In this document: one piece after another, positions 1-64,000 of the stretch
Layout: each line of letters opens with the position of its first letter
Numbering within the stretch: position 1 is the first letter of the stretch
Assembly (NCBI RefSeq): GCF_001194135.2
Contig: NC_068998.1
Location: 54,682,528-54,746,527 of the forward strand
Origin: Octopus bimaculoides
Lineage: Eukaryota
DNA length: 64,000 nucleotides
Direction: 5' to 3'
The notes under the pieces: generated by a model
What the model saw: only the letters and a program-made list of their open reading frames with translations
The model's database searches: none
Told to the model about the DNA's origin: nothing
Translations under genes and position numbers: made by a program

Positions 1-359
1 AATTCATTGCTGTACTCATTTCCAACCCTCACCTTACTGGCAGCATCTCTGTACATGGCTCGCACAGCTCTCACTAACCATTCTTCTATCCCAAGTTTCC
101 TCATTGACCACCAGATAAGGGATCGGGGGACCCTGTCAAAGGCTTTCTCCATGTCAACGAAAGCCAGGTACAGAGGTTTATCCTTAGCTAGGTATTTCTC
201 CTGCAACTGTCTCACTAGAAATAAGGCATCAGTAGTGCTTTTACCTGGCATGAACCCAAACTGCATCTCATCTAAATTGATTCGCTCCCTAATTAGTTGG
301 GCTATGACCCTCTCTGTAACTTTCATAACCTGATCTAACAGCTTGATGCCTCTGTAATT
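1..359 (-). mobile_element. RTE-clade LINE reverse transcriptase fragment (runs off window start)
   Basis: Minus strand reads without stops: NYRGIKLLDQVMKVTERVIAQLIRERINLDEMQFGFMPGKSTTDALFLVRQLQEKYLAKDKPLYLAFVDMEKAFDRVPRSLIWWSMRKLG. These are non-LTR RT motifs (NYRGI, QFGF, FVDxEKAFD). ORF 7..333(+) is its antisense shadow. Confidence 0.92.
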
Positions 360-1924
360 ATTTGTATTTCTTCATGACATTATCACTGAGCTGTCACTCA
401 CTCCATGGCAAGTGCCATTGGTAGCTGCAAGAAACAAGTGGTAAACTGGTTATTGACTTTTCACAAATAACAAATTGCTTTTTGCTCTCCAGATGCACAT
501 CTTTTCCCTTATACTGAAAATCAAGATCTCCTGCATTTTATTTTCTACAACGAATTCAACAGTAAACTGATTCTGAAAGCAGCATACAATGATGTATATA
601 TACAAATTATATATGATGTATATATACAAATTATATATGATATATATATATATACACATTGCAAATCAAGCCGGTGGATGCTTACCCTTTCGTGTGACTT
701 GTTCCATAAGCAGTTTTCTAAGAGTGATGGATGGTGTAATTACCAACAATGATATCAAAAGAGTCCAGCCTGTCTCGATGTTACCGCCATTAGCAAAACT
801 ACCGAGAAGTTCAGTAGGATCTTGACTGAAACATCCATTTGTTTCCTTGGATACAAAATAGAAAATAATTCTTTGCAACTTGACCCAGAAAGATTGAGAC
901 CCTCCCCCTCCCCTCATTGATTTCCTGATGTCTGGAATACTAAGTAACTTCAACTTGTAGGTTTGTTTAGTTATCAATCTTGATAGGTATCTCCTTTCTC
1001 AGAACTAATTCAGCTCTTACTAAATACTGCTTTACCATTGCAGAAGAGACATCGAAAGACATTAATCTGTTTAAAACTTCAATTGCTAATCTCTCTCTCT
1101 CTCTTTCCCAAACTTCCACGACATGTTGAAACAGGTTTCTCAAACTATAATTTTGGCTGTTTTTTCACAAGTGTAATAAACCTGTCACTTCTCCAGAACT
1201 CTTGTTTGCTCTAAGCAAAATCTTTTGTTGAAAAGGAGGCCATGGCTTTTGCAAAATGCTTCAGGAAACGACAGACATTTTCTACTTTGATGCTATTCTA
1301 TATTACTCATTGTTCAGTAAGCCATCTCATTCGTATTTAACCTCAAAGGCAGAGGTAAAAATGGAAGGATGATATTCTTCGTTGCTCTGTATGATTATCA
1401 CTCTAAAATTATGATGTTTGACACAAACCTGCCAAAGATAACATGGCTTGTGATGCTTTTATCAGATGCTCATCTATCACATTTGGAATCAGTTTTATGT
1501 CAGCAATTCTACCATTTTGGAGAGCGATTTCAGCAGAAATCACTGAGCCATGTTCCTTCACTGCCAGCTGAAGGTAAATGGCTCAGTGGTTAGAATATGG
1601 TAAAGGGATAGAGACAGGTGAGTGTAGCAGAAATATGTGGTTACTGCGATGGGGAGAGAGAGAGAAGATAATGGTGACCCAAATGGTCAAATTGACATTT
1701 ATCTGTACTAGAAACAGAATTCCATTTGGAAGACAGAACTTTGGTTCCATTGAAGAGAATTTTACTAATGGATGTTGTAATGTCGACCTGTAGAAGATGG
1801 TAGCCCAAATAGGCTGCGGCTGTTCTGTTGATGAGTATTGCAGTGTTCTCTACCAAATGTGTTGAGTGATCTTTCAATTTAACAAAATTGTTTTATATTT
1901 GTAACATAAAAACAAACATTAATG

Positions 1925-2140
1925 TGTGGGTGTGTGTGTGCCTCTGTTTGATCCGCCACCCCACCACTTGACAACCAGTGTTGCTTTGTGGTCTTCATAA
2001 CTTAGCAGTTTGGCAAAAGAGGCCAATAGAATAAGTACCAGATTTACAAAATAAGTCCTGGGGTTGATGTGTTCAGCTAAACCCTTCAAGGCAGTACCCC
2101 AGCATGGCCGCTGTCCAATGACTGAAACAAGTGAAAGATA
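1925..2140 (+). mobile_element. SINE family C, 3' half
   Basis: ...cttgacaaccagtgttg...aataagtacc...cagcatggccg...atgactgaaacaagtgaaaga; same sequence recurs at about 11560-11745(+), 8354-8560(-) and 47325-47520(-). Confidence 0.75.
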
Positions 2141-2689
2141 GAATTAAATCCTCCATTTACTTCTGATATTTTTCCATGTTTTATTGATATTGGAGATGGG
2201 GTTACGGATAAAGTTAATTTCAGTTTGGATTGGAGCTTCGGATATCAAGAGAAGGGACACAACATTTCCCCTCCCCTTAATCTGACGTTCGGTTGATTTT
2301 TATCCAGCAGCCTCATCTATGTGATAATACAATGTTTAAAGAATTTTAATGTTTTGCAGCTGTTCAACTGCCAACATGGCTGTTGGTTTGTGCTTTGCGG
2401 ATCAATAAGTTGCTAACCCTTCTTCAATGTGTTGCTAACCCCATCAGCTAGCTACATGTTGCCTTATTTGGACTTGTTGTTGCAGTGGTACTTTTAATGC
2501 ACAGAACTGAAGTACTAGTGTCATGACATTGGAGACATCCATCTAGAATTGAATTTACCCTCCCCAGTTTTTTTCTTATTTCACAATTTCATTCAACTGA
2601 TTCCTTTCTAAGCTTGAATAAGCAGTTTGGAAACTATATTAAACTAACAAATAGACATGGAGGCTATGCACATGTATATCTGCATGTGT

Positions 2690-2720
<31 letters not shown>

Positions 2721-2905
2721 GTATTTCTTGAATATCATTGATTATTTGTTTTCTGTATAACAGATCTTGAAAATGAAATGTAAGCTATGAAGAATGGAAG
2801 TATTCTGGAATAATGCTGATTCTTGAAGTAGTCTTTGATAATAAACTGCCAGGTTTGAAGATGCTAGTAGTTATTTGAAGAACCATTTTATCATGAAAAG
2901 AGGTC

Positions 2906-2946
<41 letters not shown>

Positions 2947-3910
2947 CTACACACATACATAAACAAACACACACACACTCACATACATGTAAGGAAATTG
3001 CTTTATGTCTATACTGTTAGCAATTTCTTTGTAGGATCACAAGTGTGTTTGATTATACTGTGAAATAATTTGCAAGTGAAATTGTACCACATAAAACTTT
3101 ACTTGAAAAGAATGTGTATAGGAATGATAGCAGTGTGTGTGTGCATGCACATTCACACACACGCACACACACACACACTTGCTCAATAAAACATAACAAC
3201 TATATTGAAGAACATAACACACTGTTTGGTGGATAAATGAATGGAGGAAGCTGTTTACCTAACTCGTGATAGAACAAGTGTTTTTATTTAATTTCTCTTC
3301 TGCCAAAGAGTTTCATGTTGGCAACACTAAATGCCTGTGTAGCATTTAGTTCAGCTGCTTAACTTTACAAGTTAAAATCCTTCCAGTATTGATTTTTCAG
3401 GGGTTGATTCGGTCAGATTAAGCCCCTACCCAACAATTTTCGGCAGCTTTCCACTTGTTTTCCATTTTTTTGTTTTTAGTAGTAAAATGGTGTGGTGTGG
3501 TGGCTTGTATGCCTCAGTGACCCAGAGAGCTATACTACTAGAATACAAGCTCCTTATAGGGCCTCCCATGCTGGACAAGTCAAAGGATAATATGGACCTC
3601 CTCTTCCCAGAGGTAAAAATGGTTTGAGTAGGGGCCAATACTCCATCCTAGGAAAAAAGCAAATTTAAAGAAGCATCAAAGACAACTGAAAACCAACAAA
3701 ACCTGGGAGAGGAAGATATATAAGGTTTAATAATTGTGATTGTTGTATAAAATGTGTTGTGTTGAATTAATTTTGAGCCTAACATATATTTTGTAATTTG
3801 TTGTAGGAAAAAGTGAAGCTATTCTCTGGTGTCTTACAATGCTAACTGTGCAACTGTTTAACATAAATATATGAGAAAGAAACATTTAAGAGTGAGGCTG
3901 ATCAGTGACC

Positions 3911-4379
3911 ATGCGATTTCATCATGTGCATGGATCAGCTGTCACTTTGTCCAACAATCGGCTACATGCCAACCGAGATGAAAAGCACTTCTGTGATGGT
4001 ATTGTATTTGGTGACCAACCTCTGAAAATTGGTGTTCGGATTTCTCTCCAGATGACTTGCATTACGACTTGGAAAGGGGCTTTACGAATAGGAGTTACAT
4101 CTAATGACCCACAGTGTTTTCTTGAACAACACACATTACCACGTTACCTTTATCCTGATCTTGTTAAACAGGAAGGATATTGGGCACGTTTAGTGAACGA
4201 AAAGTTTGCTGTTTCTTATCACATCATAACATTTTATGTGAATTCCATGGGAGAGCTTCAACTGTTTGTCAACAATCACTACATCGGTGTTCTGCTGAAT
4301 GGAATTCCAACACACCTCCAATTGTGGTTCCTGCTTGACCTTTATGGAAATACATCAGCTGTCAAATTGGTTATTACAG
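3911..4379 (+). CDS. Exon 1: Neuralized homology repeat (NHR) domain
   Basis: MRFHHVHGSAVTLS...FCDGIVFGDQPL...GALRIGVTSNDP...GYWAR...LWFLLDLYGNTSAVKLV matches NHR hallmarks (FHxxHG, GxLRxGxT, W-x-x-x-D-x-YG). Donor ACAG|GTAATT, phase 1. A likely 5'UTR acceptor lies at 3806/3807. Confidence 0.92.
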
Positions 4380-6715
4380 GTAATTAATTTTCATTTTCTG
4401 ACTGCACAAATAAAAATTTACTATATTTATTGGTCTATAAAATGTGTGTTTTTTTAAATTTTATTTTAAATGTATCAGAAGAACTGTCCTGCATCTATTG
4501 CAGGCCCATTACGAATGGGAGACTGGGTGTTGTAGGGTAGGGAGATGAATGAGCATAAATCTATGAGGCACAATAATTATTACTAATTATAAAATATTGC
4601 TTAACAAACCAAATTACCACAAAATGTTAACTCAAACTAACAAAAAATTGCTTACAGTATGCTGGATGTTATGTGGGGAAGTCACTTCATCTCGTTATAC
4701 CTTCTTGCCCAGCATACATGCATATTGTTAATAATTCTTGATGCTTCAAATAGTCTACTCTTATTGGAAGAAAAGGACAAAATTGATAGTTTGTAATTAT
4801 TTGCAGTTGAACAACATTTATTGCATGCAAACAATTGTAATATTTGGTCAGTGTTGCTATGAAATTATTCACTAGTTGAAGAATTTATATACATAGATCT
4901 GTAATAAAACTCAATGTTTTACATCAATCATACTCCATACTCTTAAATAAATTAAAAAACACCAATAAATAATTTGTTTTTCTCTGTATATTGATAATTT
5001 AGGCATTACAGGATTAAGCCTGTGTACCATGTATGATGCTGCATCTCAGTGACACATGGACAGAACAAGCAGATGATGTGCTGAAAGCTAAGTACGGAGT
5101 GATGTTTGTCTATATGATGGTGTATATTGATAGGTTGTCTGCCCAGCAAAAAGATTACACAGAATGAAGATGAGTGAAGAAGAGATGCTATTGAGGGTAG
5201 ACTTATCCAGCTAGTCTGGAAAATAGGCATAAAACTGGTGATGAGAGTAGTGGCTGGATGACAAGCAAGGGGTTGTTGTTTGTGTTTAGCCTGGGTCAAT
5301 CTTTATGGCGCAGACCTCTTATTCAAGGCGTTAGCCATCTTGTTTTCCAATTTGCAGATATGCCGTATTTTTGACTACATTTTCCAATGTTTTTCCTTCT
5401 TTAAAGATTATAAAGACAATAGGATGTGATTTGAGAGAGATTTTGCTCTTACTTCTAGCAAATTGTATTAGAATTATTCTTCTAGAAAAGGAGTTCCCTC
5501 AACTTCAATATTAGTGGTGGTGAGGATAACGATGATGGTGGTCAGTGTTGCAACTGTTTCCTGAAGTTTGTGCTAATAGGATTTTGTTATATTTTTAATT
5601 ATTTCCTATATTTTTTAAAGTATTGTTCAACAGTTGCTATGAGTAAAGCTCGGTGAAAATGCTGGGTTCCACCAGCTGTTTTGCTTTCGATAAACTTTAA
5701 TGAACAAATTGTTCATGGTATCCCAGTGACTCAACAGGTTAACATCACTGTTTAATTAATCATTAATTCATTATGATGAAATCAGTTCTTTAACCCAATC
5801 TCTTCTTTGAAAATTTGTTTTCAATAAAACTAGTAATTTAAATTCTTTTTTTTTTAACCTGCAACTTCCGGTGAATTGTTAAACGATAATAAAATAATCT
5901 GTGTGTTTTTAACAAAGCAATTATGAAAAAACAAATAATTTTAATGTTGCCTCTTAGTTTAATTTATTATTCTTTAAAATTTAATTGCTCAAGTTAATCT
6001 AAATATTCTTTTCAAGAAATTACTTGTTTTTCACCTGAATGTTCTAAAAATCTAATTTATCATCGATTTGATTTATAAGCATAATTGTCAGTAAAGTTTG
6101 TAAAACCAAAAATTAAAAAATTTTGGTCTTACTAATTATTGAGGATAGATCGTTAATATTTTGTTTACCATTAACGAAGGATTACCCTGATAAAAAAGTC
6201 CAGAGTAATAAATACTAGCTTCTCATCTTTTTACCAAATTGAGCTAAATGGTAGAGTCTTTATGTAGTCACTCAGCATGCTAGAAATAGCAGCCAAATCA
6301 CACTTGAAAAAGAAAGGGCAAGTAAAGGGAAGGCACATCAGATAATATAGTCTTCCATATTATGTGAAATTGCAATTATAATATCTCTGATCATAGCCCT
6401 GCCTGATCTAAACTGGTCTGGTGTGAAACAGTGACAAAAATGGCAAAAAGTAGAAAACACTGAGGTAGATTAATGTTGAAGGCTGGTGAAAGAGAGTAAC
6501 AGTAGGACCTACTCTCAGCTCAGTGAAGAACTTGCCTTTATCATAGATGATGGTGATGATGATGATGGCCTTGCCACTGCTGATGCCAATGTATTTATTT
6601 TGTACAGCTGCTGGTCTGGTTGCCAGCCTGATAGTCCGTTTCACACTACTGTATGTACAACATATTGAGATTATGTTATCACAGGTTTAGAAAATATTAT
6701 CCGTAGTTAATGAAA

Positions 6716-6765
<50 letters not shown>

Positions 6766-7158
6766 NNNNNNNNNNNNNNNNNNNNNNNNNNNNNNNNNNN
6801 NNNNNNNNNNNNNNNNNNNNNNNNNNNNNNNNNNNNNNNNNNNNNNNNNNNNNNNNNNNNNNNNNNNNNNNNNNNNNNNNNNNNNNNNNNNNNNNNNNNN
6901 NNNNNNNNNNNNNNNNNNNNNNNNNNNNNNNNNNNNNNNNNNNNNNNNNNNNNNNNNNNNNNNNNNNNNNNNNNNNNNNNNNNNNNNNNNNNNNNNNNNN
7001 NNNNNNNNNNNNNNNNNNNNNNNNNNNNNNNNNNNNNNNNNNNNNNNNNNNNNNNNNNNNNNNNNNNNNNNNNNNNNNNNNNNNNNNNNNNNNNNNNNNN
7101 NNNNNNNNNNNNNNNNNNNNNNNNNNNNNNNNNNNNNNNNNNNNNNNNNNNNNNNNNN

Positions 7159-7190
<32 letters not shown>

Positions 7191-10100
7191 GATATATATA
7201 TCACCATCATCATCATTTACTGTCCACTTGTCCATATTTGTTTACTCCCCAGACCTGCCTTGATTGAGCAGACTAGAGTCAAAAGCATTTCAGCCACAAC
7301 TGCCTCATACTTTTTGCTCAGATTTACTATCTCTAGGGCCATATTCAATTTGCTTGTTTTTATGAAGATTTTGCTGCTGTTTTCAGTACAAATTATCAGC
7401 ACATAGAAACTCCCCTGCCAGCTTGTGGCTCAGCCATTGGGTCACATGGCCCTGAGGCTTGGTCCAGTCACAGGCTTATAGATCCTCTTTGTTGTCTCAG
7501 CTATCTTGTTGTCCCCTTCCCCTCAAATGGTTCAGCCTCCTCCACTAAGTTTTTAAGAGCCATTTTTTTGAGTCTAGTTTTATAGGGTTAAGCAGATAAA
7601 AGACAAAATTCTTCCCCTGTAAAGAAAGCTGTTCTATATTTAAGGTAACTTTTCTGATCTGATGATCATTGCTCTTCAGATCATTTTGGTGTGTTAAATT
7701 TTACAGATAAAACCATCTTTTGTAGGAACACAATAAAAAATCTTGTAGTTGTTTTGTATTGGTTGTTGGATTCTGTAAGCAGACCTCTTTCCGTTGCAAG
7801 CATTTGGACCAGTTTGAGGATAACGTTGTCTCTTCTTCCCATCAGCCTGGGAGGCCTTGAAAAAATACAAGGTCATAGAATCGATGGCAAATAAAATTTA
7901 GTTTAGTATCATATCTTGTCAGTCCTATCTCAAGTAGTAAGAGTAATGTAGCGGATATGACTGAGGGATTTACATCAAAAAATTATTACACAAGTTCAGA
8001 ATAGAAGAGAAAGTAGTATTTAACTGGTGACTGTAAACCAATACTAAAATGTACAAATGAATATTTATTTGGAAGGATCTGATTTCAATGTCTGTCCTTT
8101 TAATATTGCATTGTGACATAGGACGACATACTTAACTGTCAATGATCATAAGTATAGCAGTGCAATGAATGATATGTTTCATTGCTGTTGGCAAAGAACT
8201 TTGAAATTGATGTGTATTTTGTTGTTTTGACATGTTACGTTTAATTCCTTCTGATAGGAAAAACTAGTTACAACAGACCATGTTGCTCTTCAGGGAGGTG
8301 TTCATCTCCCATCAACTAAATATTATTGGAGACCAGAATTAAGTACCAGACCCTTTTATTCTTTTATCTTTTACTTGTTTCAGTCATTAGACTGGCCATC
8401 CTGGAGCACTGCCTTTAAGGGTTTCATTGAACAAATCAATCTCAGTACTTATTTTTGGAATCTGGTACTTATTCTGTTGGGTTCCTGTTAAACTGCTGAG
8501 TCATGGGGATATAAACAAACTAACACCAGTTGTCATGTGGTAGTAAGACAAACACAAAGACTTCCCCTCCCCCCTACCAAATTCACTCACAAAGCATTGA
8601 TTGATCTGAGGCTATAGTAGAAGACATATGCCCAAGGTGCCAAACAGTGGAACTGAACTGGAAGCCACATGGTTGGAAAGCAACCTTCTGAATCACTGTG
8701 ATTTAGAAATGGTAGCAGTGGTGGTTTTTGTGTTGTTGGGTATGTTTTGTACAACTGTTTTACCTGAGATTTCTGTAATCTTCTAATTTTTGTTTCTATG
8801 ATTATATTTTAGATGATACTCCTAAGGAAATCTTTGTCCGAGGGGAGGCTGCTATCAAAGCCTACGAGAAGGCCTGCTGTTCAGGAAGTGAGGCTGTCTA
8901 TCGTACACGGCTTATGTTGGTCGGTAAAGACAGAGTCGGTAAAACTAGTCTCAAGCGTTCACTTCTGGGACAAAAGTAAGAGTTCAGATTTTTTCTTCTT
9001 ATAATATTTCACCTGTAAAGCTTCCCTTAGATTTGTTAGATTCTATGGTAGGAGTCATGTTCCTTCATGACCAAGGAAGGTATTTATCTGATGTTGGATG
9101 CCCTAATCGGAAGGGGTTGGGTGTAAAGTGGGCTGTTGCACACATATGTACCCAAAAGCCAATGGCAAGTTGAACTGAGGCAATTTATGGTGTGGGCATG
9201 AGAGAGAGAGTAAACTTACTCAGGGTTGTACAATTAGGAAGTTTGGCTTTGTAGTCTTGTGGTTATGGAAACAGCTGAGCAAAAGGAGAGCATTCTACAT
9301 GCTAAATACATATACGGTAGGCTCTCACAAACATAAGATTGTGACTTAGAGAACTTTGAAACAACATTGTTAGGAAGTAAGTTTTCTTACCTGCTCCAAT
9401 ACCTTCTTACCTGCTCCAATACTTTCTTACCTGCTCCAATACCTTCTTACCTGCTCTTTCAATCATAGCTATGAATAAGATAAGAAGGTAAATGGAGTAA
9501 ACCTAGATGAAATCTTGAAGGAATTAGGAGATTAAACTACACCCTGTCTTATCTATATATGTATAAACAATACATGTATTCTTCTAACCCATGCTAGCAT
9601 GGAGAACAGATGTAAAACAAATGAACTTTGTCCATTTGATTCACTATACTACACTCTAAATTGAGTGATCTGAAGTTAGTCTTAACAGTATACTAATAAG
9701 GTAGTAGACAATGTAGTATGGTAGACTAAAAGCATCATAATTAGTTTCCTCTTTCTGTAGATCTGAGTTGAAATCGCTTTCTCTTTTTCTCTCTGGGCTT
9801 TTCAGTCATTCTAATTAATAAAATAAGTAGCTGTAATATAGCAGGGTTGATTTGACTCTCATTAGCCATTTTTGAAAGCTGTCAACAGAAATCAACAATT
9901 AATCTTGTAATGTCTTGTGATTTGTTGTTTTTCACTTTGTTAAACTTGTGTCACTTGTTACATTGGGCTTAAGAAAGGAACACTTGTGCACACTTGTGTT
10001 TCTGCTATTTGCATATTCACACTTAGACAGACTCACCTCTGTGCACACTCCCAGACAGCAGAGCTCTAATTGTATTTACATAGTTTTCTGATTGTTTGAT

Positions 10101-13100
10101 TTCACTGAAATATATTAATAGGTTTTATTTGCCTCTAATTAAATACCTGGAAACACATTTAGATATTCATTAAGGAAACACTTAACAAGAAGAATAGCTA
10201 TGTCTGTAAAAGCTGTGCTACATGACAAAACTTTGGATTGATTTTCTCATTGATTTTTTTTTGTCCATTGTGCTCATAGAAACATTGGTGATTCTTCTTT
10301 AGATATATACATAAGACAGTCTGTACTTTAATCTCTTAATTCCTTCAACATTTGATCTGGTTTTACCCCATTTACCTTCTTATCTTCTTCATAGCTATGA
10401 TCGATTTGGCTTTTCAATATTAACTCGCCCCTGTAATACAACAAAAATACTGCATATGTTGAACTTTTAATAATCCAATCTTCATAATGGATATGACAAG
10501 ATGGCTAATTAACTAATTTTCTATAATTACATTTAAAGAGAAATGAAAAGATTAATGCCTTCATTGTGTCTGTGATAATAGCTACTTGAAAGGTCAGGCG
10601 CTAGACTTCAGCCTAACAAATAGGGGCCATTTTCTTTTCTTTTTTTTTTTGTGTTGTTGTCTCTTTACCAGTTACCACCTGTCAGACATTATCTACAAAA
10701 ACAAAGGGAAAAATAGTGAAATTATATGCTATTAAGAATCAAACAAATATGGACAAATGGAAAGGAATAAAACCAGTTCACCTTGGAAAGTAGGAAAGAG
10801 ATATTTTCTTCTAAATTTGTTACTTTATTTGCTCTTATTAATAATAATCGTAAAAACATTAGGCTTGTTCATGGCAAACCATCTCTCAAGCTATACCTCT
10901 CAAAGAACTATACCAATTCCTATTTAAAATTGGCTTTGTGCCTTGTCCAAAATAAACAAAACAAAATAGAAAGAAAGTAAAAAAAAAAAGCAATCAGTCT
11001 TAATAAAAGAACCATTTATGACCTCTGGTTCTAGACATAACTATTTCACTGCACTTAAACCAATAATGGTCTAAGGGAAAGCAGGAATGTCATAAAATTT
11101 TGTCTCTTCCTTTGCTACTAAATTTATGGCTTTGTTCTGAAAGTAAGAAATCAATATTAATGAGAGAAAGGTGATAATTTGGCAGAAACAGTTGAGTGAT
11201 TTAAAATATTTGGTTTGTTCATCGACGTTCTAAGTTGTTGTTGTTGTTAAACCTCTTTGGTGTCAACCCTGATCAAGTAATCCTGTGATGAAAACTATTC
11301 TATCTTTGACCATGCCATTCCTCCACCCCCACCCCCCACCACCAGGTAGGGTCTAATCTCTTTCGCATTTAAAAAAAAAAGCTATGTTACAAGTTCACTT
11401 TGCAATGATGTTGTTTAGGGTTCAGTTCCACTGCATGGCATTTTGGGTAAGCGTCTTCCACTATAGCCTTAGGCTGACCAATAACTCATGAATTTGGTAG
11501 ACAGAAACTGTGTGGAAGCTTGTATATGTGTGTTTGAGTGTATGCTTGTCTTTGTCCTTCTACCATCACTTGACAACGATGTTGGTTTGTTTACATTCCC
11601 ATAACTCTGGTTCAACAAAAGAAACTAATAAAATAAGTATCAGACTTTAAAGAATAAATGCTGGGGTTGATTTGTTTGACTAAACCTTTCAATGAGGTGC
11701 CCCAGCATGGCCACAGCCCAATGACTGAAACAAATGAAAGAAACAAGATAAAACTATTTACTTACCTTATTTTATTAATCTACCTTAATTTACTTACCTT
11801 GTTTCATTAATCTACCTTAATTTACTTACCCTGTTTCATTAATCTCCTTCTGTATTCAACAAAATTCTGAATCACTTTCCCAAGACACTGAGACATTATC
11901 ATGAATTTCCTAAAGTCGTTCAGTATATTTTTAACACTGCATACGAAGCTGTTCTTTGTGCAACACCTTTTGAGAAACACTGATCTACATTTAGAGTTCC
12001 ATTGCAGACTATCTTCGTCTTTCATCTCTTTGAGGTTGATGTCTTCTATTGATTTCTTTTATTTCCATTGGCACAAGGCCAGACGTTTGGAAGTACAAGA
12101 TAATAATCAATCAGACTTGACCACTCTCTGTGCCATGTGTTTAGAAGAAAGAAATAAGACAAGTTCTGCCAAATGTTCAAAGATGAAACTAAATACTCTT
12201 GTGGTATCTCAGACACTGCACTGTCTTTAAGATATTAATTTTAATGTCTTGGGTGGATGGGTGGGTGGATGTTATCCAGAGCAGTATTTTTCCTTTTCTT
12301 AACATTTTACTTGTGGCCGCATTGGACTGTGGCCTTAATTTGGTCAAGCAAATCAGCCCCAGTGATTATATTTTAAGTCTGGTATGTATTCTGTTGGTTT
12401 CCTTTGCCAAATTGCTGGGGTGGTGGAGCACACAAAACACTAACGCACACACATACATAGATATATCATACATACATACATACACACATACATAGATATA
12501 TCATCACCTTCATCATCATCATCATCATCGTTTAATGTCCATTTTCCATGCTGGCATGGGTTGGCCAGTTTGATAGAAATTGAGGAACTGGGTGGGGATG
12601 GGGGTGGGTTGCACCAAGGTCCAATCTCTGCCTTGGCCACACTTTCTCCAGCTGGCTGTCATTCCTGATGCCAGCCAGTGTGCTCTGGATGTAGTAGCAG
12701 TACTAGTGAGGTCACCGAGTACTTTCAAGGCCAGACCCTTCAAACTGAATGAAGTCTTATATTTAAAGGACGGGAGGAGGAATCTGTATGAAGAGGTGAA
12801 TACATGGTTTCCTGGCTGGAAAGTGAGAGAGATATAGTGTGGACTACCCTCAAAGTGAATAGGGATAGGGGAACTGAAAAAGAGGGTGGGTAGGTAAGTG
12901 TGTTAGAGTGAAAAGAATGTAGCAGGGCTATAACAGAAGACACTTGTCAATGTGCTGCACAGTGGGACTGAACCTGAAACTATGTGGTTAGAAAATTAAG
13001 CTTGTGTTTACTCAGGCCCCCATGTGTCTAGGGGTCCAGTGCTGATGCATGTATGCTACGTTTGTGTATGTAGTGGCCCCTGTGCATTGCTTTGCTCAGG

Positions 13101-16100
13101 GCCTATAATGCTGTTGTTACTGTGCTGATTTGGGGGTGAGGAACTTGGAGCTGAAGATACAGCTTCAGGTAAAGCTTTGAAACCTGTAATTGCTGTCTTC
13201 TGAAAGAAGTCTGGATTTTGTATTAAAAATCTAATTTTTGCTGATTACATAGTGTTTTTATTTATTCTAATGTTCTTAAATTGTCACAAAAATACCTGTA
13301 AAAATAAATTTATGTTTTAATTTCCAATTTGAATATTCATAATTACATTTTCACAATAAATGTAATTACATTTTCCCATATATTTGCTAAAATGTTCGTT
13401 AATGCTGGTTTATTAAATTACACTTAATTCAATTCAAACTTGAAATGTAAGACAATTAGCCAGCCGTGGGGGTAGTTGATTAAAATCTCCTCTTGAGTAC
13501 TTGGCTGATATTTCATTTTATCAACCTTAGGAAGACGAAAGACAAAGATGAGTTCAGCTGGATTTGAAATCAGAATGTGAAGAGCTGGAACTGTCACAAG
13601 ACATTTTGTCTGGTACTCCAACAATTCTACAGATCCACTGCCTTTTTTTTTTTAAGAAACTAATGATATTCATTTCTAACTTTGTTGTGAAGCCCCAAAT
13701 GTGTAGCTTGGAGTAGAACTGATTAAATTAATCACATAGTATGCTGCTGGTAATTAATTTGTTATAATTAACCTCAGAGTCTTGATAATGAAAGACAAAG
13801 TTGTTGTTATTGTTTGGCCTCAAGTCAGCCCTGTTTCATCTGACTTATGATCAGATTTATCCCAAACATGACCACTCCATTTATGTAGAGGGCTCATAAT
13901 TGAGTCAGTGACTGTGCTCCTGTACCACTAAATTTAGCCACACTTAAGACATTCTCACCTTCCCCCTCTCCTCTCTTTCTTACTAGCACCCCATACAATC
14001 TCCTGCCCCCCTTTTATTGATCTGTCTTCTTTATTCATCTGTCAGCATCTTCTTTATAATTCCTTTATGACTGACCATGATTTACTCTATACTGCTTCCA
14101 TCTCTCTATTGATTACCCACAACATTGCTGTCTTTTTAATCTCTCCCATTTAATCTCTTCTTCATTAGACATTGGCATCCCTTCAATCTAACCTACTTCT
14201 CTGTTTTCATTGCCATTTTTATCCTCCTTCTTTTTTCTTTCTTTAATGTTGTTAACTGATGTCTTTTAATTACTACCTCTTCCGACCATCAACCCCCACC
14301 CTTCTCCCTCCATCCCATTTCACTTTAACCCCACTGAACCTTTCTCTTTTCTTTCCCTATTGAACTTATATTCATAAATACTGTTTTCTGATCAGGGTAA
14401 CATGATCTTGCTTCAGATCTTACCGAATCATGCTAATCCAGACACCTACAATGTTATTACATAATATACATAGTTATGGCACCAGTCATTGTTCATCCGA
14501 AACAGCTGTAAAGATAACACTTGATTGTAGTGTTCACTTATTTCTGTATGCAACCCACCATGTAAATACACTCTTGATGCCTACTTTTGTTTATCACCTT
14601 TCCTGCTTTCATCCATACACATACACACAACATCATCATCATCATCATCATCATCATCTTTCCTAGCTCACGTGGATTGAATGGCTTGACAAAATGCAAT
14701 GGGTTTGGAGGGGCATACTTTGTGTGTGTGTACATGTTTGTCTCTCACTACTGGGTAACCAATATGGGTTTGTTTGTGTCCCCTGTAACCTAGCAGAATA
14801 TCAAAAAGAGACTGATGGAATAAATATCAGCAAAACACATTTCAATCCACTATGGTGTTGCCATCCGGTTTCACCAGTCCTCAGTCAAATCGTCCAACCC
14901 ATGCTAGCATGGAAAGCGGACGTTAAACGATGATGATGATGATGATGATGATGTACCTTTTCAAAAAAGTGTGTGACCTTGTTTACCCTCACCACCCCCA
15001 CCACCACCACCCCTTCCCATGCCATGTGTTCCCCTTCAGACATTAACCAACAAGGTGATCATGTTGGACGCCAACCTCATTAATCTCAATAGTCTGTGAC
15101 AACCGGTAGAGGTCATGGCTGCTATAGCACAGATAACAACAGCAACAGCAACAAACAAAGACAGAAATCAATATCAATGACACAAGTTGTTCTCTGTAAA
15201 ATTTTTCCAGACATTTCAACTTCAGCCATTTATTTCAAAATTGCAAAAATCTTTGAGACATTATTTTATATAAATTATTTTGTGTACTGTCTTCACAAAA
15301 AGCTTTTTCCTAATAATTGTGTGTGTGTGTGTATCGGTGGCACATAAAAAGCACCATTTGAGTGTGGTCATTGCCAGTGTCGCCTTACTGGCACATGTGT
15401 CGGTGGTATGTGGAAAACAACATTTAAGCTTGGTCGGTGCCAGTGCCGCTGGACTGGCTCCCGTGCAGGTAGCACGTAAAAAACACTTTGAGAGCGTGGT
15501 TGTTACCAGAACTGCCTGACTGGCCATCATGCCGGTGGCATGTAAAAGCACCCACTACACTCTTGGAGTGGTTGGCGTTAGGAAGGGCTTCCAGCTGTAG
15601 TAACATTGCCAGATCAGATTGGAGCCTGGTGCAGCTTTCTGGCTCGCCAGTCCTGAGTCAAACCATCCAACCCATGCCAGCATGGAAAGCGGATATTAAA
15701 CGACGATGATGATGATATATATGTTTGTCCTGGCATCCGCAATTTGGAGTTTTATCATGGCTACCGAATAATTGTCACATGGTATCTGGGTTGAGTGGAT
15801 TCAGCAGATGGAAATTGGAAGAAGTTCTTCATCTGTGTGTGTATGTACGTGTGCATGCGTGTGTGTGTGTGTGCACTAGAGTTGTAAAGAAATGTCACCA
15901 TTATGCAAACAGTGTCCTTCATTTCCATTTTTCTCTGGAAACTTCTCTGGTCATGGAGGAATACTACTTAGGTAAGATTTGAACTTATGATGATGATAAT
16001 GATGATGAAACGATCATAAGTTCAAATCTTACCACAAGAGCCAGGCACCAGTTCAACTTGTTCAAGTTTGTTTAACCAGAGAGGAAAAAAAAATGAAAAA

Positions 16101-19100
16101 AGGAGCAGGTTCCAGTTCCACTTTACACCTAAGTGTTTAGCAATAGGAAGGGCATCCATTATAAAACCATCCGTTCAAAAGAACAAAAGAAAAAAATATC
16201 CTGCTCTTGGAAGAAAAAAAAAATCTTAATTTATAATTTTTAAGTATGATTCTGAATAACATATCCAGTTTTTATTTACAGAGATGACCAACCGCTGGAA
16301 AGTACGGATGGTGTGGATTTGTCTGAGTCTTGCTCTTTCAATACTTCTGATTCGAAAGCTTGGAGGCTAAATCTTAATGGGGAAAATGTCGACAAAGAAC
16401 AACACCAAAAAACAGATGCTCCCAGAGATATTATTGGTAAATCATTTAATGTTTAAACATTTCTGAAATCTAATTTAGTAAGTTACATCATCATCATCAG
16501 CAATTGGGGATGCAAGGTATTAGATAAAGGACAGTAAAAAACGACTGTAATACAGGGTGGCCACAAGGTCTGGGTGCATGGAGTAAATAAAATCATAACA
16601 TAAACAATTGAATATAAGAAATAATAATTTCTTAAAGTATGTGCTAATCCCCATGTACCCAGACTTTGTGGACACCCTGTACATTGTCATAATTTAATAA
16701 TAATAATAATAATAATCCTTTCTACTGAAGGCACAAGGCCTGAAATTTTGGGGGAGGGGACTAGTTGATTACATCAAGTCCGGTGCGTAATTGGTACTTA
16801 TTTCATTGACCTTGAAAGGATGAAAGGCAAAGTCGACCTCAGCAGAATTTGAACTCAAAATGTAGCAACAGAGGAAATACCACTAGGCATTTCACCCAAC
16901 CTTAATAATAATAATGATAACAACAATAACAACAACAACTTTAAAGATTATTTTTGCAGTTTTTCATTTTGTTAGAAACCAATTTATTCCATGCCCCCCC
17001 CCCTTCCAATCCATTTTACCGTCATTGCAAGTCTCTCTTGATCATTTTGCATGATGTGTTTTTACCTTTTGCATCCTCTTCTTACAAAGACAACATTTCA
17101 AGCATCCAATTGCCAGCGATATTATTAACTTGATTAAGTTCAGACCCTTTTTTTTCACTACCCTATTTTCATTTTTATGCATCCAGCAGATCATTCTTTA
17201 CAGTTCTTCGAAATTATCCACCTTTGTTTTCTTTGTCATTTTCTTTTTTTCTTCTTTTTCTGTCCTTTTTTTTTTTGCGTTCCTTTTTGCTTTTTATGGT
17301 GGTACAGCACCACACAGTTCCTGATATATAATACAGCAATACAAAGCTTTTTCCACGGAGCAAGAACACATTTGTCGTAAATAATGACAAATGTTCTTTT
17401 AACTGGTTCTGAACATCACTAACTTTATATTTATATATACATACATACATACATGTGTNNNNNNNNNNNNNNNNNNNNNNNNNNNNNNNNNNNNNNNNNN
17501 NNNNNNNNNNNNNNNNNNNNNNNNNNNNNNNNNNNNNNNNNNNNNNNNNATATATGTATATAATGTCTGCATGCATGCACAAACACACACACACAACTGT
17601 ATAGTTGTGGTTTTGGAAATAAGCTAACTCACTTATTTCACAGCAAATAGGGTTTTAACATCATTATGTGTTTGTGAAAACATTGGATTATCGTGTGCAT
17701 TGTAGTGAGTTGATGTTTATCGCTCATTGAAACACAAAGGTCTTTTGTTCGACCAATAATTTCCCAATGTTTCTAATAACAGCTTCAGGTTTTTATGAAT
17801 ACCAGTGGATTAACTTGAACGTTTCTTCACAATGCTTCAGCCTTTACAAACCAAAGAATGGTTACCACTAAGTTGTCACTTGACCTGCTGCAAGTAGTGA
17901 CCAAATCTCCCTCAAATCGCACCCTGCTGTCTTAAAAGAAGGATGTATTCATTGAGTTATATAATTCTAGGTATGATATGTCTGAACAAAAGAGGGGATG
18001 GCCAAAGCTGCTCTATCTTTGGTTTATAAGCCTTCAGTGCAGCATTGGGGCTAAACAACGACAACATCAGCATTTTCATGCTTTAGGTCATTGCCAGTGC
18101 CACCGGACTGGCTCCTGTGCACCTTTTGAGCATGGTCGTTGCCAGAACCGCCAGACTGGCCCTTGTGTTGGTGGCACATAAAAGCACCCACTACACTCTT
18201 GGAGTGGTTGGCGTTAAGAAGGGCATCCAGCTGTAGAAACTCTGCCAGATCTGATTGGAGCCTAGTGCAGCCATCTGGCTCACTAGTTCTCAGTCAAACC
18301 GTCCAACCCATGCTAGCATGGAAAGCAGACGTTAAACAACGACGATGATGATGTTGGTATTTGGCTGTGGAGGTAATTATCAGGAATTGGAATGTGAACA
18401 TTTTGGAATGAGACGATTAGGCACAGGTGAATGGCCATTGGACCTGTTTTGGCAAAACTACTTTTTGGCATTAGCAGTAACCATACAGGTGCACATGGAT
18501 AGAAATATACACATACAGATGGAGAGAGAGGGGGGAGGGAGAAAGGGAGTCATGTATATATATATAAACACATCTAGATGCTCAAACATATAGAGAGAGG
18601 GAAGGAGGGAGAGGGAGAGAAGAAGAGAGGCATTGAAATAAGAGAAACGTTAAAAAATGTCTGATGGTAAATAAGTGATGCCAAATAGGCAGCACCAAAA
18701 TGGCGGCACCAAACTGACTCATACTCTGGACATTTGACTTGTAATAACTAACTGCCTGCAACATCATATCTTCTTTTTAATGTTCTCCTTATTATAACCA
18801 ATACTCTTGTAACTGGACGAATCTACCAATTCTTATTTGTCTATATAAACCTCATTCTGTGGAACGTAACTAATTCTGTATCAGGCATCATGGTCTGATT
18901 AACAAAAATATTCATTATTCATTCCCTTTTGCAATTATAATAAACGAAGGTCACAGTTTCAAATCCTGACTTCTTTACATGAGAAACTTGTATATTATGG
19001 TTGATTTTCCTCTCCAACCAAAGAGACTCCAGCCATGACTGTCCCGCCTTTTTTTTTTTTTTTTCTACAAGTGTAGAGGATCTGGTTTATTGAAATATTT

Positions 19101-21468
19101 TCTATCTCCTCTGCTTCTCTCAGGTGGTGTAGCTGCCTTGGAAGAGGAGTTCACAGATTCCACAGCCCTAAATGTATATCTAGAAATGGTTCTTCATCAA
19201 AAGGAAAAAGAGCTCAAAAATAAGAACAACTTCCAGAAAAACGACAAAAAAGTAAGTTTTTTATTTTACTTAAAAACACTTTTATTGTAAATAATAGATG
19301 CAGGCATGGCTGTGTGGTTAAGACGCTCACATGGCAACTGTGTAGTTTGGGGTTCAGTCCCACAGTGTGGCACCTCAGATATTACCATCCTGTACACACT
19401 TTTCTGCTGCTCAACAACATGCATCTCAATTCCTTCAGCTTCTTTGGGGCCAATTTTGGACACTTTGTGAATTGCACCAACAACCACTACAACTATTTTT
19501 AAGTCCGGCACTTATTCTGTTGCCCCCTTTTTCCAAACTGCTGAGTTACAGGAATATAAACAAACAAACACCAGTTGCCAAGCACTGTTGGGGACACACA
19601 TATATGACAGGCTTCCACACAGTTTTCGACTACCAGATTCACTCACAAAGCTTTGGTCATCCCAGATCTCTAAGTTGAAGGCACTTGCCCTAGGTGCCAT
19701 GCAGTGAGACTGAACCTGAGACCATGTGGTTGCAAAGGAAATGCCTTCACTTCATTGCCATGCTTGCACTTGTTCGTTCTTCTCTCCACTTTTATATCTG
19801 ATTTCAATAATATGAAAGTGTGTCCAGAGAAATTCCATAAAAATTCTTTTACACCCAGCCAGCCTCTGGCTCATCTTCACACCACCATTTTTTGTCACTT
19901 CAAATTCACTGACGACTTGGCTAACATCTTAATAAACTCTTTAACTGACACAGCTATACCTGTATTATTTTTGTTATTTTAGTTTTAAATTATATTAATT
20001 ATACATTAGAATGATTTGGGCTGTCAAACGAGGGATTAGTCCCAAGTGTTGCCTGGCATTAATTACCAGTCAAAACCAGTTTGCTTCATAGTTGCACTTG
20101 TTTGCTGGCAAATGATTTAATCTGAGTTCATGTGTTGATATTGAAACAACTGCTGCTGAGAAGAATTCTGATGTCCATTTAAAACATCATCATCATGTGT
20201 CCATTGTCCATTCTGGCATGGGTTGGACAGTTTGACCAGGGCTAGCAAGCTGGAAGACTGTACCAGACTGTGGTCTGATTTGATATGGTTTCTACAGCTG
20301 GATGCCCTTCCTAATGCCAATGATTTCAAGGGTGTAATGGATGCTTTTATGTGCCACCAGCACAGGTGCCATTTGCACGATACCAGTATCTGCTATGATT
20401 AGAACTTCACTTGGCTTGATGGGTCTTCTCAAGCACAGCAAATTGCCAAAGGTCTCGGTCATTTGTCATTGCCTCCGTGAGGCCCAACACTTGAAAGGTA
20501 CTTTTTATATGCCACTGGCTCGGGTACCAGTTATAAGGGTCAGCTATGACTATGATTTCAATTGGCTTGACAAGTCTTCTCAAGTACAGCATATTGCCAA
20601 AGGTCTCAATCACTAGTCATTGCCTCCATGAGGCCTAAAGTTCGAAGGTCATGCTTCACCACCTCGTTCCATGTCTTCCTGGGTCTACCTCTACCACAGG
20701 TTCTCTCCACAGTTAGAGATCGGCACTTCTTTACACAGATGTCCTTGTCCATATGTGAAGTCGACCTCGACAGAATGTGAACTCAGAACATAGCAGCAGG
20801 CGAAATACTGCTAAGCAATTCACCTGGCCTGCTAACGACTCTGCCACTGTGACACTAGCAGTGTCTTTTCATTTCCAACCTTCCATGAATAACCAGGTCT
20901 CGCAGGGAAATATTACCTTGCTTGGAAACACCTCAATATATTCCATTCAACCCATGTAAACATAGAAAGTGGACATTAAAATGATGAGGTAAGATTTGGC
21001 TACTATTTCTTGCAGGTCAAACAGCACTGCAGAGACTCTTGCATTGTTTTTATGAGATTTTATCTTGTTATACATTTCTACCTGAAGGCTGTAGCCATTC
21101 TGGGGCACCACCAGAAGAATTTGATATGTCTATATGCAATTTTTTATTTTTATTTCCCCACAGACAGAAAAAGAAAACCGATCATACAGCACCATGCTAG
21201 GGTGTAGCACTGGTAGCAAAGTGTCTCCTGGTGCCGTCACACAAGTGCCACAGCAATTACTGAAAGGTATACAGGCTGATGCTATAGAGAAATTACAAGC
21301 AATGTTGGAAGTTCAGTCTCCGGAAAAATGGATTGCCGAAAACCAATGTGAGAAAATATGCGAAAGCATCGTGGAGATTCCTCAACAAGAAGTAACGTTA
21401 GATATTTGGGACTTTGCTGGTCAGGCTGTCTATTATACCACACATCAGGTAGGAAGCTTTACTTAATT

Positions 21469-21507
<39 letters not shown>

Positions 21508-21529
21508 CACTACTACCACTACCACCAAC

Positions 21530-21579
<50 letters not shown>

Positions 21580-22263
21580 NNNNNNNNNNNNNNNNNNNNN
21601 NNNNNNNNNNNNNNNNNNNNNNNNNNNNNNNNNNNNNNNNNNNNNNNNNNNNNNNNNNNNNNNNNNNNNNNNNNNNNNNNNNNNNNNNNNNNNNNNNNNN
21701 NNNNNNNNNNNNNNNNNNNNNNNNNNNNNNNNNNNNNNNNNNNNNNNNNNNNNNNNNNNNNNNNNNNNNNNNNNNNNNNNNNNNNNNNNNNNNNNNNNNN
21801 NNNNNNNNNNNNNNNNNNNNNNNNNNNNNNNNNNNNNNNNNNNNNNNNNNNNNNNNNNNNNNNNNNNNNNNNNNNNNNNNNNNNNNNNNNNNNNNNNNNN
21901 NNNNNNNNNNNNNNNNNNNNNNNNNNNNNNNNNNNNNNNNNNNNNNNNNNNNNNNNNNNNNNNNNNNNNNNNNNNNNNNNNNNNNNNNNNNNNNNNNNNN
22001 NNNNNNNNNNNNNNNNNNNNNNNNNNNNNNNNNNNNNNNNNNNNNNNNNNNNNNNNNNNNNNNNNNNNNNNNNNNNNNNNNNNNNNNNNNNNNNNNNNNN
22101 NNNNNNNNNNNNNNNNNNNNNNNNNNNNNNNNNNNNNNNNNNNNNNNNNNNNNNNNNNNNNNNNNNNNNNNNNNNNNNNNNNNNNNNNNNNNNNNNNNNN
22201 NNNNNNNNNNNNNNNNNNNNNNNNNNNNNNNNNNNNNNNNNNNNNNNNNNNNNNNNNNNNNNN

Positions 22264-22333
<70 letters not shown>

Positions 22334-25300
22334 AAGACACTCGTTTCTGTCCTTCCTATTCATACTTTGACCTCTCGTCATTTGGCACAAAGCCACCTCC
22401 CTCAATACAACTATTTAGTAAAATAGCTTTGTCATTATTAAGTTGGTGTCTGGAACATAAGATTTTGAAGGTTTTTATTTAAATCACTTTAAATCAAGAA
22501 GTTTTTTTATGAGGGAAGGAAGCAGGGGTGGCCCTCAAGCTGGCTTGGTTACAAAAGGGTTAAAATGGTAGTCAGACTTTTGATTTCTAGATCTTAAAAT
22601 GGTGACTGCCTGACTTTGTCACAATTGTTAAGAACAGCATGCTCTAAGATAAGGCATTCCAGCCATGACCATCCCATCTTTTGAAATGTTACATCATTGA
22701 TAGGTATGATTTGTGACTGATTTGGTTGTTATTTCCTAAAGTCAAGCAACTATGTAGAGGCTCCCTTGTTATCAGTGAGGGTGAGCGCTTAATTACATAT
22801 CCGACTAACAAAGTTAATGTTCACCTTGAATTACTCAGAGACAAACGGTAACTAGAAATGCCATATGGATTAAATGCGTTGTTCTGTCAACTTCATTCAA
22901 AAATTTGAATTCAATAGATTTAATAAATGGCATTTAGACAGTTACCATAATGTAAATATCTATGTAAATTATATATAATTGCCAGTGCTGATGGTGTAAT
23001 TAATATAGCTATTAATGAGGGCGGAGTTAAGTGGCAAATCAAACCACTTACAACTGATTACTTCAAATAACTTCCTGTAAATTCTCAAGAGATTTCTTTT
23101 AAATGTTAAGCATTGACAAAGAACCTAATTTTAATTACTAAGCATCGATAGAATTCTTTGTCTGATTTATTAAACATTTGTAGAGACTCGTACTTAATTA
23201 ATAAATATTTATAGAGACTCCTAATTATATTCATTAAGAAACATTTATTGAAAATTTCAATCAATTGAAATATTGCTTAAACCAGTTGAGCTGAGTTGAC
23301 AGTGTGTTGGCAACATTTGGTTAATGAGTTGATGGTTTGTGTTGGCAACATTTGGTTAATGAGTTGATGGTTTGTGTTGGCAACATTTGGTCAATGAGTT
23401 GATGGTTTGTGTTGGCAACATTTGGTCAATGAGTTGATGGTTTGTGTTCTGTCTTTTGTCTTGGGCTGGAGACCATTCAGTGTTGTTATTATCGGTCGGA
23501 ATATGCTTGAGGCACGTTTGAACTGGTGAACAAGCTACTCACTGCATGTTTGTCATGGAAAATATACCCCGTTGGTTGACAGATGGTGTGTATACACCTA
23601 GATCAGCTCATAGCACCACCTACATAGACCAAAGAGGAGATAATCACTCTGAAATGCTTGCATCTTACAGTCTGGGTAGGTGGCGCTGTGAGCTGATCTA
23701 GGTGTATACACACCATTTGTCAACAAGCAAAATATATTTTCTGTGTCTCAAGCATATTTGGATTGATAATAACATTACAATTTTACTTATCATTGCTAAG
23801 CACTCCCCCCCCACCCACCATTATTAACTGTTGTTGGGTCCAGTCTTTCGGCTGTAGATAAGCACCATGCTAGAGCACTGCATGATGGAGCTGTATTTTG
23901 TTAGTTTGCAATGTTTCATTTGAATTTCTCCCATCGTAGGTGAAACCTGGTGCAAGAAAGGCCCCGTACAAAACTGAATTTCCTTAGCCGTTTTGATGCC
24001 ATTACATTTGAGATTGCTTTTGATTGGAAACAAATATCTCTGCTTGTATGACAGTGCCTCTCATTTACAACAGCTATCACATAATGTCAAGACACAAACA
24101 CACATACACTCATACTCACATATATACATACACTGTATACATGCACACACACAGAGTAGGCTTCTTACAGTTTCTGTCTACCAAATCCACTCGTAATTCT
24201 TTGGTCAGCCTGGGGCCATAGTTGTAGACACGGTCCAATCTCCCATACAGTGGGACTGAACCCTTAACCTTGTGTTTGGAAAGTCAGCTTCTCAACCACA
24301 CAGCCATTCCCATCTCCCTAATTAATCAATTTACTCTGCCATGTCCTGTAAATTGTTATGTAAATTAGAACAACCATTCTCCTCCTTCTCACATACAGAC
24401 TGATTCACATTCATGAACTTTGCCACATTTCTATAACCCTAAACGACCCATCTGCTTTTATAGCCACTGGACACACTGTCAAGATGTGTTCACGTCTTTA
24501 TAAAATCTTCAGTTTCTTAATGACATTTAACTTTTTTTTTTCTCTTTATTCTAAAATAAAATTCCTGTTTTCTTTTTTCAGTTATTTTTCGTTTTTCCTA
24601 AAGACCTTTGATTCTCCTTTAACATTAACCTTCAGCCTCTAAGCAAAGATTTCTTACCAATTACTATTTTTTCAAAGTTCTTTTTCTGTTTCTTTTTTCC
24701 TTTCTCTAAACTATTTCTCTGTGCTTAGCTCCATGCTTCCTTGCCATATTCTTGCTTCTTGAGGACTCTTATTCCAACTATGCAATCACTGTGTATTTTC
24801 CATTTTTTATTTAAATACTTTTGTATTTTTTTTTTCCTATGGTTCACTATAAGCAATCAGTTTTTCCACATCTCTATTATATGTCACAATCTTACTTACG
24901 TAAGCTTTTTCCTTTTCTCCATTTCTCCATAAATTACAGCTGTTCGGTTATGATAGTTGATATCTCTTGTTTGCAATAATCTCTTGATATTCCATCCAAT
25001 TATAAAGACAATAAAAATCTCTTTTGCTCTCTCAAGATAAACGAGTTCACTGCAGATCTAGAAATGGTAATAGGTGGAACTGGCACGAAGGTAGTGCAAG
25101 CAAATCCAAAGACCCAGTTTTTTTATCATATGACAGTGTTACAACTACTACTACCACCACCACCACCACCACCACCACCATTTAATAATAATGATGATGA
25201 TGATAATGATAATAATAATAAAAAGGAATTAGAACCCTGAATGGATGAAAGGCAAAGTTGATTTCAGTGGAATTTGAACTCAGAACACAGAGACGAACAA

Positions 25301-27961
25301 AACGCTGCTAAGCATTTTGCCCTGTTTTCTCTTGATTTATTATTGACTCGTTGTTACTGGGACAGAAGTAAGTTAGTTGTGAAGGCACATGGCTCAGTGG
25401 TTTGGGTATTTACTTCATGATCATAAGGCCACGAGTTCAATTCCCGATGGTGCCTTGTGTCCTTGAGCAAGACTCTTTATTTCACCCTGTGCCAGTCCGC
25501 TCAGCTGGCAAAAGTGAATTGTGTCTGTAATTCAAAGGGCCAGACTTATCACTTTCTCTGTCATGCTGAATCTCCCTGAAAACTACATTCAGGGTAGACA
25601 CAGGTCTGTGGAGCACTCAGCCACTTGCACTTTAATTTCATGAATAGGATGTTCCATTGATTGGACCAACTGGAATCCTTATCTTTGTAACCAACTGCAT
25701 GCAAGTGTTTTTAAGCTAGGTGACTTTAAATGAATTACCACTGTTTTTGGTACTCTGCATGAATTTAACATTTTCCCATATTTATAGCAAATCTCTTCTA
25801 TTCTTGAAGGAAGACCAGACTGTTGAGAACATGTCCAATCTGGGTTACATAGATTATTGGATGAAGTCTATCCATGCTCATTCAGCAGAGAGTACTAAGA
25901 ACACAATCACAAACTCCACACTCTCACCACCAATGTTTATAGTCGGCACTCATCGGAACAGCTTAAACGATGACCAAGACATCCTGAAACAGATGGTAAG
26001 TTTAGTTTTTATTTTGTTGTTGTGTCTAAGAAAATGGATCACTTCCCAACTCTGTAAGAGTCTCTTATCAGATCAGAGTGATGGAAACTGTCACTCAACT
26101 TGAGTGACACTCAAAACGCCAAGCTTTGACAAATACCAAATAAGTATAAAATGGAAACATCTGCGGACGGAATGTTGGTTCTATGCCACGCATGTTTGCC
26201 TCATTCTTGTTTCGGTATTTGGGAGTAATGCCATATTTTAATAGCTTGTGTTGATCAAATGTGGAAGATGCATGGCCAAGGGATTAATAGGACTTGGCTT
26301 TGATTCTCAGAGAAGGAAATGCATCTTTGAGCAGAAAACTTAATCCTTTAGCATTTAATCCGGACATATCTGGCCCAAATATTCTATCTGTTTTATATTA
26401 AAATTGACCACATCCAACCTCTCACACCTACCCTACAGTACCATTTTAAAAATATACAAACAAACTAATTGAAATGTTGAAGCTACAAAATAATGCTTGA
26501 TTGATTCAAAACAATCTCAATTAATAAGCAAACATTTGACAAAGATGGCGAAATGGCAGAGTGGTTAGCAAGCCGGACGAAATACTTAGCAGTATTTTGT
26601 CTGTCTTTACATCCTGAGTTCAAATTCTGCCGAGGTTGACTTTGCCTTTCATCCTTTCAAGGTCGATAAATTAAGTACCAGCTGTGTACTAGGGTCGATC
26701 TAATTGACTGGCCCCTTCCCCCAAAATTTCAGGCTTTGTGACTAGAGTAGAAAAGAATACATGTGATAAAAAAATCTGAATGTTAAAGGTTCGAATTTCA
26801 AGATGTGGATGGTCTTGGATCTAGACAACTCTTTGTTGCTAAATGCAAACAGCAGCAAAGGTGCTGCCTTCAGATTAGCGGCTGCTTAGAATCCAATAAA
26901 GTAAGGAGGTTGTATTTCTGCAAGCATCTATAAATGTTCAACATAATGTTCCACTTTTTAATCTGAATGGGAGACTGGAAGATTTTGTCGTTTTTACTTT
27001 ATGTAAACTACTGCTGTGTCTTTAATTGTCCTTGTACTGTCCCCAGTGTTTTGGCTCTTGTGGCCAAATCATTGTTCCTGTGGAAGAAATTGTTGTGGTT
27101 GTTGTTGATATTATTTTCAAAATATCTTGCTGTATTTTGCAGGTGAAGGAGAAGTTCAATGCCCTGGAGGAATTTCTAATTGGGAAACCTTATTATAAAC
27201 ACATAATAAAGCCATTCTTTGCTGTTGAAAACTACGGCAGTGAGGATGAAGAGGATGTACAGGTTTGAGCTCTTCAGGAAGACATTCATAGGGAAAAAGC
27301 TTTCAAAATCAGAATACATGTGTTAATATATTGCATAGATTATTTATGTGTGTCTGTGTGTCCATGTGTCTGCGTGTTTGTGTGTGTGTGTCTGAGTGTC
27401 CGTTCTGCGTCCATACCTAATGCTCCAATTGCCACCAGTATCACCATTACTTTCCTCATGCCCCATAACTTTCCTATTGCGTCTCGCAGTGGCTGGTATT
27501 TCTCACTCTTTTCTGGGTTTTATTACTATTATAAGACTCACAGCTTATTTTACTGGGTAAAATGGAAAGTGTCAGCTGTCCACAGCCAGCAGACTAAGCT
27601 GACACTTGTTTACTGGTCAGGCTTCAAGAACTCTGCAGAGAATTCTTGCAGTTACAATTATTATGATTATGATTATTATTATTATTATTTTTCATTATTA
27701 TTTATAATACTTTTTGATTTTTAGATTTGTCTCTTACGTGAACATATCCAGAAAGTGGCTCTTCAGGAACCATACATGGGAGAAAAAATCCCCACAAGAT
27801 GGTTACAGTTTGAAGACATAATTAATCAGCTAATTGACAATTGTAATAATTATGCAAGTATAGACCAGGTAGGTGATTAAGTTCTACATGCTTAGCACCT
27901 TTAATTCATTATGCAAAATCACAGCATTCAGCAAAGGAGAAGCTTCAGTTATTAATCCAAA

Positions 27962-28003
<42 letters not shown>

Positions 28004-31000
28004 ATTGATCTTTAATTTCTTACCAAATCTCACCTGTGTTTGGTACATGTTGCTTCTGTTTCACTCTTATTCCATGGAAATCAGGAATCAAACACAAAGT
28101 CTCTCGAGCATCTTAAAGTGAATCCTTCTACCATTGATATTGGATGAAAGATCCTGTAAATGTCAGCTTCGTTTACCTGTGATGTGTTGATAACATCATT
28201 ACTTTTGTTACTCTCTCATTCAAGTCTTTCCTCTGATAATTTAAATATTATCCATAAATATAATCTAATTACTAAATATCTTTGCATACACATGCTCTCT
28301 TCAAGCTGTTGGATGTTACTCTTAGTCAAGACTTTTCTCTGTGTTATTAGAAGTATTTGTTGTTGTTGTTGTTGTTGTTGAACTCCTGGCCAACTCTGAT
28401 CAAACAGAGCTGTGATCAGTGCCAGTCCAACCATGACCATCTGTTTCTCAGGTGCTGTCTATCTAGGACTACATTCATCATCATCATTTAAAATCTGTTT
28501 CCATGCTGGCATGGGTTGCACATATGCATACACACGTATGATGGGCTTCTTTTCAGTTTCCATGCGCTAAATCCATTCACAAGGCTTTGATTGACCTGAG
28601 GCCAAGGTGGCACACAGTGGGACTGAACCCAAGACCATGAGAAACCAGCTTCTCAACCACATGGCTATTCCCACATCAATATATTATCTTTACCCTCCAG
28701 TTTGTTAATCCATTGAGAAATGGCTGACTTCATAGACTTGGTGCAGTTGTGGCAGTAATTCTTCTGCTGTCAGTGGTTTAATATTTATTGTACAAGTTGG
28801 AAACGGTGACTTAATTCTGCTGAGATAAGCATTATTTATTGCTTAATCAGAAAAACCATCCATTGAAAACACATGCCCACGACAATGTCCTCATAATGGA
28901 ATGGTTTACCAACTTACCCAGCCCAGCAGTACACATATCATGTAACACAGAACATTTGTCTAATATAAAAGATTTGACATGTTCAGTTGTTTCCCGAAAA
29001 AAAAAAGAAAAATCTTTATTGATTTCTGTTCCACAATCAGAGAATCATGCACATTGCATTCATTTCCAAATCTTGCAGTTCCTCTCATGTATTTAAGGAC
29101 AAAAAGGCAGAACAGAAAACAGAACAAAAGCTCAATGAGTTTTGCACGTTTTATACTTGTTCTGTTTTATTTCCTACGATAATATAAAAGGTTTCACTTC
29201 AAAACATGTTTGTGCCTGATGTTTTTTGAATCATCATCATCATCATCACTAAAACACAAACATGAAGGTTTTCTGTTGTTGTTGTTTAGCCTCAGGTCAT
29301 CTTTGATTGAACACGCACATCTATAATGAAAGACATCCTAGCCATGACCATCTCATCTTTCCAACTATAACTTTTAACATAGATTACATTTTTCCTGCAT
29401 GTCCTTCTCTATTTTTCAAGAGAGTATGGTTTTATTTGTGTGAGATTTAGCTGCTATTTCTACAAAGCAAGTAAACACAGAGAGAAATCAACCTCAATTA
29501 CAGTTCACTCAAAAATGCACACATCCATAACAAATACCACAAGGTATTCTAACAACTCTGTCAATTCATCGATATTGTTGCAGTAAACACAGAAAAACTA
29601 AACAGTTTTCTCCAAACTTTTATCTCATTCAAGATAACAATAAAAACATGTCTCAGTTTGTGAAATTCAGTTTCTCACTTATGAAATATTGCTGCAGCTG
29701 TTTAATATTTTTATTCTTAACAATACATTTTGATTAAGGTAATTAGAATTTTTTTTTATGAACTTTAGACACTCTAGATTTGTGTAATGTTACAAACAAA
29801 TTGCTTAATAAAGTACTTTGGTTCTGTTGCTATTGTTTCTTCCAAGCTCAGGTGGCAGACTTGGCTTTAGACATTGGAATTGAAGATGAACAAGAAGTGC
29901 AGACAATGTTGGATTTCTACCACGATCTTGGTGTCATTATCTACTATGGAGGCAGTTTATCTGCAGTCGACAACATTCTACGCAGCCTTGTCATTTTAAA
30001 TCTCCAGTGGTTGGTGGAAATGTTCCGTAGGGTAATAACTGCCAACTACCCTCTGAATCAAGTAAGTTTTGTATAAAGTTTATCGGTTCTGTTTCAATAT
30101 TTTCATTGAGAAGACTTTAATTAGACTTTCTTAAGATGAAGTAAGATATTAAACCGACAAGTTATTAAAGTTTCCTTTTTTGAATAACTTGAGAAATTCT
30201 CTGTGAAAATAACAGAAAAACAAAACAACAAAATTTTCAACCTGATTATTTTTTTATGGATTTTCTTTCGAATTATAAATTATCAATTTTCTACCTCCCC
30301 CACCCTCTCCCTGGGTTTCGTTGAATTAAACTACTTCCTATCTGTTTGTAGGAGAAAATGCCTAAGTTGTGGGAGGTGGGGGAAGATTCAATTTGATAAT
30401 TTCTATATATTTATATTACAGCATTTATTTAGTTTCAATTAATTTGAGAACAATTATCTCTTAGAGTATTTTCCTTAGACACCAACCAAGACATTACATT
30501 CTACTCCATGCTGTGTAGAAACGATGGGAAAAAATAAATAACACTGACAGTAACACACATTAACATATAAACTAAAGAAAATTATATTTCACACACGCAA
30601 ACATACACATCTATATTGATATTTGAATTTCTTGATCAGAAATATGCATCCCTGAATAATCAGGTCTGTTGACCTTATCCCCCAAAATACACCTGGTATT
30701 CCTCATACCCAATGGCCAGCTCAGTTGAAGCAGTGTCTTCTGCTGATTTAGACTCCCATGCCATGAGTTGATGGTGCAATATGTTAACCATTAGCTTATT
30801 TTGCTTTCCTCATATCTCAAAATAGTTATTTCAATATTTCCAGACTATTATTGTTGCATAATATTTTTTTTTAGCTGTAAACAATCTCAACTTTAACCTA
30901 GACATTTCTGTTTCTTTCTTTTCTTTCTACCTCCTGCTGTGTTTCCAGTTACATTTTCATCACAGAAACAAATCAAACAAAAAGATAAAACAAAACAACA

Positions 31001-32732
31001 AAAAAAACACGTCCAATCTCTCATTCGAAAGACGACTGCCCTATGGAATTGCTTCCCTTTTCTATTTCTAAATGTTAAAAGTTAAACATTTAAATGTTAA
31101 TTCTTTAAACCACAATAATTCCGCTCGTCCTTTCACCTTTTGGAATTAGGAAATGCTCCTTCTTCCACCAAGCTCTGGAAACAGCCCTCCTTTGACTCAG
31201 AAAGTAAAATACTTTATTGTGGACCTCAATTGGTATAAGGCCAGAATTTGTGGTCAAACTCCAGTACTCAACCAGTAGAGAACCCCTGTTAACCATTCAG
31301 ACAATAAAATAAACCTTCTGCTTTATGCTCTCTTTATAGGAAAGTAGAAGGACATTGGACAAGCTTGTCACAGATACGGTCGCAGTATATATTTATTGTT
31401 TATGGGTTTTGCAAACATCTTTTTGTGTTTGTTCTCTTTTTCTTTTTCACAAAAGTCAGTTTTCTTACAGGATAGTGTTTATGTTGAGAAGCGACAGCAA
31501 CTGGAAAAATATGGGCTTCTGGATGAGCAACTGATAAATTATTTATGGAATGATGAACTTGAACATAAGGCAGCCCTGTTGGGGTTGTTGCAAAAGTTTG
31601 ATCTCATCTGTAAACGTATTCCTTCAAAGGTAGGACACTTTTATTTCATCATCATCATTTAATGTCCATGTTCCATTCTGGTATGGTTTGACTGGATCCG
31701 ATGTGTCCAAGGACTACACCAAGTTCCAATGTCTACTTTGATATGGTTCCAATGGCTGGATATCCTTCCTAATGTCAACCTCTTTACAGCCGTGGACTGG
31801 ATGCTTTTTTTTTTTTTGTGCCACCTGCACTATTGAGGTTGCCATGCAGTTCATAGGGTTGTGAGCTCCTGGGGAGGTGGGTTGGTCAGCTCCATGCTAG
31901 GGAATGGGGGGGATTAATATGAGGGGAGGTGGGGCAGAACAGGTTTTTGCAGAGGGATCTGCAAGGCTACTCACATCAGGTAGGAGTGGGGTCAGATGGT
32001 TCAACACACAATAATAATAATAATAATAATCTTTTCTTTATTGATCACAACAGCCCAAGATGTAGAGATGGAACATGCTGCAGGAGAAATTGTGATTAAA
32101 CAAAAAGAAGACAACAATGACTACAACAAGTATCAATTGAATATCAATGATGAAAGTGTCCCCCAAATGGGGGTGTGGGGACAAGAATCACCTAGAGCCA
32201 ATCAAGGATCCCCCACAGGTCCTGAATTACTGTGATTACCTGTAATCTTGTTCTCCAGCTTACAGGTGCATGTTGAGGCTAGGCCCAATCACTAGCCATT
32301 CAAGTTGTGAGTTCGAATCCCAGACCGGGCTGTGTTCTTGAGCAAGACACTTTATTTCACATTGCTCCAGTTCACTCATGTGTAGAAATGAGTTGTGACG
32401 TCACTGGTGCCAAGCTGTATCGGCTCCTTTGCCTTTCCCTTAGACAACAAGGGAGTGGCATGGAGAGAGGAGGCCGGTATGCATGGGCGACTGCTGGTCT
32501 TCCATAAAACAACCCTGCCCAGTTCCCATGGTCAGTCATGACTGAAAGGGGTCTTTACCCTTTACCTTACCTTACGTGTGTGTATACATACATGCATATA
32601 TATATAAATATATATATGTATGTGTGTGTGTATATATATATATGTATGTATATATGTATGTGTTTGTGTATATATGTATGTATATATATACGTGTGTGTA
32701 TATATATATGTATATATATATGTGTATATATA

Positions 32733-32765
<33 letters not shown>

Positions 32766-33056
32766 GTACAAACAAACACGTATGCACATATAAATATATT
32801 TGTAGAAAATCTAAAATAATCGATCTTCAGATTTCCTGATAATTTGGTTATTTAGACTCGACTGGTATATCTTCTTGCAGTCATCTGCCAGAAATTGCTT
32901 CAGTATTTTAAGATGGCATTTACTCTGTCTATCCGTGATATTTTTAATTAAAATATTTCAAAAACATTCTCTTCTTCAGATCTTATCTCCCATAGCAACA
33001 AATTAAGCCTGTTAAAAGGTAATGCAAATAAATGTTGAATCGAGGATATCTGGTTT

Positions 33057-33089
<33 letters not shown>

Positions 33090-33468
33090 TTTTTCTTTAC
33101 CTTTTTTTTTTCTGTATTTCTTTCCTGCCAATTAGGTGGATAACAGCAAAGGAGCTAGTTATTATGTACCTTCGATGTTTCATCTACCACGAGATAACAA
33201 GAAGCTTCATCCAGGAAATTCAGATGTTGTCACCTTTTATTTAAATTTTCATGGATTCCTTCCAGGTAATTAACACAAATATCTTCATTTCCACCACCAT
33301 CGTCACCATCACCATTATCACTACTGTCATCAACATCATCACAGCCACCACCACCACCACTACCATCATCATCACCACCACCATTATCAGTAACACCTCC
33401 ACCACATTCCACTCTTGTCTAATTTTTCTGTGATGAAAACATTGTAATTGCCAGTATACAATTTTATT

Positions 33469-33505
<37 letters not shown>

Positions 33506-35666
33506 GAAAATTTATGTAATTTCATTTAAATTCATTTTCATTTGAACATCATTAGAAAATACAATGAAAAAAGAATTAGGAAAATGTTATTTTGGGGGGA
33601 AAACGAAATACTGTTGGAGGGTATTCAGTGCATGGATTCCAGGTAGAAACGGTTTGATGCAAAATGAATGAAGCCTGGTAATCGTCTGTGGTGACATGAT
33701 TCAATTCCGTGAAAAGCAAAAATGAAACGAGCAAACCATGTTTCATACTTTTTCTTCACACTGTACTCGCTTTGCTTTATAGATTGCATTCATTTTAACC
33801 TAACATTTTCCTGGATCCTGTTATAGACACGATATATATATATGTATATGTGTACACACGCATATACATATGTGTGTGTGTGTGTTAGAGTTATTTTAAA
33901 TGTGAAGTATGCAACCAGTAGGCATATTATGATGGCATGATAAGGGAACAATTGAATTTATGGAAAAGGAGTAATAAAAAGAAGGAAATCGTTGTGTGAT
34001 ATATAAAGGTTAATATATGCTTAAGATGGTATCAAACTGTTCTGGTGATCAGAAGCTATTGTCGATAACTGAGATGAAAACAAAAGACAGGTACAGTTGA
34101 TGAGCTGAAGGTTGGAGTCATTTGGAAGTGTTACCTTAACAATTATCGATATAAATGTATTTGAAAGTGTTAGTGGTTTAAGATATGAGCACCAGTCTAT
34201 CTAGAGAATGAACCCCTTTCATAGTTGAGGAGGAGATTGCAGTTTTGGACAAAGGCAGAAGCTAAATAACATTAAATTAGCTTTTGACTTTATGCATGAC
34301 ACCAAGCCAAGAAAGTGTATTTACGATGAAAATAATTCTGATGCTTTCAATGTTGAGGAATCTTTAAATTGGATTTCATTTATAAGGAATGGTGTTATTC
34401 TGGTTTAGCCTTTGATCAACCTTCATCAAGCTGGTCTACAATCACAATCATTCCTGTCGCAATTACCTTGGCTATTTTTTTGTGACATTGTATATCTTGG
34501 AGTACAGTATCCAGTGTGTCTTTTTTCTTTTTAAGATGGTTCAGTTTGGATTTAAAGTCGATTCAGCTGCTATTTCTAGCAGGACTGACGATCGCTTGAA
34601 TATCTACGTCTCTCTTTTGACTGGTGAACTCCAGTTTGCTTGCTTGGAAATTGTTGTATGATTTTTGTTGAAATGAAAGCTCATAGAGACAAGAGATTGT
34701 TAAGCTCTTAAGAGACAAGGATTAAAATGTTTTGGTTTAACTCTATTTTCAAATTAACATCATAATATTTCCATTTAGCCCGGCCGTATTTACTATCACC
34801 AGACTTTGTCCATCATTCTTACTGAATTAAGATCTTTTATAAACAACTATTCTCAACTGTTTACATCCATTACAAAACGATTGAGATGAGATTTATTATA
34901 TTTTTCAGAAGCATTATTTCACCGAATCTTAGCACACACCCTACATTGGTCTCAGGAATGTGGTGGCTCTGAGCCATATCTTTACTATCGAGTAGCTCGA
35001 CTTTTTCTTGATTCTGAACATGATTTTATTTTAGAAATGTTACCCAGTTCATATGCAAAGGTCAAGGTAACAAATATTTTTACTAAAGTTCACCATGTTT
35101 GCTCATTATTTTATTTATCTTTAAATTTTGTCGTAAAACATTTTTTTTAATAAAATTATTTCTATATCTATTTTTTCTTTCATTGGTTCGACAAATAATT
35201 GGTTTCAAATTTTGGCACAAGGCCAGCAATTTTGGGGTAGGGTTGAGTCAATTACATCAACCCCATTAATCAGCTGGTACTTATTTTTATCGACCCTGAA
35301 AGGATGAAAGGCAAAGTTGACCTCGGCAGAATTCAAACTCAGAACATAAAGACTGACAAAATGCTGCCAAACATTTTGTATCAGTGAAAGTGATAGGGAA
35401 GTGTCTGTGTAATTTGGTGCAGAACAAATGTCTCAAGGGATTTTGTTCACAAAAACTCTAGTTTTTCAGTCTTCTTGTCAATGTTTACATCCTTCAACTC
35501 AATATAGAAAAGCTACATATATCAAAGCACATTTAGGTTTACAAACAGAACATTACATCAATATACAATAGACAAATATATTGTGTGTGTGTGTGTGTAC
35601 ACTTGTATTGAAAGGACATTTTTTCTGACACAGGTAATGCTTTAATGATTCTGTTAATCCACACCC

Positions 35667-35720
<54 letters not shown>

Positions 35721-36005
35721 GTTTCAAATTTTGGCCCAAAGCCAGCAATTNNNNNNNNNNGGGGGGGGGGGGTAAATTGCTTACATCAACCCCAGTACTC
35801 AACTGATCCTTATTTTATAAACCTTGAAAGGATGAAAGGCAAAGTTGACCTTGGTGGAATTTCAACACAGGACATAAAGGTGGACAAAATGCCACTAAGC
35901 ATTTTTCCCAGCGTCCTATGGTTCTGCCAGCTCATCACCTTAATAATAATACTAATAGTAGTAGTAGTAGTAGTAGCAGCGCAACGTAACCAACCAAATA
36001 TCTAC

Positions 36006-36041
<36 letters not shown>

Positions 36042-39000
36042 GTGGCGAGCTGGCGGAAATGTTAGCACGTTGGGCAAAATGCTTAGCAGTATTTTGTCTG
36101 TCTTTATGTTCTGAGTTCAAATTCCACCAAGGTTGACTTTGCCTTTCATCCTTTCAGGGTCAATAAATTAAGTACCAGTTGTGTACTGGGTCGATCTAAT
36201 TGACTACCCCCCCATCCCCCCAAACTTTCAGGCTTTGTGCCTAGAGTAGAAAAGAGTGTATGTGTGTGTCCGTCCGTCCGTCCGTCCATGCAGTACAGTA
36301 ATGGAGATATCAATGATAAAGCAGTAATGCTGTAACATGCGAATAAACACTTCAGTTAATAAATTAGCTGCTTTCAGTTCGAGAGAGAGAACAAAATTAA
36401 CACCCTCATGCCGTTGAACATTTAAGTTAATTAAGTAAAAGATCTTAATTATTTGCTCCTACTATCAAAAAAAGATCTACTGTTCTAACGAGAATGCCTA
36501 GCTTCAATATTTAGTCACCATGTTTATATAAACCTCAAATACTGTTTTATTTTCAGCTTCAATTAATCTTGGAATTCTATTAGATTATTCTCTGAAGAAA
36601 AGTTATTGAACTTATCCGAGAACTCGGTTAAAACGTTGATAAAATATCTTTTATTTTCCGAATACTAAAATATAATAATGATAAAATGATTTCAAAGCTA
36701 GGAATTAGCCTGGATAAATTCCACCTAAATTCCTCTCATCTCTGTAACTGTATGACTTCTCTGACATGTTGGTGTTATTTCTAAGTCTTCACCTGGGTTT
36801 ATTTATTAGCAATTACTACTGTCTCCAGGTGTTCTATCCTATCAAAGGATTTGGAAATTTGTAAAATTAATTATGTAACTCGTACAGATTTCAGTAGTTT
36901 CATACCATTATCTGTTATGATTGATAGACAAGAAGAAAACCCACTTCTTATTGTATTGTTTGCTGTAATCTGTTTGTTTGCAGGTTGTTGTGATGCGTGT
37001 TGCAGAAGCCAGAGAAGAGGATGTTTATATTAGTGACAATGGACAGAAAGCTCCTCTTGTAACGAGCCCCCAAGCAGTGGCTAAGGTATTCATTTGTGTT
37101 GATAATATTCTCCTGTCAAAGCGAACCGAAGCTTACAAATCTGATCTTGATCACTGAGATGATTCAGGGACTGTGGATTCAAAGTGAAGATGGTTTTTAG
37201 AAATAGCCAACCAAATTATTAATTCAGTTCTATTATTTTGAATAGGGGTGTGGGGTGGAGAGAAGGGTGTAATTAAGACTTACCTTAGTTTAGTTTTAAT
37301 CATCATCATCATCATTTAATGTCCACTTTTCCTTGCTTGCAAGTGTAGACAGAATTTTTCTATGACTGGATGCCCTTCCTGTCACCAATCCTTGCCTGTA
37401 TCCTAGTGAAGTAATATTTCCCTGTGGTTAGATGTGATGTCAAGACAAGGGTACACATAAATACACAGACACACAAGCGCAACAAGATAAAAGATTCTTT
37501 CAGTTTCCATCTAGCCAACAGAGTCTTTGATTGATCTGGAGGTGTGGTAGAAGACATTTGACCAAGGTGCCATGGAGTGGGACTGAACCCAAAACCATAT
37601 GGCTGGGAAGGAAGCTTCTTAACCACACAGCCATGCTTGTGTCTCTTAATAATGCAGCTGAACTAAAAAAAAAAGGAAAACAGAGAGCATTGAAGACAAA
37701 ATTCAGTTTAGTTTAAATAATATTGAAAATTGGCTTTGAGCCAGAAAAGGGTCACAAATCTGGGGCTTATCTGAATTTCTGAGATGTTTAGTGACTGGAA
37801 ATACAAGACTTGCCCCTGGGCAGAACACCAGTACATTACAGGGTTAATGCACTGGTGTAAAGAGTAATGAAGTGCCTTGCTCAAGGACAGAATGTACCAC
37901 TCTATTCAAGAATTGAACCCTCAACCTGACAATCGTGTCCACTAAGCCATGCACCTTCACTTAAATAATGCAGTCAAGTGTCTTCCATTAATTTCCAAAA
38001 TTAATCCAAAGCATTGAAGAGTGTTTTTCTTTCTTTCTTTCGTTTGTTCGTTTGTCAATAGAATATTGTCTCACGAAAGGATTGCTTTTTTTATTTAAAA
38101 AATTTTTTAAATTAAGGGTTAAAAAAAGCCATTTTATATTTCAACAGGTACGTAATTTTTTGGACACAACACTTCTTCGACTGCGGGAAGTATGGATGAA
38201 ACGTATCTCCTACAGCACCAGTGTCAGTTGTCCGTGTGGCCAGTTATGTGATTTTCATCATATCAGTGGTTGTACGGCTGAGACTTGTCTTCATTTTCTC
38301 GATCTTGATGAATGTCTTAGCAAAAAGGTTAGTCTCCCTCACTCATTCCATGTTCATGGCACCCCACCCTTCCTTTTTTAACATTTTCTTGTCTGTTTTT
38401 TTTTTTTACATTTTTCTCTCCATCTACTGGTCTCAATCATTGGACTGTGACCATTCTGAGACAACATTTTCATTGGTCTTAATCATGGTTGTGTTGTTAA
38501 GAAACTTGCACTGTGTGAGACCTTGGGCAAGTGCTTTGTTTATATCCCCTTAACTTAGCTGCTTGACAAAAGTGACTGATAGTATAAGTACCAGACTGTG
38601 GTTGATTTGTTTGACTAATCCTTTCAAGGTGACACCTTCATCAGCCAAACTCTGTTGTGTTGTACGTGGTCTGTGGAATGCTGTCACCAACCCTCACCTG
38701 TTTTTCATCAAAATAATATTTTCCCTTTATCCTTTGAACACAAACAGCACCTGAGTAGGAAATGTTTTTAATGGTAGAATGCTTGTATCATGGTGATGTT
38801 GTTTACGATTATCATGGGACATCAAAACAAGACATGAACACATGCTCACATATAATAGGCTTCTTTTAGTTTCCCTCTCCCGAATCCTCTTTGGTTGGCC
38901 TGGGGTTTTAGAGAAGGTATTTGCCCAAGGTGCTGCACTGTGGGACTGAATCCAGGACCCTGGGATTGCAAAGCAAACTTCTTATCTGTGTGCTACATAA

Positions 39001-42000
39001 GCACACTAACCCCCATGTCAGTGCCTTAAAGAAACAAATATCTAAGTCTGAATATTTCTTTTGTGGATCTAAACACACATCCTCAGAATGTCCTGCATTT
39101 GGTCAAACATGTATTAAATGTGTGGAGTGGGGGGAAGAATCATTTTGAGGACAATATATAATTTAAGGAAATGGTTGAGGGAATTGAAGAAATTGAAAAT
39201 GAAGATTCTGCAAGTATTTGTGAAATTGGAATAAAAAATATAGAATGATGATTACGAAACTCAATAATGTTAACATTAAAGTGCCAGCCACATTGACAGC
39301 CAAGCAACTGCAATAGCTGAGAATTCCTGGATGGATTTGAATAAAGCAAAATTAAGAAAATGGGATTTCCAACTAAAACAAATTGATGGATCAGTCTTTG
39401 AGATTCTGGGAGAGTTTGATGCATTAATGGTAATTGGCAAGGAGAATAGAGAGAGATTGTGAGTGTCATTGTTGTAGAATGAAAAAAATAATAATAGCTT
39501 ATTGATCTGAACATGAAGAATGAATGTTGATTGTTCAACATTAATTCTTGAGATTGAAACCCCAAGATGATTTGAGAGATTAAGAGGTTTCATGGCTAAC
39601 ATCCTTCTCAAAGGTAATATGAAACCATGCTATTTTGAGGCAAAAACCATTATCAATACATGTTAAAGTAAGGAAATTAATTAATAAAAGATTTTAAGTT
39701 CTTCCTAGAAAGAATAAACGGATCCCTGATTTAATTAGTGGATAAAGAGATCTCAGAATATGAGGGATCTATAAATTAGGTGTAATGGAAAGAATTTGTT
39801 CAGGATCTTATCCATTCCCTAAATACTGGATTGAGTTTCGTTGTTTTCAAGTGAAGAATTATTTTGCCAAAATGGATTTAAAGGAAGCACATCAACAAAT
39901 TGAAATGTATTTTCAAGTAAGAGATGTTACACACCTATAAATACACCTAAGATTGTTTTTAAGGTGAACATGTTTCCAATATGGAATTAAAACAGGAAGT
40001 GCTACATTTTAGAGGGTCATAGAACATATTGTTGGAACATGGATAATTTCGTCTGTCTTTGTGTTCTGAGTTCAAATTCTACCAAGATTGATCTTTACCT
40101 TTCATTCTTTCAGGGTTGATAAAATAAGTACCAGTTATGTACTGGGGTTGATGTAATTAACTTACCCCTCTTCCCTGAAACTGACGGCCTTGTACCAAAA
40201 TTTGAATCCATTATTTATCAAGATTCTGTACAATCATAAAAAGTTGAAATTCTCAGGCCTGATGATCAAATGAGTTGGATCTGTGTTAGAAATTGGTGAA
40301 TTGTCTTTCCTTGGATAGAGTCTGACAGATGAAGATATATATCACCAGATTATCATTTAGCTGCAAGAATTATAGACATGAAAACTGACAAACGACAAGA
40401 AGCTATTAGAATCTTTTCTTAGACTTGTTAATATCTATGGAAGATTTAATGACCATTATTCAGATCACATATCACCGCTTAGAATCACTTTGTAAAACTG
40501 GTCTCCTGGTTTTTTGAAGAATCCTTCAACAAAACTCAACTAAGCAGATAAAAACTGCTGAAATCGTTATAGCTATTGGTTCAGATTTATAATATCACAA
40601 AAGAAGTTACGTCGAAAGTTGATGCAAATGAAAAAGCTATAACACAAGAAAAACTACCTTGTATTATGTTTGTCAACAACATTAACCACATCTAAAACAA
40701 GATATTCAAATATTGAGAAGAGGAAACCTGGGCAAATGTGTTCTGTATTCAAAGAGAATAGTATTTTCTGCCTGGCTGAAGATTTAAATTGTTCTCAGAT
40801 CATAAGAGTAAGTCTCACAAGAATATATATTTTTAACAAGCATTGTAGTTTATCAAAAGTGCTGTCTGCTTGGAATATGAGATGGGGTTCTCGAATAATA
40901 GGGTTTGGTTGTGAAATATCTTTGTAACAGGATCTCAGATATCATGTATTGATCTATTATCGCAATTGCAGGAATTAATTATGGTGGTGGAGGTGGGTTT
41001 TATCAATCTTTTATAAATTGATGGATTAAAATGTAGAAATATAACATTGAAAACTACCAATATTTTATTTAAAAGGACTTTTAATAATTATTTTTCCGTT
41101 TTAGAAAAGTTGTTTAATTCATTGAAAAAAAAAAATTAACAAAGCACAGGCTTGGCTGTGTGGTTAAGAAGCTTGTTTGGCAACCACATGGTTTCAGGTT
41201 CAGTCCCTCTGTGCAGCACATTGGGTATGTTTTCTACTATAGCCCTGACCAATGCTTTGTGAGTGAATTTGATAGATGCTTCTACTCCGTTTATCTCTAC
41301 TAAATTTTATTCATCAACGTTTGGTTGGTTTAAGGCTTTAGTAGAAGACACTCAGTTGGTCTCATACAACTGGGATTGAACTTGAAAGGATGGAGCTGCA
41401 AAGCGAACCACTTTACCAAGCAGCCATACTTGTAGCCGACATTTATTCTGGAGCAGACAAAGTGCAGTGGGTTGAATTATATGTATCTAATTCAACGGCT
41501 GAAGGAGATTTTGATCTTGTGATACTGTCATCAATTGTCCAGCAATGTTAACAGTATAATCATTTTGAATGTGAAGAGAAACTAGTTTAGACTGCTTTGA
41601 GAAAGCTTTCTCACAAATAATTGACAACAAAGGGTGAATAAATACAGACATAATAAGTATAATCGGTGTCTGAAAATCAACAGCATATTTACTTGAAAGA
41701 CCATTATAGCAAGACTTCAAGAGATCTTGTTTTGTTTTCAATGACAAAGAAAGAAAGAAAAATGTAAAAAGAAATGGAATTCTGGTCGACTTCAATGTGA
41801 AGATTCTTTGGCCAAGTTTAACCAGGAGAGACACTACTTATAATTTGCAGGAAACAACTTGAAGACAAATGGTAAATTATACATTTCAATGGAGAACATC
41901 ATTAAAACTATTTAGTAAACTATGTATAAAAGACATTTTCAATAAGGACACCTGTAATACTAGACACAAACAATTATCTCGCCTACTAACCCCTCCCCCC

Positions 42001-45000
42001 TGCCTCTGATATCAATAATTTAGGGAAGGCTTACATTTCATTTTGATAGATATCCTCTAATAGCTGAAATCTCTCTTTGTTTCTCTTCACCTCAACAATT
42101 TTACCTTTTTATTTCCATTTTACAGAATTCTTTCCTTTTTTTTTTATTGCAGTCTTTTACATTTCTCTGACTCTTCTTGTCTATTTGGCTCTTTTTTTTT
42201 AATTTCTTTTTCTTTTTTTTTTGGCTTAAGCAAATTCTATAGGGCTGGTCATTTTGTGTTGCTGCCCCCTCTGTATTCCCCACAAATGCTGTTGGTCAAG
42301 TGCTTCCTATTTCCCATGAGTAGGAAGCTGTTTTATGCACCACCTGCATCGGTTTCATTGCAGATGCAGTCATGGAAGCCATGTGCACGGAAAGCAATTA
42401 AATGTTTCAGTGAACCAACATCAATCTAGAAGGAATATGTCAATGATCCTTTTGTAAGAATGTAGGAATTCCACAGAGTTTGTTTGTTGTGGTTACAAAA
42501 ATGTTCAACAGCGTGGAATCTAATTTTGCATCAGAGACAATTACCAAAGACTGACCCACTCTCCTAGACACATCAATTAATATAACTAGTGACAACGTGA
42601 TTACTATAATTGCTGTACTAATAATCATGTAGTTATCTAAAAACCATTGTAATATTAGCCGTGGTGGAGCTCGGCTGAAAATATTTATATACACAGAACA
42701 CCTACATAGAGATAATAGTATTTACCTCAACTGTGGGACGTACAAAAAACCCACACAATATTTATTTCACCATCATCATCATTTTACTTCAGTTTTCTTT
42801 GCTGGTATGGGTTGGATAGGTTACTGCAGTGTCTGAGTCGGTTCTTATTTAGAATTACTGCTTTCCCAGATGGGTCAGAGGGGAAACACCTTTATCTTTC
42901 ATCTTTCTCTTGGTTTTTATGCCTCAATGCCCTTCTGGTCACCATCCACTTTATAAAACGTACTGGGTGCATTTTATTGTGGCTATTGACAGTAGAGAGG
43001 ATGCTATATTCTTATTGAAATATATAGAGAAAAACATCGACACACAGGGAAATAGTAATTTATCTCAGCACTTAAATATATTGAAAAACCTACAAAAAGA
43101 GAAGAGTATTTATCTCACTGCTAAAATATAGAGAAAAAAACCCTTTAAGATAATAGTATTTATCTTACCAGTAAAATATACAGAAAACCTGCATATAAAT
43201 ATCTTTACACTGAAATTTTCTTTAGAGGTTGAAAACTTGGAATAATTTCAACATTTATGTATAGAATAAGAGAAAGTATTTATCTAAAAGAAAAAAAAAG
43301 AAAAAAGGAAGTAAAATAAATAATAGAAAATGAATGAGAGATGTGAATATCAAAAGTCTACGTTTGTTAAAGAGTCTTTTTATAGAGAAATAAAATAAAA
43401 TATCAACAAAAAGTCACATGAAGTTTCTGGAGGGAGTTAATTGTTAACTTGGATGATTTTTTTCATGGTGTGAAACAGATGGTGAGAGATAATTCCCCTG
43501 TTGGTAACATTCTCAACTGATGATGGCCATAACAGCTGAACTGGGATAATGTTGAGTAAAATGTCCCACTCACAAATAAAATGAACTTCTTGAGACAGAT
43601 TTGAACTTGTCACCTTTACACATACACTTTGTTAAATTGTCTCTTATTTTTTTTTATTACTTTTTCCTTAAACAGGTTATTTGTTGTGGCCATCGCCGGA
43701 TGAAAACAACATTCGTTCAAAAATGGTTCCCTCCCCACCACACAGTTGGTGAGTGCTTTTTTTTTCTCATGTTTCTGAGTAAAAAATGCCTTAATTGTTT
43801 ATATTATTTGCTTGTTAGAGTGAAACACAATTAACTATATTGGTAGACTTAAATGTTTTATACTTTAACTAAGATGGGAAGGTATGGGCCCTTAAATAAG
43901 GACCAAATGGGGAGAGGTGCAGCATCTACCTTATACATCAAAATCAGCAACTCAGTTTTTGAATCCATAAGGAACAGACACACTACACACACACATACAT
44001 GCACAAACTCTGTTATATATTTANNNNNNNNNNTATATATATAAAGAGAGAGAGAGAGAGAGAGAGCAGCTATATCTTGAAATAAACCATTTTCATTACA
44101 CAAAGCTGTTAGATTCAGTTTCAATTTGAAGTGAATTTAAGAACTTTGGCTGTTGTTGCACATCTCTTGTACAATGTTGTTGCTTCAGTTTCACCACACA
44201 GTCTCACACCAAACCATTTTCTAGACTTGTACAACTCCAAGGTGTGTGAATGCATTTCAAATGGGGTCCTTCTTGACCCTCTGATTGGCCTCTCAGAAGC
44301 TGCGATACATAAACAGGTACCTACCATGAGAATTAGGGTACAGTTTTTATAACAGTTTGAGAGGTACCTTCCATGGATGAAGATAGTGTCAGTATAAATG
44401 TAAGGTGGTATCTTTTTGTGTGTGTGTGTCCATGTCAGTTAACCAGTGTCATGATTATAGAGTGCTCTCTTATGTCTCATCACATAGCAATTAGACAAAT
44501 AGAGATTGATGAGATGATTGCCAAACTGAAATATGTACTGTGATCCATACAATCCACTAAAACTTTCCTAAATGGTGCTCCTGTATGGCCACAGTCACTG
44601 ACCAAAACCAGTGAAGCACTAAAGTAATTACACCCAATAATTAGCTTCATATTGGTAATTGCTGTAAGCTTTATTAATTGTAATTATTATTTTGTTTGTT
44701 TGTTTTTTTTATTGTAAAAGCCTTGAAGAAGACAATCCTTTCCAACAGTTTATTAGAATCGACAAAAGGTAACTTTGAGAAAGAAATAACAGATTTGCCT
44801 TATTGGATCAAAAGTGCTGCCAAGTTATTAAATAATGGAGTGGAAAACCTAGACTGGGTCTGTTTAGCCAATTATTTGGGTAAGAACACAAGAGAAAATT
44901 ATTATTGTTGTTGGATGTGTCTGATACTTGGAGAAAAATTTGATTTCTTCTGCTCTGTAATCGATTGCCTAACTTCAGTTTGCTACATGTTCACTACCAC

Positions 45001-46718
45001 ATGGTTACTTGTGAGTAGATTTGGTAATCAGAAATTGACTGAAGCCTGCCATGTATATATATCGGTGTGTGTGTCCTTGTTTTGGTTTTACATGTTTGTT
45101 GTAAATGAATGTCATTCATTTCCAATCTTCTGCAAAAGCATGTCTGACCATGAATCTAGCATCCCCACCCAGCTCAAAACAATATCTGTTTATCGTGATT
45201 TCTGGGTTATTTCCCATCATCAGCACAGAATAATTGTTCGGCTAGAGGTGGTGCTGCCAAATTCCCATTCGAAATATATAGTTTTCAAAGTGACAACAAG
45301 TCACTGATCTATAAATTAGAAAATTACTATTTTTAAATCTCACAACGAGAGATATTAGCAACAGTACTTTGGAGTAAAGATTGTTTGCCTTGTTTGAAAA
45401 TATAAGGACACAGATCGTGTCGTATAACCAGCTGGAGACGATGTCTCCTGGGGCTAAATTACAGCAACATTCGTCCTAAACCAGGACTGCCATGTTATGT
45501 TGGCAAACAATCTTTACTACAAAGTATTGTTGCTGAATATCTCTTGTTGTGAGATGTACAAATAGTAATTTTCTAACAGTGAATGTCGTTTTTATGGGTT
45601 TAAATATTCCTCAAGCATCTTTGAATTGGTAACGAATTTGTATTTGTACCTGTTACTGATTAGTGCAGTCACCCTGTATTATATAATTAGTATTGTAATT
45701 GAACATTTTATATTAAGTGTAAAAAAAAAAATGCTCTTAAATTCACAGTCTCCTAAATTTGTTGTCAATTCAGGTTATAAGAAACCGAAAATCGATAAAT
45801 TTAATAATGATTTAAATCCATCACTTGCTCTGCTCACTGACTGGATTCTTGGCAGCGGCAACACACAGGTGTCTGTGGATGTATTGCACACTTTCTTGGA
45901 GAAAATGTCCAGGTATGACATCATAGATCTTCTGAAACAAAGCAGAGGTAAGTACAAAAAAAAAAAAGATAAAGAAGATAAAATTTTTAAAATAAGTAAA
46001 TAAAATGTAAATAAATAAAGGTATTGTTTTGATAATGTGATAATATATTTAATTAAATCTTTCAAAGTAGCAGATTAGCAAAATCATGTCAGGACCTTTA
46101 GATTAAATGCATTTATTTGATTAGGCTCTGTGTATACTTTGGAAGCAGCAGTAGTAGTAGTAGTAGTAGTAGTGGTAGTTTACTGTTCTTCTCTTACCCC
46201 TCCCCCCTTCTGATGAGGTCAATTGTCTAAAAAAATTATAATTATATTAACGATTGCTAATTTCTGTCATTTAGATAATTTACAATAGCAAATGTGTTTT
46301 GCTTTTCCAGAACAATCCCACTGCCCACAAGTGTTTATCAGTTACCAGTGGGACAGTCAAGATGCAGTGAAGGCCCTGTGGGACAGGCTGGAAAGAGCCG
46401 GAATCTCTTGTTGGATGGACATTGGCCAGATGGGTGGTGGTGACCAGCTCTATAACAAGATTGAACAAGGAATTCGGAATTGCAAGGTGAGACACATCTA
46501 CTTGGCATTTTGAATTGTGTGTATGTTGCGGGGAGGCCAATATCCATAACGTACCTCTCCTCCAAATTTCAAGACTTCAGCTTTTGTTAGAAACAATTAT
46601 TTGGGGCAGACGACTGGATAATGCTTTGGCAGGATTCCTGGAGCAGCAGATGAAATGCCTTCTGCTATATAAACAGCATTTGTTCATCCTTTCGGGGTCG
46701 ATAAATTATAGTGGAAGG

Positions 46719-46774
<56 letters not shown>

Positions 46775-48251
46775 CATCATTATTACTAACAAATTCCATC
46801 TGACCCATGCAAGTATGGAAAAGTGAACGTTAAAAGCAGACATTAAATGATGATGATGATGATAATGATGTTCCTGGTGGAGTGGAATTGGTAAGTTTTG
46901 AAAGAGATTTACTTAGAAGTGGAGAGTCAAGTGCAAAGCAATCTTTGCATGGAGATGCTTCCAGAACGATCATGTTTGAGAAGTGGGAAAATGGACGATT
47001 CTGTTTTGTTGCTAACGAAGAATCTAACTTTGATTGCTTTGAAATTGAATTCAGTTTAATTCTTTTAAGTTGTAATTAATAATCTTTCGTTATTAATTGA
47101 TAATTTCATAATTGTGCTTAATCTGAAATGTTCTTTGATATCTTCTTTATATTCCGTTTGCTTCCATGGCTCTTTTAATGATGTTCTACTCATATGTGTT
47201 ATGGATGCAAGCACTTAGCTTATGCCACAACCATTTGTGTAATTTATCTTCGTTAATAAATGTGTTCAACTTGACGACTCATTTAATTGTCAAACTCCAT
47301 ATTCCTTGACTTTTTGAGTCTTGTCTTCTTTTTACCTTTTATCTTTTACTTGTTTCAGTCATTGGGCTGTGGCTATGCTGGAGCACCACCTTGAAGGGTT
47401 TCTTTTAAAGCCTGGTACTTATTCTGTTGCTCTCTTTTGTCAAAACTCTAAGTTACAGAACGTAAACAAACCAACACCAGTAGTGGGGGAACAACAACAA
47501 CAAAGAGACATACACAAAACACACATATATATATGAAAGGCTTCTTTCAGTTTCCATGAACCAAATTCACTCTTGAGGCATTGGGTAATCCTGGGCTATA
47601 ATAGAAGACATTTGCCCCAAGTACTACACAGTGGGACTGAACCTAAAACCGCATGGTTACTAAGTAAGCTTTTTAACCACATAATAGATTTCGTTAATAA
47701 TAATTTTACATCCAGTTTTCCTTGCAAGCCATCAGATGCAACTTGTGCATTATGTGAAAATAGTGCACTATGTTGCACTAATGATTATCTCACTTCTTAA
47801 ATAAACTAATATTGACCAATAACTTACATTGTTTCAATGTCCTCTCCGTCGTTGCATAATTATCTAAGAGTGACAATATTCTCTCCTCTGCCTTTCATTC
47901 TTTTAGAATTAATTCCTGGAATCAATTTAATAATCCTATAAAGCATTTCTTACATCTCAACATAATTTTAATTAGAAGACTAACTATTGTTTTTTCAAGC
48001 AGATGGCTTCCCTGAGTAACTTGACAGTACAGTCTGCTATTTTGCTCCCAAGACACTATCTTCGAATTCTGCTCTCAGTGAACTCTTTACAAGATATACC
48101 AATATTTACTGTTTATTTTATTCCATTGGGTTTTTTTTTTTCATAAAGTAAATATATTTGCTTCTTGCAAGTCTCTTTGTTTTTTGTTTTTGTTTTTCTT
48201 TCATTGTTAACCAGTGACCTTTGGTGTCTTGGTGTTGTATAAGTAGCAGAA

Positions 48252-48289
<38 letters not shown>

Positions 48290-51200
48290 CCATGCCAGCA
48301 TGGTAAATGTGTGTGAAATGCTGGTGGTGCACGTGTGTGTGTGTGTACACACATGACCCATACCAGCATGGAAAGCTGACATTAAATGCTGGTTTTATAT
48401 ATATATATATGTATATATATATATTGTAAATAGGTGCATCTCAGAACTGATTTTATATCTATAAAGATAAACTTTGACATTCAGCAGAAAATATCTTTTC
48501 GAGTTTAACTCTCACTTGCTATAAAAAAAACAACAATTCCAGAAAATACACACAAATACAAGAACTTCACCAATTTCTCTGCTAAGCAGTCACAAGAGGT
48601 TACCTTCCTCCAAAACATTTCCAAAAGCACATGCAGATATTTGAAATGAAGACACCCACAATCCAACTGAAGACGAAAGAAAAGTGAAGGTCATGGTTAG
48701 AATAGCTTTAGCCCTAGGTCTGCTCAATCTGGGTAGAGTTGGTGAAAAATGACAATCACAATCCAGTTACTCTTTCAAGAAATTCTGATCTTCCATATTA
48801 TTTACACCTGAAAAATTTTGTGTTTTTCTATTTGCATACTCTAAGGCATTATTAAAATAATAGTCTTAAATATTTGTGTGTGTGTGTGTGTGTGTGACTG
48901 GAATAAAACCAAAAAAGAAAAACCTAAATAGTAAGTTTTCCATGTTCAGAATCTGATTAGTTTAATGCAGCTACTTCTATTGAACAGATTTTAATGGATG
49001 CTCTTCCTCCTCCTCCTCCTCCGTTATCTCATTCATACACTTCTTCGTTCTCTTTCCTTCTCCTGATTACTTTAATCCGTGCTGTTCAACGAAGATTGTA
49101 TAACAATAGCATATTAACCTTCCCCCCCCCCCATTTGTTATTATCACATTGTCTTCTCGTCACAACCTTCTCTCATGGAAAAAGAAATAAAAATTAAAAA
49201 ATTGATTCGTTTCTATTGGAATCGTTTACTGGGTTCTAGCTGAACACAAATCATCGTTCTATTATATTCCCATCCAGCTCATTATATCGACAGCATTGCT
49301 TTCTTGTCTTTGTGTGTGTTGCTTCCTTTTGTAGACCATGTTACGTTACTGAAAAATATCAAACGTCTGAAGCATGCCTCACACAACCTGCCGCCATTTA
49401 CTTCTGATATCATTAGAGACAAGCATCATACGCAAACGCCTTGCCACTTTCCTAGCAAATCTCAGACCCTGTGCCAATGTAACAAATTGATATTTGTGGA
49501 ATTCAATGAGTTTCCTTCATCAAAAGAACTTTCACTATAGTTTCTTCCCTTCTGCTAAAATTCAATAGAAATCTCCAATGTCCGTTGTGTCAGTCTTTAT
49601 ATCACTGTGTCACTTCTTTCATTTCTCATACGGCTCTTCACAATAGTTATTTACTTTGGTACGACACACATTTAAAGACAACCAATACAAACTGTTCAAT
49701 TGTTCTCAAGACATTTCAGTAATTTCTTTATCAAAATCCCTCAACAGTTGAAATACAAAGTCAACAAAAGTGGGATTTCAACCACAAATTGAAGCTAAAT
49801 TTACTCCACTATTCTGTAATGATGATGATGATGATGATGGTTACAGTTTTTACTTCTTCGTTGCTCTCATAATAGAGATATTTCTCTTTTATATATATAA
49901 AAAAATTGTGTTCCCCTCCCCCCTCCTGCAATTGACCCCAAATAGTTTTCCCTTTTGTTTTTTCTGTCTCTGCCAACAATTATTAATTTTACTGTTTATT
50001 TCAGTTTTTCATCATTTTTTTTCTTAAATACCACATTCCTCTTACCTTCTCTGCCACTTCCTCCTCCTTCCCTCTATGCTTTCCTCTCACCCCCCCCCCA
50101 CTATCCCCATGTCACTACACTCCCATCCTTGCTCACCTCTACACACTTCCCATCTTACATTGATACCCTGCACACACCACTTCACCCCTTCCTATCCCCC
50201 TTCATAGAACCATATACCCATCTGGCCCCAAATCCCTTCTTTCTCCAACTCCCTTTTCTCATTTTATTTTATTTTTTCAACCACTTTTCCTCTTTTTATT
50301 TTTATTTTCACTTTTTCTTCTGATGAGGGACTTGTGTCCAAAATATCAAGACTCTTTCCCTTTTTTTTTAAGCATTAAACTAATACATTTGTTAAAACTT
50401 GTCCATCCTGTGTTGTCTTCGATTTTTTGTGCTCACTGCTGCCTTCTGCATTCATACAACCCACCTGCAATTACTGAGACCAAGTTATTTGTTCGTTAAG
50501 AGAGGACATTACTTTTTTAAGGCCAATACTCTCTCTTCCCAGTGATTTGCAGAAGATTTATACAGGACTCACCTCAAATGTCTTTAAAAGACATTATAAA
50601 CAGGTTTGTTTTATGAGTCTATGAACCTCTCTAAGTCGCATGGAGCCAGGTCAAACTGCTATCAAATATATTATGTGTGTGTGTGTTTTAAGTGGCTGTC
50701 ATGACTTTCTTCTCTCATTTCATTTTAGATTATATTGGCCTGCGTTACACCCAAGTATGTCATATCTCATCTCTGCAACCGCGAACTGAGCTTAGCTGAT
50801 GGTCTGCGGAAACCTATCCTCCCTGTGATGTTTGAAAGTATCGTCTGGCCTCCACCGGGTGGCATGGCACTCATCTTTTCCAACCTTGTATATATTGACA
50901 TGAATGGTTAGTTTAATTATCAATTAGTATGGTTTATAATTTGGTGGCGGTGGTGGGGGAGTGAAAAACGAAATGCTGGGCTCAGTCAAAGTCAAGTGAC
51001 CCACTTTAGATGCATCTAAAGTAGAAGCCAATGAAAGAGGATGATGTTTAGCTCTCTCCCTCTATGTCTTAATGCAAATACATTGTGGAAAGGCAAATTA
51101 ATTGCAGCATTTGTTAGGATGTCATATCTTTTACGGACACGCTCTTTATAAAAACAAATCTATATCAGTAGTAGACAAAACATGTCCGGCAGTGGCAGTG

Positions 51201-51997
51201 AGAATGGTAAATGTGCATTCCTGCCTGTTTTGGATTTGGTTAGTCGGATGTACCAACTGTTGACCACAAGCTAAGACAAAATCTGACATCACTGATATAA
51301 AAAAAAAACAGGGATTAAAAAATCACTGATGTTGCATTTAACCACTCAGCCAAACAAAAGTGGCAAACATCGATGTACAGAATTTTAGTGACATTTTTGT
51401 GATATTGTCTCTACATCTGGAACAACCTGTTGTTGATGGAACTCCATATCTATCTTGTGCAGCATAAACTGATCAGTTGAGAAGAACAGGCCTACTGTTC
51501 AATCACTGATTGATTCTGAAATTCATTGATTGTCATTGATGAAAGTATAGGGCTCAGAGCATTTGTTAAACTTGTTTCTTGGTTAATCTGACCCAAACTA
51601 TCTTATCTTTTAACTTACCAATAATCTTCATCATTTTGCAGGTATTGGGGGACACGGAAGCTCAGGAATGACTGCTGACTTGGCGGATAAATATAAGGAG
51701 ATTATCCACCGAATTTCACATTATTTTATTAACGATGAGAATAGTAAAAGTACAACAGAATCCAAATCATTTGTTCCCAGTTCTGTAAAATCCAATCAAA
51801 CTAGTAATGAAGTTAACGAAGTCACTCCATCTATAGAAACAACACATGAGGAACATCATGTAGGTTCATTGAATCCTCACCAAGAAATGAATGAACAATT
51901 GACCATACATAACAGCAACCATCCAAGAACTCTATCCAGAACTAATGTGGCTAGGACGACATCTCGTTGGAGATGTGGTCTATGTAATGTATTATAA
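3911..51997 (+). CDS. Multi-exon gene model: NHR-Roc-COR-Death-TIR(-CaaX) ROCO protein, about 1234 aa visible, 20 exons
   Basis: All 20 exons have canonical AG/GT ends and matching phases; summed length 3705 nt = 1235 codons including stop. In-frame TGA at 3899-3901 upstream of ATG 3911. The only weak junction is exon 5 to exon 6, where an exon is probably missing. Confidence 0.9.
6721..7188. repeat. (CT)n microsatellite flanking N-gap 6766-7158
   Basis: Direct reading of the sequence. Confidence 0.95.
8354..8700 (-). mobile_element. tRNA-derived SINE family C, near full length
   Basis: Reverse complement of the family C head (A/B boxes, ggttcagtyccactg, ccttgggcaagt-like core) and its tail ending atgactgaaacaagtaaaaga. 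Confidence 0.8.
8813..8975 (+). CDS. Exon 2: Roc G1/P-loop
   Basis: TTTTAG|ATG...CAAAA|GTAAGA. With phase 1 it reads DDTPKEIFVRGEAAIKAYEKACCSGSEAVYRTRLMLVGKDRVGKTSLKRSLLGQ (GxxxxGKT). The ORF track shows another frame. Confidence 0.93.
9384..9456. repeat. 20-bp minisatellite, about 3.7 copies
   Basis: Unit ttcttacctgctccaatacc starts at 9384, 9404, 9424 and 9444. Confidence 0.95.
11408..11745 (+). mobile_element. tRNA-derived SINE family C
   Basis: gggttcagttccactgcatggcattttgggtaagcgtcttccactatagcc...atgactgaaacaaatgaaag. Other partial copies: 19303-19368(+), 19505-19765(-), 24130-24310(-), 28530-28670(-), 37480-37640(-), 41147-41275(+), 41325-41435(-), 47325-47680(-), 56815-57040(+), 58548-58760(+). 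Confidence 0.8.
11757..11845. repeat. 32-bp minisatellite, about 2.8 copies
   Basis: Unit tttacttaccttrtttyattaatctaccttaa starts at 11757, 11789 and 11821. Confidence 0.92.
12511..12680 (-). mobile_element. RTE-tail element (family A), 3' end
   Basis: (CAT)n-cgtttaatgtccattttccatgctggcatgggttgg is the reverse complement of the family A tail. Confidence 0.8.
15331..15716 (+). mobile_element. RTE-tail element (family A) with internal subrepeats
   Basis: Repeated ggtggcacataaaaagcacc / gactggc blocks, then ttggcgttaggaaggg...aacccatgccagcatggaaagcggatattaaacg(ATG)n. Other copies: 14853-14952(+), 18083-18352(+), 31651-31830(-), 52906-53178(+), 55006-55175(-). Confidence 0.85.
16282..16436 (+). 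CDS. Exon 3: Roc switch I (G2) and start of insertion
   Basis: TTACAG|A...ATTG|GTAAAT, phase 2 to 1. Reads KDDQPLESTDGVDLSESCSFNTSDSKAWRL...; STDGVD is the Roc switch-I type motif. Confidence 0.9.
16553..16679. mobile_element. 127-bp Tc1/mariner-type MITE
   Basis: 29-bp TIRs CAGGGTGGCCACAAGGTCTGGGTGCATGG / CCATGTACCCAGACTTTGTGGACACCCTG (3 mismatches), flanked by TA at 16551-52 and 16680-81. Confidence 0.85.
19124..19251 (+). CDS. Exon 4: Roc insertion
   Basis: CTCTCAG|GT...AAA|GTAAGT, phase 1 to 0. Reads GGVAALEEEFTDSTALNVYLEMVLHQKEKELKNKNNFQKNDKK. Confidence 0.85.
20185..20755 (-). mobile_element. RTE LINE 3' end (ORF C-terminus, 3'UTR, (GAT)n tail)
   Basis: Minus strand: HMDKDICVKKCRSLTVERTCGRGRPRKTWNEVVKHDLRTLGL, a typical RTE C-terminus, followed by the family A tail. 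Confidence 0.88.
21164..21448 (+). CDS. Exon 5: insertion end and Roc G3
   Basis: CCCACAG|ACA...CAG|GTAGGA, phase 0 to 0. Ends VTLDIWDFAGQAVYYTTHQ, the classic Roc WDFAGQxxYYxTH motif. Confidence 0.95.
21471..22332. repeat. (TAC)n and (GT)n microsatellites flanking N-gap 21580-22263
   Basis: Direct reading of the sequence. Confidence 0.95.
23303..23448. repeat. 35-bp minisatellite, about 4.2 copies
   Basis: Unit tgtgttggcaacatttggtyaatgagttgatggtt. Confidence 0.95.
23500..23760. mobile_element. Palindromic MITE-like element
   Basis: Outer inverted ends aatatgcttgaggcac / gtgtctcaagcatatt; inner 49-bp inverted repeat 23575-23623 vs 23676-23724 (46/49). Confidence 0.75.
25380..25700 (+). mobile_element. 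tRNA-derived SINE family D
   Basis: Head gaaggcacatggctcagtgg...gagttcaattccc...gtgtccttgagcaagac. Related heads at about 32300-32530(+) and 37860-37960(-). Confidence 0.65.
25810..25995 (+). CDS. Exon 6 (visible): Roc G4 region
   Basis: EDQTVENMSNLGYIDYWMKSIHAHS...SPPMFIVGTHRNSL...KQM|GTAAGT. The acceptor is uncertain: AAG at 25807-25809 (phase 0) or TAG at 25785-25787 (phase 2). Confidence 0.82.
26544..26758 (+). mobile_element. tRNA-derived SINE family B, full length
   Basis: A-box tggcagagtgg, B-box gagttcaaattc, core gttgactttgcctttcatcctttc..ggtcgataaattaagtaccag. Other copies: 13465-13645(-), 16712-16900(-), 25225-25322(-), 35200-35380(-), 35719-35937(-), 36044-36255(+), 40050-40212(+). 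Confidence 0.85.
27143..27262 (+). CDS. Exon 7: Roc G5 region
   Basis: TTGCAG|GTG...CAG|GTTTGA, phase 0. Reads VKEKFNALEEFLIGKPYYKHIIKPFFAVENYGSEDEEDVQ. Confidence 0.9.
27725..27868 (+). CDS. Exon 8: Roc end / COR start
   Basis: TTTTAG|ATT...CAG|GTAGGT. Reads ICLLREHIQKVALQEPYMGEKIPTRWLQFEDII... (COR IPxxWL motif). Absent from the ORF track. Confidence 0.92.
29852..30061 (+). CDS. Exon 9: COR-A
   Basis: CTCAG|GTG...CAA|GTAAGT. Reads ...MLDFYHDLGVIIYYGG...LVILNLQWLVEMFRRVIT (COR FxHDLGxIxY and VIxxxxWL motifs). Confidence 0.93.
31471..31629 (+). CDS. Exon 10: COR-A
   Basis: TTACAG|GAT...AAG|GTAGGA. Reads ...LEKYGLLDEQLINYLW...LLGLLQKFDLICKRIPSK. Confidence 0.92.
32575..32790. repeat. Compound (TA)/(TG) microsatellite
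   Basis: Direct reading; it produces the spurious YI/HT-rich ORFs. Confidence 0.95.
33136..33265 (+). CDS. Exon 11: COR-A/B junction
   Basis: ATTAG|GTG...CCAG|GTAATT, phase 0 to 1. Reads VDNSKGASYYVPSMF...FYLNFHGFLP. Confidence 0.9.
34909..35066 (+). CDS. Exon 12: COR-B
   Basis: TTTTCAG|AA...AAG|GTAACA, phase 1 to 0. Reads EALFHRILAHTLHWSQECGGSEPYLYYRVARLFLDSEHDFILEMLPSSYAKVK and continues the FLP-E-xLFHR motif. Confidence 0.9.
36984..37085 (+). CDS. Exon 13: COR-B
   Basis: TTGCAG|GTT...AAG|GTATTC, phase 0 to 0. Reads VVVMRVAEAREEDVYISDNGQKAPLVTSPQAVAK. Confidence 0.83.
38148..38327 (+). CDS. Exon 14: COR-B end and Cys/His cluster
   Basis: CAACAG|GTA...AAG|GTTAGT. Reads VRNFLDTTLLRLREVWMKRISYSTSVSCPCGQLCDFHHISGCTAETCLHFLDLDECLSKK. 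Confidence 0.9.
39050..40970 (+). mobile_element. Decayed Ty3/Gypsy gag-pol remnant (intron 14)
   Basis: Motifs in order, broken by stops and frameshifts: Zn-knuckle CGSKHTSSECPAFGQTCIKC (about 39060), RT YFAKMDLKEAHQQIE (about 39860), INTPK, YGIKTGSATF*RV, YQDS (40216), RNase H TTSKTRYSNIEK (about 40690), DLLSQL (about 40955). Confidence 0.8.
43676..43748 (+). CDS. Exon 15: end of Cys/His cluster
   Basis: AAACAG|GTT...GTTG|GTGAGT, phase 0 to 1. Reads VICCGHRRMKTTFVQKWFPPHHTV. Confidence 0.88.
44721..44879 (+). CDS. Exon 16: linker and Death domain N-half
   Basis: T-rich tract, GTAAAAG|CC...TTGG|GTAAGA, phase 1 to 1. Reads ...LPYWIKSAAKLLNNGVENLDWVCLANYL (DWxxLAxxLG death-fold motif). Confidence 0.88.
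45774..45947 (+). CDS. Exon 17: Death domain C-half
   Basis: ATTCAG|GT...AGAG|GTAAGT, phase 1 to 1. Reads GYKKPKIDKF...PSLALLTDW...SVDVLHTFLEKMSRYDIIDLL (LLxxW and LxxxxRxD death-fold pattern). Confidence 0.9.
46311..46486 (+). CDS. Exon 18: TIR domain N-half
   Basis: TTCCAG|AA...AAG|GTGAGA, phase 1 to 0. Reads QVFISYQWDSQDAVKALWDRLERAGISCWMDIGQMGGGDQLYNKIEQGIRNCK (TIR_2 VFISY and WxD..GG motifs). Confidence 0.95.
50020..50440 (+). mobile_element. Penelope-like element remnant with decayed hammerhead motif
   Basis: Long pyrimidine-rich tract followed by tcttCTGATGAgggacttgtgtccAAAATATCaaga, matching the minimal type I hammerhead layout described for PLE pseudo-LTRs. Confidence 0.5.
50729..50906 (+). 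CDS. Exon 19: TIR domain C-half with conserved Glu
   Basis: TTTTAG|ATT...AATG|GTTAGT, phase 0 to 1. Reads IILACVTPKYVISHLCNRELSLADGLRKPILPVMFESIVWPPPGGMALIFSNLVYIDMN. Absent from the ORF track. Confidence 0.95.
51642..51997 (+). CDS. Exon 20: TIR end, low-complexity linker, CaaX terminus
   Basis: TTGCAG|GT, phase 1. Reads GIGGHGSSGMTADLADKYKEIIHRI...RTTSRWRCGLCNVL* with TAA at 51995-51997. Confidence 0.9.
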
Positions 51998-52017
51998 CAA
52001 TGTATTAAGAATTATGT

Positions 52018-54004
52018 TTGTCTCTAATCCACCTGTTATATATCACACTAATAAATCTACCTGTTAATGATTTATTGAATATTTTTAGATATGAACATAA
52101 TGGTGATTTCTATCACATCTTTTGTCTTTTGTGTGTGTGTGTTTACAAACACACACAAACAAACTGGAGTTTGCAGTATTATTTTTCAAAATAAATAATC
52201 AGGATATGAGAACATGACTTATTTGGTGACCAAACCTTGAGAGTTCATTCTATAGTGTCACCCCAAAGGTTTTTAAATCTATTGAGTTATGATATTAGTT
52301 GTTGATTTACAGAATTGTACAAGGGATCTGGTCAAGTGGATAAAATATTGAAAAGCAAGCTTCTTACCACACAGCCATGCTTTCGCCTGTCTTTTGAATA
52401 AAGTAAATGGCTGCTGTGCCCCGGTGAGAAAATGATTTTACTTTAACCAAGTTTCCATCTCTTAGAATTCTATATTCCTCTATTGTTGTGGGGCTTACGG
52501 TTTTCTGGTTATCCTCCATAACCTGTTACCGTTGCATAAAGACACACATCATTGTCATTAGCAAAAAAGTTAAAAACACTCGGATCATTATCAATATTTC
52601 TGGTGATTTGGAATATTGTGGAATGTAAATATATTTATTGTCCTTTGGTGCTTCCCTTAACAACAAGAACTTGAATGTCTCATCAATATCACAGTTATTG
52701 GAGAACTGCCAACTTGCAATTCTATAAAGTTCTAATATAATGGTGGAATTATACATGTAACAACAGGTATGACTTTGTGTGTGTGTTTGTTAAAGAAAAG
52801 ATGTAGTTGTTCTACTTGATGATCTATAAGGAATTTTTGAACAACTGTCTATCAATCAATCTATCCATCTACTCACACACAATGTGTGTGTGTGTGTGTG
52901 CCCCTGGACTGGCTTGTGTGGGTGGCACATAAAAGACACCATTTCAAGCGTGGCCGTTGCCAGTATCGCCTGACTGGCCTTCGTGCAGGTGACACGTAAA
53001 AGCACCTACTACACTCTCTGAGTGGTTGGCGTTAGGAAGGGCATCCAGCTGTAGAAACTCTGCCAAATTTAGATTGGAGCCTGGTGTTGCCATCCGGTTT
53101 CACCAGTCCTCAGTCAAATCGTCCAACCCATGCTAGCATGGAAAGCGGACGTTAAGCGATGATGATGATGATGATGATNNNNNNNNNNNNNNNNNNNNNN
53201 NNNNNNNNNNNNNNNNNNNNNNNNNNNNNNNNNNNNNNNNNNNNNNNNNNNNNNNNNNNNNNNNNNNNNNNNNNNNNNNNNNNNNNNNNNNNNNNNNNNN
53301 NNNNNNNNNNNNNNNNNNNNNNNNNNNNNNNNNNNNNNNNNNNNNNNNNNNNNNNNNNNNNNNNNNNNNNNNNNNNNNNNNNNNNNNNNNNNNNNNNNNN
53401 NNNNNNNNNNNNNNNNNNNNNNNNNNNNNNNNNNNNNNNNNNNNNNNNNNNNNNNNNNNNNNNNNNNNNNNNNNNNNNNNNNNNNNNNNNNNNNNNNNNN
53501 NNNNNNNNNNNNNNNNNNNNNNNNNNNNNNNNNNNNNNNNNNNNNNNNNNNNNNNNNNNNNNNNNNNNNNNNNNNNNNNNNNNNNNNNNNNNNNNNNNNN
53601 NNNNNNNNNNNNNNNNNNNNNNNNNNNNNNNNNNNNNNNNNNNNNNNNNNNNNNNNNNNNNNNNNNNNNNNNNNNNNNNNNNNNNNNNNNNNNNNNNNNN
53701 NNNNNNNNNNNNNNNNNNNNNNNNNNNNNNNNNNNNNNNNNNNNNNNNNNNNNNNNNNNNNNNNNNNNNNNNNNNNNNNNNNNNNNNNNNNNNNNNNNNN
53801 NNNNNNNNNNNNNNNNNNNNNNNNNNNNNNNNNNNNNNNNNNNNNNNNNNNNNNNNNNNNNNNNNNNNNNNNNNNNNNNNNNNNNNNNNNNNNNNNNNNN
53901 NNNNNNNNNNNNNNGCCCTTGTCTCTAATCCACCTGTTATATATCACACTAATAAATCTACCTGTTAATGATTTATTGAATATTTTTAGATATGAACATA
54001 ATGG
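52018..54004 (+). repeat. 86-bp perfect direct repeat (52018-52103 and 53919-54004)
   Basis: Identical ttgtctctaatcc...gaacataatgg; the second copy starts 4 nt after an N-gap. Confidence 0.95.
52050..52055 (+). terminator. Candidate polyadenylation signal AATAAA
   Basis: First AATAAA after the stop codon, about 50 nt downstream; it lies inside the 86-bp duplicated block. Confidence 0.5.
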
Positions 54005-54450
54005 GTACGTACGTATCGTAGATCAAGATGGGAAGGATAACTTCCCTTGGCAAATACAGACAGGGCACAGATGTGTGTCGATAGCCAGCTGGAGGAGATG
54101 TCCTCCTGGGGCTAAAAGCAACAGTAACATCCACCCCTCGGGGTCAGCCACATTTAAGTGGCAAATATACTTCACTTTATCGTGCAGTTACTGTTAATAC
54201 CTCGTTCAGAGATTTAACATTGCTTATATCTATATATATATATATATTGTGTCATATATATGTTAAATATCTTGTAAGACACTATCTGGACTCAAAAGAC
54301 ATGCTGGTTCACAAAAATATTCCTTCAGAATCAGATTCGAAATGGCAAAGATATAGAAGAAACTTGAATAATATCTGTCTCTTGTGTTTAAAACTCAGTT
54401 AGTCAGCAGGTGGTCTTAAAAGTCATTTAAGGGATCATCAATGAATGTAT

Positions 54451-54494
<44 letters not shown>

Positions 54495-57400
54495 CATTAA
54501 GAGTTTTTAACTCTATTTCTTGCAGTTTCGGTGCTTTGGCAGCAACAATTAGTGACAATTAAATTTTTCCTTTATGGTATTATATTGCACTTAGCTGTTT
54601 ATATTAATTTATATATATATATAATTATACACACACACACACACACACGCACGTAGCAGCTCCTCTTTCAAGCATGTCATGTTCAAAACATGATTATAAT
54701 AATTCATTGTGAAAAAAAAAAGCAAAAATTTTCTCCTAAACTTTTCCAGTTTATATTTATTTATTTTTTATTATCTTTTTATTACAATTCTGAAACTTTC
54801 ATAATTTTTTTCAGACAATGTCTGATTTTTTGTTTTCAACATTAACTCTCAAGGCAATATTTAAATTCAGTTGTTTTGACTTCAGCATACATTGGAACAG
54901 ACATCACAACTCTATCCAGCATTGCTCAGCCAACAATGGAATCTTGAGGTGGTTACTCAGTCTGCTAGATATGGCAGCCAAATTTCCCACAAATCATATC
55001 CTTTTCATCATCATCATCATCGTTTAACGTCCGTTTTCCATGCTGGCATGGGTTGGATGGTTCAGCTGGCGTCTGGAAAGCCAGCAGGCTGCACCAGACT
55101 CCAGTCTGATATGGCAATGTTTCTACAGCTGGATGCCCTTCCTAATGCCAATCACTCTGAGAGTGTAGTGAGTGCTTATGTACTATGCCTAAAAAGTATG
55201 ATGAGGTGGTAACAGCTGAAATGCCTCAGAATATGGAGTTGATTGATCAGGTTCAGCCAGATTTATGAACAAAGATTAACAATTAATTGATAGTTGACAA
55301 TTCTAACAAAAGATGGTTTCCAACCAGAGTAAGCAAGGATTTAATTTTGTTGTTATGTAATACCACCAGGAGTCTCTGTGGTAGTTTAGGATAAAATCCC
55401 AGGATATGCCTTTCCATCTATTGTTGCCCCCTTATTGCTGGAAGGGTCATGGGGTTTAGACCCTCCCAGTCACCTCTTCCATAGAGTTCTACCAGAAACA
55501 ACCCTCATTACACTTCCCTTCGAGATTCCAACTGAAACTAGGGATATTATTGTCCGACCACCTTGTTCTTGGTTTACTTCTCAGTCTCCTACTGGTTGGC
55601 TCAGCTTGAAGAATCTGTCTTAGAATCCTTTCTTGTGGCATTCTAACCACATGTCTGTTGTACTAGGGACTCCCTAATCTTCGACTCAACCTCAAAGGAC
55701 TCCCTAATCTTCAAGCTTTGTATCATTACATCAGAGACCCTTCTTTTTTTATTATCTTTCGATAATTACCTGCAACAGCTGCCAGTTGATGCTGTGAATC
55801 CACTTGGGTGTTAGTGAATGAAATTAAAGAACATCTTTGATACCAGTTTGTCTGCTGTTTTATAAGGGCTGGGCACATGAGGCCATCATTTCAAATTCAT
55901 AAATTTTTGACAAAATCACCAAACAGATGATCTAGGAACAGATTTAACTCTCGCATTCGTAAGACACAGTTTGAAGATTTTTAACTTTGGCTCAAAACAA
56001 CAACAATTTAAAACAATCACGGATTTCAGTAGGTTTTGATTGTTTTGAGGCCACTTGCTGGGTTTAACTGAAGTCATCTGACATCATCATTGCTATTCCC
56101 ATCTAAGATACAATGTTATACAAATTTCGTAATTCCTTTCTCAAGGGCTCTCTTGTCTACCATTGGTGCATATTTCATCCCTTGTCCAATTCTTCAGTTC
56201 TTACCGCTGTTGCTGATTTCACCAATTGTTATTACATCACTGTCTCTTTTACATCACACACTCTTAACCAATCGTTATATATTTGTTAATATCTTATATA
56301 TTTTCATCCTAAATTCAATGCAAAATGTCAAAATTGCATAAAATTAATTTCAAACTCAAAATATTTTGATAATTAAAGTTAATTAATGGATTTCACAGAA
56401 TTATTGAATTCTGGATTGAATTATTGACAGCCAGGTTCTGTTTGTATTGTTTAGTAACACTTTACTTCTAGGGATAATCTTTGCCGGTTGTGGAGAAAGA
56501 GAGAGATTTATTAACAGATTTGTACAATCGCTAACTCCTGAGCAGGAGGATCTAATGCTGTCAGCCTTTTCCTCTTTCTTTAGAATGATAAGGATTGAAT
56601 TGAGGGATATTTGACAGCTATTTCTAACATATCAAGCAGCCACATGGAGGCTTCTTGATATAATAAAGTGAACCAGAAGTTATTAGCTACAGTTAATTAG
56701 TCACATAGTAGAAGTCTGAACAAATGATTTCTTTTACCAAATCTTCATTATTCCAAAACTTATTCCATTCCGGAAAAGAACAAATGGCCAAAATATGATA
56801 AAATGTTTCACAGGGACGCAAGGATGGTTAAGAAGCTTGCTTTGCAACCATGGGATTTCAGGTTCAGTCCTAGTGTATGGCACCTTTGGCAAGTGTCTTC
56901 TACTATGGCCCTGGACTGACTTAAGGCTTTGTTGATACCATGTATCCTCCTCCTTGCACCCACCACCTGATAACCAGTGTTGGTTTGTTTACTTCTCTGT
57001 AACTTAGTGGTTCAGCAAAAGAGAACAATTGAGTGTGTACCATTTTTGATTCAAGTGTCTCTAGCATTTTCACCTGTAAAATTTTCCCCAAACAAATATT
57101 CCAAATACAAGGAATCTTTGTACAAAAAACAATGTCTCAGAATGTTGAGATGGACATGTAAACTACGGAGCAAAAGAAAACTAAAATCCTTCAAAGAAAG
57201 AGAGAAAAAATTCTCCCCTGTCAATTTGTTTAAATCATATTCCCCCTCCCCTCACCAGTCGTTTGGCAGTTTTACTTTTAGCTTTGGTTAATCGATCTAA
57301 ACTTGAAGAAAGAGAAATCAATGATGTAAACTGCTGACGTTTGATTGGGAAAATATTTTCCCTGAAGCAGTTTGTGTTGATGGGTCAGAAATTTGGTGTT

Positions 57401-59556
57401 AAAAGCAGCAACACTTTAAAACGCAGCTGGAAAATGTTGAATAATACTAGATTTATAAGAATACCTATTGAGTGTTTATTCCATTCCCGAAATCATTACC
57501 AGGATTGCTAAACTAAAGAATATGATGTGGGTCTATTTTTTTGTCCATTTTTAAAACTAAAAATGAAGTTTGAGGAACAAAATATTTGAAAACAGTCGTT
57601 GCTATGGTTTTTATTTCTGGCAAAACTGTGTCGAAGTAGAAAAGAAGCTTCTGGAAAAACGAGAAAGAATTTTGTGAGGAGGAGAATGAAATTGTTGATG
57701 CATTAAAATCCTAATTTTTAAAATTAAGAATCCAATAGAATATTAAGTTATGGACCAGGTATGTCAGAACTAACCAACAAGACAGAAGCAAAACAGACCT
57801 ATTTGAAATTCTACACAAAATTTCTACATGCAAAACACTCAGAAAATTCCCCAGAATCTTATTTCAGCAACACAAAAGAAACAGCAATTCTTTGAGCAGA
57901 ATACATTTAATCCATCATGGATCATGGCCGGGTTACAGCATAACAAAATAACATTTCACTTCTCCAGTTAAATGGTGCCAACTTAGGGAGAAATGGTGCT
58001 GGAAACACATTTTTTATGACTTGGTAGCATTGGGTGTCTTACTTTTTAAATGCAAACATGGCAAAGCAGTTGATTCATTGAATTCTTATTTCAAATTAAA
58101 AATACCACCACCACCACTCTCCCCCCCCCCCTGCAGGTTTCAGTTCTACATTGTTATTTTCTTCAAATGTTTAGTCTTTGTCAAATTCTTGGCAACACTG
58201 TTTTAATGTAAACAAACACAGCAGAAACAGACAAATTATGCAAGAAAAATCTTGTTGAATTGATTATTTTGAATGCAGAGAAACAATTATTTGAAGAATC
58301 ATGTGTTTGGTGGTTCACGTTTGCTGGATTACTTTAGCATAAAGTCAGGAGTTAAATTCCGACTTCTGCTGCTTTGTGAGGAAAATCACTTAAATGAGAT
58401 TTGCTTCAATCTGCCAAACGGATAAACCTGTTTCTTGTTTCTTGTTTCTCGTTGATAAGAAAGAATGTCCAGTTGGAAAATGGTTTCTCTAGCAAGAAAA
58501 CAAACAAACAATGATCACAAAACAACAAAAGAATAATTAATATTTGCTTGGTGTGATTGTACGGTTAAGAAGCTTGCTTGCCAACCATGTGCTCTTGGGT
58601 TCAATCTCACTGTATGGTACCACGGCCAAGTGTCTTCTGCTATAGCTCTAGGGCTGACCAAAAGCATTGTGAGTGGATTCGGTAGATGGAAACTGAAAGA
58701 AGCCTGATGTATGAGTGTGTGTATCCTTTTCTAGACACCACACGATGGTTGTGAACAAGCACCATTGTCATACGAATAGGGGTTTATTCATTACCATTAT
58801 TTTGTGATTGCATTTATAATTAATGGGAGCAAACCCTGGCCATTATCTACTCAAGAATATCCAATGTTAATAGAAGAAAGTATTCCTGTGGAACAGAGTT
58901 GGAAATTTAGTGCACCATCCGTCCGCCTGTCCATCCATCCATCTTCTGTTTCCTACCACCTATGGTCTGGTGGCCTTGCTACATTTGAGTGTTTTAGTTG
59001 CTTTTAAGATTCCAGTCTTTGAGATTAGTCTTCACCCTTAGATGCACCTCCACTAGAAGATTTTATTGGAACTGTGATTGGAATTTGTTCTCTGCCCCTC
59101 TCTAAGGTGCTCTTCTCTGTCGAGAGAATTCCAGCCAAACTCTTAACAACGAGTATGGAAGAGGGTTTCCAGAATACTTTACTAACCAAAAACCATAATT
59201 TCTTTGGGTCTGTATATTTTAAGCCTCGTAAATTACGAATCTGCAAGATTGTGGTGAGATTTGAACCTCTGCCTTCCTTTTCTGTAATTTTTCAGTTTTG
59301 AATTCCTTTTGAAATTTGTTTTCAGAATTGAAATTATGAGACTTCAAAATTATGCCCAACAGCAATCTGAAAAAAGAACTTTTCATAAAAAGCGAAAACT
59401 TAAAATTTACTGAGAAGATGGGGAGGAGGGGAAGTAAAACAAAAAAAAAAAACAACTCTCGTTTGTGTGCGCATGTGTGAGTGTTTACTGTAATCTGTGA
59501 TGCTTAAAACATCCAAATCCAAAGAAATTACAGTTTTAGGCACCTTTGATAATGTA

Positions 59557-60326
59557 NNNNNNNNNNNNNNNNNNNNNNNNNNNNNNNNNNNNNNNNNNNN
59601 NNNNNNNNNNNNNNNNNNNNNNNNNNNNNNNNNNNNNNNNNNNNNNNNNNNNNNNNNNNNNNNNNNNNNNNNNNNNNNNNNNNNNNNNNNNNNNNNNNNN
59701 NNNNNNNNNNNNNNNNNNNNNNNNNNNNNNNNNNNNNNNNNNNNNNNNNNNNNNNNNNNNNNNNNNNNNNNNNNNNNNNNNNNNNNNNNNNNNNNNNNNN
59801 NNNNNNNNNNNNNNNNNNNNNNNNNNNNNNNNNNNNNNNNNNNNNNNNNNNNNNNNNNNNNNNNNNNNNNNNNNNNNNNNNNNNNNNNNNNNNNNNNNNN
59901 NNNNNNNNNNNNNNNNNNNNNNNNNNNNNNNNNNNNNNNNNNNNNNNNNNNNNNNNNNNNNNNNNNNNNNNNNNNNNNNNNNNNNNNNNNNNNNNNNNNN
60001 NNNNNNNNNNNNNNNNNNNNNNNNNNNNNNNNNNNNNNNNNNNNNNNNNNNNNNNNNNNNNNNNNNNNNNNNNNNNNNNNNNNNNNNNNNNNNNNNNNNN
60101 NNNNNNNNNNNNNNNNNNNNNNNNNNNNNNNNNNNNNNNNNNNNNNNNNNNNNNNNNNNNNNNNNNNNNNNNNNNNNNNNNNNNNNNNNNNNNNNNNNNN
60201 NNNNNNNNNNNNNNNNNNNNNNNNNNNNNNNNNNNNNNNNNNNNNNNNNNNNNNNNNNNNNNNNNNNNNNNNNNNNNNNNNNNNNNNNNNNNNNNNNNNN
60301 NNNNNNNNNNNNNNNNNNNNNNNNNA
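59557..60326. other. Assembly gap (other gaps: 17459-17549, 35751-35760, 44024-44033, 53179-53914)
   Basis: Runs of N. Confidence 0.99.
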
Positions 60327-61462
60327 AACCTCTTTTTAACGCATTTGACAATCTTTCATTTAAAAAAAAAAGGACTTTATTTCGAGCAAAATCTTCAAAA
60401 CTAAATTGCACGGGTTTTCTTTATTTAATCCATGGATTTTGAACATCTCCACACAAATGTGATCCACCGACTTTATTTCCTCATAACTTTCTGAAAAATG
60501 AATATTTTTAAATGAAATTTTCCATAAATATGCTTCAGATGATGTAAATTGCGATTATTTTGGAATTTGTGTTGCAAAAGAAAAAAAAAAAAAAGTTTCC
60601 GATAATGAAAAGAGGAGTTTCAGAAAATTGACATGAGTCGACGAAATTTCCTACAAACACCTTTCAAAGTGCATAAATTATGATTCTATCGTTATTTAAT
60701 ATGAAAAAACAAAAAACATTTTGGTGGGTTCGTATCCTGAAACATCGTACGAAATGAAACTTGAAATTTCGACCAAAAAACTTCCGTTTGTCAGTTTGTA
60801 TGTGTACAAATCCACAGCTTTTCTTTTTCCTATTAAATAACGATATAATCGTAATTTACAAACTCTGAAAGGTATTTGTAGTAAACTTCATTAAAAAATA
60901 CCCATTTTCCCCGAAAGATATGGAGAGACAAAGCCAGTTTATGTGAATTTTCTGAAACTCCTCACTCCAGCCACAAATTCCCATATTATCAGAATCTGCG
61001 CCATCGGAAGCATATTTGTAGAGAATTTCATTAAAAAATATCTATTTTTCCTGGAAATTCTGAGGAAACAAAGTCGATGGGGGTCACATTTGTGTAGATT
61101 TGCTCAAGACAACTCGCCACATCTAGAATCGGTACATTTTAGAAACTGTTTAGATAGCATTGCAAAGGACTGACCTTAATTAAATTCACATTTCTTAATA
61201 CTATATTAACGTGTTCCTGAATTTCTCCAAACGACACCATTGCCATACAATAATTGTGTGAATGGTAAGATTCAAAAATTCATTTTCCAAAGAACAAGTC
61301 ATTTTTGAAAGATTCTGGTGTGAGTTTTAAAGAAAACATTTCCTGAAAAATGTGATTTGTCTCATTTTTATTAAGAAATTTAAAAAATTATTTTCTTGAA
61401 GTTACTATTTTTTAAATTTGTTTATATAATTAAAGTTTTCAATTAACTTTATTTTGTAAATT

Positions 61463-62060
61463 CGGATCTATTTCAAAACGGGGGCACCAGTTTTCATTTA
61501 TGTTTTATGTAGTGTTTTTGGTACCGAAAGACTTTCAAACTTCGTATACTTATCTATTTTGTGTTATAGAACAGAAAAAAAATTTTGTATTCGAATTTAT
61601 TTCATGTAAAAAATTGTCTTATTTCGATAATTTCTACTAATCACTGACGTCTATTCAGTTGAAAACAGTTAGCGCTGTAACGGTGTATATCGTATTAATC
61701 CCCTAACCCTAACTCTAGAATCCGAACTCTAAAATTGTTACACACATAGATACGCACAGCGTAATTTAATATATAAACAATATATGCGTATAAATTACGA
61801 TTAAACCGGATGAAATATGCCACAGGGAATAACATTTTTATGACCGCCCAGCAGTAACTCTATTCAGCTGAATAGACGTCAGTGATTGGTTGAAATTATA
61901 GAAATACGACAACTTTAACATGGAATAACTTGCGATGTACATTTTTTTGTTAAGAAGACTAAGAGTAAAAGATGTTTTATATGACACATTCTACCAGTGT
62001 CCCAAGTTTCAAAGTGTTTCGTTAAGAAAATACTGGTGCCCCCGTTTTGAAATAGATCCG
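61463..62060. mobile_element. 598-bp MITE with perfect 29-bp TIRs
   Basis: CGGATCTATTTCAAAACGGGGGCACCAGT (61463-61491) and its exact reverse complement (62032-62060). TAAATT lies on both flanks. Inner inverted repeat 61639-61663 / 61863-61887 (24/25). Confidence 0.88.
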
Positions 62061-62063
62061 TAA

Positions 62064-62244
62064 ATTCTGTTGTGTTCTGGGGAGAATCATTTTCTTTTTT
62101 GTGCCTTTATAATTTAACAAACTCACCGGTAAAATTTCCACTTATTTTTATTTTCCTAAAATTTTCATTGTGTCTTGCAACCTTTTCAATAGCCTTGAAA
62201 TTTTAAGGCACAATAAGAAAATGACTCCCCAGACACAACAGAAT
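62064..62244. mobile_element. About 180-bp MITE-like inverted repeat
   Basis: attctgttgtgttctggggag...gtgcctt (62064-62107) vs aaggcac...ctccccagacacaacagaat (62205-62244). Confidence 0.7.
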
Positions 62245-62339
62245 ATGCTTCAACATACGAAATCACATGAAAAATCTTGCAAACCAAATCCAAAAACGAA
62301 ATTTATTTTGTAAAGTTATACTAGAACCAAAACTTAAAT

Positions 62340-62440
62340 GAGTTGTAGTGGCGCGTGTGGCCGCCATCTTGGGAAGTGCCATTGCGCATGGGCAAGGAAC
62401 TAGCCGTCAGCGGAAGTACCTGAGCACGCATGCGCAATGC
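62340..62440. promoter_or_regulatory. CpG-rich promoter of the next gene
   Basis: Local CpG enrichment with GCCGCCATCTTG (YY1-type, 62360-62371), CGGAAGT (ETS-type, 62411-62417), TGCGCATG (62383-62390) and CACGCATGCGCA (NRF1-type, 62425-62436). Confidence 0.7.
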
Positions 62441-62759
62441 AATGCAACAGGTGGAGAGAAAACAATAGCGTTTTCCCTCTTTTCTCTCTAGCAGCGGTGG
62501 CGACAGGACGTCTTGCAGGCTCTCTGACAACTCGACCCAGACATGTGGTCGAAGCTTCTTTGGTATTCTAGCGACATGCCTATTCACCCAGGAACGAAAC
62601 GGCTCTACACCAACCTAGAATAAAGTATGTTCTGTTGTTACCGTTATCTCTCGTGTTGTATTTTTGGATTTAATGATTAATATAAGAATTGGGGAGAGAT
62701 GGCCGAGCCATCATATCTCATCCAATTCTTATACAGTTTTCTACTTTATTGTTCCACAG

Positions 62760-63014
62760 AGTCCTGGAAACGTGGCTTCAAGATGGTTCTCATGGCTAAA
62801 AAGTAGAGAAGTTGTTAAAGCAATCCAGTATATGTTGTGACTCTTCTACAGTTTCACACTTTATTCGTGTGTACACATACACACGAATAGTACCACTCCT
62901 ATGGTGCAAAAATTGTGTTGAGGAACTTATTGAAGGGAGCTCCCACAAGATCTGTAGATGAAGTCTGGTAGAGGTGCTCAACAAAGAATACACAACTATG
63001 TTTAACATTAAAAA
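62760..63014 (+). other. Probable mostly-5'UTR exon of next gene; possible start ATG 62998
   Basis: Acceptor ttgttccacAG| and donor AAA|GTAAGT; upstream donor AAA|GTATGT at 62624/62625. All frames are blocked except the terminal ATG TTT AAC ATT AAA AA. Confidence 0.45.
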
Positions 63015-63866
63015 GTAAGTGATTTTTTTTTGTTTGTTTTTTCAAAAGTTTGTCCTTCAAATTTCAACAAATTCTTGGACTTTTCTGTTTTGGTCCTTCC
63101 CAACTTCATGTTTTCTTTCATTGGGTTGACTCCAGGAATTGGGAATTAAAGTTAATTGTAAAGGAACATAATAGGATAAGTTTTAAGATTTCTTGAGAGA
63201 GATTTGGCTGCTGTTTCTAACAGGTTGAGCAACTGTAGAAGCTGCATGGCTTTTGTAGGTGGGATTGCATTGGAAGTATTATCAAGCGAATTGTTGAGTG
63301 TCAAATGCATGCAAAGTGAACCATTTGTACAAGTGGTTCCAAGTCTGTTCAGTGAGGGCTGCCCTGGGGCTAAATAGCAATAATTTAGTTTGCATGTTGT
63401 TTACCGTCATAAAAAAAAGTGAAAGTAAATTGCAAAAGAAACTAGAACCGACGACTGTCACACCACTCAATTTTATAAAAGGATTATAAAGAACTTTCTC
63501 ATTATGTCACAACCATAGGCTGCTAGGTGTCTTGTACATTCTTGTGATGTATTTCAGGGTTTGTAGGAATTTAGGTTGAAATCTTACTCAAATCACCAAT
63601 CATCAGTTCTTCCTGCCATTAAAAACAAAAAAACTCTGATTTTTTGCTGGAGCAGAGTTAGATATCGAACTAAATAACATCGATCAAGTCTCAGAATTAT
63701 TTTTCTAACATCGAAGCTTAATTCTCTCTAAATTGCAAACTACTTATACGAGTTATCTCCCTTGTTTGCATAGCGATCATCTTTTTTCCTTATAATTTGG
63801 TTGTTGAATGTCAGAAGTTCACAGTAACCCGAGTAAAAATAATTGTTAAAAGTGGTTTATTTTTAG

Positions 63867-63957
63867 GATGGTGGATTGGCAGCACCAGATTACTTGTCTT
63901 GAATATGTCTTCTGGCTTCTGTGTTGCTCTGTGTTCACGCCTATAGGAACCTGGCAG
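63867..63957 (+). CDS. Possible coding exon of next gene (hydrophobic, signal-peptide-like)
   Basis: tttttAG|G...GGCAG|GTGTGA. Joined in phase to 62998-63014 it gives MFNIKKMVDWQHQITCLEYVFWLLCCSVFTPIGTWQ. No family recognised. Confidence 0.3.
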
Positions 63958-64000
63958 GTGTGAAGTGGATTCGATCCACTTTACCCATATTTGAATAGCT

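What the first reader, a model, noticed from the sequence alone, without database searches (positions are those of the whole stretch)
3911..51997. One polypeptide joining NHR, Roc-COR GTPase, Death domain, TIR and a prenylation motif: candidate GTPase-gated immune/cell-death signalling system
Seen: 20 phase-consistent exons with recognisable NHR, Roc (G1 GKDRVGKT, G2 STDG, G3 WDFAGQ), COR, Death and TIR motifs; no kinase or LRR region was seen. Known: Roc-COR is the nucleotide-dependent dimerisation switch of LRRK2, DAPK1 and MFHAS1. DAPK1 has Roc-COR-Death. Death and TIR domains oligomerise in MyD88-type signalling. NHRs bind target proteins. Inference: NHR acts as sensor, Roc-COR as switch, Death as polymerisation scaffold and TIR as effector, functionally like NLR/STAND-TIR receptors but with a GTPase switch. 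Roc-COR-TIR fusions may already appear in invertebrate TIR surveys, so novelty is unverified; I know of no functional characterisation.
Basis: partly seen in the sequence, partly recalled or inferred. Interest (0 to 1): 0.9.

Follow-up and report, generated by a model that had tools for sequence, protein, structure and literature searches.

The report
Octopus lipid-anchored GTPase–Death–TIR signalling gene
The window holds one real octopus gene for a large, probably membrane-anchored switch protein that joins a Neuralized-type binding domain, an LRRK2-type GTPase, a death domain and a SARM1-like TIR domain; the gene is old, single-copy and conserved across many invertebrate phyla, nobody has tested its function, and one of its exons is hidden in an assembly gap.

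Summary
The + strand of 3911-51997 encodes Octopus bimaculoides LOC106875913. Twenty GT-AG exons reproduce the RefSeq protein exactly, with Pfam hits for Neuralized/NHR, Roc, COR-A, Death and TIR_2, and a C-terminal CNVL. There is no kinase, LRR, RING or NACHT.

Gap test: four gaps sit harmlessly in introns. The gap at 21580-22263 hides a 99-nt, phase-0 exon encoding Roc switch II/beta4. RefSeq patched that hole with 90 nt of intron (25720-25809), so the true gene has 21 exons.

The architecture is not a fusion artefact. A cephalopod ortholog is one uninterrupted ORF on transcript-like contigs from nine sequencing runs. About 57 near-single-copy orthologs occur in molluscs, annelids, nemerteans, flatworms, echinoderms, hemichordates and amphioxus.

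CaaL is invariant (35/35), usually as CxxCaaL. The TIR is the best-conserved domain and is closest to SARM1 and bacterial NADase TIRs, not MyD88. The death domain is closest to NRADD/p75NTR. A sister family carries the same Death-TIR-CaaX cassette behind a different N-terminus.

The sensor/switch/scaffold/effector reading is plausible but untested. An NLR-like pathogen receptor is unlikely. The architecture was already listed in an Aplysia immune-gene survey, without any function.

The parts
3911..4379 (+). Exon 1: start codon and the whole NHR (Neuralized homology repeat) domain, aa 1-156
   Evidence: Pfam Neuralized 1.2e-36, aa 3-154. Profile vs PDB: Drosophila Neuralized NHR1 2yue/4kg0, E 1e-49. 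AF2 model of the Argonauta ortholog superposes on 4kg0 with TM 0.95, rmsd 1.1 A.
8813..8975 (+). Exon 2: linker helix and start of Roc; G1/P-loop GKDRVGKT at 8923-8946
   Evidence: GxxxxGK(T/S) is conserved in 35/35 orthologs.
16282..16436 (+). Exon 3: Roc switch I (STDG at 16301-16312) and beta2
   Evidence: The switch-I Thr is present in 34/35 orthologs.
19124..19251 (+). Exon 4: family-specific insertion inside Roc, holding the one conserved island (GGVAALEEEFTDSTALNVYLEMVL)
   Evidence: Present in P0001. E/A/N of the island are invariant in alignment A2. Predicted as a long helix of low confidence in the Argonauta model.
21164..21448 (+). Exon 5: rest of the Roc insertion, beta3 and G3/switch II start (WDFAGQ at 21407-21424); ends ...YYTTHQ
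   Evidence: D, G and THQ are invariant.
21580..22263 (.). Assembly gap that hides the true exon 6 (99 nt, 33 codons, Roc switch II/beta4: VFLSSRAVYVIVFN...)
   Evidence: The O. sinensis gene has 21 exons and its exon 6 lies at L005 31882-31980. Collinear blastn breaks exactly at the gap. Pfam Roc and Ras scores rise from 42.5/22.1 bits in P0001 to 54.8/35.7 bits in the O. sinensis protein, which has the exon.
25720..25809 (+). Intronic filler that RefSeq counts as the 5' part of its exon 6; not real coding sequence
   Evidence: Its 30 aa replace the segment conserved in all orthologs. An older RefSeq model (P0097) used a different filler, INEFTADLEMVIGGTGTK, at about 25037-25090.
25810..25995 (+). 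True exon 7 (186 nt, as in O. sinensis): Roc alpha3-beta5 and G4 motif GTHRN at 25945-25959
   Evidence: The G4 fourth position is Asn in 22/35 orthologs and Asp in 8/35.
27143..27262 (+). Exon with the end of Roc (the stretch FFAVEN at 27215-27232 occupies the place where G5 is expected, judged by eye)
   Evidence: G5 assignment is by position only.
27725..33265 (+). Four exons (27725-27868, 29852-30061, 31471-31629, 33136-33265) encoding COR-A and the start of COR-B
   Evidence: Pfam COR-A 5.9e-18, aa 555-715. Exon map.
34909..43748 (+). Four exons (34909-35066, 36984-37085, 38148-38327, 43676-43748) encoding COR-B and its Cys/His-rich tail
   Evidence: Pfam COR-B is only sub-threshold, and only in orthologs (19.9 bits). 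Placement is by position. C30, C32, H51, C58 and C66 are invariant in A1. The region is modelled at pLDDT 68-85.
44721..45947 (+). Two exons (44721-44879, 45774-45947) encoding the Death domain
   Evidence: Pfam Death 1.8e-7, aa 958-1026. Profile vs PDB: NRADD 2e-11, p75NTR 1e-9, MyD88 DD 1e-5.
46311..50906 (+). Two exons (46311-46486, 50729-50906) encoding the TIR core: box 1 FISYQWD at 46334-46354; CNRELS at 50774-50791, holding the Glu at the NADase catalytic position
   Evidence: Pfam TIR_2 1.8e-23. Profile vs PDB: AbTIR 1.6e-7, SARM1 8e-6. hhalign vs SARM1 TIR: 94.5% probability. Foldseek top hits are SARM1. The Glu is present in 35/35 orthologs.
51642..51997 (+). Last exon: invariant GGHG loop (51647-51667), last TIR helix, unconserved disordered tail, CGLCNVL (51974-51994) and stop
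   Evidence: The tail has pLDDT <50. CaaL is present in 35/35 orthologs, with a second Cys 3 residues (32/35) or 2 residues (3/35) upstream.

Best explanation
This is the octopus ortholog of an ancient, essentially single-copy bilaterian ROCO gene. It encodes a protein of about 1267 aa that lacks the kinase and leucine-rich repeats of LRRK-type ROCO proteins.

Shown here:
- Domain order: Neuralized-type NHR, then a Roc G domain with a 130-170 aa insertion, COR-A/COR-B, a p75NTR/NRADD-like death domain, a SARM1/bacterial-type TIR, a disordered linker and CxxCaaL.
- One mRNA in a related cephalopod.
- Strong conservation of the G1-G3 motifs, of the TIR (its Glu at the catalytic position and its GGHGG loop), and of the CaaL end.
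- The same Death-TIR-CaaX cassette in a sister family with another N-terminus.

Inferred mechanism:
- The CaaL cysteine is geranylgeranylated and the neighbouring cysteine palmitoylated, so the C-terminal TIR hangs on a membrane by a flexible tether.
- Roc-COR acts as the nucleotide-dependent dimer switch, as in other ROCO proteins.
- The NHR binds a partner or holds the protein closed.
- On activation, Death and TIR domains of neighbouring molecules self-associate at the membrane.
- The clustered TIR then most likely works as a SARM1-like NAD+-consuming enzyme, driving a cell-death or stress/immune signal.

Whether the biological setting is immunity, neuronal degeneration or development is open.
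For: Gene and architecture.

Single transcript: (uninterrupted 3870-nt ORF with UTRs on contigs from 9 runs).

Orthologs with the same order across eight phyla, about one per species.

Switch competence: G1, the switch-I Thr, DFxGQ and THQ are nearly invariant. Roc is closest to M. barkeri Roco (2e-20) and LRRK2 Roc (2e-16).

TIR type:
- It is the best-conserved domain (53-66% identity between octopus and other phyla).
- Profile hits rank AbTIR, PdTIR, Cat1 and SARM1 far above TLRs. The MyD88 TIR is absent from the list.
- hhalign puts the invariant Glu on SARM1 E642 and matches the KxIxPI...WPxP stretch.
- phmmer puts the same Glu on the Glu of AbTIR's WTNYEL stretch, which I recall as the catalytic Glu.
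- Foldseek top hits are SARM1.
- MyD88-type TIRs rarely keep this Glu (PMC7075850).

Membrane anchor: CaaL in 35/35 orthologs after an otherwise unconserved tail.

Modularity: the sister family solenoid-Death-TIR-TIR-CaaX.

Established knowledge behind the inferences: a CaaX box ending in Leu directs geranylgeranylation; Roc-COR dimerises in a nucleotide-dependent way; the SARM1 TIR needs self-association for NADase activity.
Against: No experiment on any member of this family turned up in the searches made of the held library.

The Glu at the catalytic position also occurs in non-enzymatic TLR1/2/6/10 TIRs (PMC7075850).

The aromatic residues of the NAD pocket are not conserved. The SARM1 W638 / AbTIR Trp position is H/L/N here, and the SARM1 F603 position is variable.

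Foldseek TM-scores for MyD88 and TLR1 TIRs (0.56-0.75) overlap those for SARM1 (about 0.65-0.77).

The G4 Asp that reads guanine is Asn in octopus and in 22/35 orthologs, so GTP specificity itself is uncertain.

COR-B is only weakly recognised by Pfam.

Both AF2 models are of moderate quality (mean pLDDT 66-70), and no inter-domain contacts could be read from them.
Confidence: 0.45

Rival explanations
1. Non-enzymatic adaptor. The protein is a membrane-resident MyD88/TRAM-like bridging adaptor. Its TIR docks on receptor TIRs (TLR/IL-1R-like) at the membrane, and its death domain nucleates a Myddosome-like death-domain assembly. Roc-COR and NHR only tune availability.
For: Death precedes TIR, as in MyD88. 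The Aplysia survey filed its ROCO+Death+TIR protein under MyD88-like. The lipid anchor parallels myristoylated TRAM and PIP2-binding TIRAP (established knowledge). MyD88 and TLR1 TIR structures match the model with TM 0.56-0.75. The MyD88 death domain is detectable at 1e-5. The NAD-pocket aromatics are not conserved. The phyla that keep the gene are mostly TLR-rich (my own knowledge).
Against: The MyD88 TIR is not found by the family profile even at E<=1, whereas SARM1 and bacterial NADase TIRs are. There is no BB-loop proline; the loop is an invariant DxGQxGGGD. The Glu is invariant, unlike in MyD88 and TIRAP. The death domain is closer to NRADD/p75NTR than to MyD88. The gene is also present in the flatworm Macrostomum.
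Confidence: 0.3
2. The protein is an NLR-like innate immune receptor in which the NHR senses a pathogen or danger ligand directly, and the GTPase replaces the STAND NTPase.
For: There is an architectural analogy of sensor, NTPase switch and TIR to plant TNLs and bacterial STAND-TIR systems. SPRY/NHR-fold domains serve as recognition modules in TRIM-type immunity (PMC8195603). One clam RNA-seq table lists a 'neuralized pats1' transcript as strongly down in parasite lesions. ROCOs are proposed as immune receptors in brown algae (PMC11378527, abstract).
Against: There is roughly one copy per species, with no expansions. The NHR is 36-51% identical between octopus and non-cephalopod phyla, with flatworm and sea-urchin orthologs lower at 30-33%, and about 45% identical to Drosophila Neuralized NHR1. 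That is the pattern of a conserved endogenous partner, not of an arms race. No NACHT or NB-ARC domain is present. The clam observation concerns one isoform in one data set.
Confidence: 0.12
3. The five-domain protein is an annotation artefact that fuses neighbouring genes (an NHR gene, a ROCO gene and a Death-TIR gene), helped by the gaps.
For: The window has five gaps inside the gene. RefSeq demonstrably invented coding sequence at 25720-25809, and differently in an older release. No octopus cDNA was found in the collections.
Against: All junctions are GT-AG and in phase. The only affected junction lies inside the Roc domain, not between domains. A cephalopod ortholog is one ORF on intron-less contigs from 9 runs. 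A compact-genome ortholog has Neuralized, Roc, COR, Death and TIR within 4.7 kb on one strand. The same order is predicted independently in about 57 orthologs.
Confidence: 0.02

Closest known systems
DAPK1 (ROCO family)
   Same: Roc-COR is followed by a C-terminal death domain, and the death domain comes right after COR-B.
   Different: No kinase, calmodulin-binding or ankyrin region. There is an NHR at the N-terminus, and a TIR and a CaaX box after the death domain. Not an ortholog.
LRRK2 / LRRK1 and prokaryotic Roco proteins
   Same: It has a Roc G domain plus COR. Profile hits: M. barkeri Roco 2e-20, LRRK2 Roc 2e-16, C. tepidum Roco 1.7e-12. The G4 region has the same T-H-x-x pattern (SPPIFIVGTHRN vs LRRK2 SPVILVGTHLD, aligned by eye from memory). 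The NHR protein NEURL4 binds the LRRK2 Roc domain (PMC4565672, abstract), so the NHR-Roc fusion here may mirror that contact.
   Different: No LRR, kinase or WD40. Roc carries a 130-170 aa insertion between beta2 and beta3. The G4 Asp is replaced by Asn in most members. The effector is Death-TIR rather than a kinase.
SARM1 (and bacterial NADase TIRs such as AbTIR)
   Same: The TIR subtype matches: box 1 PxVFISY, the Asp of the BB-loop region, Glu at the E642 position, and the KxIxPI...WPxP stretch. Like SARM1, it is one conserved copy per genome with an N-terminal regulatory region.
   Different: There are no ARM repeats and no SAM domains. A death domain sits where SARM1 has its SAM oligomeriser. 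The equivalents of W638 and F603 are not conserved. An invariant GGHGG loop is present. The anchor is a C-terminal lipid anchor. Enzyme activity is untested.
MyD88
   Same: A death domain is followed by a TIR. The Aplysia survey files its ROCO+Death+TIR protein as 'MyD88-like'.
   Different: The TIR is not of the MyD88 type. The death domain is nearer to NRADD/p75NTR. About 950 aa of NHR-Roc-COR lie in front, and a CaaX box sits at the end.
Drosophila Neuralized (NHR1)
   Same: The NHR is a close homolog: E 1e-49, and the model superposes with TM 0.95 and 38% identity.
   Different: There is a single NHR and no RING finger, so it is not an E3 ligase of that type.
Uncharacterised sister family: solenoid-Death-TIR-TIR-CaaX (e.g. 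Dreissena XP_052279458.1, Haliotis asinina XP_067667248.1, Ptychodera XP_070570166.1)
   Same: Its Death-TIR module scores 400+ bits against this family's profile, and it also ends in CaaX. It probably corresponds to the 'MyD88-like with Armadillo-type fold' proteins of Aplysia.
   Different: The N-terminus is a helical-repeat region of about 900 aa instead of NHR-Roc-COR. It has two TIRs. A K/S-rich stretch replaces the second Cys before CaaX. It has no GGHGG loop.

Membership tests
ROCO proteins | A Roc (Ras-of-complex) G domain | tested here: met
   Pfam Roc scores 42.5 bits in P0001 and 54.8 bits in the O. sinensis ortholog (cut-off 27). PDB profile hits to LRRK2 and Roco Roc domains range from 2e-20 to 2e-16.
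ROCO proteins | A COR domain directly C-terminal of Roc | tested here: met
   Pfam COR-A scores 65.6 bits (cut-off 35.3) at aa 555-715, immediately after Roc. COR-B is only sub-threshold, and only in orthologs (19.9, 19.3 and 14.4 bits against a cut-off of 27), so the COR-B half rests on position and on weak hits.
ROCO proteins | Canonical nucleotide-binding motifs G1-G4 | tested here: inconclusive
   G1, the switch-I Thr and G3 are conserved in 34-35 of 35 orthologs. The G4 guanine-specificity Asp is Asn in octopus and in 22/35 orthologs. Binding and hydrolysis were not measured.
DAPK1 orthologs | N-terminal CaM-regulated kinase and ankyrin repeats | tested here: not met
   No Pkinase or Ank hit at E<=0.05.
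LRRK orthologs | LRR before Roc, and kinase (plus WD40) after COR | tested here: not met
   No LRR, Pkinase or WD40 hit.
SARM1 orthologs | ARM repeats and tandem SAM domains before the TIR | tested here: not met
   No ARM or SAM hit.
NADase-type TIR domains (SARM1, AbTIR, plant TIRs) | Catalytic Glu in the alphaC region | tested here: met
   Glu is present in 35/35 orthologs. It aligns to SARM1 E642 and to the Glu of AbTIR's WTNYEL stretch. It is necessary but not sufficient (PMC7075850).
NADase-type TIR domains (SARM1, AbTIR, plant TIRs) | Aromatic residue four positions before the Glu (SARM1 W638, the AbTIR Trp) | tested here: not met
   The position is H/L/N in the family. It is deleted in the hhalign alignment to SARM1.
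NADase-type TIR domains (SARM1, AbTIR, plant TIRs) | NAD+ cleavage activity | not testable with these tools
   Needs a biochemical assay.
MyD88 orthologs | A death domain followed by a MyD88-type TIR (BB-loop Pro, no catalytic-position Glu) | tested here: not met
   The domain order is met. However, the MyD88 TIR is not recovered at E<=1 by the family profile, the BB loop is DxGQxGGGD and the Glu is invariant.
Neuralized E3 ligases | NHR domain(s) plus a C-terminal RING | tested here: not met
   The NHR is met. There is no RING or zf-C3HC4 hit.
NLR/STAND receptors | A NACHT or NB-ARC STAND NTPase | tested here: not met
   No such hit. The NTPase is Ras-like.
CaaX-prenylated proteins | Cys at position -4 from the true C-terminus; Leu at the last position directs geranylgeranylation | tested here: met
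   The end is CNVL followed by the stop codon at 51995-51997. CaaL is present in 35/35 orthologs. Actual lipidation cannot be tested here.

The most novel reading that the evidence does not exclude
The family is a second, SARM1-independent lineage of metazoan TIR NAD+-consuming enzymes. It would be tethered to membranes by geranylgeranyl and palmitoyl groups and gated by a ROCO G domain whose G4 Asn may even shift nucleotide preference away from GTP. It would control cell death or degeneration in most invertebrate phyla, and would have been lost in vertebrates, tunicates and ecdysozoans. The fused NHR would then be the built-in counterpart of the NEURL4-LRRK2 Roc contact.
Probability: 0.25. 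Interest if true: 0.85.

Novelty: new variant of a known kind. Interest (0 to 1): 0.58.

Why it matters
ROCO proteins matter because of LRRK2 and DAPK1, and TIR enzymes because of SARM1, plant immunity and bacterial defence. Here one conserved protein couples the two.

If the Roc-COR switch really gates a SARM1-like TIR at a membrane, that would be a new way of regulating TIR signalling. It would also be a natural system for asking what Roc-COR does when no kinase is attached.

The NHR-Roc fusion offers a 'Rosetta stone' hint for the reported NEURL4-LRRK2 interaction.

The finding that the Death-TIR-CaaX cassette is shared by two widespread families gives invertebrate immunology and neurobiology a concrete, testable module. 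I found no paper in the held library that mentions the lipid anchor.

On the practical side, the RefSeq models of this octopus gene contain invented residues inside the G domain and should not be used for structure or motif work.

Tried and rejected
1. The missing Roc segment was searched for elsewhere in the window with tblastn of two orthologs at word size 2. It is absent.

2. The in-frame 'QVFLS-stop' at 25702-25719 mimics the exon 5/6 junction. It has no AG acceptor in front and was judged to be chance.

3. The idea that the RefSeq filler might be a divergent real sequence was rejected. O. sinensis and O. vulgaris, 97% identical elsewhere, have the canonical segment, and the syntenic interval falls in the gap.

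4. A search for an octopus transcript spanning exons 5-7, using the last large protein search, returned only two distant fragments.

5. Short 'stand-alone' TIR-CaaX proteins from the TIR-only search looked like a new small family. One checked case (P0098) is the last exon of an ortholog on a compact eukaryotic contig, read by a prokaryotic-style gene caller. Another (P0115) lies just downstream of a Death-TIR ORF on its contig. The rest are assumed to be similar.

6. Gerdol et al. 2017 on ecTIR-DC families is probably the survey that classifies this architecture. It is not in the paper library, so I could not check which family number, if any, it received.

7. The amphioxus domain-shuffling paper PMC2575513 does not mention Roc or NHR.

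8. Rfam and tRNA scans of the window were empty.

9. Retro-element-like ORFs in the intron at 38912-39937 got no significant Pfam hit.

10. Foldseek could not separate SARM1-type from MyD88-type TIR by TM-score alone.

Full report
**What the window is.** The window is AT-rich animal DNA, about 35% G+C, with seven runs of N. A rough splice of the long + strand open frames hit Pfam Neuralized, Roc, COR-A, Death and TIR_2. In the large protein collection it matched 'uncharacterized protein LOC106875913 [Octopus bimaculoides]' (P0001, XP_052830315.1, 1264 aa), followed by orthologs from many phyla. A splice-aware exact mapping shows that 20 GT-AG exons from 3911 to 51997 reproduce P0001 residue for residue. 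G1 lies at 8923-8946, G2 at 16301-16312, G3 at 21407-21424 and the CaaX end at 51974-51994.

**Gap test.**
- Orthologs read ...YYTTHQ|VFLSSRAVYVIVFN... after G3. P0001 instead reads ...YYTTHQ|VTLNELPLFLVLCMNLTFSHIYSKSLLFLK.
- The cluster mates from O. sinensis and O. vulgaris, about 97% identical elsewhere, carry the canonical segment. An older O. bimaculoides model carries yet another unrelated filler.
- On the gap-free O. sinensis locus (L005) the gene has 21 exons. Exon 6 is 99 nt, phase 0/0, and encodes VFLSSRAVYVIVFNICDDLSTSPITKFTNDSNL.
- Collinear DNA alignment runs up to window 21572 and resumes at 22331. The 4.1 kb of O. sinensis sequence in between, which holds exon 6, corresponds to the gap at 21580-22263.
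- tblastn finds the segment nowhere else in the window.
- So one exon, encoding Roc switch II and strand beta4, is unread. Window 25720-25809 is intron that the annotation pipeline used as filler, and the true next exon starts at 25810.
- Pfam Roc and Ras scores are higher in the O. sinensis protein, which has the real exon, than in P0001.
- The other four gaps lie in introns whose flanking exons abut as in the orthologs.

**One gene or several.**
- Every junction is in phase.
- The 60%-identical cephalopod ortholog P0003 is encoded as one uninterrupted 3870-nt ORF with UTRs on 4.9-6.3 kb contigs. These were assembled independently from nine sequencing runs. In a lineage whose octopus ortholog has 20 introns, such contigs must be transcripts.
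- A compact-genome ortholog has the Neuralized, Roc, COR-A, COR-B, Death and TIR pieces in order within 4.7 kb.
- The same order is predicted in about 57 orthologs, roughly one per species. These come from cephalopods, gastropods, bivalves, a chiton, the annelid Owenia, the nemertean Lineus, the flatworm Macrostomum, echinoderms, hemichordates and amphioxus.
- No vertebrate, tunicate, arthropod or nematode protein with this architecture appeared. The best cnidarian hits lack NHR, Death and TIR, and one coral fragment has the same TIR type.

**NHR.** The family profile matches Drosophila Neuralized NHR1 at E 1e-49. The AF2 model superposes on 4kg0 with TM 0.95 and rmsd 1.1 A. There is no RING.

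**Roc.**
- G1, the switch-I Thr, DFxGQ and THQ are nearly invariant.
- The closest solved relatives are M. barkeri Roco and LRRK2.
- The first peculiarity is a 130-170 aa insertion between beta2 and beta3. It is unconserved apart from one helical island in exon 4 and is modelled with low confidence.
- The second is that the G4 motif reads T-H-R-N. The Asp that normally reads the guanine base is Asn in 22 of 35 orthologs and Asp in only 8. In Ras-like proteins a D-to-N change at this site shifts preference to xanthine nucleotides (established knowledge), so nucleotide preference needs measuring.

**COR.** COR-A is clear. COR-B is weak in Pfam but present by position, and it ends in a Cys/His-rich stretch with invariant residues.

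**Death domain.** It is closest to NRADD (2e-11) and p75NTR (1e-9). The MyD88 death domain is more distant at 1e-5.

**TIR.**
- It is the most conserved part of the protein, 53-66% identical between octopus and other phyla.
- It matches Pfam TIR_2 far better than the classical TIR model.
- The family profile ranks AbTIR, PdTIR, CRISPR-associated Cat1 and SARM1 well above TLR TIRs. It does not retrieve the MyD88 TIR at all.
- hhalign against the human SARM1 TIR (sequence written from my memory) gives 94.5% probability. It aligns the invariant Glu with E642 and KPILPVMFESIVWPPPG with KNIVPIIDGFEWPEPQ.
- Foldseek's best hits are SARM1 structures, but MyD88 and TLR1 TIRs have similar TM-scores.
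- The Trp four residues before the Glu and the BB-loop Phe of SARM1 are not conserved here.
- An invariant GGHGG loop follows the core. By eye its His lies one position from SARM1 H685; this was not tested.
- A published survey notes that this Glu is common in TLR1/2/6/10 and rare in MyD88 and TIRAP, so it does not prove enzyme activity (PMC7075850).

**Tail.** The tail is unconserved and predicted disordered. Yet every one of 35 orthologs ends in CaaL, and a second Cys lies three (32/35) or two (3/35) residues upstream. Leu at the last position directs geranylgeranylation, and a nearby Cys is the usual palmitoylation site (established knowledge).

**Wider family.**
- An exhaustive profile search with COR-B tail, Death, TIR and tail found 310 cluster representatives at E<=1e-30.
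- Besides the orthologs there is a sister family of 1150-1570 aa in molluscs, echinoderms, hemichordates and a rotifer.
- Its layout is an N-terminal region of about 900 aa with only weak helical-repeat hits, then Death, then two TIR_2 domains.
- These proteins also end in CaaX, preceded by a Lys/Ser-rich stretch. Of the hits of 600 aa or more, 49 of 77 end in CaaX.
- The lipid-anchored Death-TIR cassette is therefore a conserved unit whose N-terminal regulator has been exchanged. That is the best comparative support for reading NHR-Roc-COR as the regulatory half.

**How it most likely works.**
- Shown: the architecture, the conservation pattern, the single transcript and the TIR affinity.
- Inferred: a membrane-tethered molecule in which the nucleotide state of the Roc-COR dimer, together with the NHR (partner-binding or autoinhibitory), controls self-association of Death and TIR. 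The clustered TIR then acts either as a SARM1-like NAD+-consuming enzyme (my preferred reading, about 0.45) or as a non-enzymatic scaffold of the MyD88/TRAM kind (about 0.3).
The gene is single-copy and slowly evolving, and its NHR is still about 45% identical to fly Neuralized.
- The closest solved relatives of all four modules (Neuralized, LRRK2, p75NTR/NRADD, SARM1) are proteins best known from neurons. A role in neuronal death or degeneration, or in development, is as open as an immune one.

**What is known.**
- The Aplysia immunome study lists a ROCO-containing Death+TIR 'MyD88-like' gene and shows TIR+COR proteins with NHR in a figure legend. [quoted passage not shown]
- A review figure lists TIR among the domains of the multidomain Trichoplax ROCO proteins it depicts (PMC4104024).
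- A clam RNA-seq table lists 'neuralized pats1' as strongly down in parasite lesions (PMC4769524).
- NEURL4, a six-NHR protein, binds the LRRK2 Roc domain (PMC4565672).
- The bivalve TIR survey that defined 'ecTIR-DC' families is not in the library, so I could not check its classification.
- I found no functional, structural or biochemical study of this family, and no mention of its CaaX end.

**Verdict.** This is a real, correctly read gene with an unusual, deeply conserved and functionally untested architecture. It is a new variant within the ROCO family rather than a new kind of system, and it has already been noticed in catalogues. The new points from this check are the exon lost in the gap and the invented RefSeq residues, the SARM1/bacterial character of the TIR, the non-canonical G4, the Roc insertion, the universal CxxCaaL end and the sister family sharing the Death-TIR-CaaX cassette.

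Noticed in passing
window 25702-25719: In the frame of the RefSeq filler the sequence reads Q-V-F-L-S-stop. These are the same five residues as the exon 5/exon 6 junction of orthologs (THQ|VFLSS). No AG acceptor precedes it, so I took it as chance, though a small mis-join cannot be excluded.
   Followed up: partly
window 3-371 (- strand): A reverse-transcriptase fragment (Pfam RVT_1, 2.9e-13), cut by the window start. It is a retroelement remnant upstream of the gene.
   Followed up: yes
window 11546-11741, 15530-15716, 16716-16893, 18157-18353, 20207-20363, 25234-25319, 26579-26753, 35203-35378, 35714-35909, 36069-36252, 40046-40196, 52983-53174, 55005-55177: About 13 copies of an interspersed repeat of roughly 180 bp (SINE-like), mostly in the introns of the gene. 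There is no tRNA and no Rfam match. The gap at 35751-35760 falls inside one of the copies (35714-35909), and the gap starting at 53179 begins a few bases after another (52983-53174).
   Followed up: partly
window 6720-6765, 21480-21579, 22264-22330: Microsatellites flank the two gaps whose flanks were read: (CT)n before the gap at 6766, and (TAC)n before and (GT)n after the exon-hiding gap. This probably explains why assembly broke there.
   Followed up: partly
window 38912-39937 (+), intron between exons at 38327 and 43676: Short ORFs with a retroelement flavour: a Cys-rich gag-like stretch and a 'DLKEAHQQI' RT-like start. None reached significance in Pfam.
   Followed up: partly
window 25945-25959 (GTHRN): The Roc G4 motif has Asn where Ras-like and LRRK2 G domains have the guanine-reading Asp. 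It is Asn in 22/35 orthologs and Asp in 8/35. This may mean altered or relaxed nucleotide specificity.
   Followed up: partly
window 16437-21406 (exons 3-5 region); P0002 residues about 250-392: A 130-170 aa insertion splits the Roc domain between beta2 and beta3. It is unconserved apart from one island (consensus GLEEEYxxAxAxNIVQELL, exon 4) that is predicted helical. Its function is unknown.
   Followed up: partly
P0211, P0214, P0233, P0220, P0206, P0264 (other species); locus L006 6970-8558: A sister family has a helical-repeat N-terminus of about 900 aa, then Death, TIR and TIR, and ends in a K/S-rich CaaX box. 49 of 77 long relatives end in CaaX. Multi-TIR proteins with 5-8 TIR stretches also turned up (P0249, P0265).
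   Followed up: partly
window 38148-38327 and 43676-43748: The COR-B tail is Cys/His-rich (C-x-C ... HFLxLxxC ... CxHRR) with five invariant Cys/His positions. The middle Cys pair is missing in hemichordates and amphioxus. It may be a metal site; this was not tested.
   Followed up: no
RefSeq/UniProt records of this gene (P0001, P0097, P0096): Three different public protein models exist for the same O. bimaculoides gene: 1264 aa, 1252 aa, and an 827-aa N-terminally truncated one. Two of them contain different invented residues at the gap.
   Followed up: yes
window 52000-64000: No convincing coding sequence lies downstream of the gene on either strand. There are only repeats, two more gaps (53179-53914, 59557-60325) and low-complexity ORFs.
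   Followed up: partly

What the first reader, a model, noticed from the sequence alone, without database searches (positions are those of the whole stretch)
46311..50906. TIR is TIR_2-type and keeps the NADase catalytic glutamate (GAA 50783-50785)
Seen: VFISY...WMDIGQMGGG...TPKYVISHLCNRE. Known: enzymatic TIRs (SARM1 E642, plant NLR TIRs, bacterial Thoeris ThsB) use a Glu at this SxWCxxE-equivalent position, whereas TLR/MyD88 adaptor TIRs are non-enzymatic. Inference: this TIR may cleave NAD+ or make cADPR-type messengers when Roc-COR/Death oligomerise.
Basis: partly seen in the sequence, partly recalled or inferred. Interest (0 to 1): 0.75.

Follow-up and report, generated by a model that had tools for sequence, protein, structure and literature searches.

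The report
SARM1-like TIR in octopus ROCO gene
The last exons of an uncharacterised octopus gene encode a TIR domain that keeps the glutamate enzymatic TIRs use to cleave NAD+, so it probably is an enzyme, but nobody has tested it and this glutamate is now known to be common in animal TIRs.

Summary
Window 46311-46486, 50729-50906 and 51642-~51730 (+) are exons 18-20 of Octopus bimaculoides LOC106875913 (1264 aa). They encode a Pfam TIR_2 domain (E=4.5e-25). GAA 50783-50785 is Glu1106 in the motif S-H-L-C-N-R-E, on predicted helix alphaC.

Profile alignments place this Glu on SARM1 E642, AbTir E208, BdTIR E127 and TLR4 E750. The closest solved fold is the human SARM1 TIR. The Glu is invariant in 54 orthologs and is the fifth most conserved of 146 columns across 275 related TIR domains. 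SARM1 Y568, D594 and G601 are also matched; W638 is not.

The protein is Neuralized(NHR)-Roc-COR-Death-TIR with a flexible tail. It ends in a C-a-a-L prenylation box, present in 53 of 54 orthologs. Orthologs occur from molluscs to amphioxus.

Catalysis remains inferred. A 2026 preprint reports that most non-TLR animal TIRs keep this Glu, yet only 12 of 61 tested made cADPR in E. coli. This family was not tested. Of the 16 tested TIRs most similar to it, 9 were active, but not the three closest.

Verdict: a real feature, a new member of a known kind, moderately interesting.

The parts
3911..51997 (+). Whole coding region of Octopus bimaculoides LOC106875913 (20 exons, 1264 aa): NHR-Roc-COR-Death-TIR-tail-CaaL
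   Evidence: tblastn of P0101 gives 100% identity in every exon. The exact GT-AG model reproduces P0101.
3911..4379 (+). Exon 1: start codon and Neuralized homology repeat (NHR), aa 1-156
   Evidence: Pfam Neuralized PF07177 E=1.2e-36. Matches Drosophila Neuralized NHR1 structures 2yue/4kg0 at E~1e-29 for the Haliotis ortholog.
8813..27262 (+). Exons 2-7: Roc GTPase domain. P-loop GKDRVGKTS is in exon 2 and DxxG 'DFAGQ' is in exon 5. A long insert lies between G2 and G3.
   Evidence: Pfam Roc PF08477; ortholog alignment. One conserved Roc exon is missing from the assembly (see the 25720-25809 part).
25720..25809 (+). Probably spurious 5' extension of exon 6 in the RefSeq model (aa 401-430, VTLNELPLF...). 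It replaces the conserved Roc segment 'FLSSRAxYVIVFN...'.
   Evidence: All orthologs carry the conserved segment. It is not found anywhere in the window by tblastn. The N gap 21580-22263 lies between exons 5 and 6. A better acceptor exists at 25810.
27725..38327 (+). Exons 8-14: COR-A and COR-B
   Evidence: Pfam COR-A PF16095 E=5.9e-18. COR-B was detected in the Saccoglossus ortholog. PDB matches to Chlorobium Roco and LRRK1/2.
44721..45947 (+). Exons 16-17: Death domain (aa ~958-1026)
   Evidence: Pfam Death PF00531 E=1.8e-7. The nearest solved Death domains are p75NTR and NRADD.
46311..46486 (+). Exon 18: TIR strand betaA (VFISY) through helix alphaB, including the BB-loop WMDIGQMGGGD (46412-46444)
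50729..50906 (+). Exon 19: TIR betaC-alphaC-betaD-alphaD-betaE, including SHLCNRE and WPPPGG
50783..50785 (+). GAA codon = Glu1106, the putative catalytic glutamate on helix alphaC
   Evidence: Read directly from the sequence. Aligned to SARM1 E642, AbTir E208 and BdTIR E127/TLR4 E750. Invariant in orthologs. Fifth most conserved of 146 columns in 275 related TIR domains.
51642..51730 (+). Start of exon 20: family-specific GGHG(G/S) loop (51647-51658) and TIR helix alphaE
   Evidence: Splice phase matches exon 19. GGHGG is invariant in orthologs. AlphaFold puts a helix at residues 125-144 of the domain.
51731..51982 (+). Variable, low-complexity C-terminal tail (about 85 aa), a presumed flexible tether
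   Evidence: Aligns poorly among orthologs
51974..51997 (+). C-terminal CGLCNVL plus stop: a CaaX box with X=Leu (geranylgeranylation signal) and a second upstream Cys
   Evidence: 53 of 54 full-length orthologs end in C-a-a-L with a second Cys 2-3 residues upstream

Best explanation
The region holds the last three exons of a conserved bilaterian gene that encodes a lipid-anchored ROCO-type switch protein. The domain order is Neuralized repeat, Roc GTPase, COR, Death domain, TIR_2 domain, flexible tail and a C-a-a-L prenylation box.

Shown: the TIR belongs to the SARM1, bacterial and plant type. It keeps the alphaC glutamate (Glu1106), the beta-A Tyr, the BB-loop Asp and the BB-loop Gly that SARM1 needs for activity.

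Inferred mechanism: the protein sits on a membrane through its geranylgeranyl tail. A ligand bound by the NHR domain, or a change in the nucleotide state of Roc-COR, drives self-association through COR and the Death domain. This packs the TIR domains head-to-tail, so a composite active site forms around Glu1106. NAD+ is then cleaved or cyclised to ADPR or a cADPR-type product. The product acts either as a signal or as a way to deplete NAD+ in immunity or cell death.

The membrane anchoring, the trigger, the oligomerisation and the chemistry are all inferred.
For: - Gene model and identity.
- Domain order.
- TIR_2 at E=4.5e-25.
- The Glu aligns with SARM1 E642 (hhalign probability 95.6%).
- The Glu also aligns with AbTir E208, and with BdTIR E127, TLR4 E750, Patiria E327 and P. 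nicotianae E892.
- The same alignment matches SARM1 Y568, D594 and G601 to the invariant Y12, D37 and G44 of the domain. Mutating these SARM1 residues lowers activity (PMC8266388).
- The AlphaFold model (pLDDT 84.7) puts the Glu on helix alphaC.
- The best fold match in the PDB is human SARM1 TIR (E=1e-6, TM 0.65-0.7), ahead of MyD88, MAL and TLR TIRs.
- The best sequence matches in the PDB are NADase TIRs: BtTir/AbTir, Cat1, PdTIR and SARM1.
- The Glu is invariant in 54 orthologs. It ranks fifth of 146 columns in 275 TIR domains from the 144 nearest cluster representatives, 92% Glu.
- Of the 16 experimentally tested TIRs that score best against this family's profile, 9 made cADPR or depleted NAD+. 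Examples are Clupea A0A6P8EVF3 and Latimeria H2ZXV5.
- The CaaL box is present in 53 of 54 orthologs.
Against: - There is no biochemical data for this protein or any ortholog. Its signature motifs are absent from the complete list of 154 TIRs tested in the preprint.
- In that screen only 12 of 61 Glu-bearing animal TIRs were active.
- The three tested TIRs closest to this family were not active: B. lanceolatum A0A8J9W3M3, Chlamydomonas A0A2K3E7X5 and Phallusia.
- TLR2 has the Glu and was inactive.
- Among orthologs the whole domain is very conserved, with 34 of 147 columns invariant. Invariance of the Glu there says little by itself.
- The aromatic residue four positions before the Glu (SARM1 W638, AbTir W204) is Leu here and is variable in the family.
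- The Death-TIR order is that of the adaptor MyD88.
- The residue-level structural superposition was not available. Only the fold ranking and sequence or profile alignments were.
Confidence: 0.55

Rival explanations
1. The TIR is a non-enzymatic assembly domain. The C-terminal Death-TIR pair works like MyD88: it recruits TIR receptors or adaptors and death-fold kinases or caspases at the membrane. The Glu would be retained for structural or binding reasons.
For: - The Death-TIR order is the same as in MyD88. The Aplysia ortholog was catalogued as a MyD88-like protein with a ROCO domain (PMC9334734).
- The BB-loop and other surface loops are invariant, as expected for an interaction surface.
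- Most Glu-bearing animal TIRs were inactive in the E. coli screen.
- A predicted membrane anchor places the domain where TLR TIRs sit.
Against: - MyD88 has Phe at the catalytic position (preprint Table S2).
- MyD88 does not appear among the sequence matches at E<=1 and ranks behind SARM1, SPARTA, plant and bacterial TIRs in the fold search.
- The family profile scores TLR4 at 15 bits and TLR2 at 7 bits, against 53-89 bits for the clade that contains active TIR enzymes.
- The Glu is among the five most constrained positions of the wider clade.
- The two roles are not exclusive. SARM1 is regarded as both enzyme and adaptor.
Confidence: 0.25
2. The TIR is catalytic, but NAD+ hydrolysis or cADPR synthesis is not its relevant reaction. 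Alternatives are base exchange on NADP, a ribose-ribose linked cADPR isomer, nucleic-acid-derived 2',3'-cNMP synthesis as reported for some plant TIRs, or hydrolysis of cADPR.
For: - Product spectra differ widely among Glu-bearing TIRs. The preprint reports cADPR, 2'cADPR, 3'cADPR, or NAD+ depletion with no cyclic product.
- The Trp that influences product choice in AbTir is absent (own knowledge of AbTir W204; alignment).
- An invariant family-specific GGHGG loop lies just before alphaE. It may reshape the pocket.
- A TIR-fold cADPR hydrolase has been described in Drosophila (PMC13455253 abstract).
Against: Nothing here points to a specific alternative substrate. The nearest active relatives in the preprint gave canonical cADPR or NAD+ depletion.
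Confidence: 0.1
3. The domain is catalytically and functionally inert in octopus. The Glu is simply inherited with a slowly evolving domain.
For: The whole domain is 54-91% identical across phyla, so one more invariant residue carries little information.
Against: Such strong purifying selection on the entire domain, its loops and the C-terminal lipidation box over bilaterian evolution argues for function. Full-length transcripts from other cephalopods encode the same architecture (P0103 and P0104, transcript-sized contigs).
Confidence: 0.05

Closest known systems
SARM1 TIR domain (human SARM1, Drosophila dSarm, C. elegans TIR-1): NAD+ hydrolase/cyclase
   Same: Both are Pfam TIR_2. SARM1 TIR is the best fold match in the PDB. 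The Glu aligns with E642, and Y568, D594 and G601 are also matched. The two share a 'W-P-x-P' motif after betaD.
   Different: Profile score is only 28 bits. This domain lacks the SARM1-specific loop before alphaC and lacks the W638 equivalent. The context differs: ARM-SAM-SAM-TIR, with an octamer formed by the SAM domains, against NHR-Roc-COR-Death-TIR-CaaL.
Clade of 'SYxW...WMD...SxxCxxE' TIRs tested by Hurieva et al. 2026 (e.g. Clupea A0A6P8EVF3, Latimeria H2ZXV5, C. gigas A0A8W8J0Z4, Patiria A0A914B4U3, P. nicotianae D0N4Z2)
   Same: These are the highest-scoring tested TIRs against the family profile, at 53-89 bits. They share the same motifs around the Glu. Nine of the best 16 made cADPR or depleted NAD+ in a Glu-dependent way.
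   Different: They sit in other architectures (TIR-only, TPR-TIR, others). They lack the GGHGG loop, and most lack WPPPGG. The three closest were inactive in that assay. This family itself was not tested.
MyD88 (Death-TIR adaptor)
   Same: A Death domain is followed directly by a TIR. The Aplysia ortholog has been listed as MyD88-like.
   Different: The TIR subtype differs. MyD88 has Phe at the catalytic position. MyD88 has no NHR, no Roc-COR and no prenylation box.
ROCO proteins with a Death domain: DAPK1 (own knowledge); sea-anemone 'NG3' kinase-SH3-Roc-COR-Death-TIR (PMC5094078)
   Same: They share the Roc-COR-Death core. NG3 also ends in a TIR. The same paper notes a 'neuralized' variant of this architecture in Strigamia and Crassostrea gigas.
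   Different: This protein has an N-terminal NHR instead of kinase and ankyrin or SH3 domains. DAPK1 has no TIR. No member of this group has been tested for TIR catalysis.
Plant TIR-only and TNL TIRs (BdTIR, L6, RPP1) and bacterial AbTir/Thoeris ThsB
   Same: The core motif S-x-x-C-x-R-E-L is nearly that of BdTIR (SEYCLRELA). The logic is also the same: an NTPase switch plus an oligomerisation-activated TIR.
   Different: The switch is a Roc-COR GTPase rather than a STAND ATPase. No downstream receptor for a TIR product is known in animals.

Membership tests
Pfam TIR_2 (PF13676) domain | Score above the curated gathering cut-off over most of the model | tested here: met
   88.9 bits against a cut-off of 28, model positions 1-109 of 122. 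The full protein gives 83.8 bits.
Catalytic (NAD+-processing) TIR domains | Glutamate on helix alphaC at the position of SARM1 E642 / AbTir E208 / ThsB E85 | tested here: met
   Profile and pairwise alignments. The Glu lies in predicted helix 73-84 of the domain. There was no residue-level 3D superposition.
Catalytic (NAD+-processing) TIR domains | Other residues needed for SARM1 activity: beta-A Tyr (Y568), BB-loop Asp (D594) and Gly (G601) | tested here: met
   Aligned to the invariant Y12, D37 and G44 of the domain. Mutational data are in PMC8266388.
Catalytic (NAD+-processing) TIR domains | Aromatic residue four positions before the Glu (SARM1 W638, AbTir W204). This is not universal: BdTIR has Tyr. 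| tested here: not met
   Leu in octopus; H/L/Y/N/E in orthologs; N or Y in most of the wider clade.
Catalytic (NAD+-processing) TIR domains | Glu-dependent NAD+ consumption or cADPR-isomer production | not testable with these tools
   Needs biochemistry. The family is not among the 154 TIRs of preprint Table S4.
ROCO proteins | Roc GTPase directly followed by a COR domain | tested here: met
   Pfam Roc, COR-A and (in an ortholog) COR-B. PDB matches to bacterial Roco and LRRK1/2.
ROCO proteins | Intact nucleotide-binding motifs (P-loop GxxxxGK[ST], DxxG, and the [NT]KxD-like G4) | tested here: inconclusive
   The P-loop GKDRVGKTS and DFAGQ are present and conserved. G4 reads GTHRN in octopus and GTHR[D/N]/GTHKN in orthologs. 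One Roc exon is missing from this assembly.
MyD88 family | Death domain plus a MyD88-type TIR (Box 1 FDAFICY, Box 2 RDVLPG, no catalytic Glu) | tested here: not met
   The Death-TIR order is present, but the TIR is TIR_2 and SARM1-like. MyD88 is absent from the sequence matches. MyD88 has Phe at the Glu position.
CaaX-prenylated proteins | C-terminal Cys-aliphatic-aliphatic-X; X=Leu directs geranylgeranylation | tested here: met
   The protein ends in CNVL. 53 of 54 orthologs end in C-a-a-L. The actual lipid modification is not testable here.

The most novel reading that the evidence does not exclude
This is an ancient, bilaterian-wide, membrane-anchored GTPase-switched sensor. Its TIR makes an NAD+-derived second messenger when the Roc-COR and Death modules oligomerise. 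That would be an animal counterpart of plant TNL or bacterial Thoeris logic, built on a ROCO GTPase instead of a STAND ATPase. It was not found in vertebrates, insects or nematodes among the hits, which would explain why it has been overlooked.
Probability: 0.3. Interest if true: 0.8.

Novelty: new member of a known kind. Interest (0 to 1): 0.45.

Why it matters
If the TIR is active, this protein would be a second conserved family of enzymatic TIR proteins in animals beside SARM1. It would couple NAD+ chemistry to a ROCO GTPase switch, a death-fold assembly domain and a lipid anchor. That would give a tractable entry point to ask what TIR-derived nucleotides do in animal immunity or cell death. 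It would also show how ROCO GTPases, the family of LRRK2 and DAPK1, can control an effector other than a kinase. The very high conservation (the TIR is 54% identical between octopus and amphioxus) and its absence from the usual model organisms make it an under-studied gene. Even so, retention of the Glu is no longer surprising in itself.

Tried and rejected
- Bacterial-style ORF listing is uninformative here, because this is an intron-rich animal gene. I moved to exon assembly and homolog-guided mapping.
- A homology search with the TIR alone returned mostly exon-sized fragments. A concatenated draft protein found the full-length family.
- I looked for the missing conserved Roc exon elsewhere in the window and did not find it.
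- I checked whether the coral relative P0003 has Roc-COR upstream. It does not; it is a TIR-only gene next to a DM9-TIR gene.
- I searched the preprint's tables for the family's motifs and for UniProt accessions of six orthologs and found none. Tables S1 and S2 are truncated in the held copy, so I cannot tell whether the family is in their 16,000-domain survey.
- Literature searches for a named class ('ecTIR-DC', ROCO-TIR) gave nothing usable. Gerdol et al. 2017 is not in the library.
- Rfam and tRNA scans of the window were empty.
- I considered a MyD88 orthology reading and rejected it on TIR subtype.
- The second structure job (Death-TIR pair) was not run. Coordinates are not returned, so it could not answer the active-site question.


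Full report
**What the window is.** The window is intron-rich animal DNA, about 35% G+C, with microsatellites and seven runs of N. A draft protein assembled from + strand exons found a family of roughly 1260-aa proteins. The best hit was P0101, 'uncharacterized protein LOC106875913 [Octopus bimaculoides]'. tblastn of P0101 against the window gives 100% identity in every exon. A 20-exon model with GT-AG introns, spanning 3911..51997 on the + strand, translates exactly to its 1264 residues. The finding covers exons 18 and 19 and the 4.2-kb intron between them. Its two end coordinates are exact splice sites.

**Checking the observation.**
- Exon 18 (46311-46486) encodes ...VFISYQWDSQDAVKALWDRLERAGISCWMDIGQMGGGDQLYNKIEQGIRNCK.
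- Exon 19 (50729-50906) encodes IILACVTPKYVISHLCNRELSLADGLRKPILPVMFESIVWPPPGGMALIFSNLVYIDMN.
- GAA at 50783-50785 is in frame and encodes Glu1106, the last residue of S-H-L-C-N-R-E.
- The domain is completed by the first ~30 codons of exon 20 (from 51642), which carry a GGHG loop and helix alphaE.
- Pfam calls the domain TIR_2 (PF13676, E=4.5e-25). The classical TIR model reaches only E=1.4e-4.

**Is this the catalytic glutamate?** Three independent kinds of alignment agree.
- phmmer against PDB sequences aligns 'CNRELS' with AbTir 'TNYELD'. By the numbering in Table S4 of the Hurieva et al. preprint, that Glu is E208.
- A profile of 30 orthologous TIRs (alignment A1) compared with the SARM1 TIR by hhalign gives probability 95.6% and puts the Glu on the E of 'VHKEIV'.
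- The same hhalign alignment pairs the invariant Tyr of FISY with Y568, the Asp of WMD with D594, and the last Gly of MGGGD with G601.
- Mutations of Y568, D594, G601 and E642 all reduce SARM1 activity (PMC8266388).
- hmmsearch with the family profile also aligns the Glu with the annotated catalytic residue of BdTIR, TLR4, and the Patiria, Phytophthora and Dictyostelium TIRs.
- An AlphaFold2 model (mean pLDDT 84.7) has the standard five-strand TIR fold, with the Glu in helix alphaC, residues 73-84 of the domain.
- Foldseek against the PDB ranks human SARM1 TIR first (6o0u, E=1.1e-6, TM 0.65-0.7). SPARTA, plant NLR, Hydra TRR-2, Cat1 and AbTir TIRs follow. MyD88, MAL and TLR1 come later.
- I could not obtain a residue-by-residue structural superposition.
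- One difference from SARM1 and AbTir: the Trp four residues before the Glu (W638, W204) is Leu in octopus and varies among orthologs. BdTIR, which is active, has Tyr there, so this is not disqualifying.

**How strong is the conservation argument?** Among 54 complete orthologs from molluscs, annelids, nemerteans, a flatworm, a priapulid, echinoderms, hemichordates and amphioxus, the Glu never changes. However, the domain as a whole is 54-91% identical to the octopus one, and 34 of 147 columns are invariant. On its own this is therefore weak evidence.

A wider test is more informative. A profile search of 1.84 billion cluster representatives found 263 proteins at E<=1e-30. In the 275 TIR domains of the 144 best new ones, the Glu is kept in 92% and is the fifth most conserved of 146 columns. 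The others at the top are C75, W35, K87, L27, S72, Y12, P91 and D37. That set includes the SxxCxxE motif and the residues matched to SARM1's Tyr and Asp. Many of these relatives are Death-TIR-TIR proteins, so 'Death + this TIR type' is a recurring module.

**The whole protein.** Pfam finds these domains:
- Neuralized/NHR, residues 3-154.
- Roc, with the P-loop near residue 195 and DFAGQ near 385, and a long insert between them.
- COR-A, residues 555-715.
- Death, residues 958-1026.
- TIR_2, residues 1036-1146.

COR-B is detected in the Saccoglossus ortholog. The nearest solved relatives of each part, for the Haliotis ortholog, are Drosophila Neuralized NHR1, bacterial Roco and LRRK1/2, the p75NTR/NRADD Death domains, and SARM1 TIR.

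After the TIR comes a poorly conserved tail, and then the protein ends in ...CGLCNVL. Of 54 orthologs, 53 end in Cys-aliphatic-aliphatic-Leu with a second Cys just upstream. From general knowledge of CaaX processing, this is a geranylgeranylation signal, so the protein is probably membrane-anchored with the TIR on a flexible tether.

**What is known about the family.** The architecture has been noticed in silico. It appears in the Aplysia immunome survey (Fig. 6; LOC101861518, filed as a MyD88-like protein with a ROCO domain). A sea-anemone study also mentions a 'neuralized' variant in Strigamia and Crassostrea gigas. I found no functional work.

[quoted passage not shown] It reports the following:
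- Beyond TLR and IL-1R clades, most animal TIRs keep the catalytic Glu.
- 12 of 61 tested animal TIRs, including human TLR4, made cADPR in E. coli in a Glu-dependent way.
- MyD88 has Phe at this position.

The family's signature peptides (CWMDIGQ, GGHGG, WPPPG) are absent from the complete table of 154 tested TIRs, so the family has not been tested. I scored the tested TIRs that I read (parts 1, 4 and 5 of the table) against the family profile. Nine of the 16 best (53-89 bits) were active, for example herring A0A6P8EVF3 (cADPR) and coelacanth H2ZXV5 (NAD+ depletion). The three closest were not active. SARM1 scores 28 bits, TLR4 15 and TLR2 7.

**Interpretation.** Its inference of an oligomerisation-activated NAD+-processing TIR is the best-supported reading, and I put it at about 0.55. 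The reasons for this reading:
- The domain is of the enzymatic type by sequence and fold.
- It keeps four of the five SARM1 residues checked.
- It belongs to a clade rich in experimentally active members.
- It sits behind two modules, Roc-COR and Death, that typically self-associate.

It remains unproven, because the Glu is a poor predictor on its own and the closest tested relatives were negative. The main rival is a MyD88-like scaffold role (0.25), which is not exclusive of catalysis.

**Novelty and interest.** The gene is already annotated and the architecture has been seen before. Retention of the Glu is now known to be common. This is a new, untested member of a known kind. What makes it worth a bench test is the combination of extreme conservation across Bilateria, absence from vertebrates, insects and nematodes among the hits, and the unusual coupling of NHR, ROCO GTPase, Death, TIR and a prenyl anchor. 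Interest is about 0.45.

**Side observations.**
- The RefSeq model has a probably spurious 30-residue patch, aa 401-430 (window 25720-25809). It stands in place of a conserved Roc exon that is absent from the window and probably lies in the N gap 21580-22263.
- A conserved Cys/His-rich element follows COR-B.
- The introns carry SINE-like repeats.
- A reverse-transcriptase fragment lies at 3-371 on the minus strand.
- There are no Rfam or tRNA hits in the window.

Noticed in passing
window 51974-51997 (+): The protein ends in CGLCNVL plus stop, a CaaX box with X=Leu (geranylgeranylation signal) and a second Cys upstream. 53 of 54 orthologs across Bilateria end in C-a-a-L. This implies a membrane-anchored protein with the TIR on a variable tether of about 85 aa.
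   Followed up: partly
window 25720-25809 (+) and N gap 21580-22263: RefSeq residues 401-430 (VTLNELPLFLVLCMNLTFSHIYSKSLLFLK) replace the Roc segment 'FLSSRAxYVIVFNxCxDL...' that all orthologs carry. That exon is not in the window and probably lies in the assembly gap. A good acceptor at 25810 would be the true start of exon 6.
   Followed up: partly
window 38148-38327 and 43676-43748 (+), protein aa ~860-917: A conserved Cys/His-rich stretch lies between COR-B and the Death domain (CPCG..C..HH...C....C.HFLDLDECL...V..C.HRR.KT...KWFP). It could be a metal-binding element. It is shorter in deuterostome orthologs.
   Followed up: no
window 51647-51658 (+), protein aa 1149-1152: An invariant glycine-rich 'GGHGG' loop lies just before TIR helix alphaE. 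It is specific to the NHR-ROCO family: His appears in only 26 of 275 related TIR domains. AlphaFold confidence is below 50 there. It lies roughly where SARM1 has H685; this equivalence was not tested.
   Followed up: partly
proteins P0221, P0223, P0228, P0233: The nearest non-orthologous relatives of this TIR are large Death-TIR-TIR proteins of roughly 770-1500 aa, and multi-TIR proteins with up to 7-8 TIR copies plus WD40 (P0244). 'Death + this TIR subtype' is therefore a reused module.
   Followed up: partly
L001 10001-22629 (Oculina patagonica contig CM126647.1): The coral relative (P0003, 53% identical to the octopus TIR) is a TIR-only gene with no Roc-COR upstream. It sits next to a DM9-TIR_2 gene.
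   Followed up: no
window 3-371 (-): An open frame matches reverse transcriptase (RVT_1, E=2.9e-13). It is a retroelement fragment at the edge of the window, upstream of the gene.
   Followed up: partly
window 15443-15716, 18120-18353, 20185-20371, 52898-53174, 55005-55189; and 16713-16900, 26543-26759, 35190-35379, 35781-35940, 36040-36255, 40046-40219: There are two families of short interspersed repeats (about 120-280 bp, 77-87% identical, both orientations). Most copies are in introns of the gene and some lie downstream of it.
   Followed up: no

Follow-up and report, generated by a model that had tools for sequence, protein, structure and literature searches.

The window analyzed here, a 64,000-nucleotide stretch of Octopus bimaculoides DNA, carries LOC106875913, which codes for a protein of 1264 amino acids (XP_052830315.1) with the domain order NHR-Roc-COR-Death-TIR. 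The gene occupies positions 3911..51994 of the plus strand in 20 blocks. Its last coding exon (51641-51997, +) is preceded by the acceptor ttttgcag| and is 100% identical to RefSeq XP_052830315.1. The domains are arranged as follows.

3911..4378 (+): first coding exon, NHR domain, starting with ATG (Pfam Neuralized, 1.9e-35)
8812..27262 (+): Roc GTPase domain (Pfam Roc, 9e-11, full protein)
8812-8976 (P-loop GKDRVGKT), 16283-16438 (switch I), 19126-19251 (+): Roc coding blocks
21164-21451 (DFAGQ), 25834-25998 (GTHRN), 27146-27262 (+): remaining Roc coding blocks
27725..43747 (+): COR region and Cys-rich connector (Pfam COR-A, 6e-18 to 7e-18; colinear mapping of P0092, P0093, and P0181)
27725-27871, 29855-30061, 31471-31632, 33139-33264 (+): COR/connector coding blocks
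34908-35069, 36987-37088, 38151-38330, 43679-43747 (+): remaining COR/connector coding blocks
44720..45947 (+): Death domain, in exons 44720-44881 and 45774-45947 (Pfam Death, 3e-8)
46310..46487 (+): TIR exon 1, VFISYQWD... (Pfam TIR_2, 3e-24)
50729..50908 (+): TIR exon 2, ..LCNRELSLAD.., with a Glu at the catalytic-Glu position of enzymatic TIRs (E189, invariant in alignment A1)
51641..51727 (+): start of the last exon, a GGHG-x-x-G-x-x-AD loop and the final TIR helix (columns G232-D242 invariant in alignment A1)

Because COR directly follows Roc and the P-loop, DFAGQ, and GTHRN motifs are all present, the protein belongs to the ROCO family. One Roc exon was probably lost inside the N gap at 21580-22263. 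At the other end of the gene, orthologous proteins read uninterrupted across the junction into the last exon (..DMNG|IGGHG..). The Roc-COR tandem is shared with LRRK1/LRRK2, DAPK1, MFHAS1, and echinoderm Roc-COR-Death proteins, and the Death domain follows COR as it does in DAPK1 and its echinoderm relatives. Compared with LRRK1/LRRK2, DAPK1, and MFHAS1, however, the octopus protein lacks a kinase and an LRR and has NHR and TIR domains in addition.

The TIR domain is SARM1/bacterial-like, and is nearer to those of SARM1, Hydra TRR-2, and bacteria than to that of MyD88. Foldseek matched it to SARM1, TIR-1, TRR-2, MyD88, and plant TIRs at a probability of 1.00, with MyD88 lower in the list, and a PDB sequence search recovered bacterial TIRs, TRR-2, and SARM1 at E <= 0.01 but no MyD88 chain at that threshold. 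Although MyD88 shares the order of Death followed by TIR, assignment as a MyD88 orthologue was rejected because NHR-Roc-COR precede these domains and the TIR is not of the MyD88 type. Among animal proteins, SARM1 and C. elegans TIR-1 are closest in solved TIR fold and sequence, and they share the Glu at the catalytic position. This invariant Glu in ..LCNRELSLAD.. aligns with ..DWCWDEL.. of Cat1, but non-enzymatic TLR TIRs carry an equivalent residue. Unlike the octopus protein, SARM1 has the architecture ARM-SAM-SAM-TIR, reaches mitochondria through its N terminus, and lacks a CaaX box.

Past the last TIR helix, the octopus protein continues for 89 amino acids (66 + 23) and ends with ...RTLSRTNVARTTSRWRCGLCNVL, followed by TAA. 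This tail comprises the following features.

51728..51925 (+): linker of ~66 aa, disordered, acidic, and S/T/N/E-rich, leading from the TIR to the lipidation motif (from pLDDT and orthologue identity)
51923..51973 (+): basic segment without acidic residues, PRTLSRTNVARTTSRWR, with 5 Arg (from composition)
51974..51976 (+): Cys1258 of a C-x-x-C motif, after an Arg, candidate palmitoylation site (C341, invariant in alignment A1)
51983..51994 (+): CaaX box C-N-V-L with Cys1261, predicted geranylgeranylation site (Cys invariant in 15 orthologues and in alignment A1, C344)
51995..51997 (+): TAA stop, adjoining the CaaX box

An initial annotation of this DNA had described a C-N-V-L-stop ending at 51920-51997, and the codons bear this out. 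The segment (CAT CCA AGA ... TGT GGT CTA TGT AATGTA TTA TAA) translates to HPRTLSRTNVARTTSRWRCGLCNVL* in frame with the exon beginning at 51641, the remaining two frames are rich in stops, and RefSeq XP_052830315.1 has the same ending. An AATAAA signal lies at 52050-52055, 53 nt past the stop. The linker rich in Ser, Thr, Asn, and Glu described in the same annotation is likewise present, as these residues make up 55% of the first 66 amino acids of the tail, a stretch in which acidic residues outnumber basic ones by 10 to 3. The remaining 23 amino acids contain 5 Arg and no acidic residue. In an AlphaFold2 model of the 347-aa C-terminal piece, residues 262-339 have pLDDT values below 50 (29-43 across the linker), and the composition of the linker is polar and of low complexity. 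Because the linker is predicted to be disordered, the CaaX motif should be accessible.

The sequence CNVL conforms to the substrate rule for geranylgeranyltransferase-I (GGTase-I), with Cys at -4 before the stop, Val at a2, and Leu at X; the reading of Leu as a GGTase-I type residue in the initial annotation agrees with this textbook rule. The Asn at a1 is non-aliphatic, which could suggest that the ending is a chance Cxxx without function. It is nevertheless acceptable because geranylgeranylation has been proven for CNIL of human GBP2, a signal that is one conservative change away from CNVL. GBP2 CNIL is prenylated in cells in a GGTI-sensitive manner, is sufficient to take GFP to Golgi membranes, and, in its geranylgeranylated form, is required for membrane association of the protein (PMC2998424). 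Like the octopus protein, GBP2 (CNIL), GBP5 (CVLL), and GBP1 (CTIS), which are large GTPases of cell-autonomous immunity, have a C-terminal CaaX box. However, the GBPs are dynamin-like, lack Roc-COR, Death, and TIR domains and a conserved second Cys, and are unrelated in sequence to the octopus protein.

Taken alone, one Cxxx ending carries little weight. Unprenylated proteins with a Cys-x-x-x end make up a few percent of all proteins, and the base rate is 4/57 among ROCO relatives that lack a TIR. Under a broad definition, such endings are found in 1207 human Swiss-Prot entries (PMC11152559). The initial annotation had set a test beforehand, namely whether orthologues keep a terminal CaaX box despite divergence of the linker, with orthologues devoid of the Cys counting against the proposed anchor. 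Orthologues with the NHR-Roc-COR-Death-TIR architecture were recovered from Octopus (two), Dreissena, Saccostrea, Elysia, Tubulanus, Lamellibrachia, Strigamia, Asterias, and Branchiostoma, and from chelicerates (three spiders, two ticks, and one mite). They span Mollusca, Nemertea, Annelida, Arthropoda (Chelicerata and Myriapoda), Echinodermata, and Cephalochordata, or seven phyla by our count. The CaaX Cys is kept in 15/15 named orthologues (identity 1.00), whereas the linker of ~65 aa that precedes the ending is unalignable, with a mean pairwise identity of 0.07 versus 0.58 for the TIR domain. An ending of the form C-x-x-C-a-a-[L/I/V] is common to the complete retrievable orthologues, except that the spacing is CxC in Saccostrea, and CxxCaaX ends are found in 7/7 of the 50%-cluster representatives with this architecture. 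Immediately before the first Cys, the octopus tail departs furthest from the other orthologues, with TSRWRC in place of (V/E)-Q-V-x-V-x-[K/R/Q]-C elsewhere. The Octopus vulgaris gene model CAI9735787.1 exits the last exon after ..THEEHH and has no CaaX box at its end, and because this model ends differently, an octopus isoform without the anchor may exist.

A wider collection of relatives was gathered with a profile restricted to the TIR domain, and their ranking could thus not be biased by the tail. Among those with a complete C terminus, 156/204 have Cys at -4, compared with 4/57 of the ROCO relatives without a TIR (Fisher p = 3e-22). Relatives with one TIR have the residue in 87/123 cases, and those with two TIRs in 69/81. 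About one quarter of the relatives with an apparently complete C terminus have no Cys at -4, and the majority of them appear to be draft or incomplete models or to belong to a separate short TIR-only clade. Where the motif is present, a2 is I, L, or V in 150/158 relatives (95%), and in 153/158 X is L (93), M (32), I (17), or S (11). This spectrum is that of the residues accepted by FTase and GGTase-I under published rules (PMC11152559). Judged from these comparisons, conservation of the terminal Cys is far beyond chance, and it effectively rules out a functionless Cxxx ending, which we regard as extremely unlikely. Moreover, 53/57 of the Roc-COR-Death relatives without a TIR have no CaaX box. 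Thus the CaaX box that had been ascribed to a ROCO-TIR protein is indeed present, but it tracks the TIR module and not the ROCO module.

Among subfamilies, X changes between L (geranylgeranyl type) and M or S (farnesyl type) while the Cys remains constant, which is the pattern expected from selection for prenylation as such. The same columns bear on a rival reading of the ending as a PDZ ligand or another short linear docking motif at the C terminus. Hydrophobic ends such as -V-L and -I-L do look like class II PDZ ligands, but PDZ recognition leaves the invariant Cys at -4 (P-3) unexplained, and the PDZ-critical P-2 position varies widely (N, S, T, V, E, or A). We find this explanation hardly credible.

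The second Cys of the tail invites a different question. ROCO proteins work as dimers, and both CxxC cysteines are kept in the ROCO-TIR orthologues, as might be expected if C-x-x-C were a metal-binding or redox motif, for example one half of a dimerizing intermolecular zinc site like the Rad50 zinc hook. Paralogous proteins with ARM-Death-TIR-TIR architecture (ecTIR-DC family 6) and other TIR relatives, however, keep only one Cys, and it is always at -4. These single-Cys endings have an aliphatic a2, X = L/M/I/S, and a K/S-rich lead-in; the ARM-Death-TIR-TIR proteins end in KSKSC-a-a-X (e.g., KSKSCVIL). A metal site would need no constant distance to the stop codon. Furthermore, Saccostrea has CxC instead of CxxC, and alignment A1 reveals no conserved partner pair of Cys or His in the linker. 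Overall, a metal or redox function appears very unlikely.

Prenylation with a neighboring second signal is a better fit. The initial annotation had proposed that the upstream Cys and an Arg-rich stretch serve as second membrane signals, and only part of this proposal stands. The upstream Cys has an identity of 0.87 among orthologues and lies three residues before the CaaX Cys in 14/15 and two before it in the oyster Saccostrea, usually with a basic residue immediately ahead of it, but the rest of the Arg segment is not kept. Nor does the octopus tail qualify as a polybasic CaaX ending of the K-Ras4B or Rac1 type, since its 5 Arg are scattered across 16 residues and form no contiguous run. It does correspond to the Ras/Rho two-signal type, in which an extra Cys, here Cys1258, lies within ~5 residues upstream. 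H-Ras, N-Ras, and RhoB have disordered tails of the form C-x(1-4)-C-a-a-X with nearby basic residues, and the targeting logic would be the same. The difference is that these tails sit on GTPases of 20 kDa, whereas that of the octopus protein sits on 1264 amino acids with the Roc G domain ~800 residues away.

We therefore consider it likely that CNVL is a working CaaX prenylation signal and that the protein is tethered to a membrane by a geranylgeranyl group at Cys1261. In the proposed pathway, cytosolic GGTase-I would place a C20 isoprenoid on Cys1261; this enzyme is suggested by Leu at X, Val at a2, and the GBP2 CNIL precedent. The -NVL residues would then probably be cleaved and the new C terminus methylated at the ER by the RCE1/ICMT pathway. 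Cys1258 is probably palmitoylated, and this modification, aided by the nearby Arg, would be a likely second signal as in H-/N-Ras and RhoB. The outcome would be a large GTPase-regulated Death/TIR signaling protein held on the cytosolic face of a membrane through a flexible linker of ~65 residues, where its TIR and Death domains could meet membrane receptors or oligomerize in two dimensions.

It is also conceivable, though rather unlikely, that the protein is prenylated but not stably anchored, with the lipid acting as a regulated handle for a GDI- or PDEdelta-like chaperone or for autoinhibition, or that FTase is the enzyme or the upstream Cys is unpalmitoylated. GBP1 and small GTPases keep their prenyl groups sequestered until they are activated. 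GBP2 without CNIL spread like wild type by microscopy yet was absent from the membrane fraction (PMC2998424), and cross-prenylation is possible for CaaL/I/M sequences (PMC11152559). On the other side, a second conserved Cys beside the prenyl Cys is the classical sign of stable two-signal membrane binding. A regulated handle and a simple anchor would both fit the present data.

A geranylgeranyl anchor of the kind proposed here would have a broader meaning. No CaaX box is known from any of the four human ROCO proteins, and LRRK2 reaches membranes indirectly, via prenylated Rab proteins. We found no published natural TIR-CaaX protein in the literature. We lean slightly toward the view that C-terminal prenylation is an ancestral, defining trait of the SARM1-like TIR proteins that make up a large bilaterian clade; they would be lipid-anchored TIR hubs on endomembranes and would include the first prenylated ROCO GTPase. 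This clade would unite NHR-Roc-COR-Death-TIR, ARM-Death-TIR-TIR (ecTIR-DC family 6), ANK-TIR, and short TIR-only proteins, with loss in vertebrates. If so, it would form an unrecognized class of proteins that have been treated as cytosolic adaptors, and would parallel the prenylated vertebrate defense proteins GBP1/2/5 and OAS1 p46. Such a class would fit an emerging theme in which prenylation puts innate-immune effectors on membranes used by pathogens.

The membrane site of action is central both for TIR adaptors (MyD88, SARM1, and TLR signaling) and for ROCO GTPases (LRRK2, in Parkinson's disease), two groups under intensive study. Among vertebrate TIR adaptors, TRAM/TICAM2 is membrane-bound by N-myristoylation and TIRAP/Mal by a PIP2-binding motif, so that in each a lipid or lipid-binding signal takes a TIR adaptor to the membrane, as we propose for the octopus protein. 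The predicted anchor differs in being a C-terminal isoprenoid instead of the N-terminal myristate of TRAM or the phosphoinositide motif of TIRAP, and a deeply conserved prenyl anchor carried by a ROCO-Death-TIR protein itself would, if confirmed, represent a third solution.

The same reading, if true, would revise the cytosolic annotation of invertebrate "orphan" TIRs, namely ecTIR-DC family 6 and the Aplysia "MyD88-like" protein (PMC6836662, PMC9334734). An immunome survey described Aplysia californica LOC101861518, whose architecture is the same as that of the octopus protein, as "MyD88-like with ROCO domain" and made no mention of a C-terminal CaaX box (PMC9334734, Fig. 6). The ARM-Death-TIR-TIR architecture of ecTIR-DC family 6, which includes Aplysia LOC101850562, is the one found among the present relatives; the family was predicted to be cytosolic because it has no TM segment or signal peptide, again with no mention of a C-terminal CaaX box (PMC6836662). 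LOC101850562 is among the TIR relatives recovered here, and it ends with ..KRTSKACVLM.

The initial annotation had described a protein tail at 51920-51997 that ends in CNVL and a stop, and this description proved exact. The in-frame translation of 51920-51997 on the (+) strand is HPRTLSRTNVARTTSRWRCGLCNVL, followed by TAA, and the remaining two frames are closed over the same interval. The frame of the last exon opens at an acceptor (ttttgcag, 51641), and a canonical AATAAA lies 53 nt past the stop. Together, these features make the tail observation literally correct. The last ~30 residues of the octopus protein read ..HNSNHPRTLSRTNVARTTSRWRCGLCNVL, with five Arg and zero acidic residues within the final 23. 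The last-exon junction (..YIDMNG/IGGHGSSG..) is spanned without a break by orthologous proteins of other phyla, which supports the exon structure underlying the CaaX finding.

The window is eukaryotic in character, with ~35% G+C, introns, microsatellites, and seven N runs. Its open stretches carry the following Pfam domains:

Open stretch in the window, (+): Neuralized homology repeat, E 1.9e-35
Open stretch in the window, (+): Roc
Open stretch in the window, (+): COR-A, E 7e-18
Open stretch in the window, (+): Death, E 3e-8
Open stretch in the window, (+): TIR_2, E 3e-24

Two sea-slug-type Roc-COR-Death-TIR proteins (P0092 and P0093) map colinearly onto 8812..51718, which indicates a single gene. 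The word-indexed homologue search returned neither the window's own protein nor any cephalopod, but an exhaustive profile search did, recovering a protein of 1264 aa with an identical tail (P0181). In RefSeq this is XP_052830315.1 (‘uncharacterized protein LOC106875913’, Octopus bimaculoides), whose 20 coding blocks span 3911 (the ATG) to 51994 and match the window with 100% identity.

An exon encoding a Roc strand (FLxxRxxYxxVFNL) was not found between 21451 and 25834 by motif scans and relaxed tblastn, and most likely sits in the 684-N assembly gap at 21580-22263. The conserved strand, FLSSRAVYVIVFNICDDL, is present at the matching place in O. sinensis, O. vulgaris, and all other orthologues. 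The RefSeq O. bimaculoides model instead reads ..YYTTHQV/TLNELPLFLVLCMNLTFSHIYSKSLLFLK.. at 25723-25833, and has probably absorbed intronic sequence in place of the gap-hidden exon. Many orthologues share the Asn that replaces Asp in Roc G4 (GTHRN), and the idea that this change is peculiar to octopus was rejected for that reason. Several repeats were also encountered, among them a SINE-like element with at least seven copies at 80-99% identity, mainly within the gene's introns and immediately downstream:

52890-53160: SINE-like repeat, ~270 bp, copies on both strands
~12527-12564, 14853-14931, 15330-15703, 18120-18335, 20288-20363, 55019-55177, both strands across copies: SINE-like repeat copies
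3-371 (-): reverse-transcriptase fragment at the window start, a retroelement remnant
38912-39937 (+), intron between COR exons: a CCHC gag-like stretch and an RT-like stretch (..FAKMDLKEAHQQI..), retroelement remnants

A lone Cxxx ending is not beyond chance, given that one also occurs in 4 of 57 TIR-less ROCO relatives and that the broad Cxxx definition spans 1207 human Swiss-Prot entries (PMC11152559). A chance origin of the octopus ending is nevertheless excluded by its conservation across orthologues. The majority of 91 word-indexed homologues retrieved with a Death-TIR-tail query end in Cys-x-x-x, and the closest end in C-x-x-C-a-a-X. When 17 sequences were aligned, both cysteines were invariant and the TIR-to-tail linker was unalignable. 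A profile built from the TIR domain alone was searched against 1.84 billion cluster representatives, so the ranking of relatives is free of any influence of the tail. All seven of the full-length profile matches scanned combine the NHR-Roc-COR-Death-TIR architecture with a CxxCaaX end, and the motif is missing from just one ROCO-type relative, a partial mite model whose contig is 6 kb long. Cluster look-ups named the species of the orthologues:

Molluscs: Octopus sinensis, Dreissena, Saccostrea, Elysia
Worms: Tubulanus (nemertean), Lamellibrachia (annelid)
Spiders: Argiope, Larinioides, Parasteatoda
Other arthropods: Ornithodoros and Rhipicephalus (ticks), Panonychus (mite), Strigamia (centipede)
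Deuterostomes: Asterias (starfish), Branchiostoma (amphioxus)

Averaged over pairs of the 15 named orthologues, identity is 0.58 for the TIR domain, 0.07 for the linker, and 0.48 for the last eight residues; at single positions it is 1.00 for the CaaX Cys and 0.87 for the upstream Cys. The initial annotation had asked whether orthologues keep a terminal CaaX despite divergence of the linker, and this contrast between Cys and linker answers that they do. The same comparison supports its interpretation of the tail as a lipid anchor. The wider collection separates in a similar manner (Fisher p = 3e-22 for TIR relatives versus the TIR-less ROCO control).

Cys at position -4 among all collected proteins with a complete last TIR and a tail after it
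Single-TIR relatives: 87/123
Double-TIR relatives: 69/81
TIR-less ROCO relatives (control): 4/57

The residue at a2 is I, L, or V in 150 of 158 proteins positive for Cys at -4, and X is L in 93, M in 32, I in 17, and S in 11. These are the residues that the two CaaX prenyltransferases accept. Readings of the ending as a zinc hook, a redox CxxC, or a PDZ ligand were rejected because the one universal feature is the Cys at -4. Neither a metal or redox CxxC nor a PDZ ligand accounts for a lone Cys placed exactly four residues before the stop and combined with an aliphatic a2.

A different ending is annotated in one related species. The Octopus vulgaris model CAI9735787.1 follows the last exon only as far as ..THEEHH, the point at which GTAGGT (~51859) stands in the window, and ends ..SLTWES without a CaaX. 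A counterpart of its tail, ..KRNGRSLQHRNSLCQFVLSGIYKESKSLTWES, gave no match in the window better than E = 0.5, and the ending is therefore treated as a model- or species-specific 3' end rather than a conserved isoform. It is possibly an annotation artefact, or possibly an isoform without the anchor. The ..RWRCGLCNVL ending is kept in O. sinensis and in both O. bimaculoides models.

With Leu at X and Val at a2, CNVL is classed as a predicted GGTase-I-type box. Asn at a1 is unusual for a CaaX, and the same residue is found in human GBP2 (CNIL). The GBP2 box is prenylated in cells and required for membrane fractionation, and CNIL by itself places GFP on Golgi membranes, an effect sensitive to GGTI (PMC2998424). 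CKVL and a broad range of CaaL/I/M boxes are also substrates of human GGTase-I (PMC11152559). We hold it probable that CNVL is a functional prenylation signal; there is less certainty about the specific enzyme, about palmitoylation, and about the membrane that is targeted.

Palmitoylated cysteines lie near the prenyl Cys of H-Ras, N-Ras, and RhoB, and the conserved octopus Cys at -3 from the CaaX Cys, which follows a basic residue, is placed as they are. AlphaFold2 models the Death and TIR domains confidently and gives the linker a pLDDT of ~30, which suits both access by a transferase and a long flexible tether. A geranylgeranyl group would hold the Roc-COR-regulated Death/TIR signalling unit on the cytosolic membrane face, with a palmitoyl group as a probable second lipid. 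Of this model, the motif, its conservation, the disordered linker, and the domain architecture are observed, and the lipids, the target membrane, and the signalling output are inferred. A prenyl group that is regulated or sequestered rather than a constitutive anchor, or that is farnesyl rather than geranylgeranyl, is indistinguishable here from this anchoring by geranylgeranyl.

The octopus TIR is nearest to Cat1, bacterial TIRs, Hydra TRR-2, and SARM1 when sequences are compared, and to SARM1 and TIR-1 when folds are. It retains the Glu at the catalytic position (E189 of the 17-sequence alignment), and could be either an NADase or a scaffold. A glycine-rich loop between its last strand and last helix (51641-51690, alignment columns G232-D242) reads G-[V/I]-G-G-H-G-G-x-G-x-x-A-D, invariant in all ROCO-TIR orthologues; we are not aware of any role reported for this loop in TIR domains.

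The CaaX motif goes with the TIR module rather than with the ROCO part. Roc-COR-Death proteins of echinoderms that have no TIR stop directly after the Death domain and do not carry it. Long ARM-like-Death-TIR-TIR proteins from Antedon, Patella, Haliotis, Nucella, Aplysia (LOC101850562), Tubulanus, Dreissena, Mizuhopecten, Dimorphilus, and Saccoglossus pair a K/S-rich lead-in with a CaaX (e.g., KSKSCVIL, KSKTCNIL, and KKSSMCTLL). The lead-ins of these proteins (P0148-P0176 and others) are Ras-like, and further examples of their endings are KKSKTCSIL and KRTSKACVLM. The motif is present as well in some amphioxus ANK-TIR proteins, in many short TIR-only proteins, and in a large double-TIR group of environmental sequences in which X is mostly Met (farnesyl type). 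X varies between subfamilies while the position of the Cys is constant, which points to selection for prenylation itself. The box may mark a whole bilaterian TIR clade, a wider and more interesting result than the octopus tail alone.

The ecTIR-DC families were reportedly defined by Gerdol et al. in 2017. The ARM-Death-TIR-TIR architecture corresponds to their ‘ecTIR-DC family 6’, predicted to be cytosolic (PMC6836662). This family is described as cytosolic in the literature, and its members end in a Ras-like lead-in and a CaaX.

To our knowledge, the four human ROCO proteins lack a CaaX, and the only lipid-based routes described for TIR adaptors are N-myristoylation (TRAM), phosphoinositide binding (TIRAP), and palmitoylation. 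No natural TIR protein with a CaaX box was found mentioned in the searchable literature, though prior notice in Gerdol et al. 2017 is possible. A prenylated ROCO protein and a prenylated TIR adaptor or enzyme would be variants on kinds already known. The finding is not categorically new, in that prenylation chemistry is textbook material and the gene is already in RefSeq. The architecture itself has been described before. NHR-ROC-COR-Death-TIR proteins are shown in an Aplysia immunome paper, where one is named MyD88-like with a ROCO domain (PMC9334734), and other TIR-ROCO fusions are reported in sea-anemone surveys (PMC5094078).

Several individual relatives merit separate mention. The Argiope and Parasteatoda orthologues (P0292 and P0298) keep the CxxCaaX tail, and simple pattern searches of them found no canonical P-loop, DxxG, or GTHxD, although these motifs occur in the tick and other taxa. 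Spiders may have a degenerate Roc domain. A Patiria miniata Roc-COR-Death protein without a TIR (P0102) ends ..RSTQKRRCRCLVS, a polybasic stretch with a CaaX-like box that may be an independent gain, its echinoderm paralogues stopping directly after the Death domain. The ending ..SKSSKSCSIL, resembling the animal family, is also found in a 309-aa protein (P0090, ‘MAG: TIR domain-containing protein [Sedimenticola sp.]’) from a bacterial MAG, where its contig is 3.3 kb long. It probably reflects host DNA caught up in the binning of that MAG and not a CaaX protein of bacterial origin. Two further homologues (P0070 and P0246) have the tails ..KSKSCTLLWFSIKYL and ..SQACYILWFRIKT, in which a metagenome gene caller probably read a TGA stop after the CaaX as Trp and so hid two CaaX endings.
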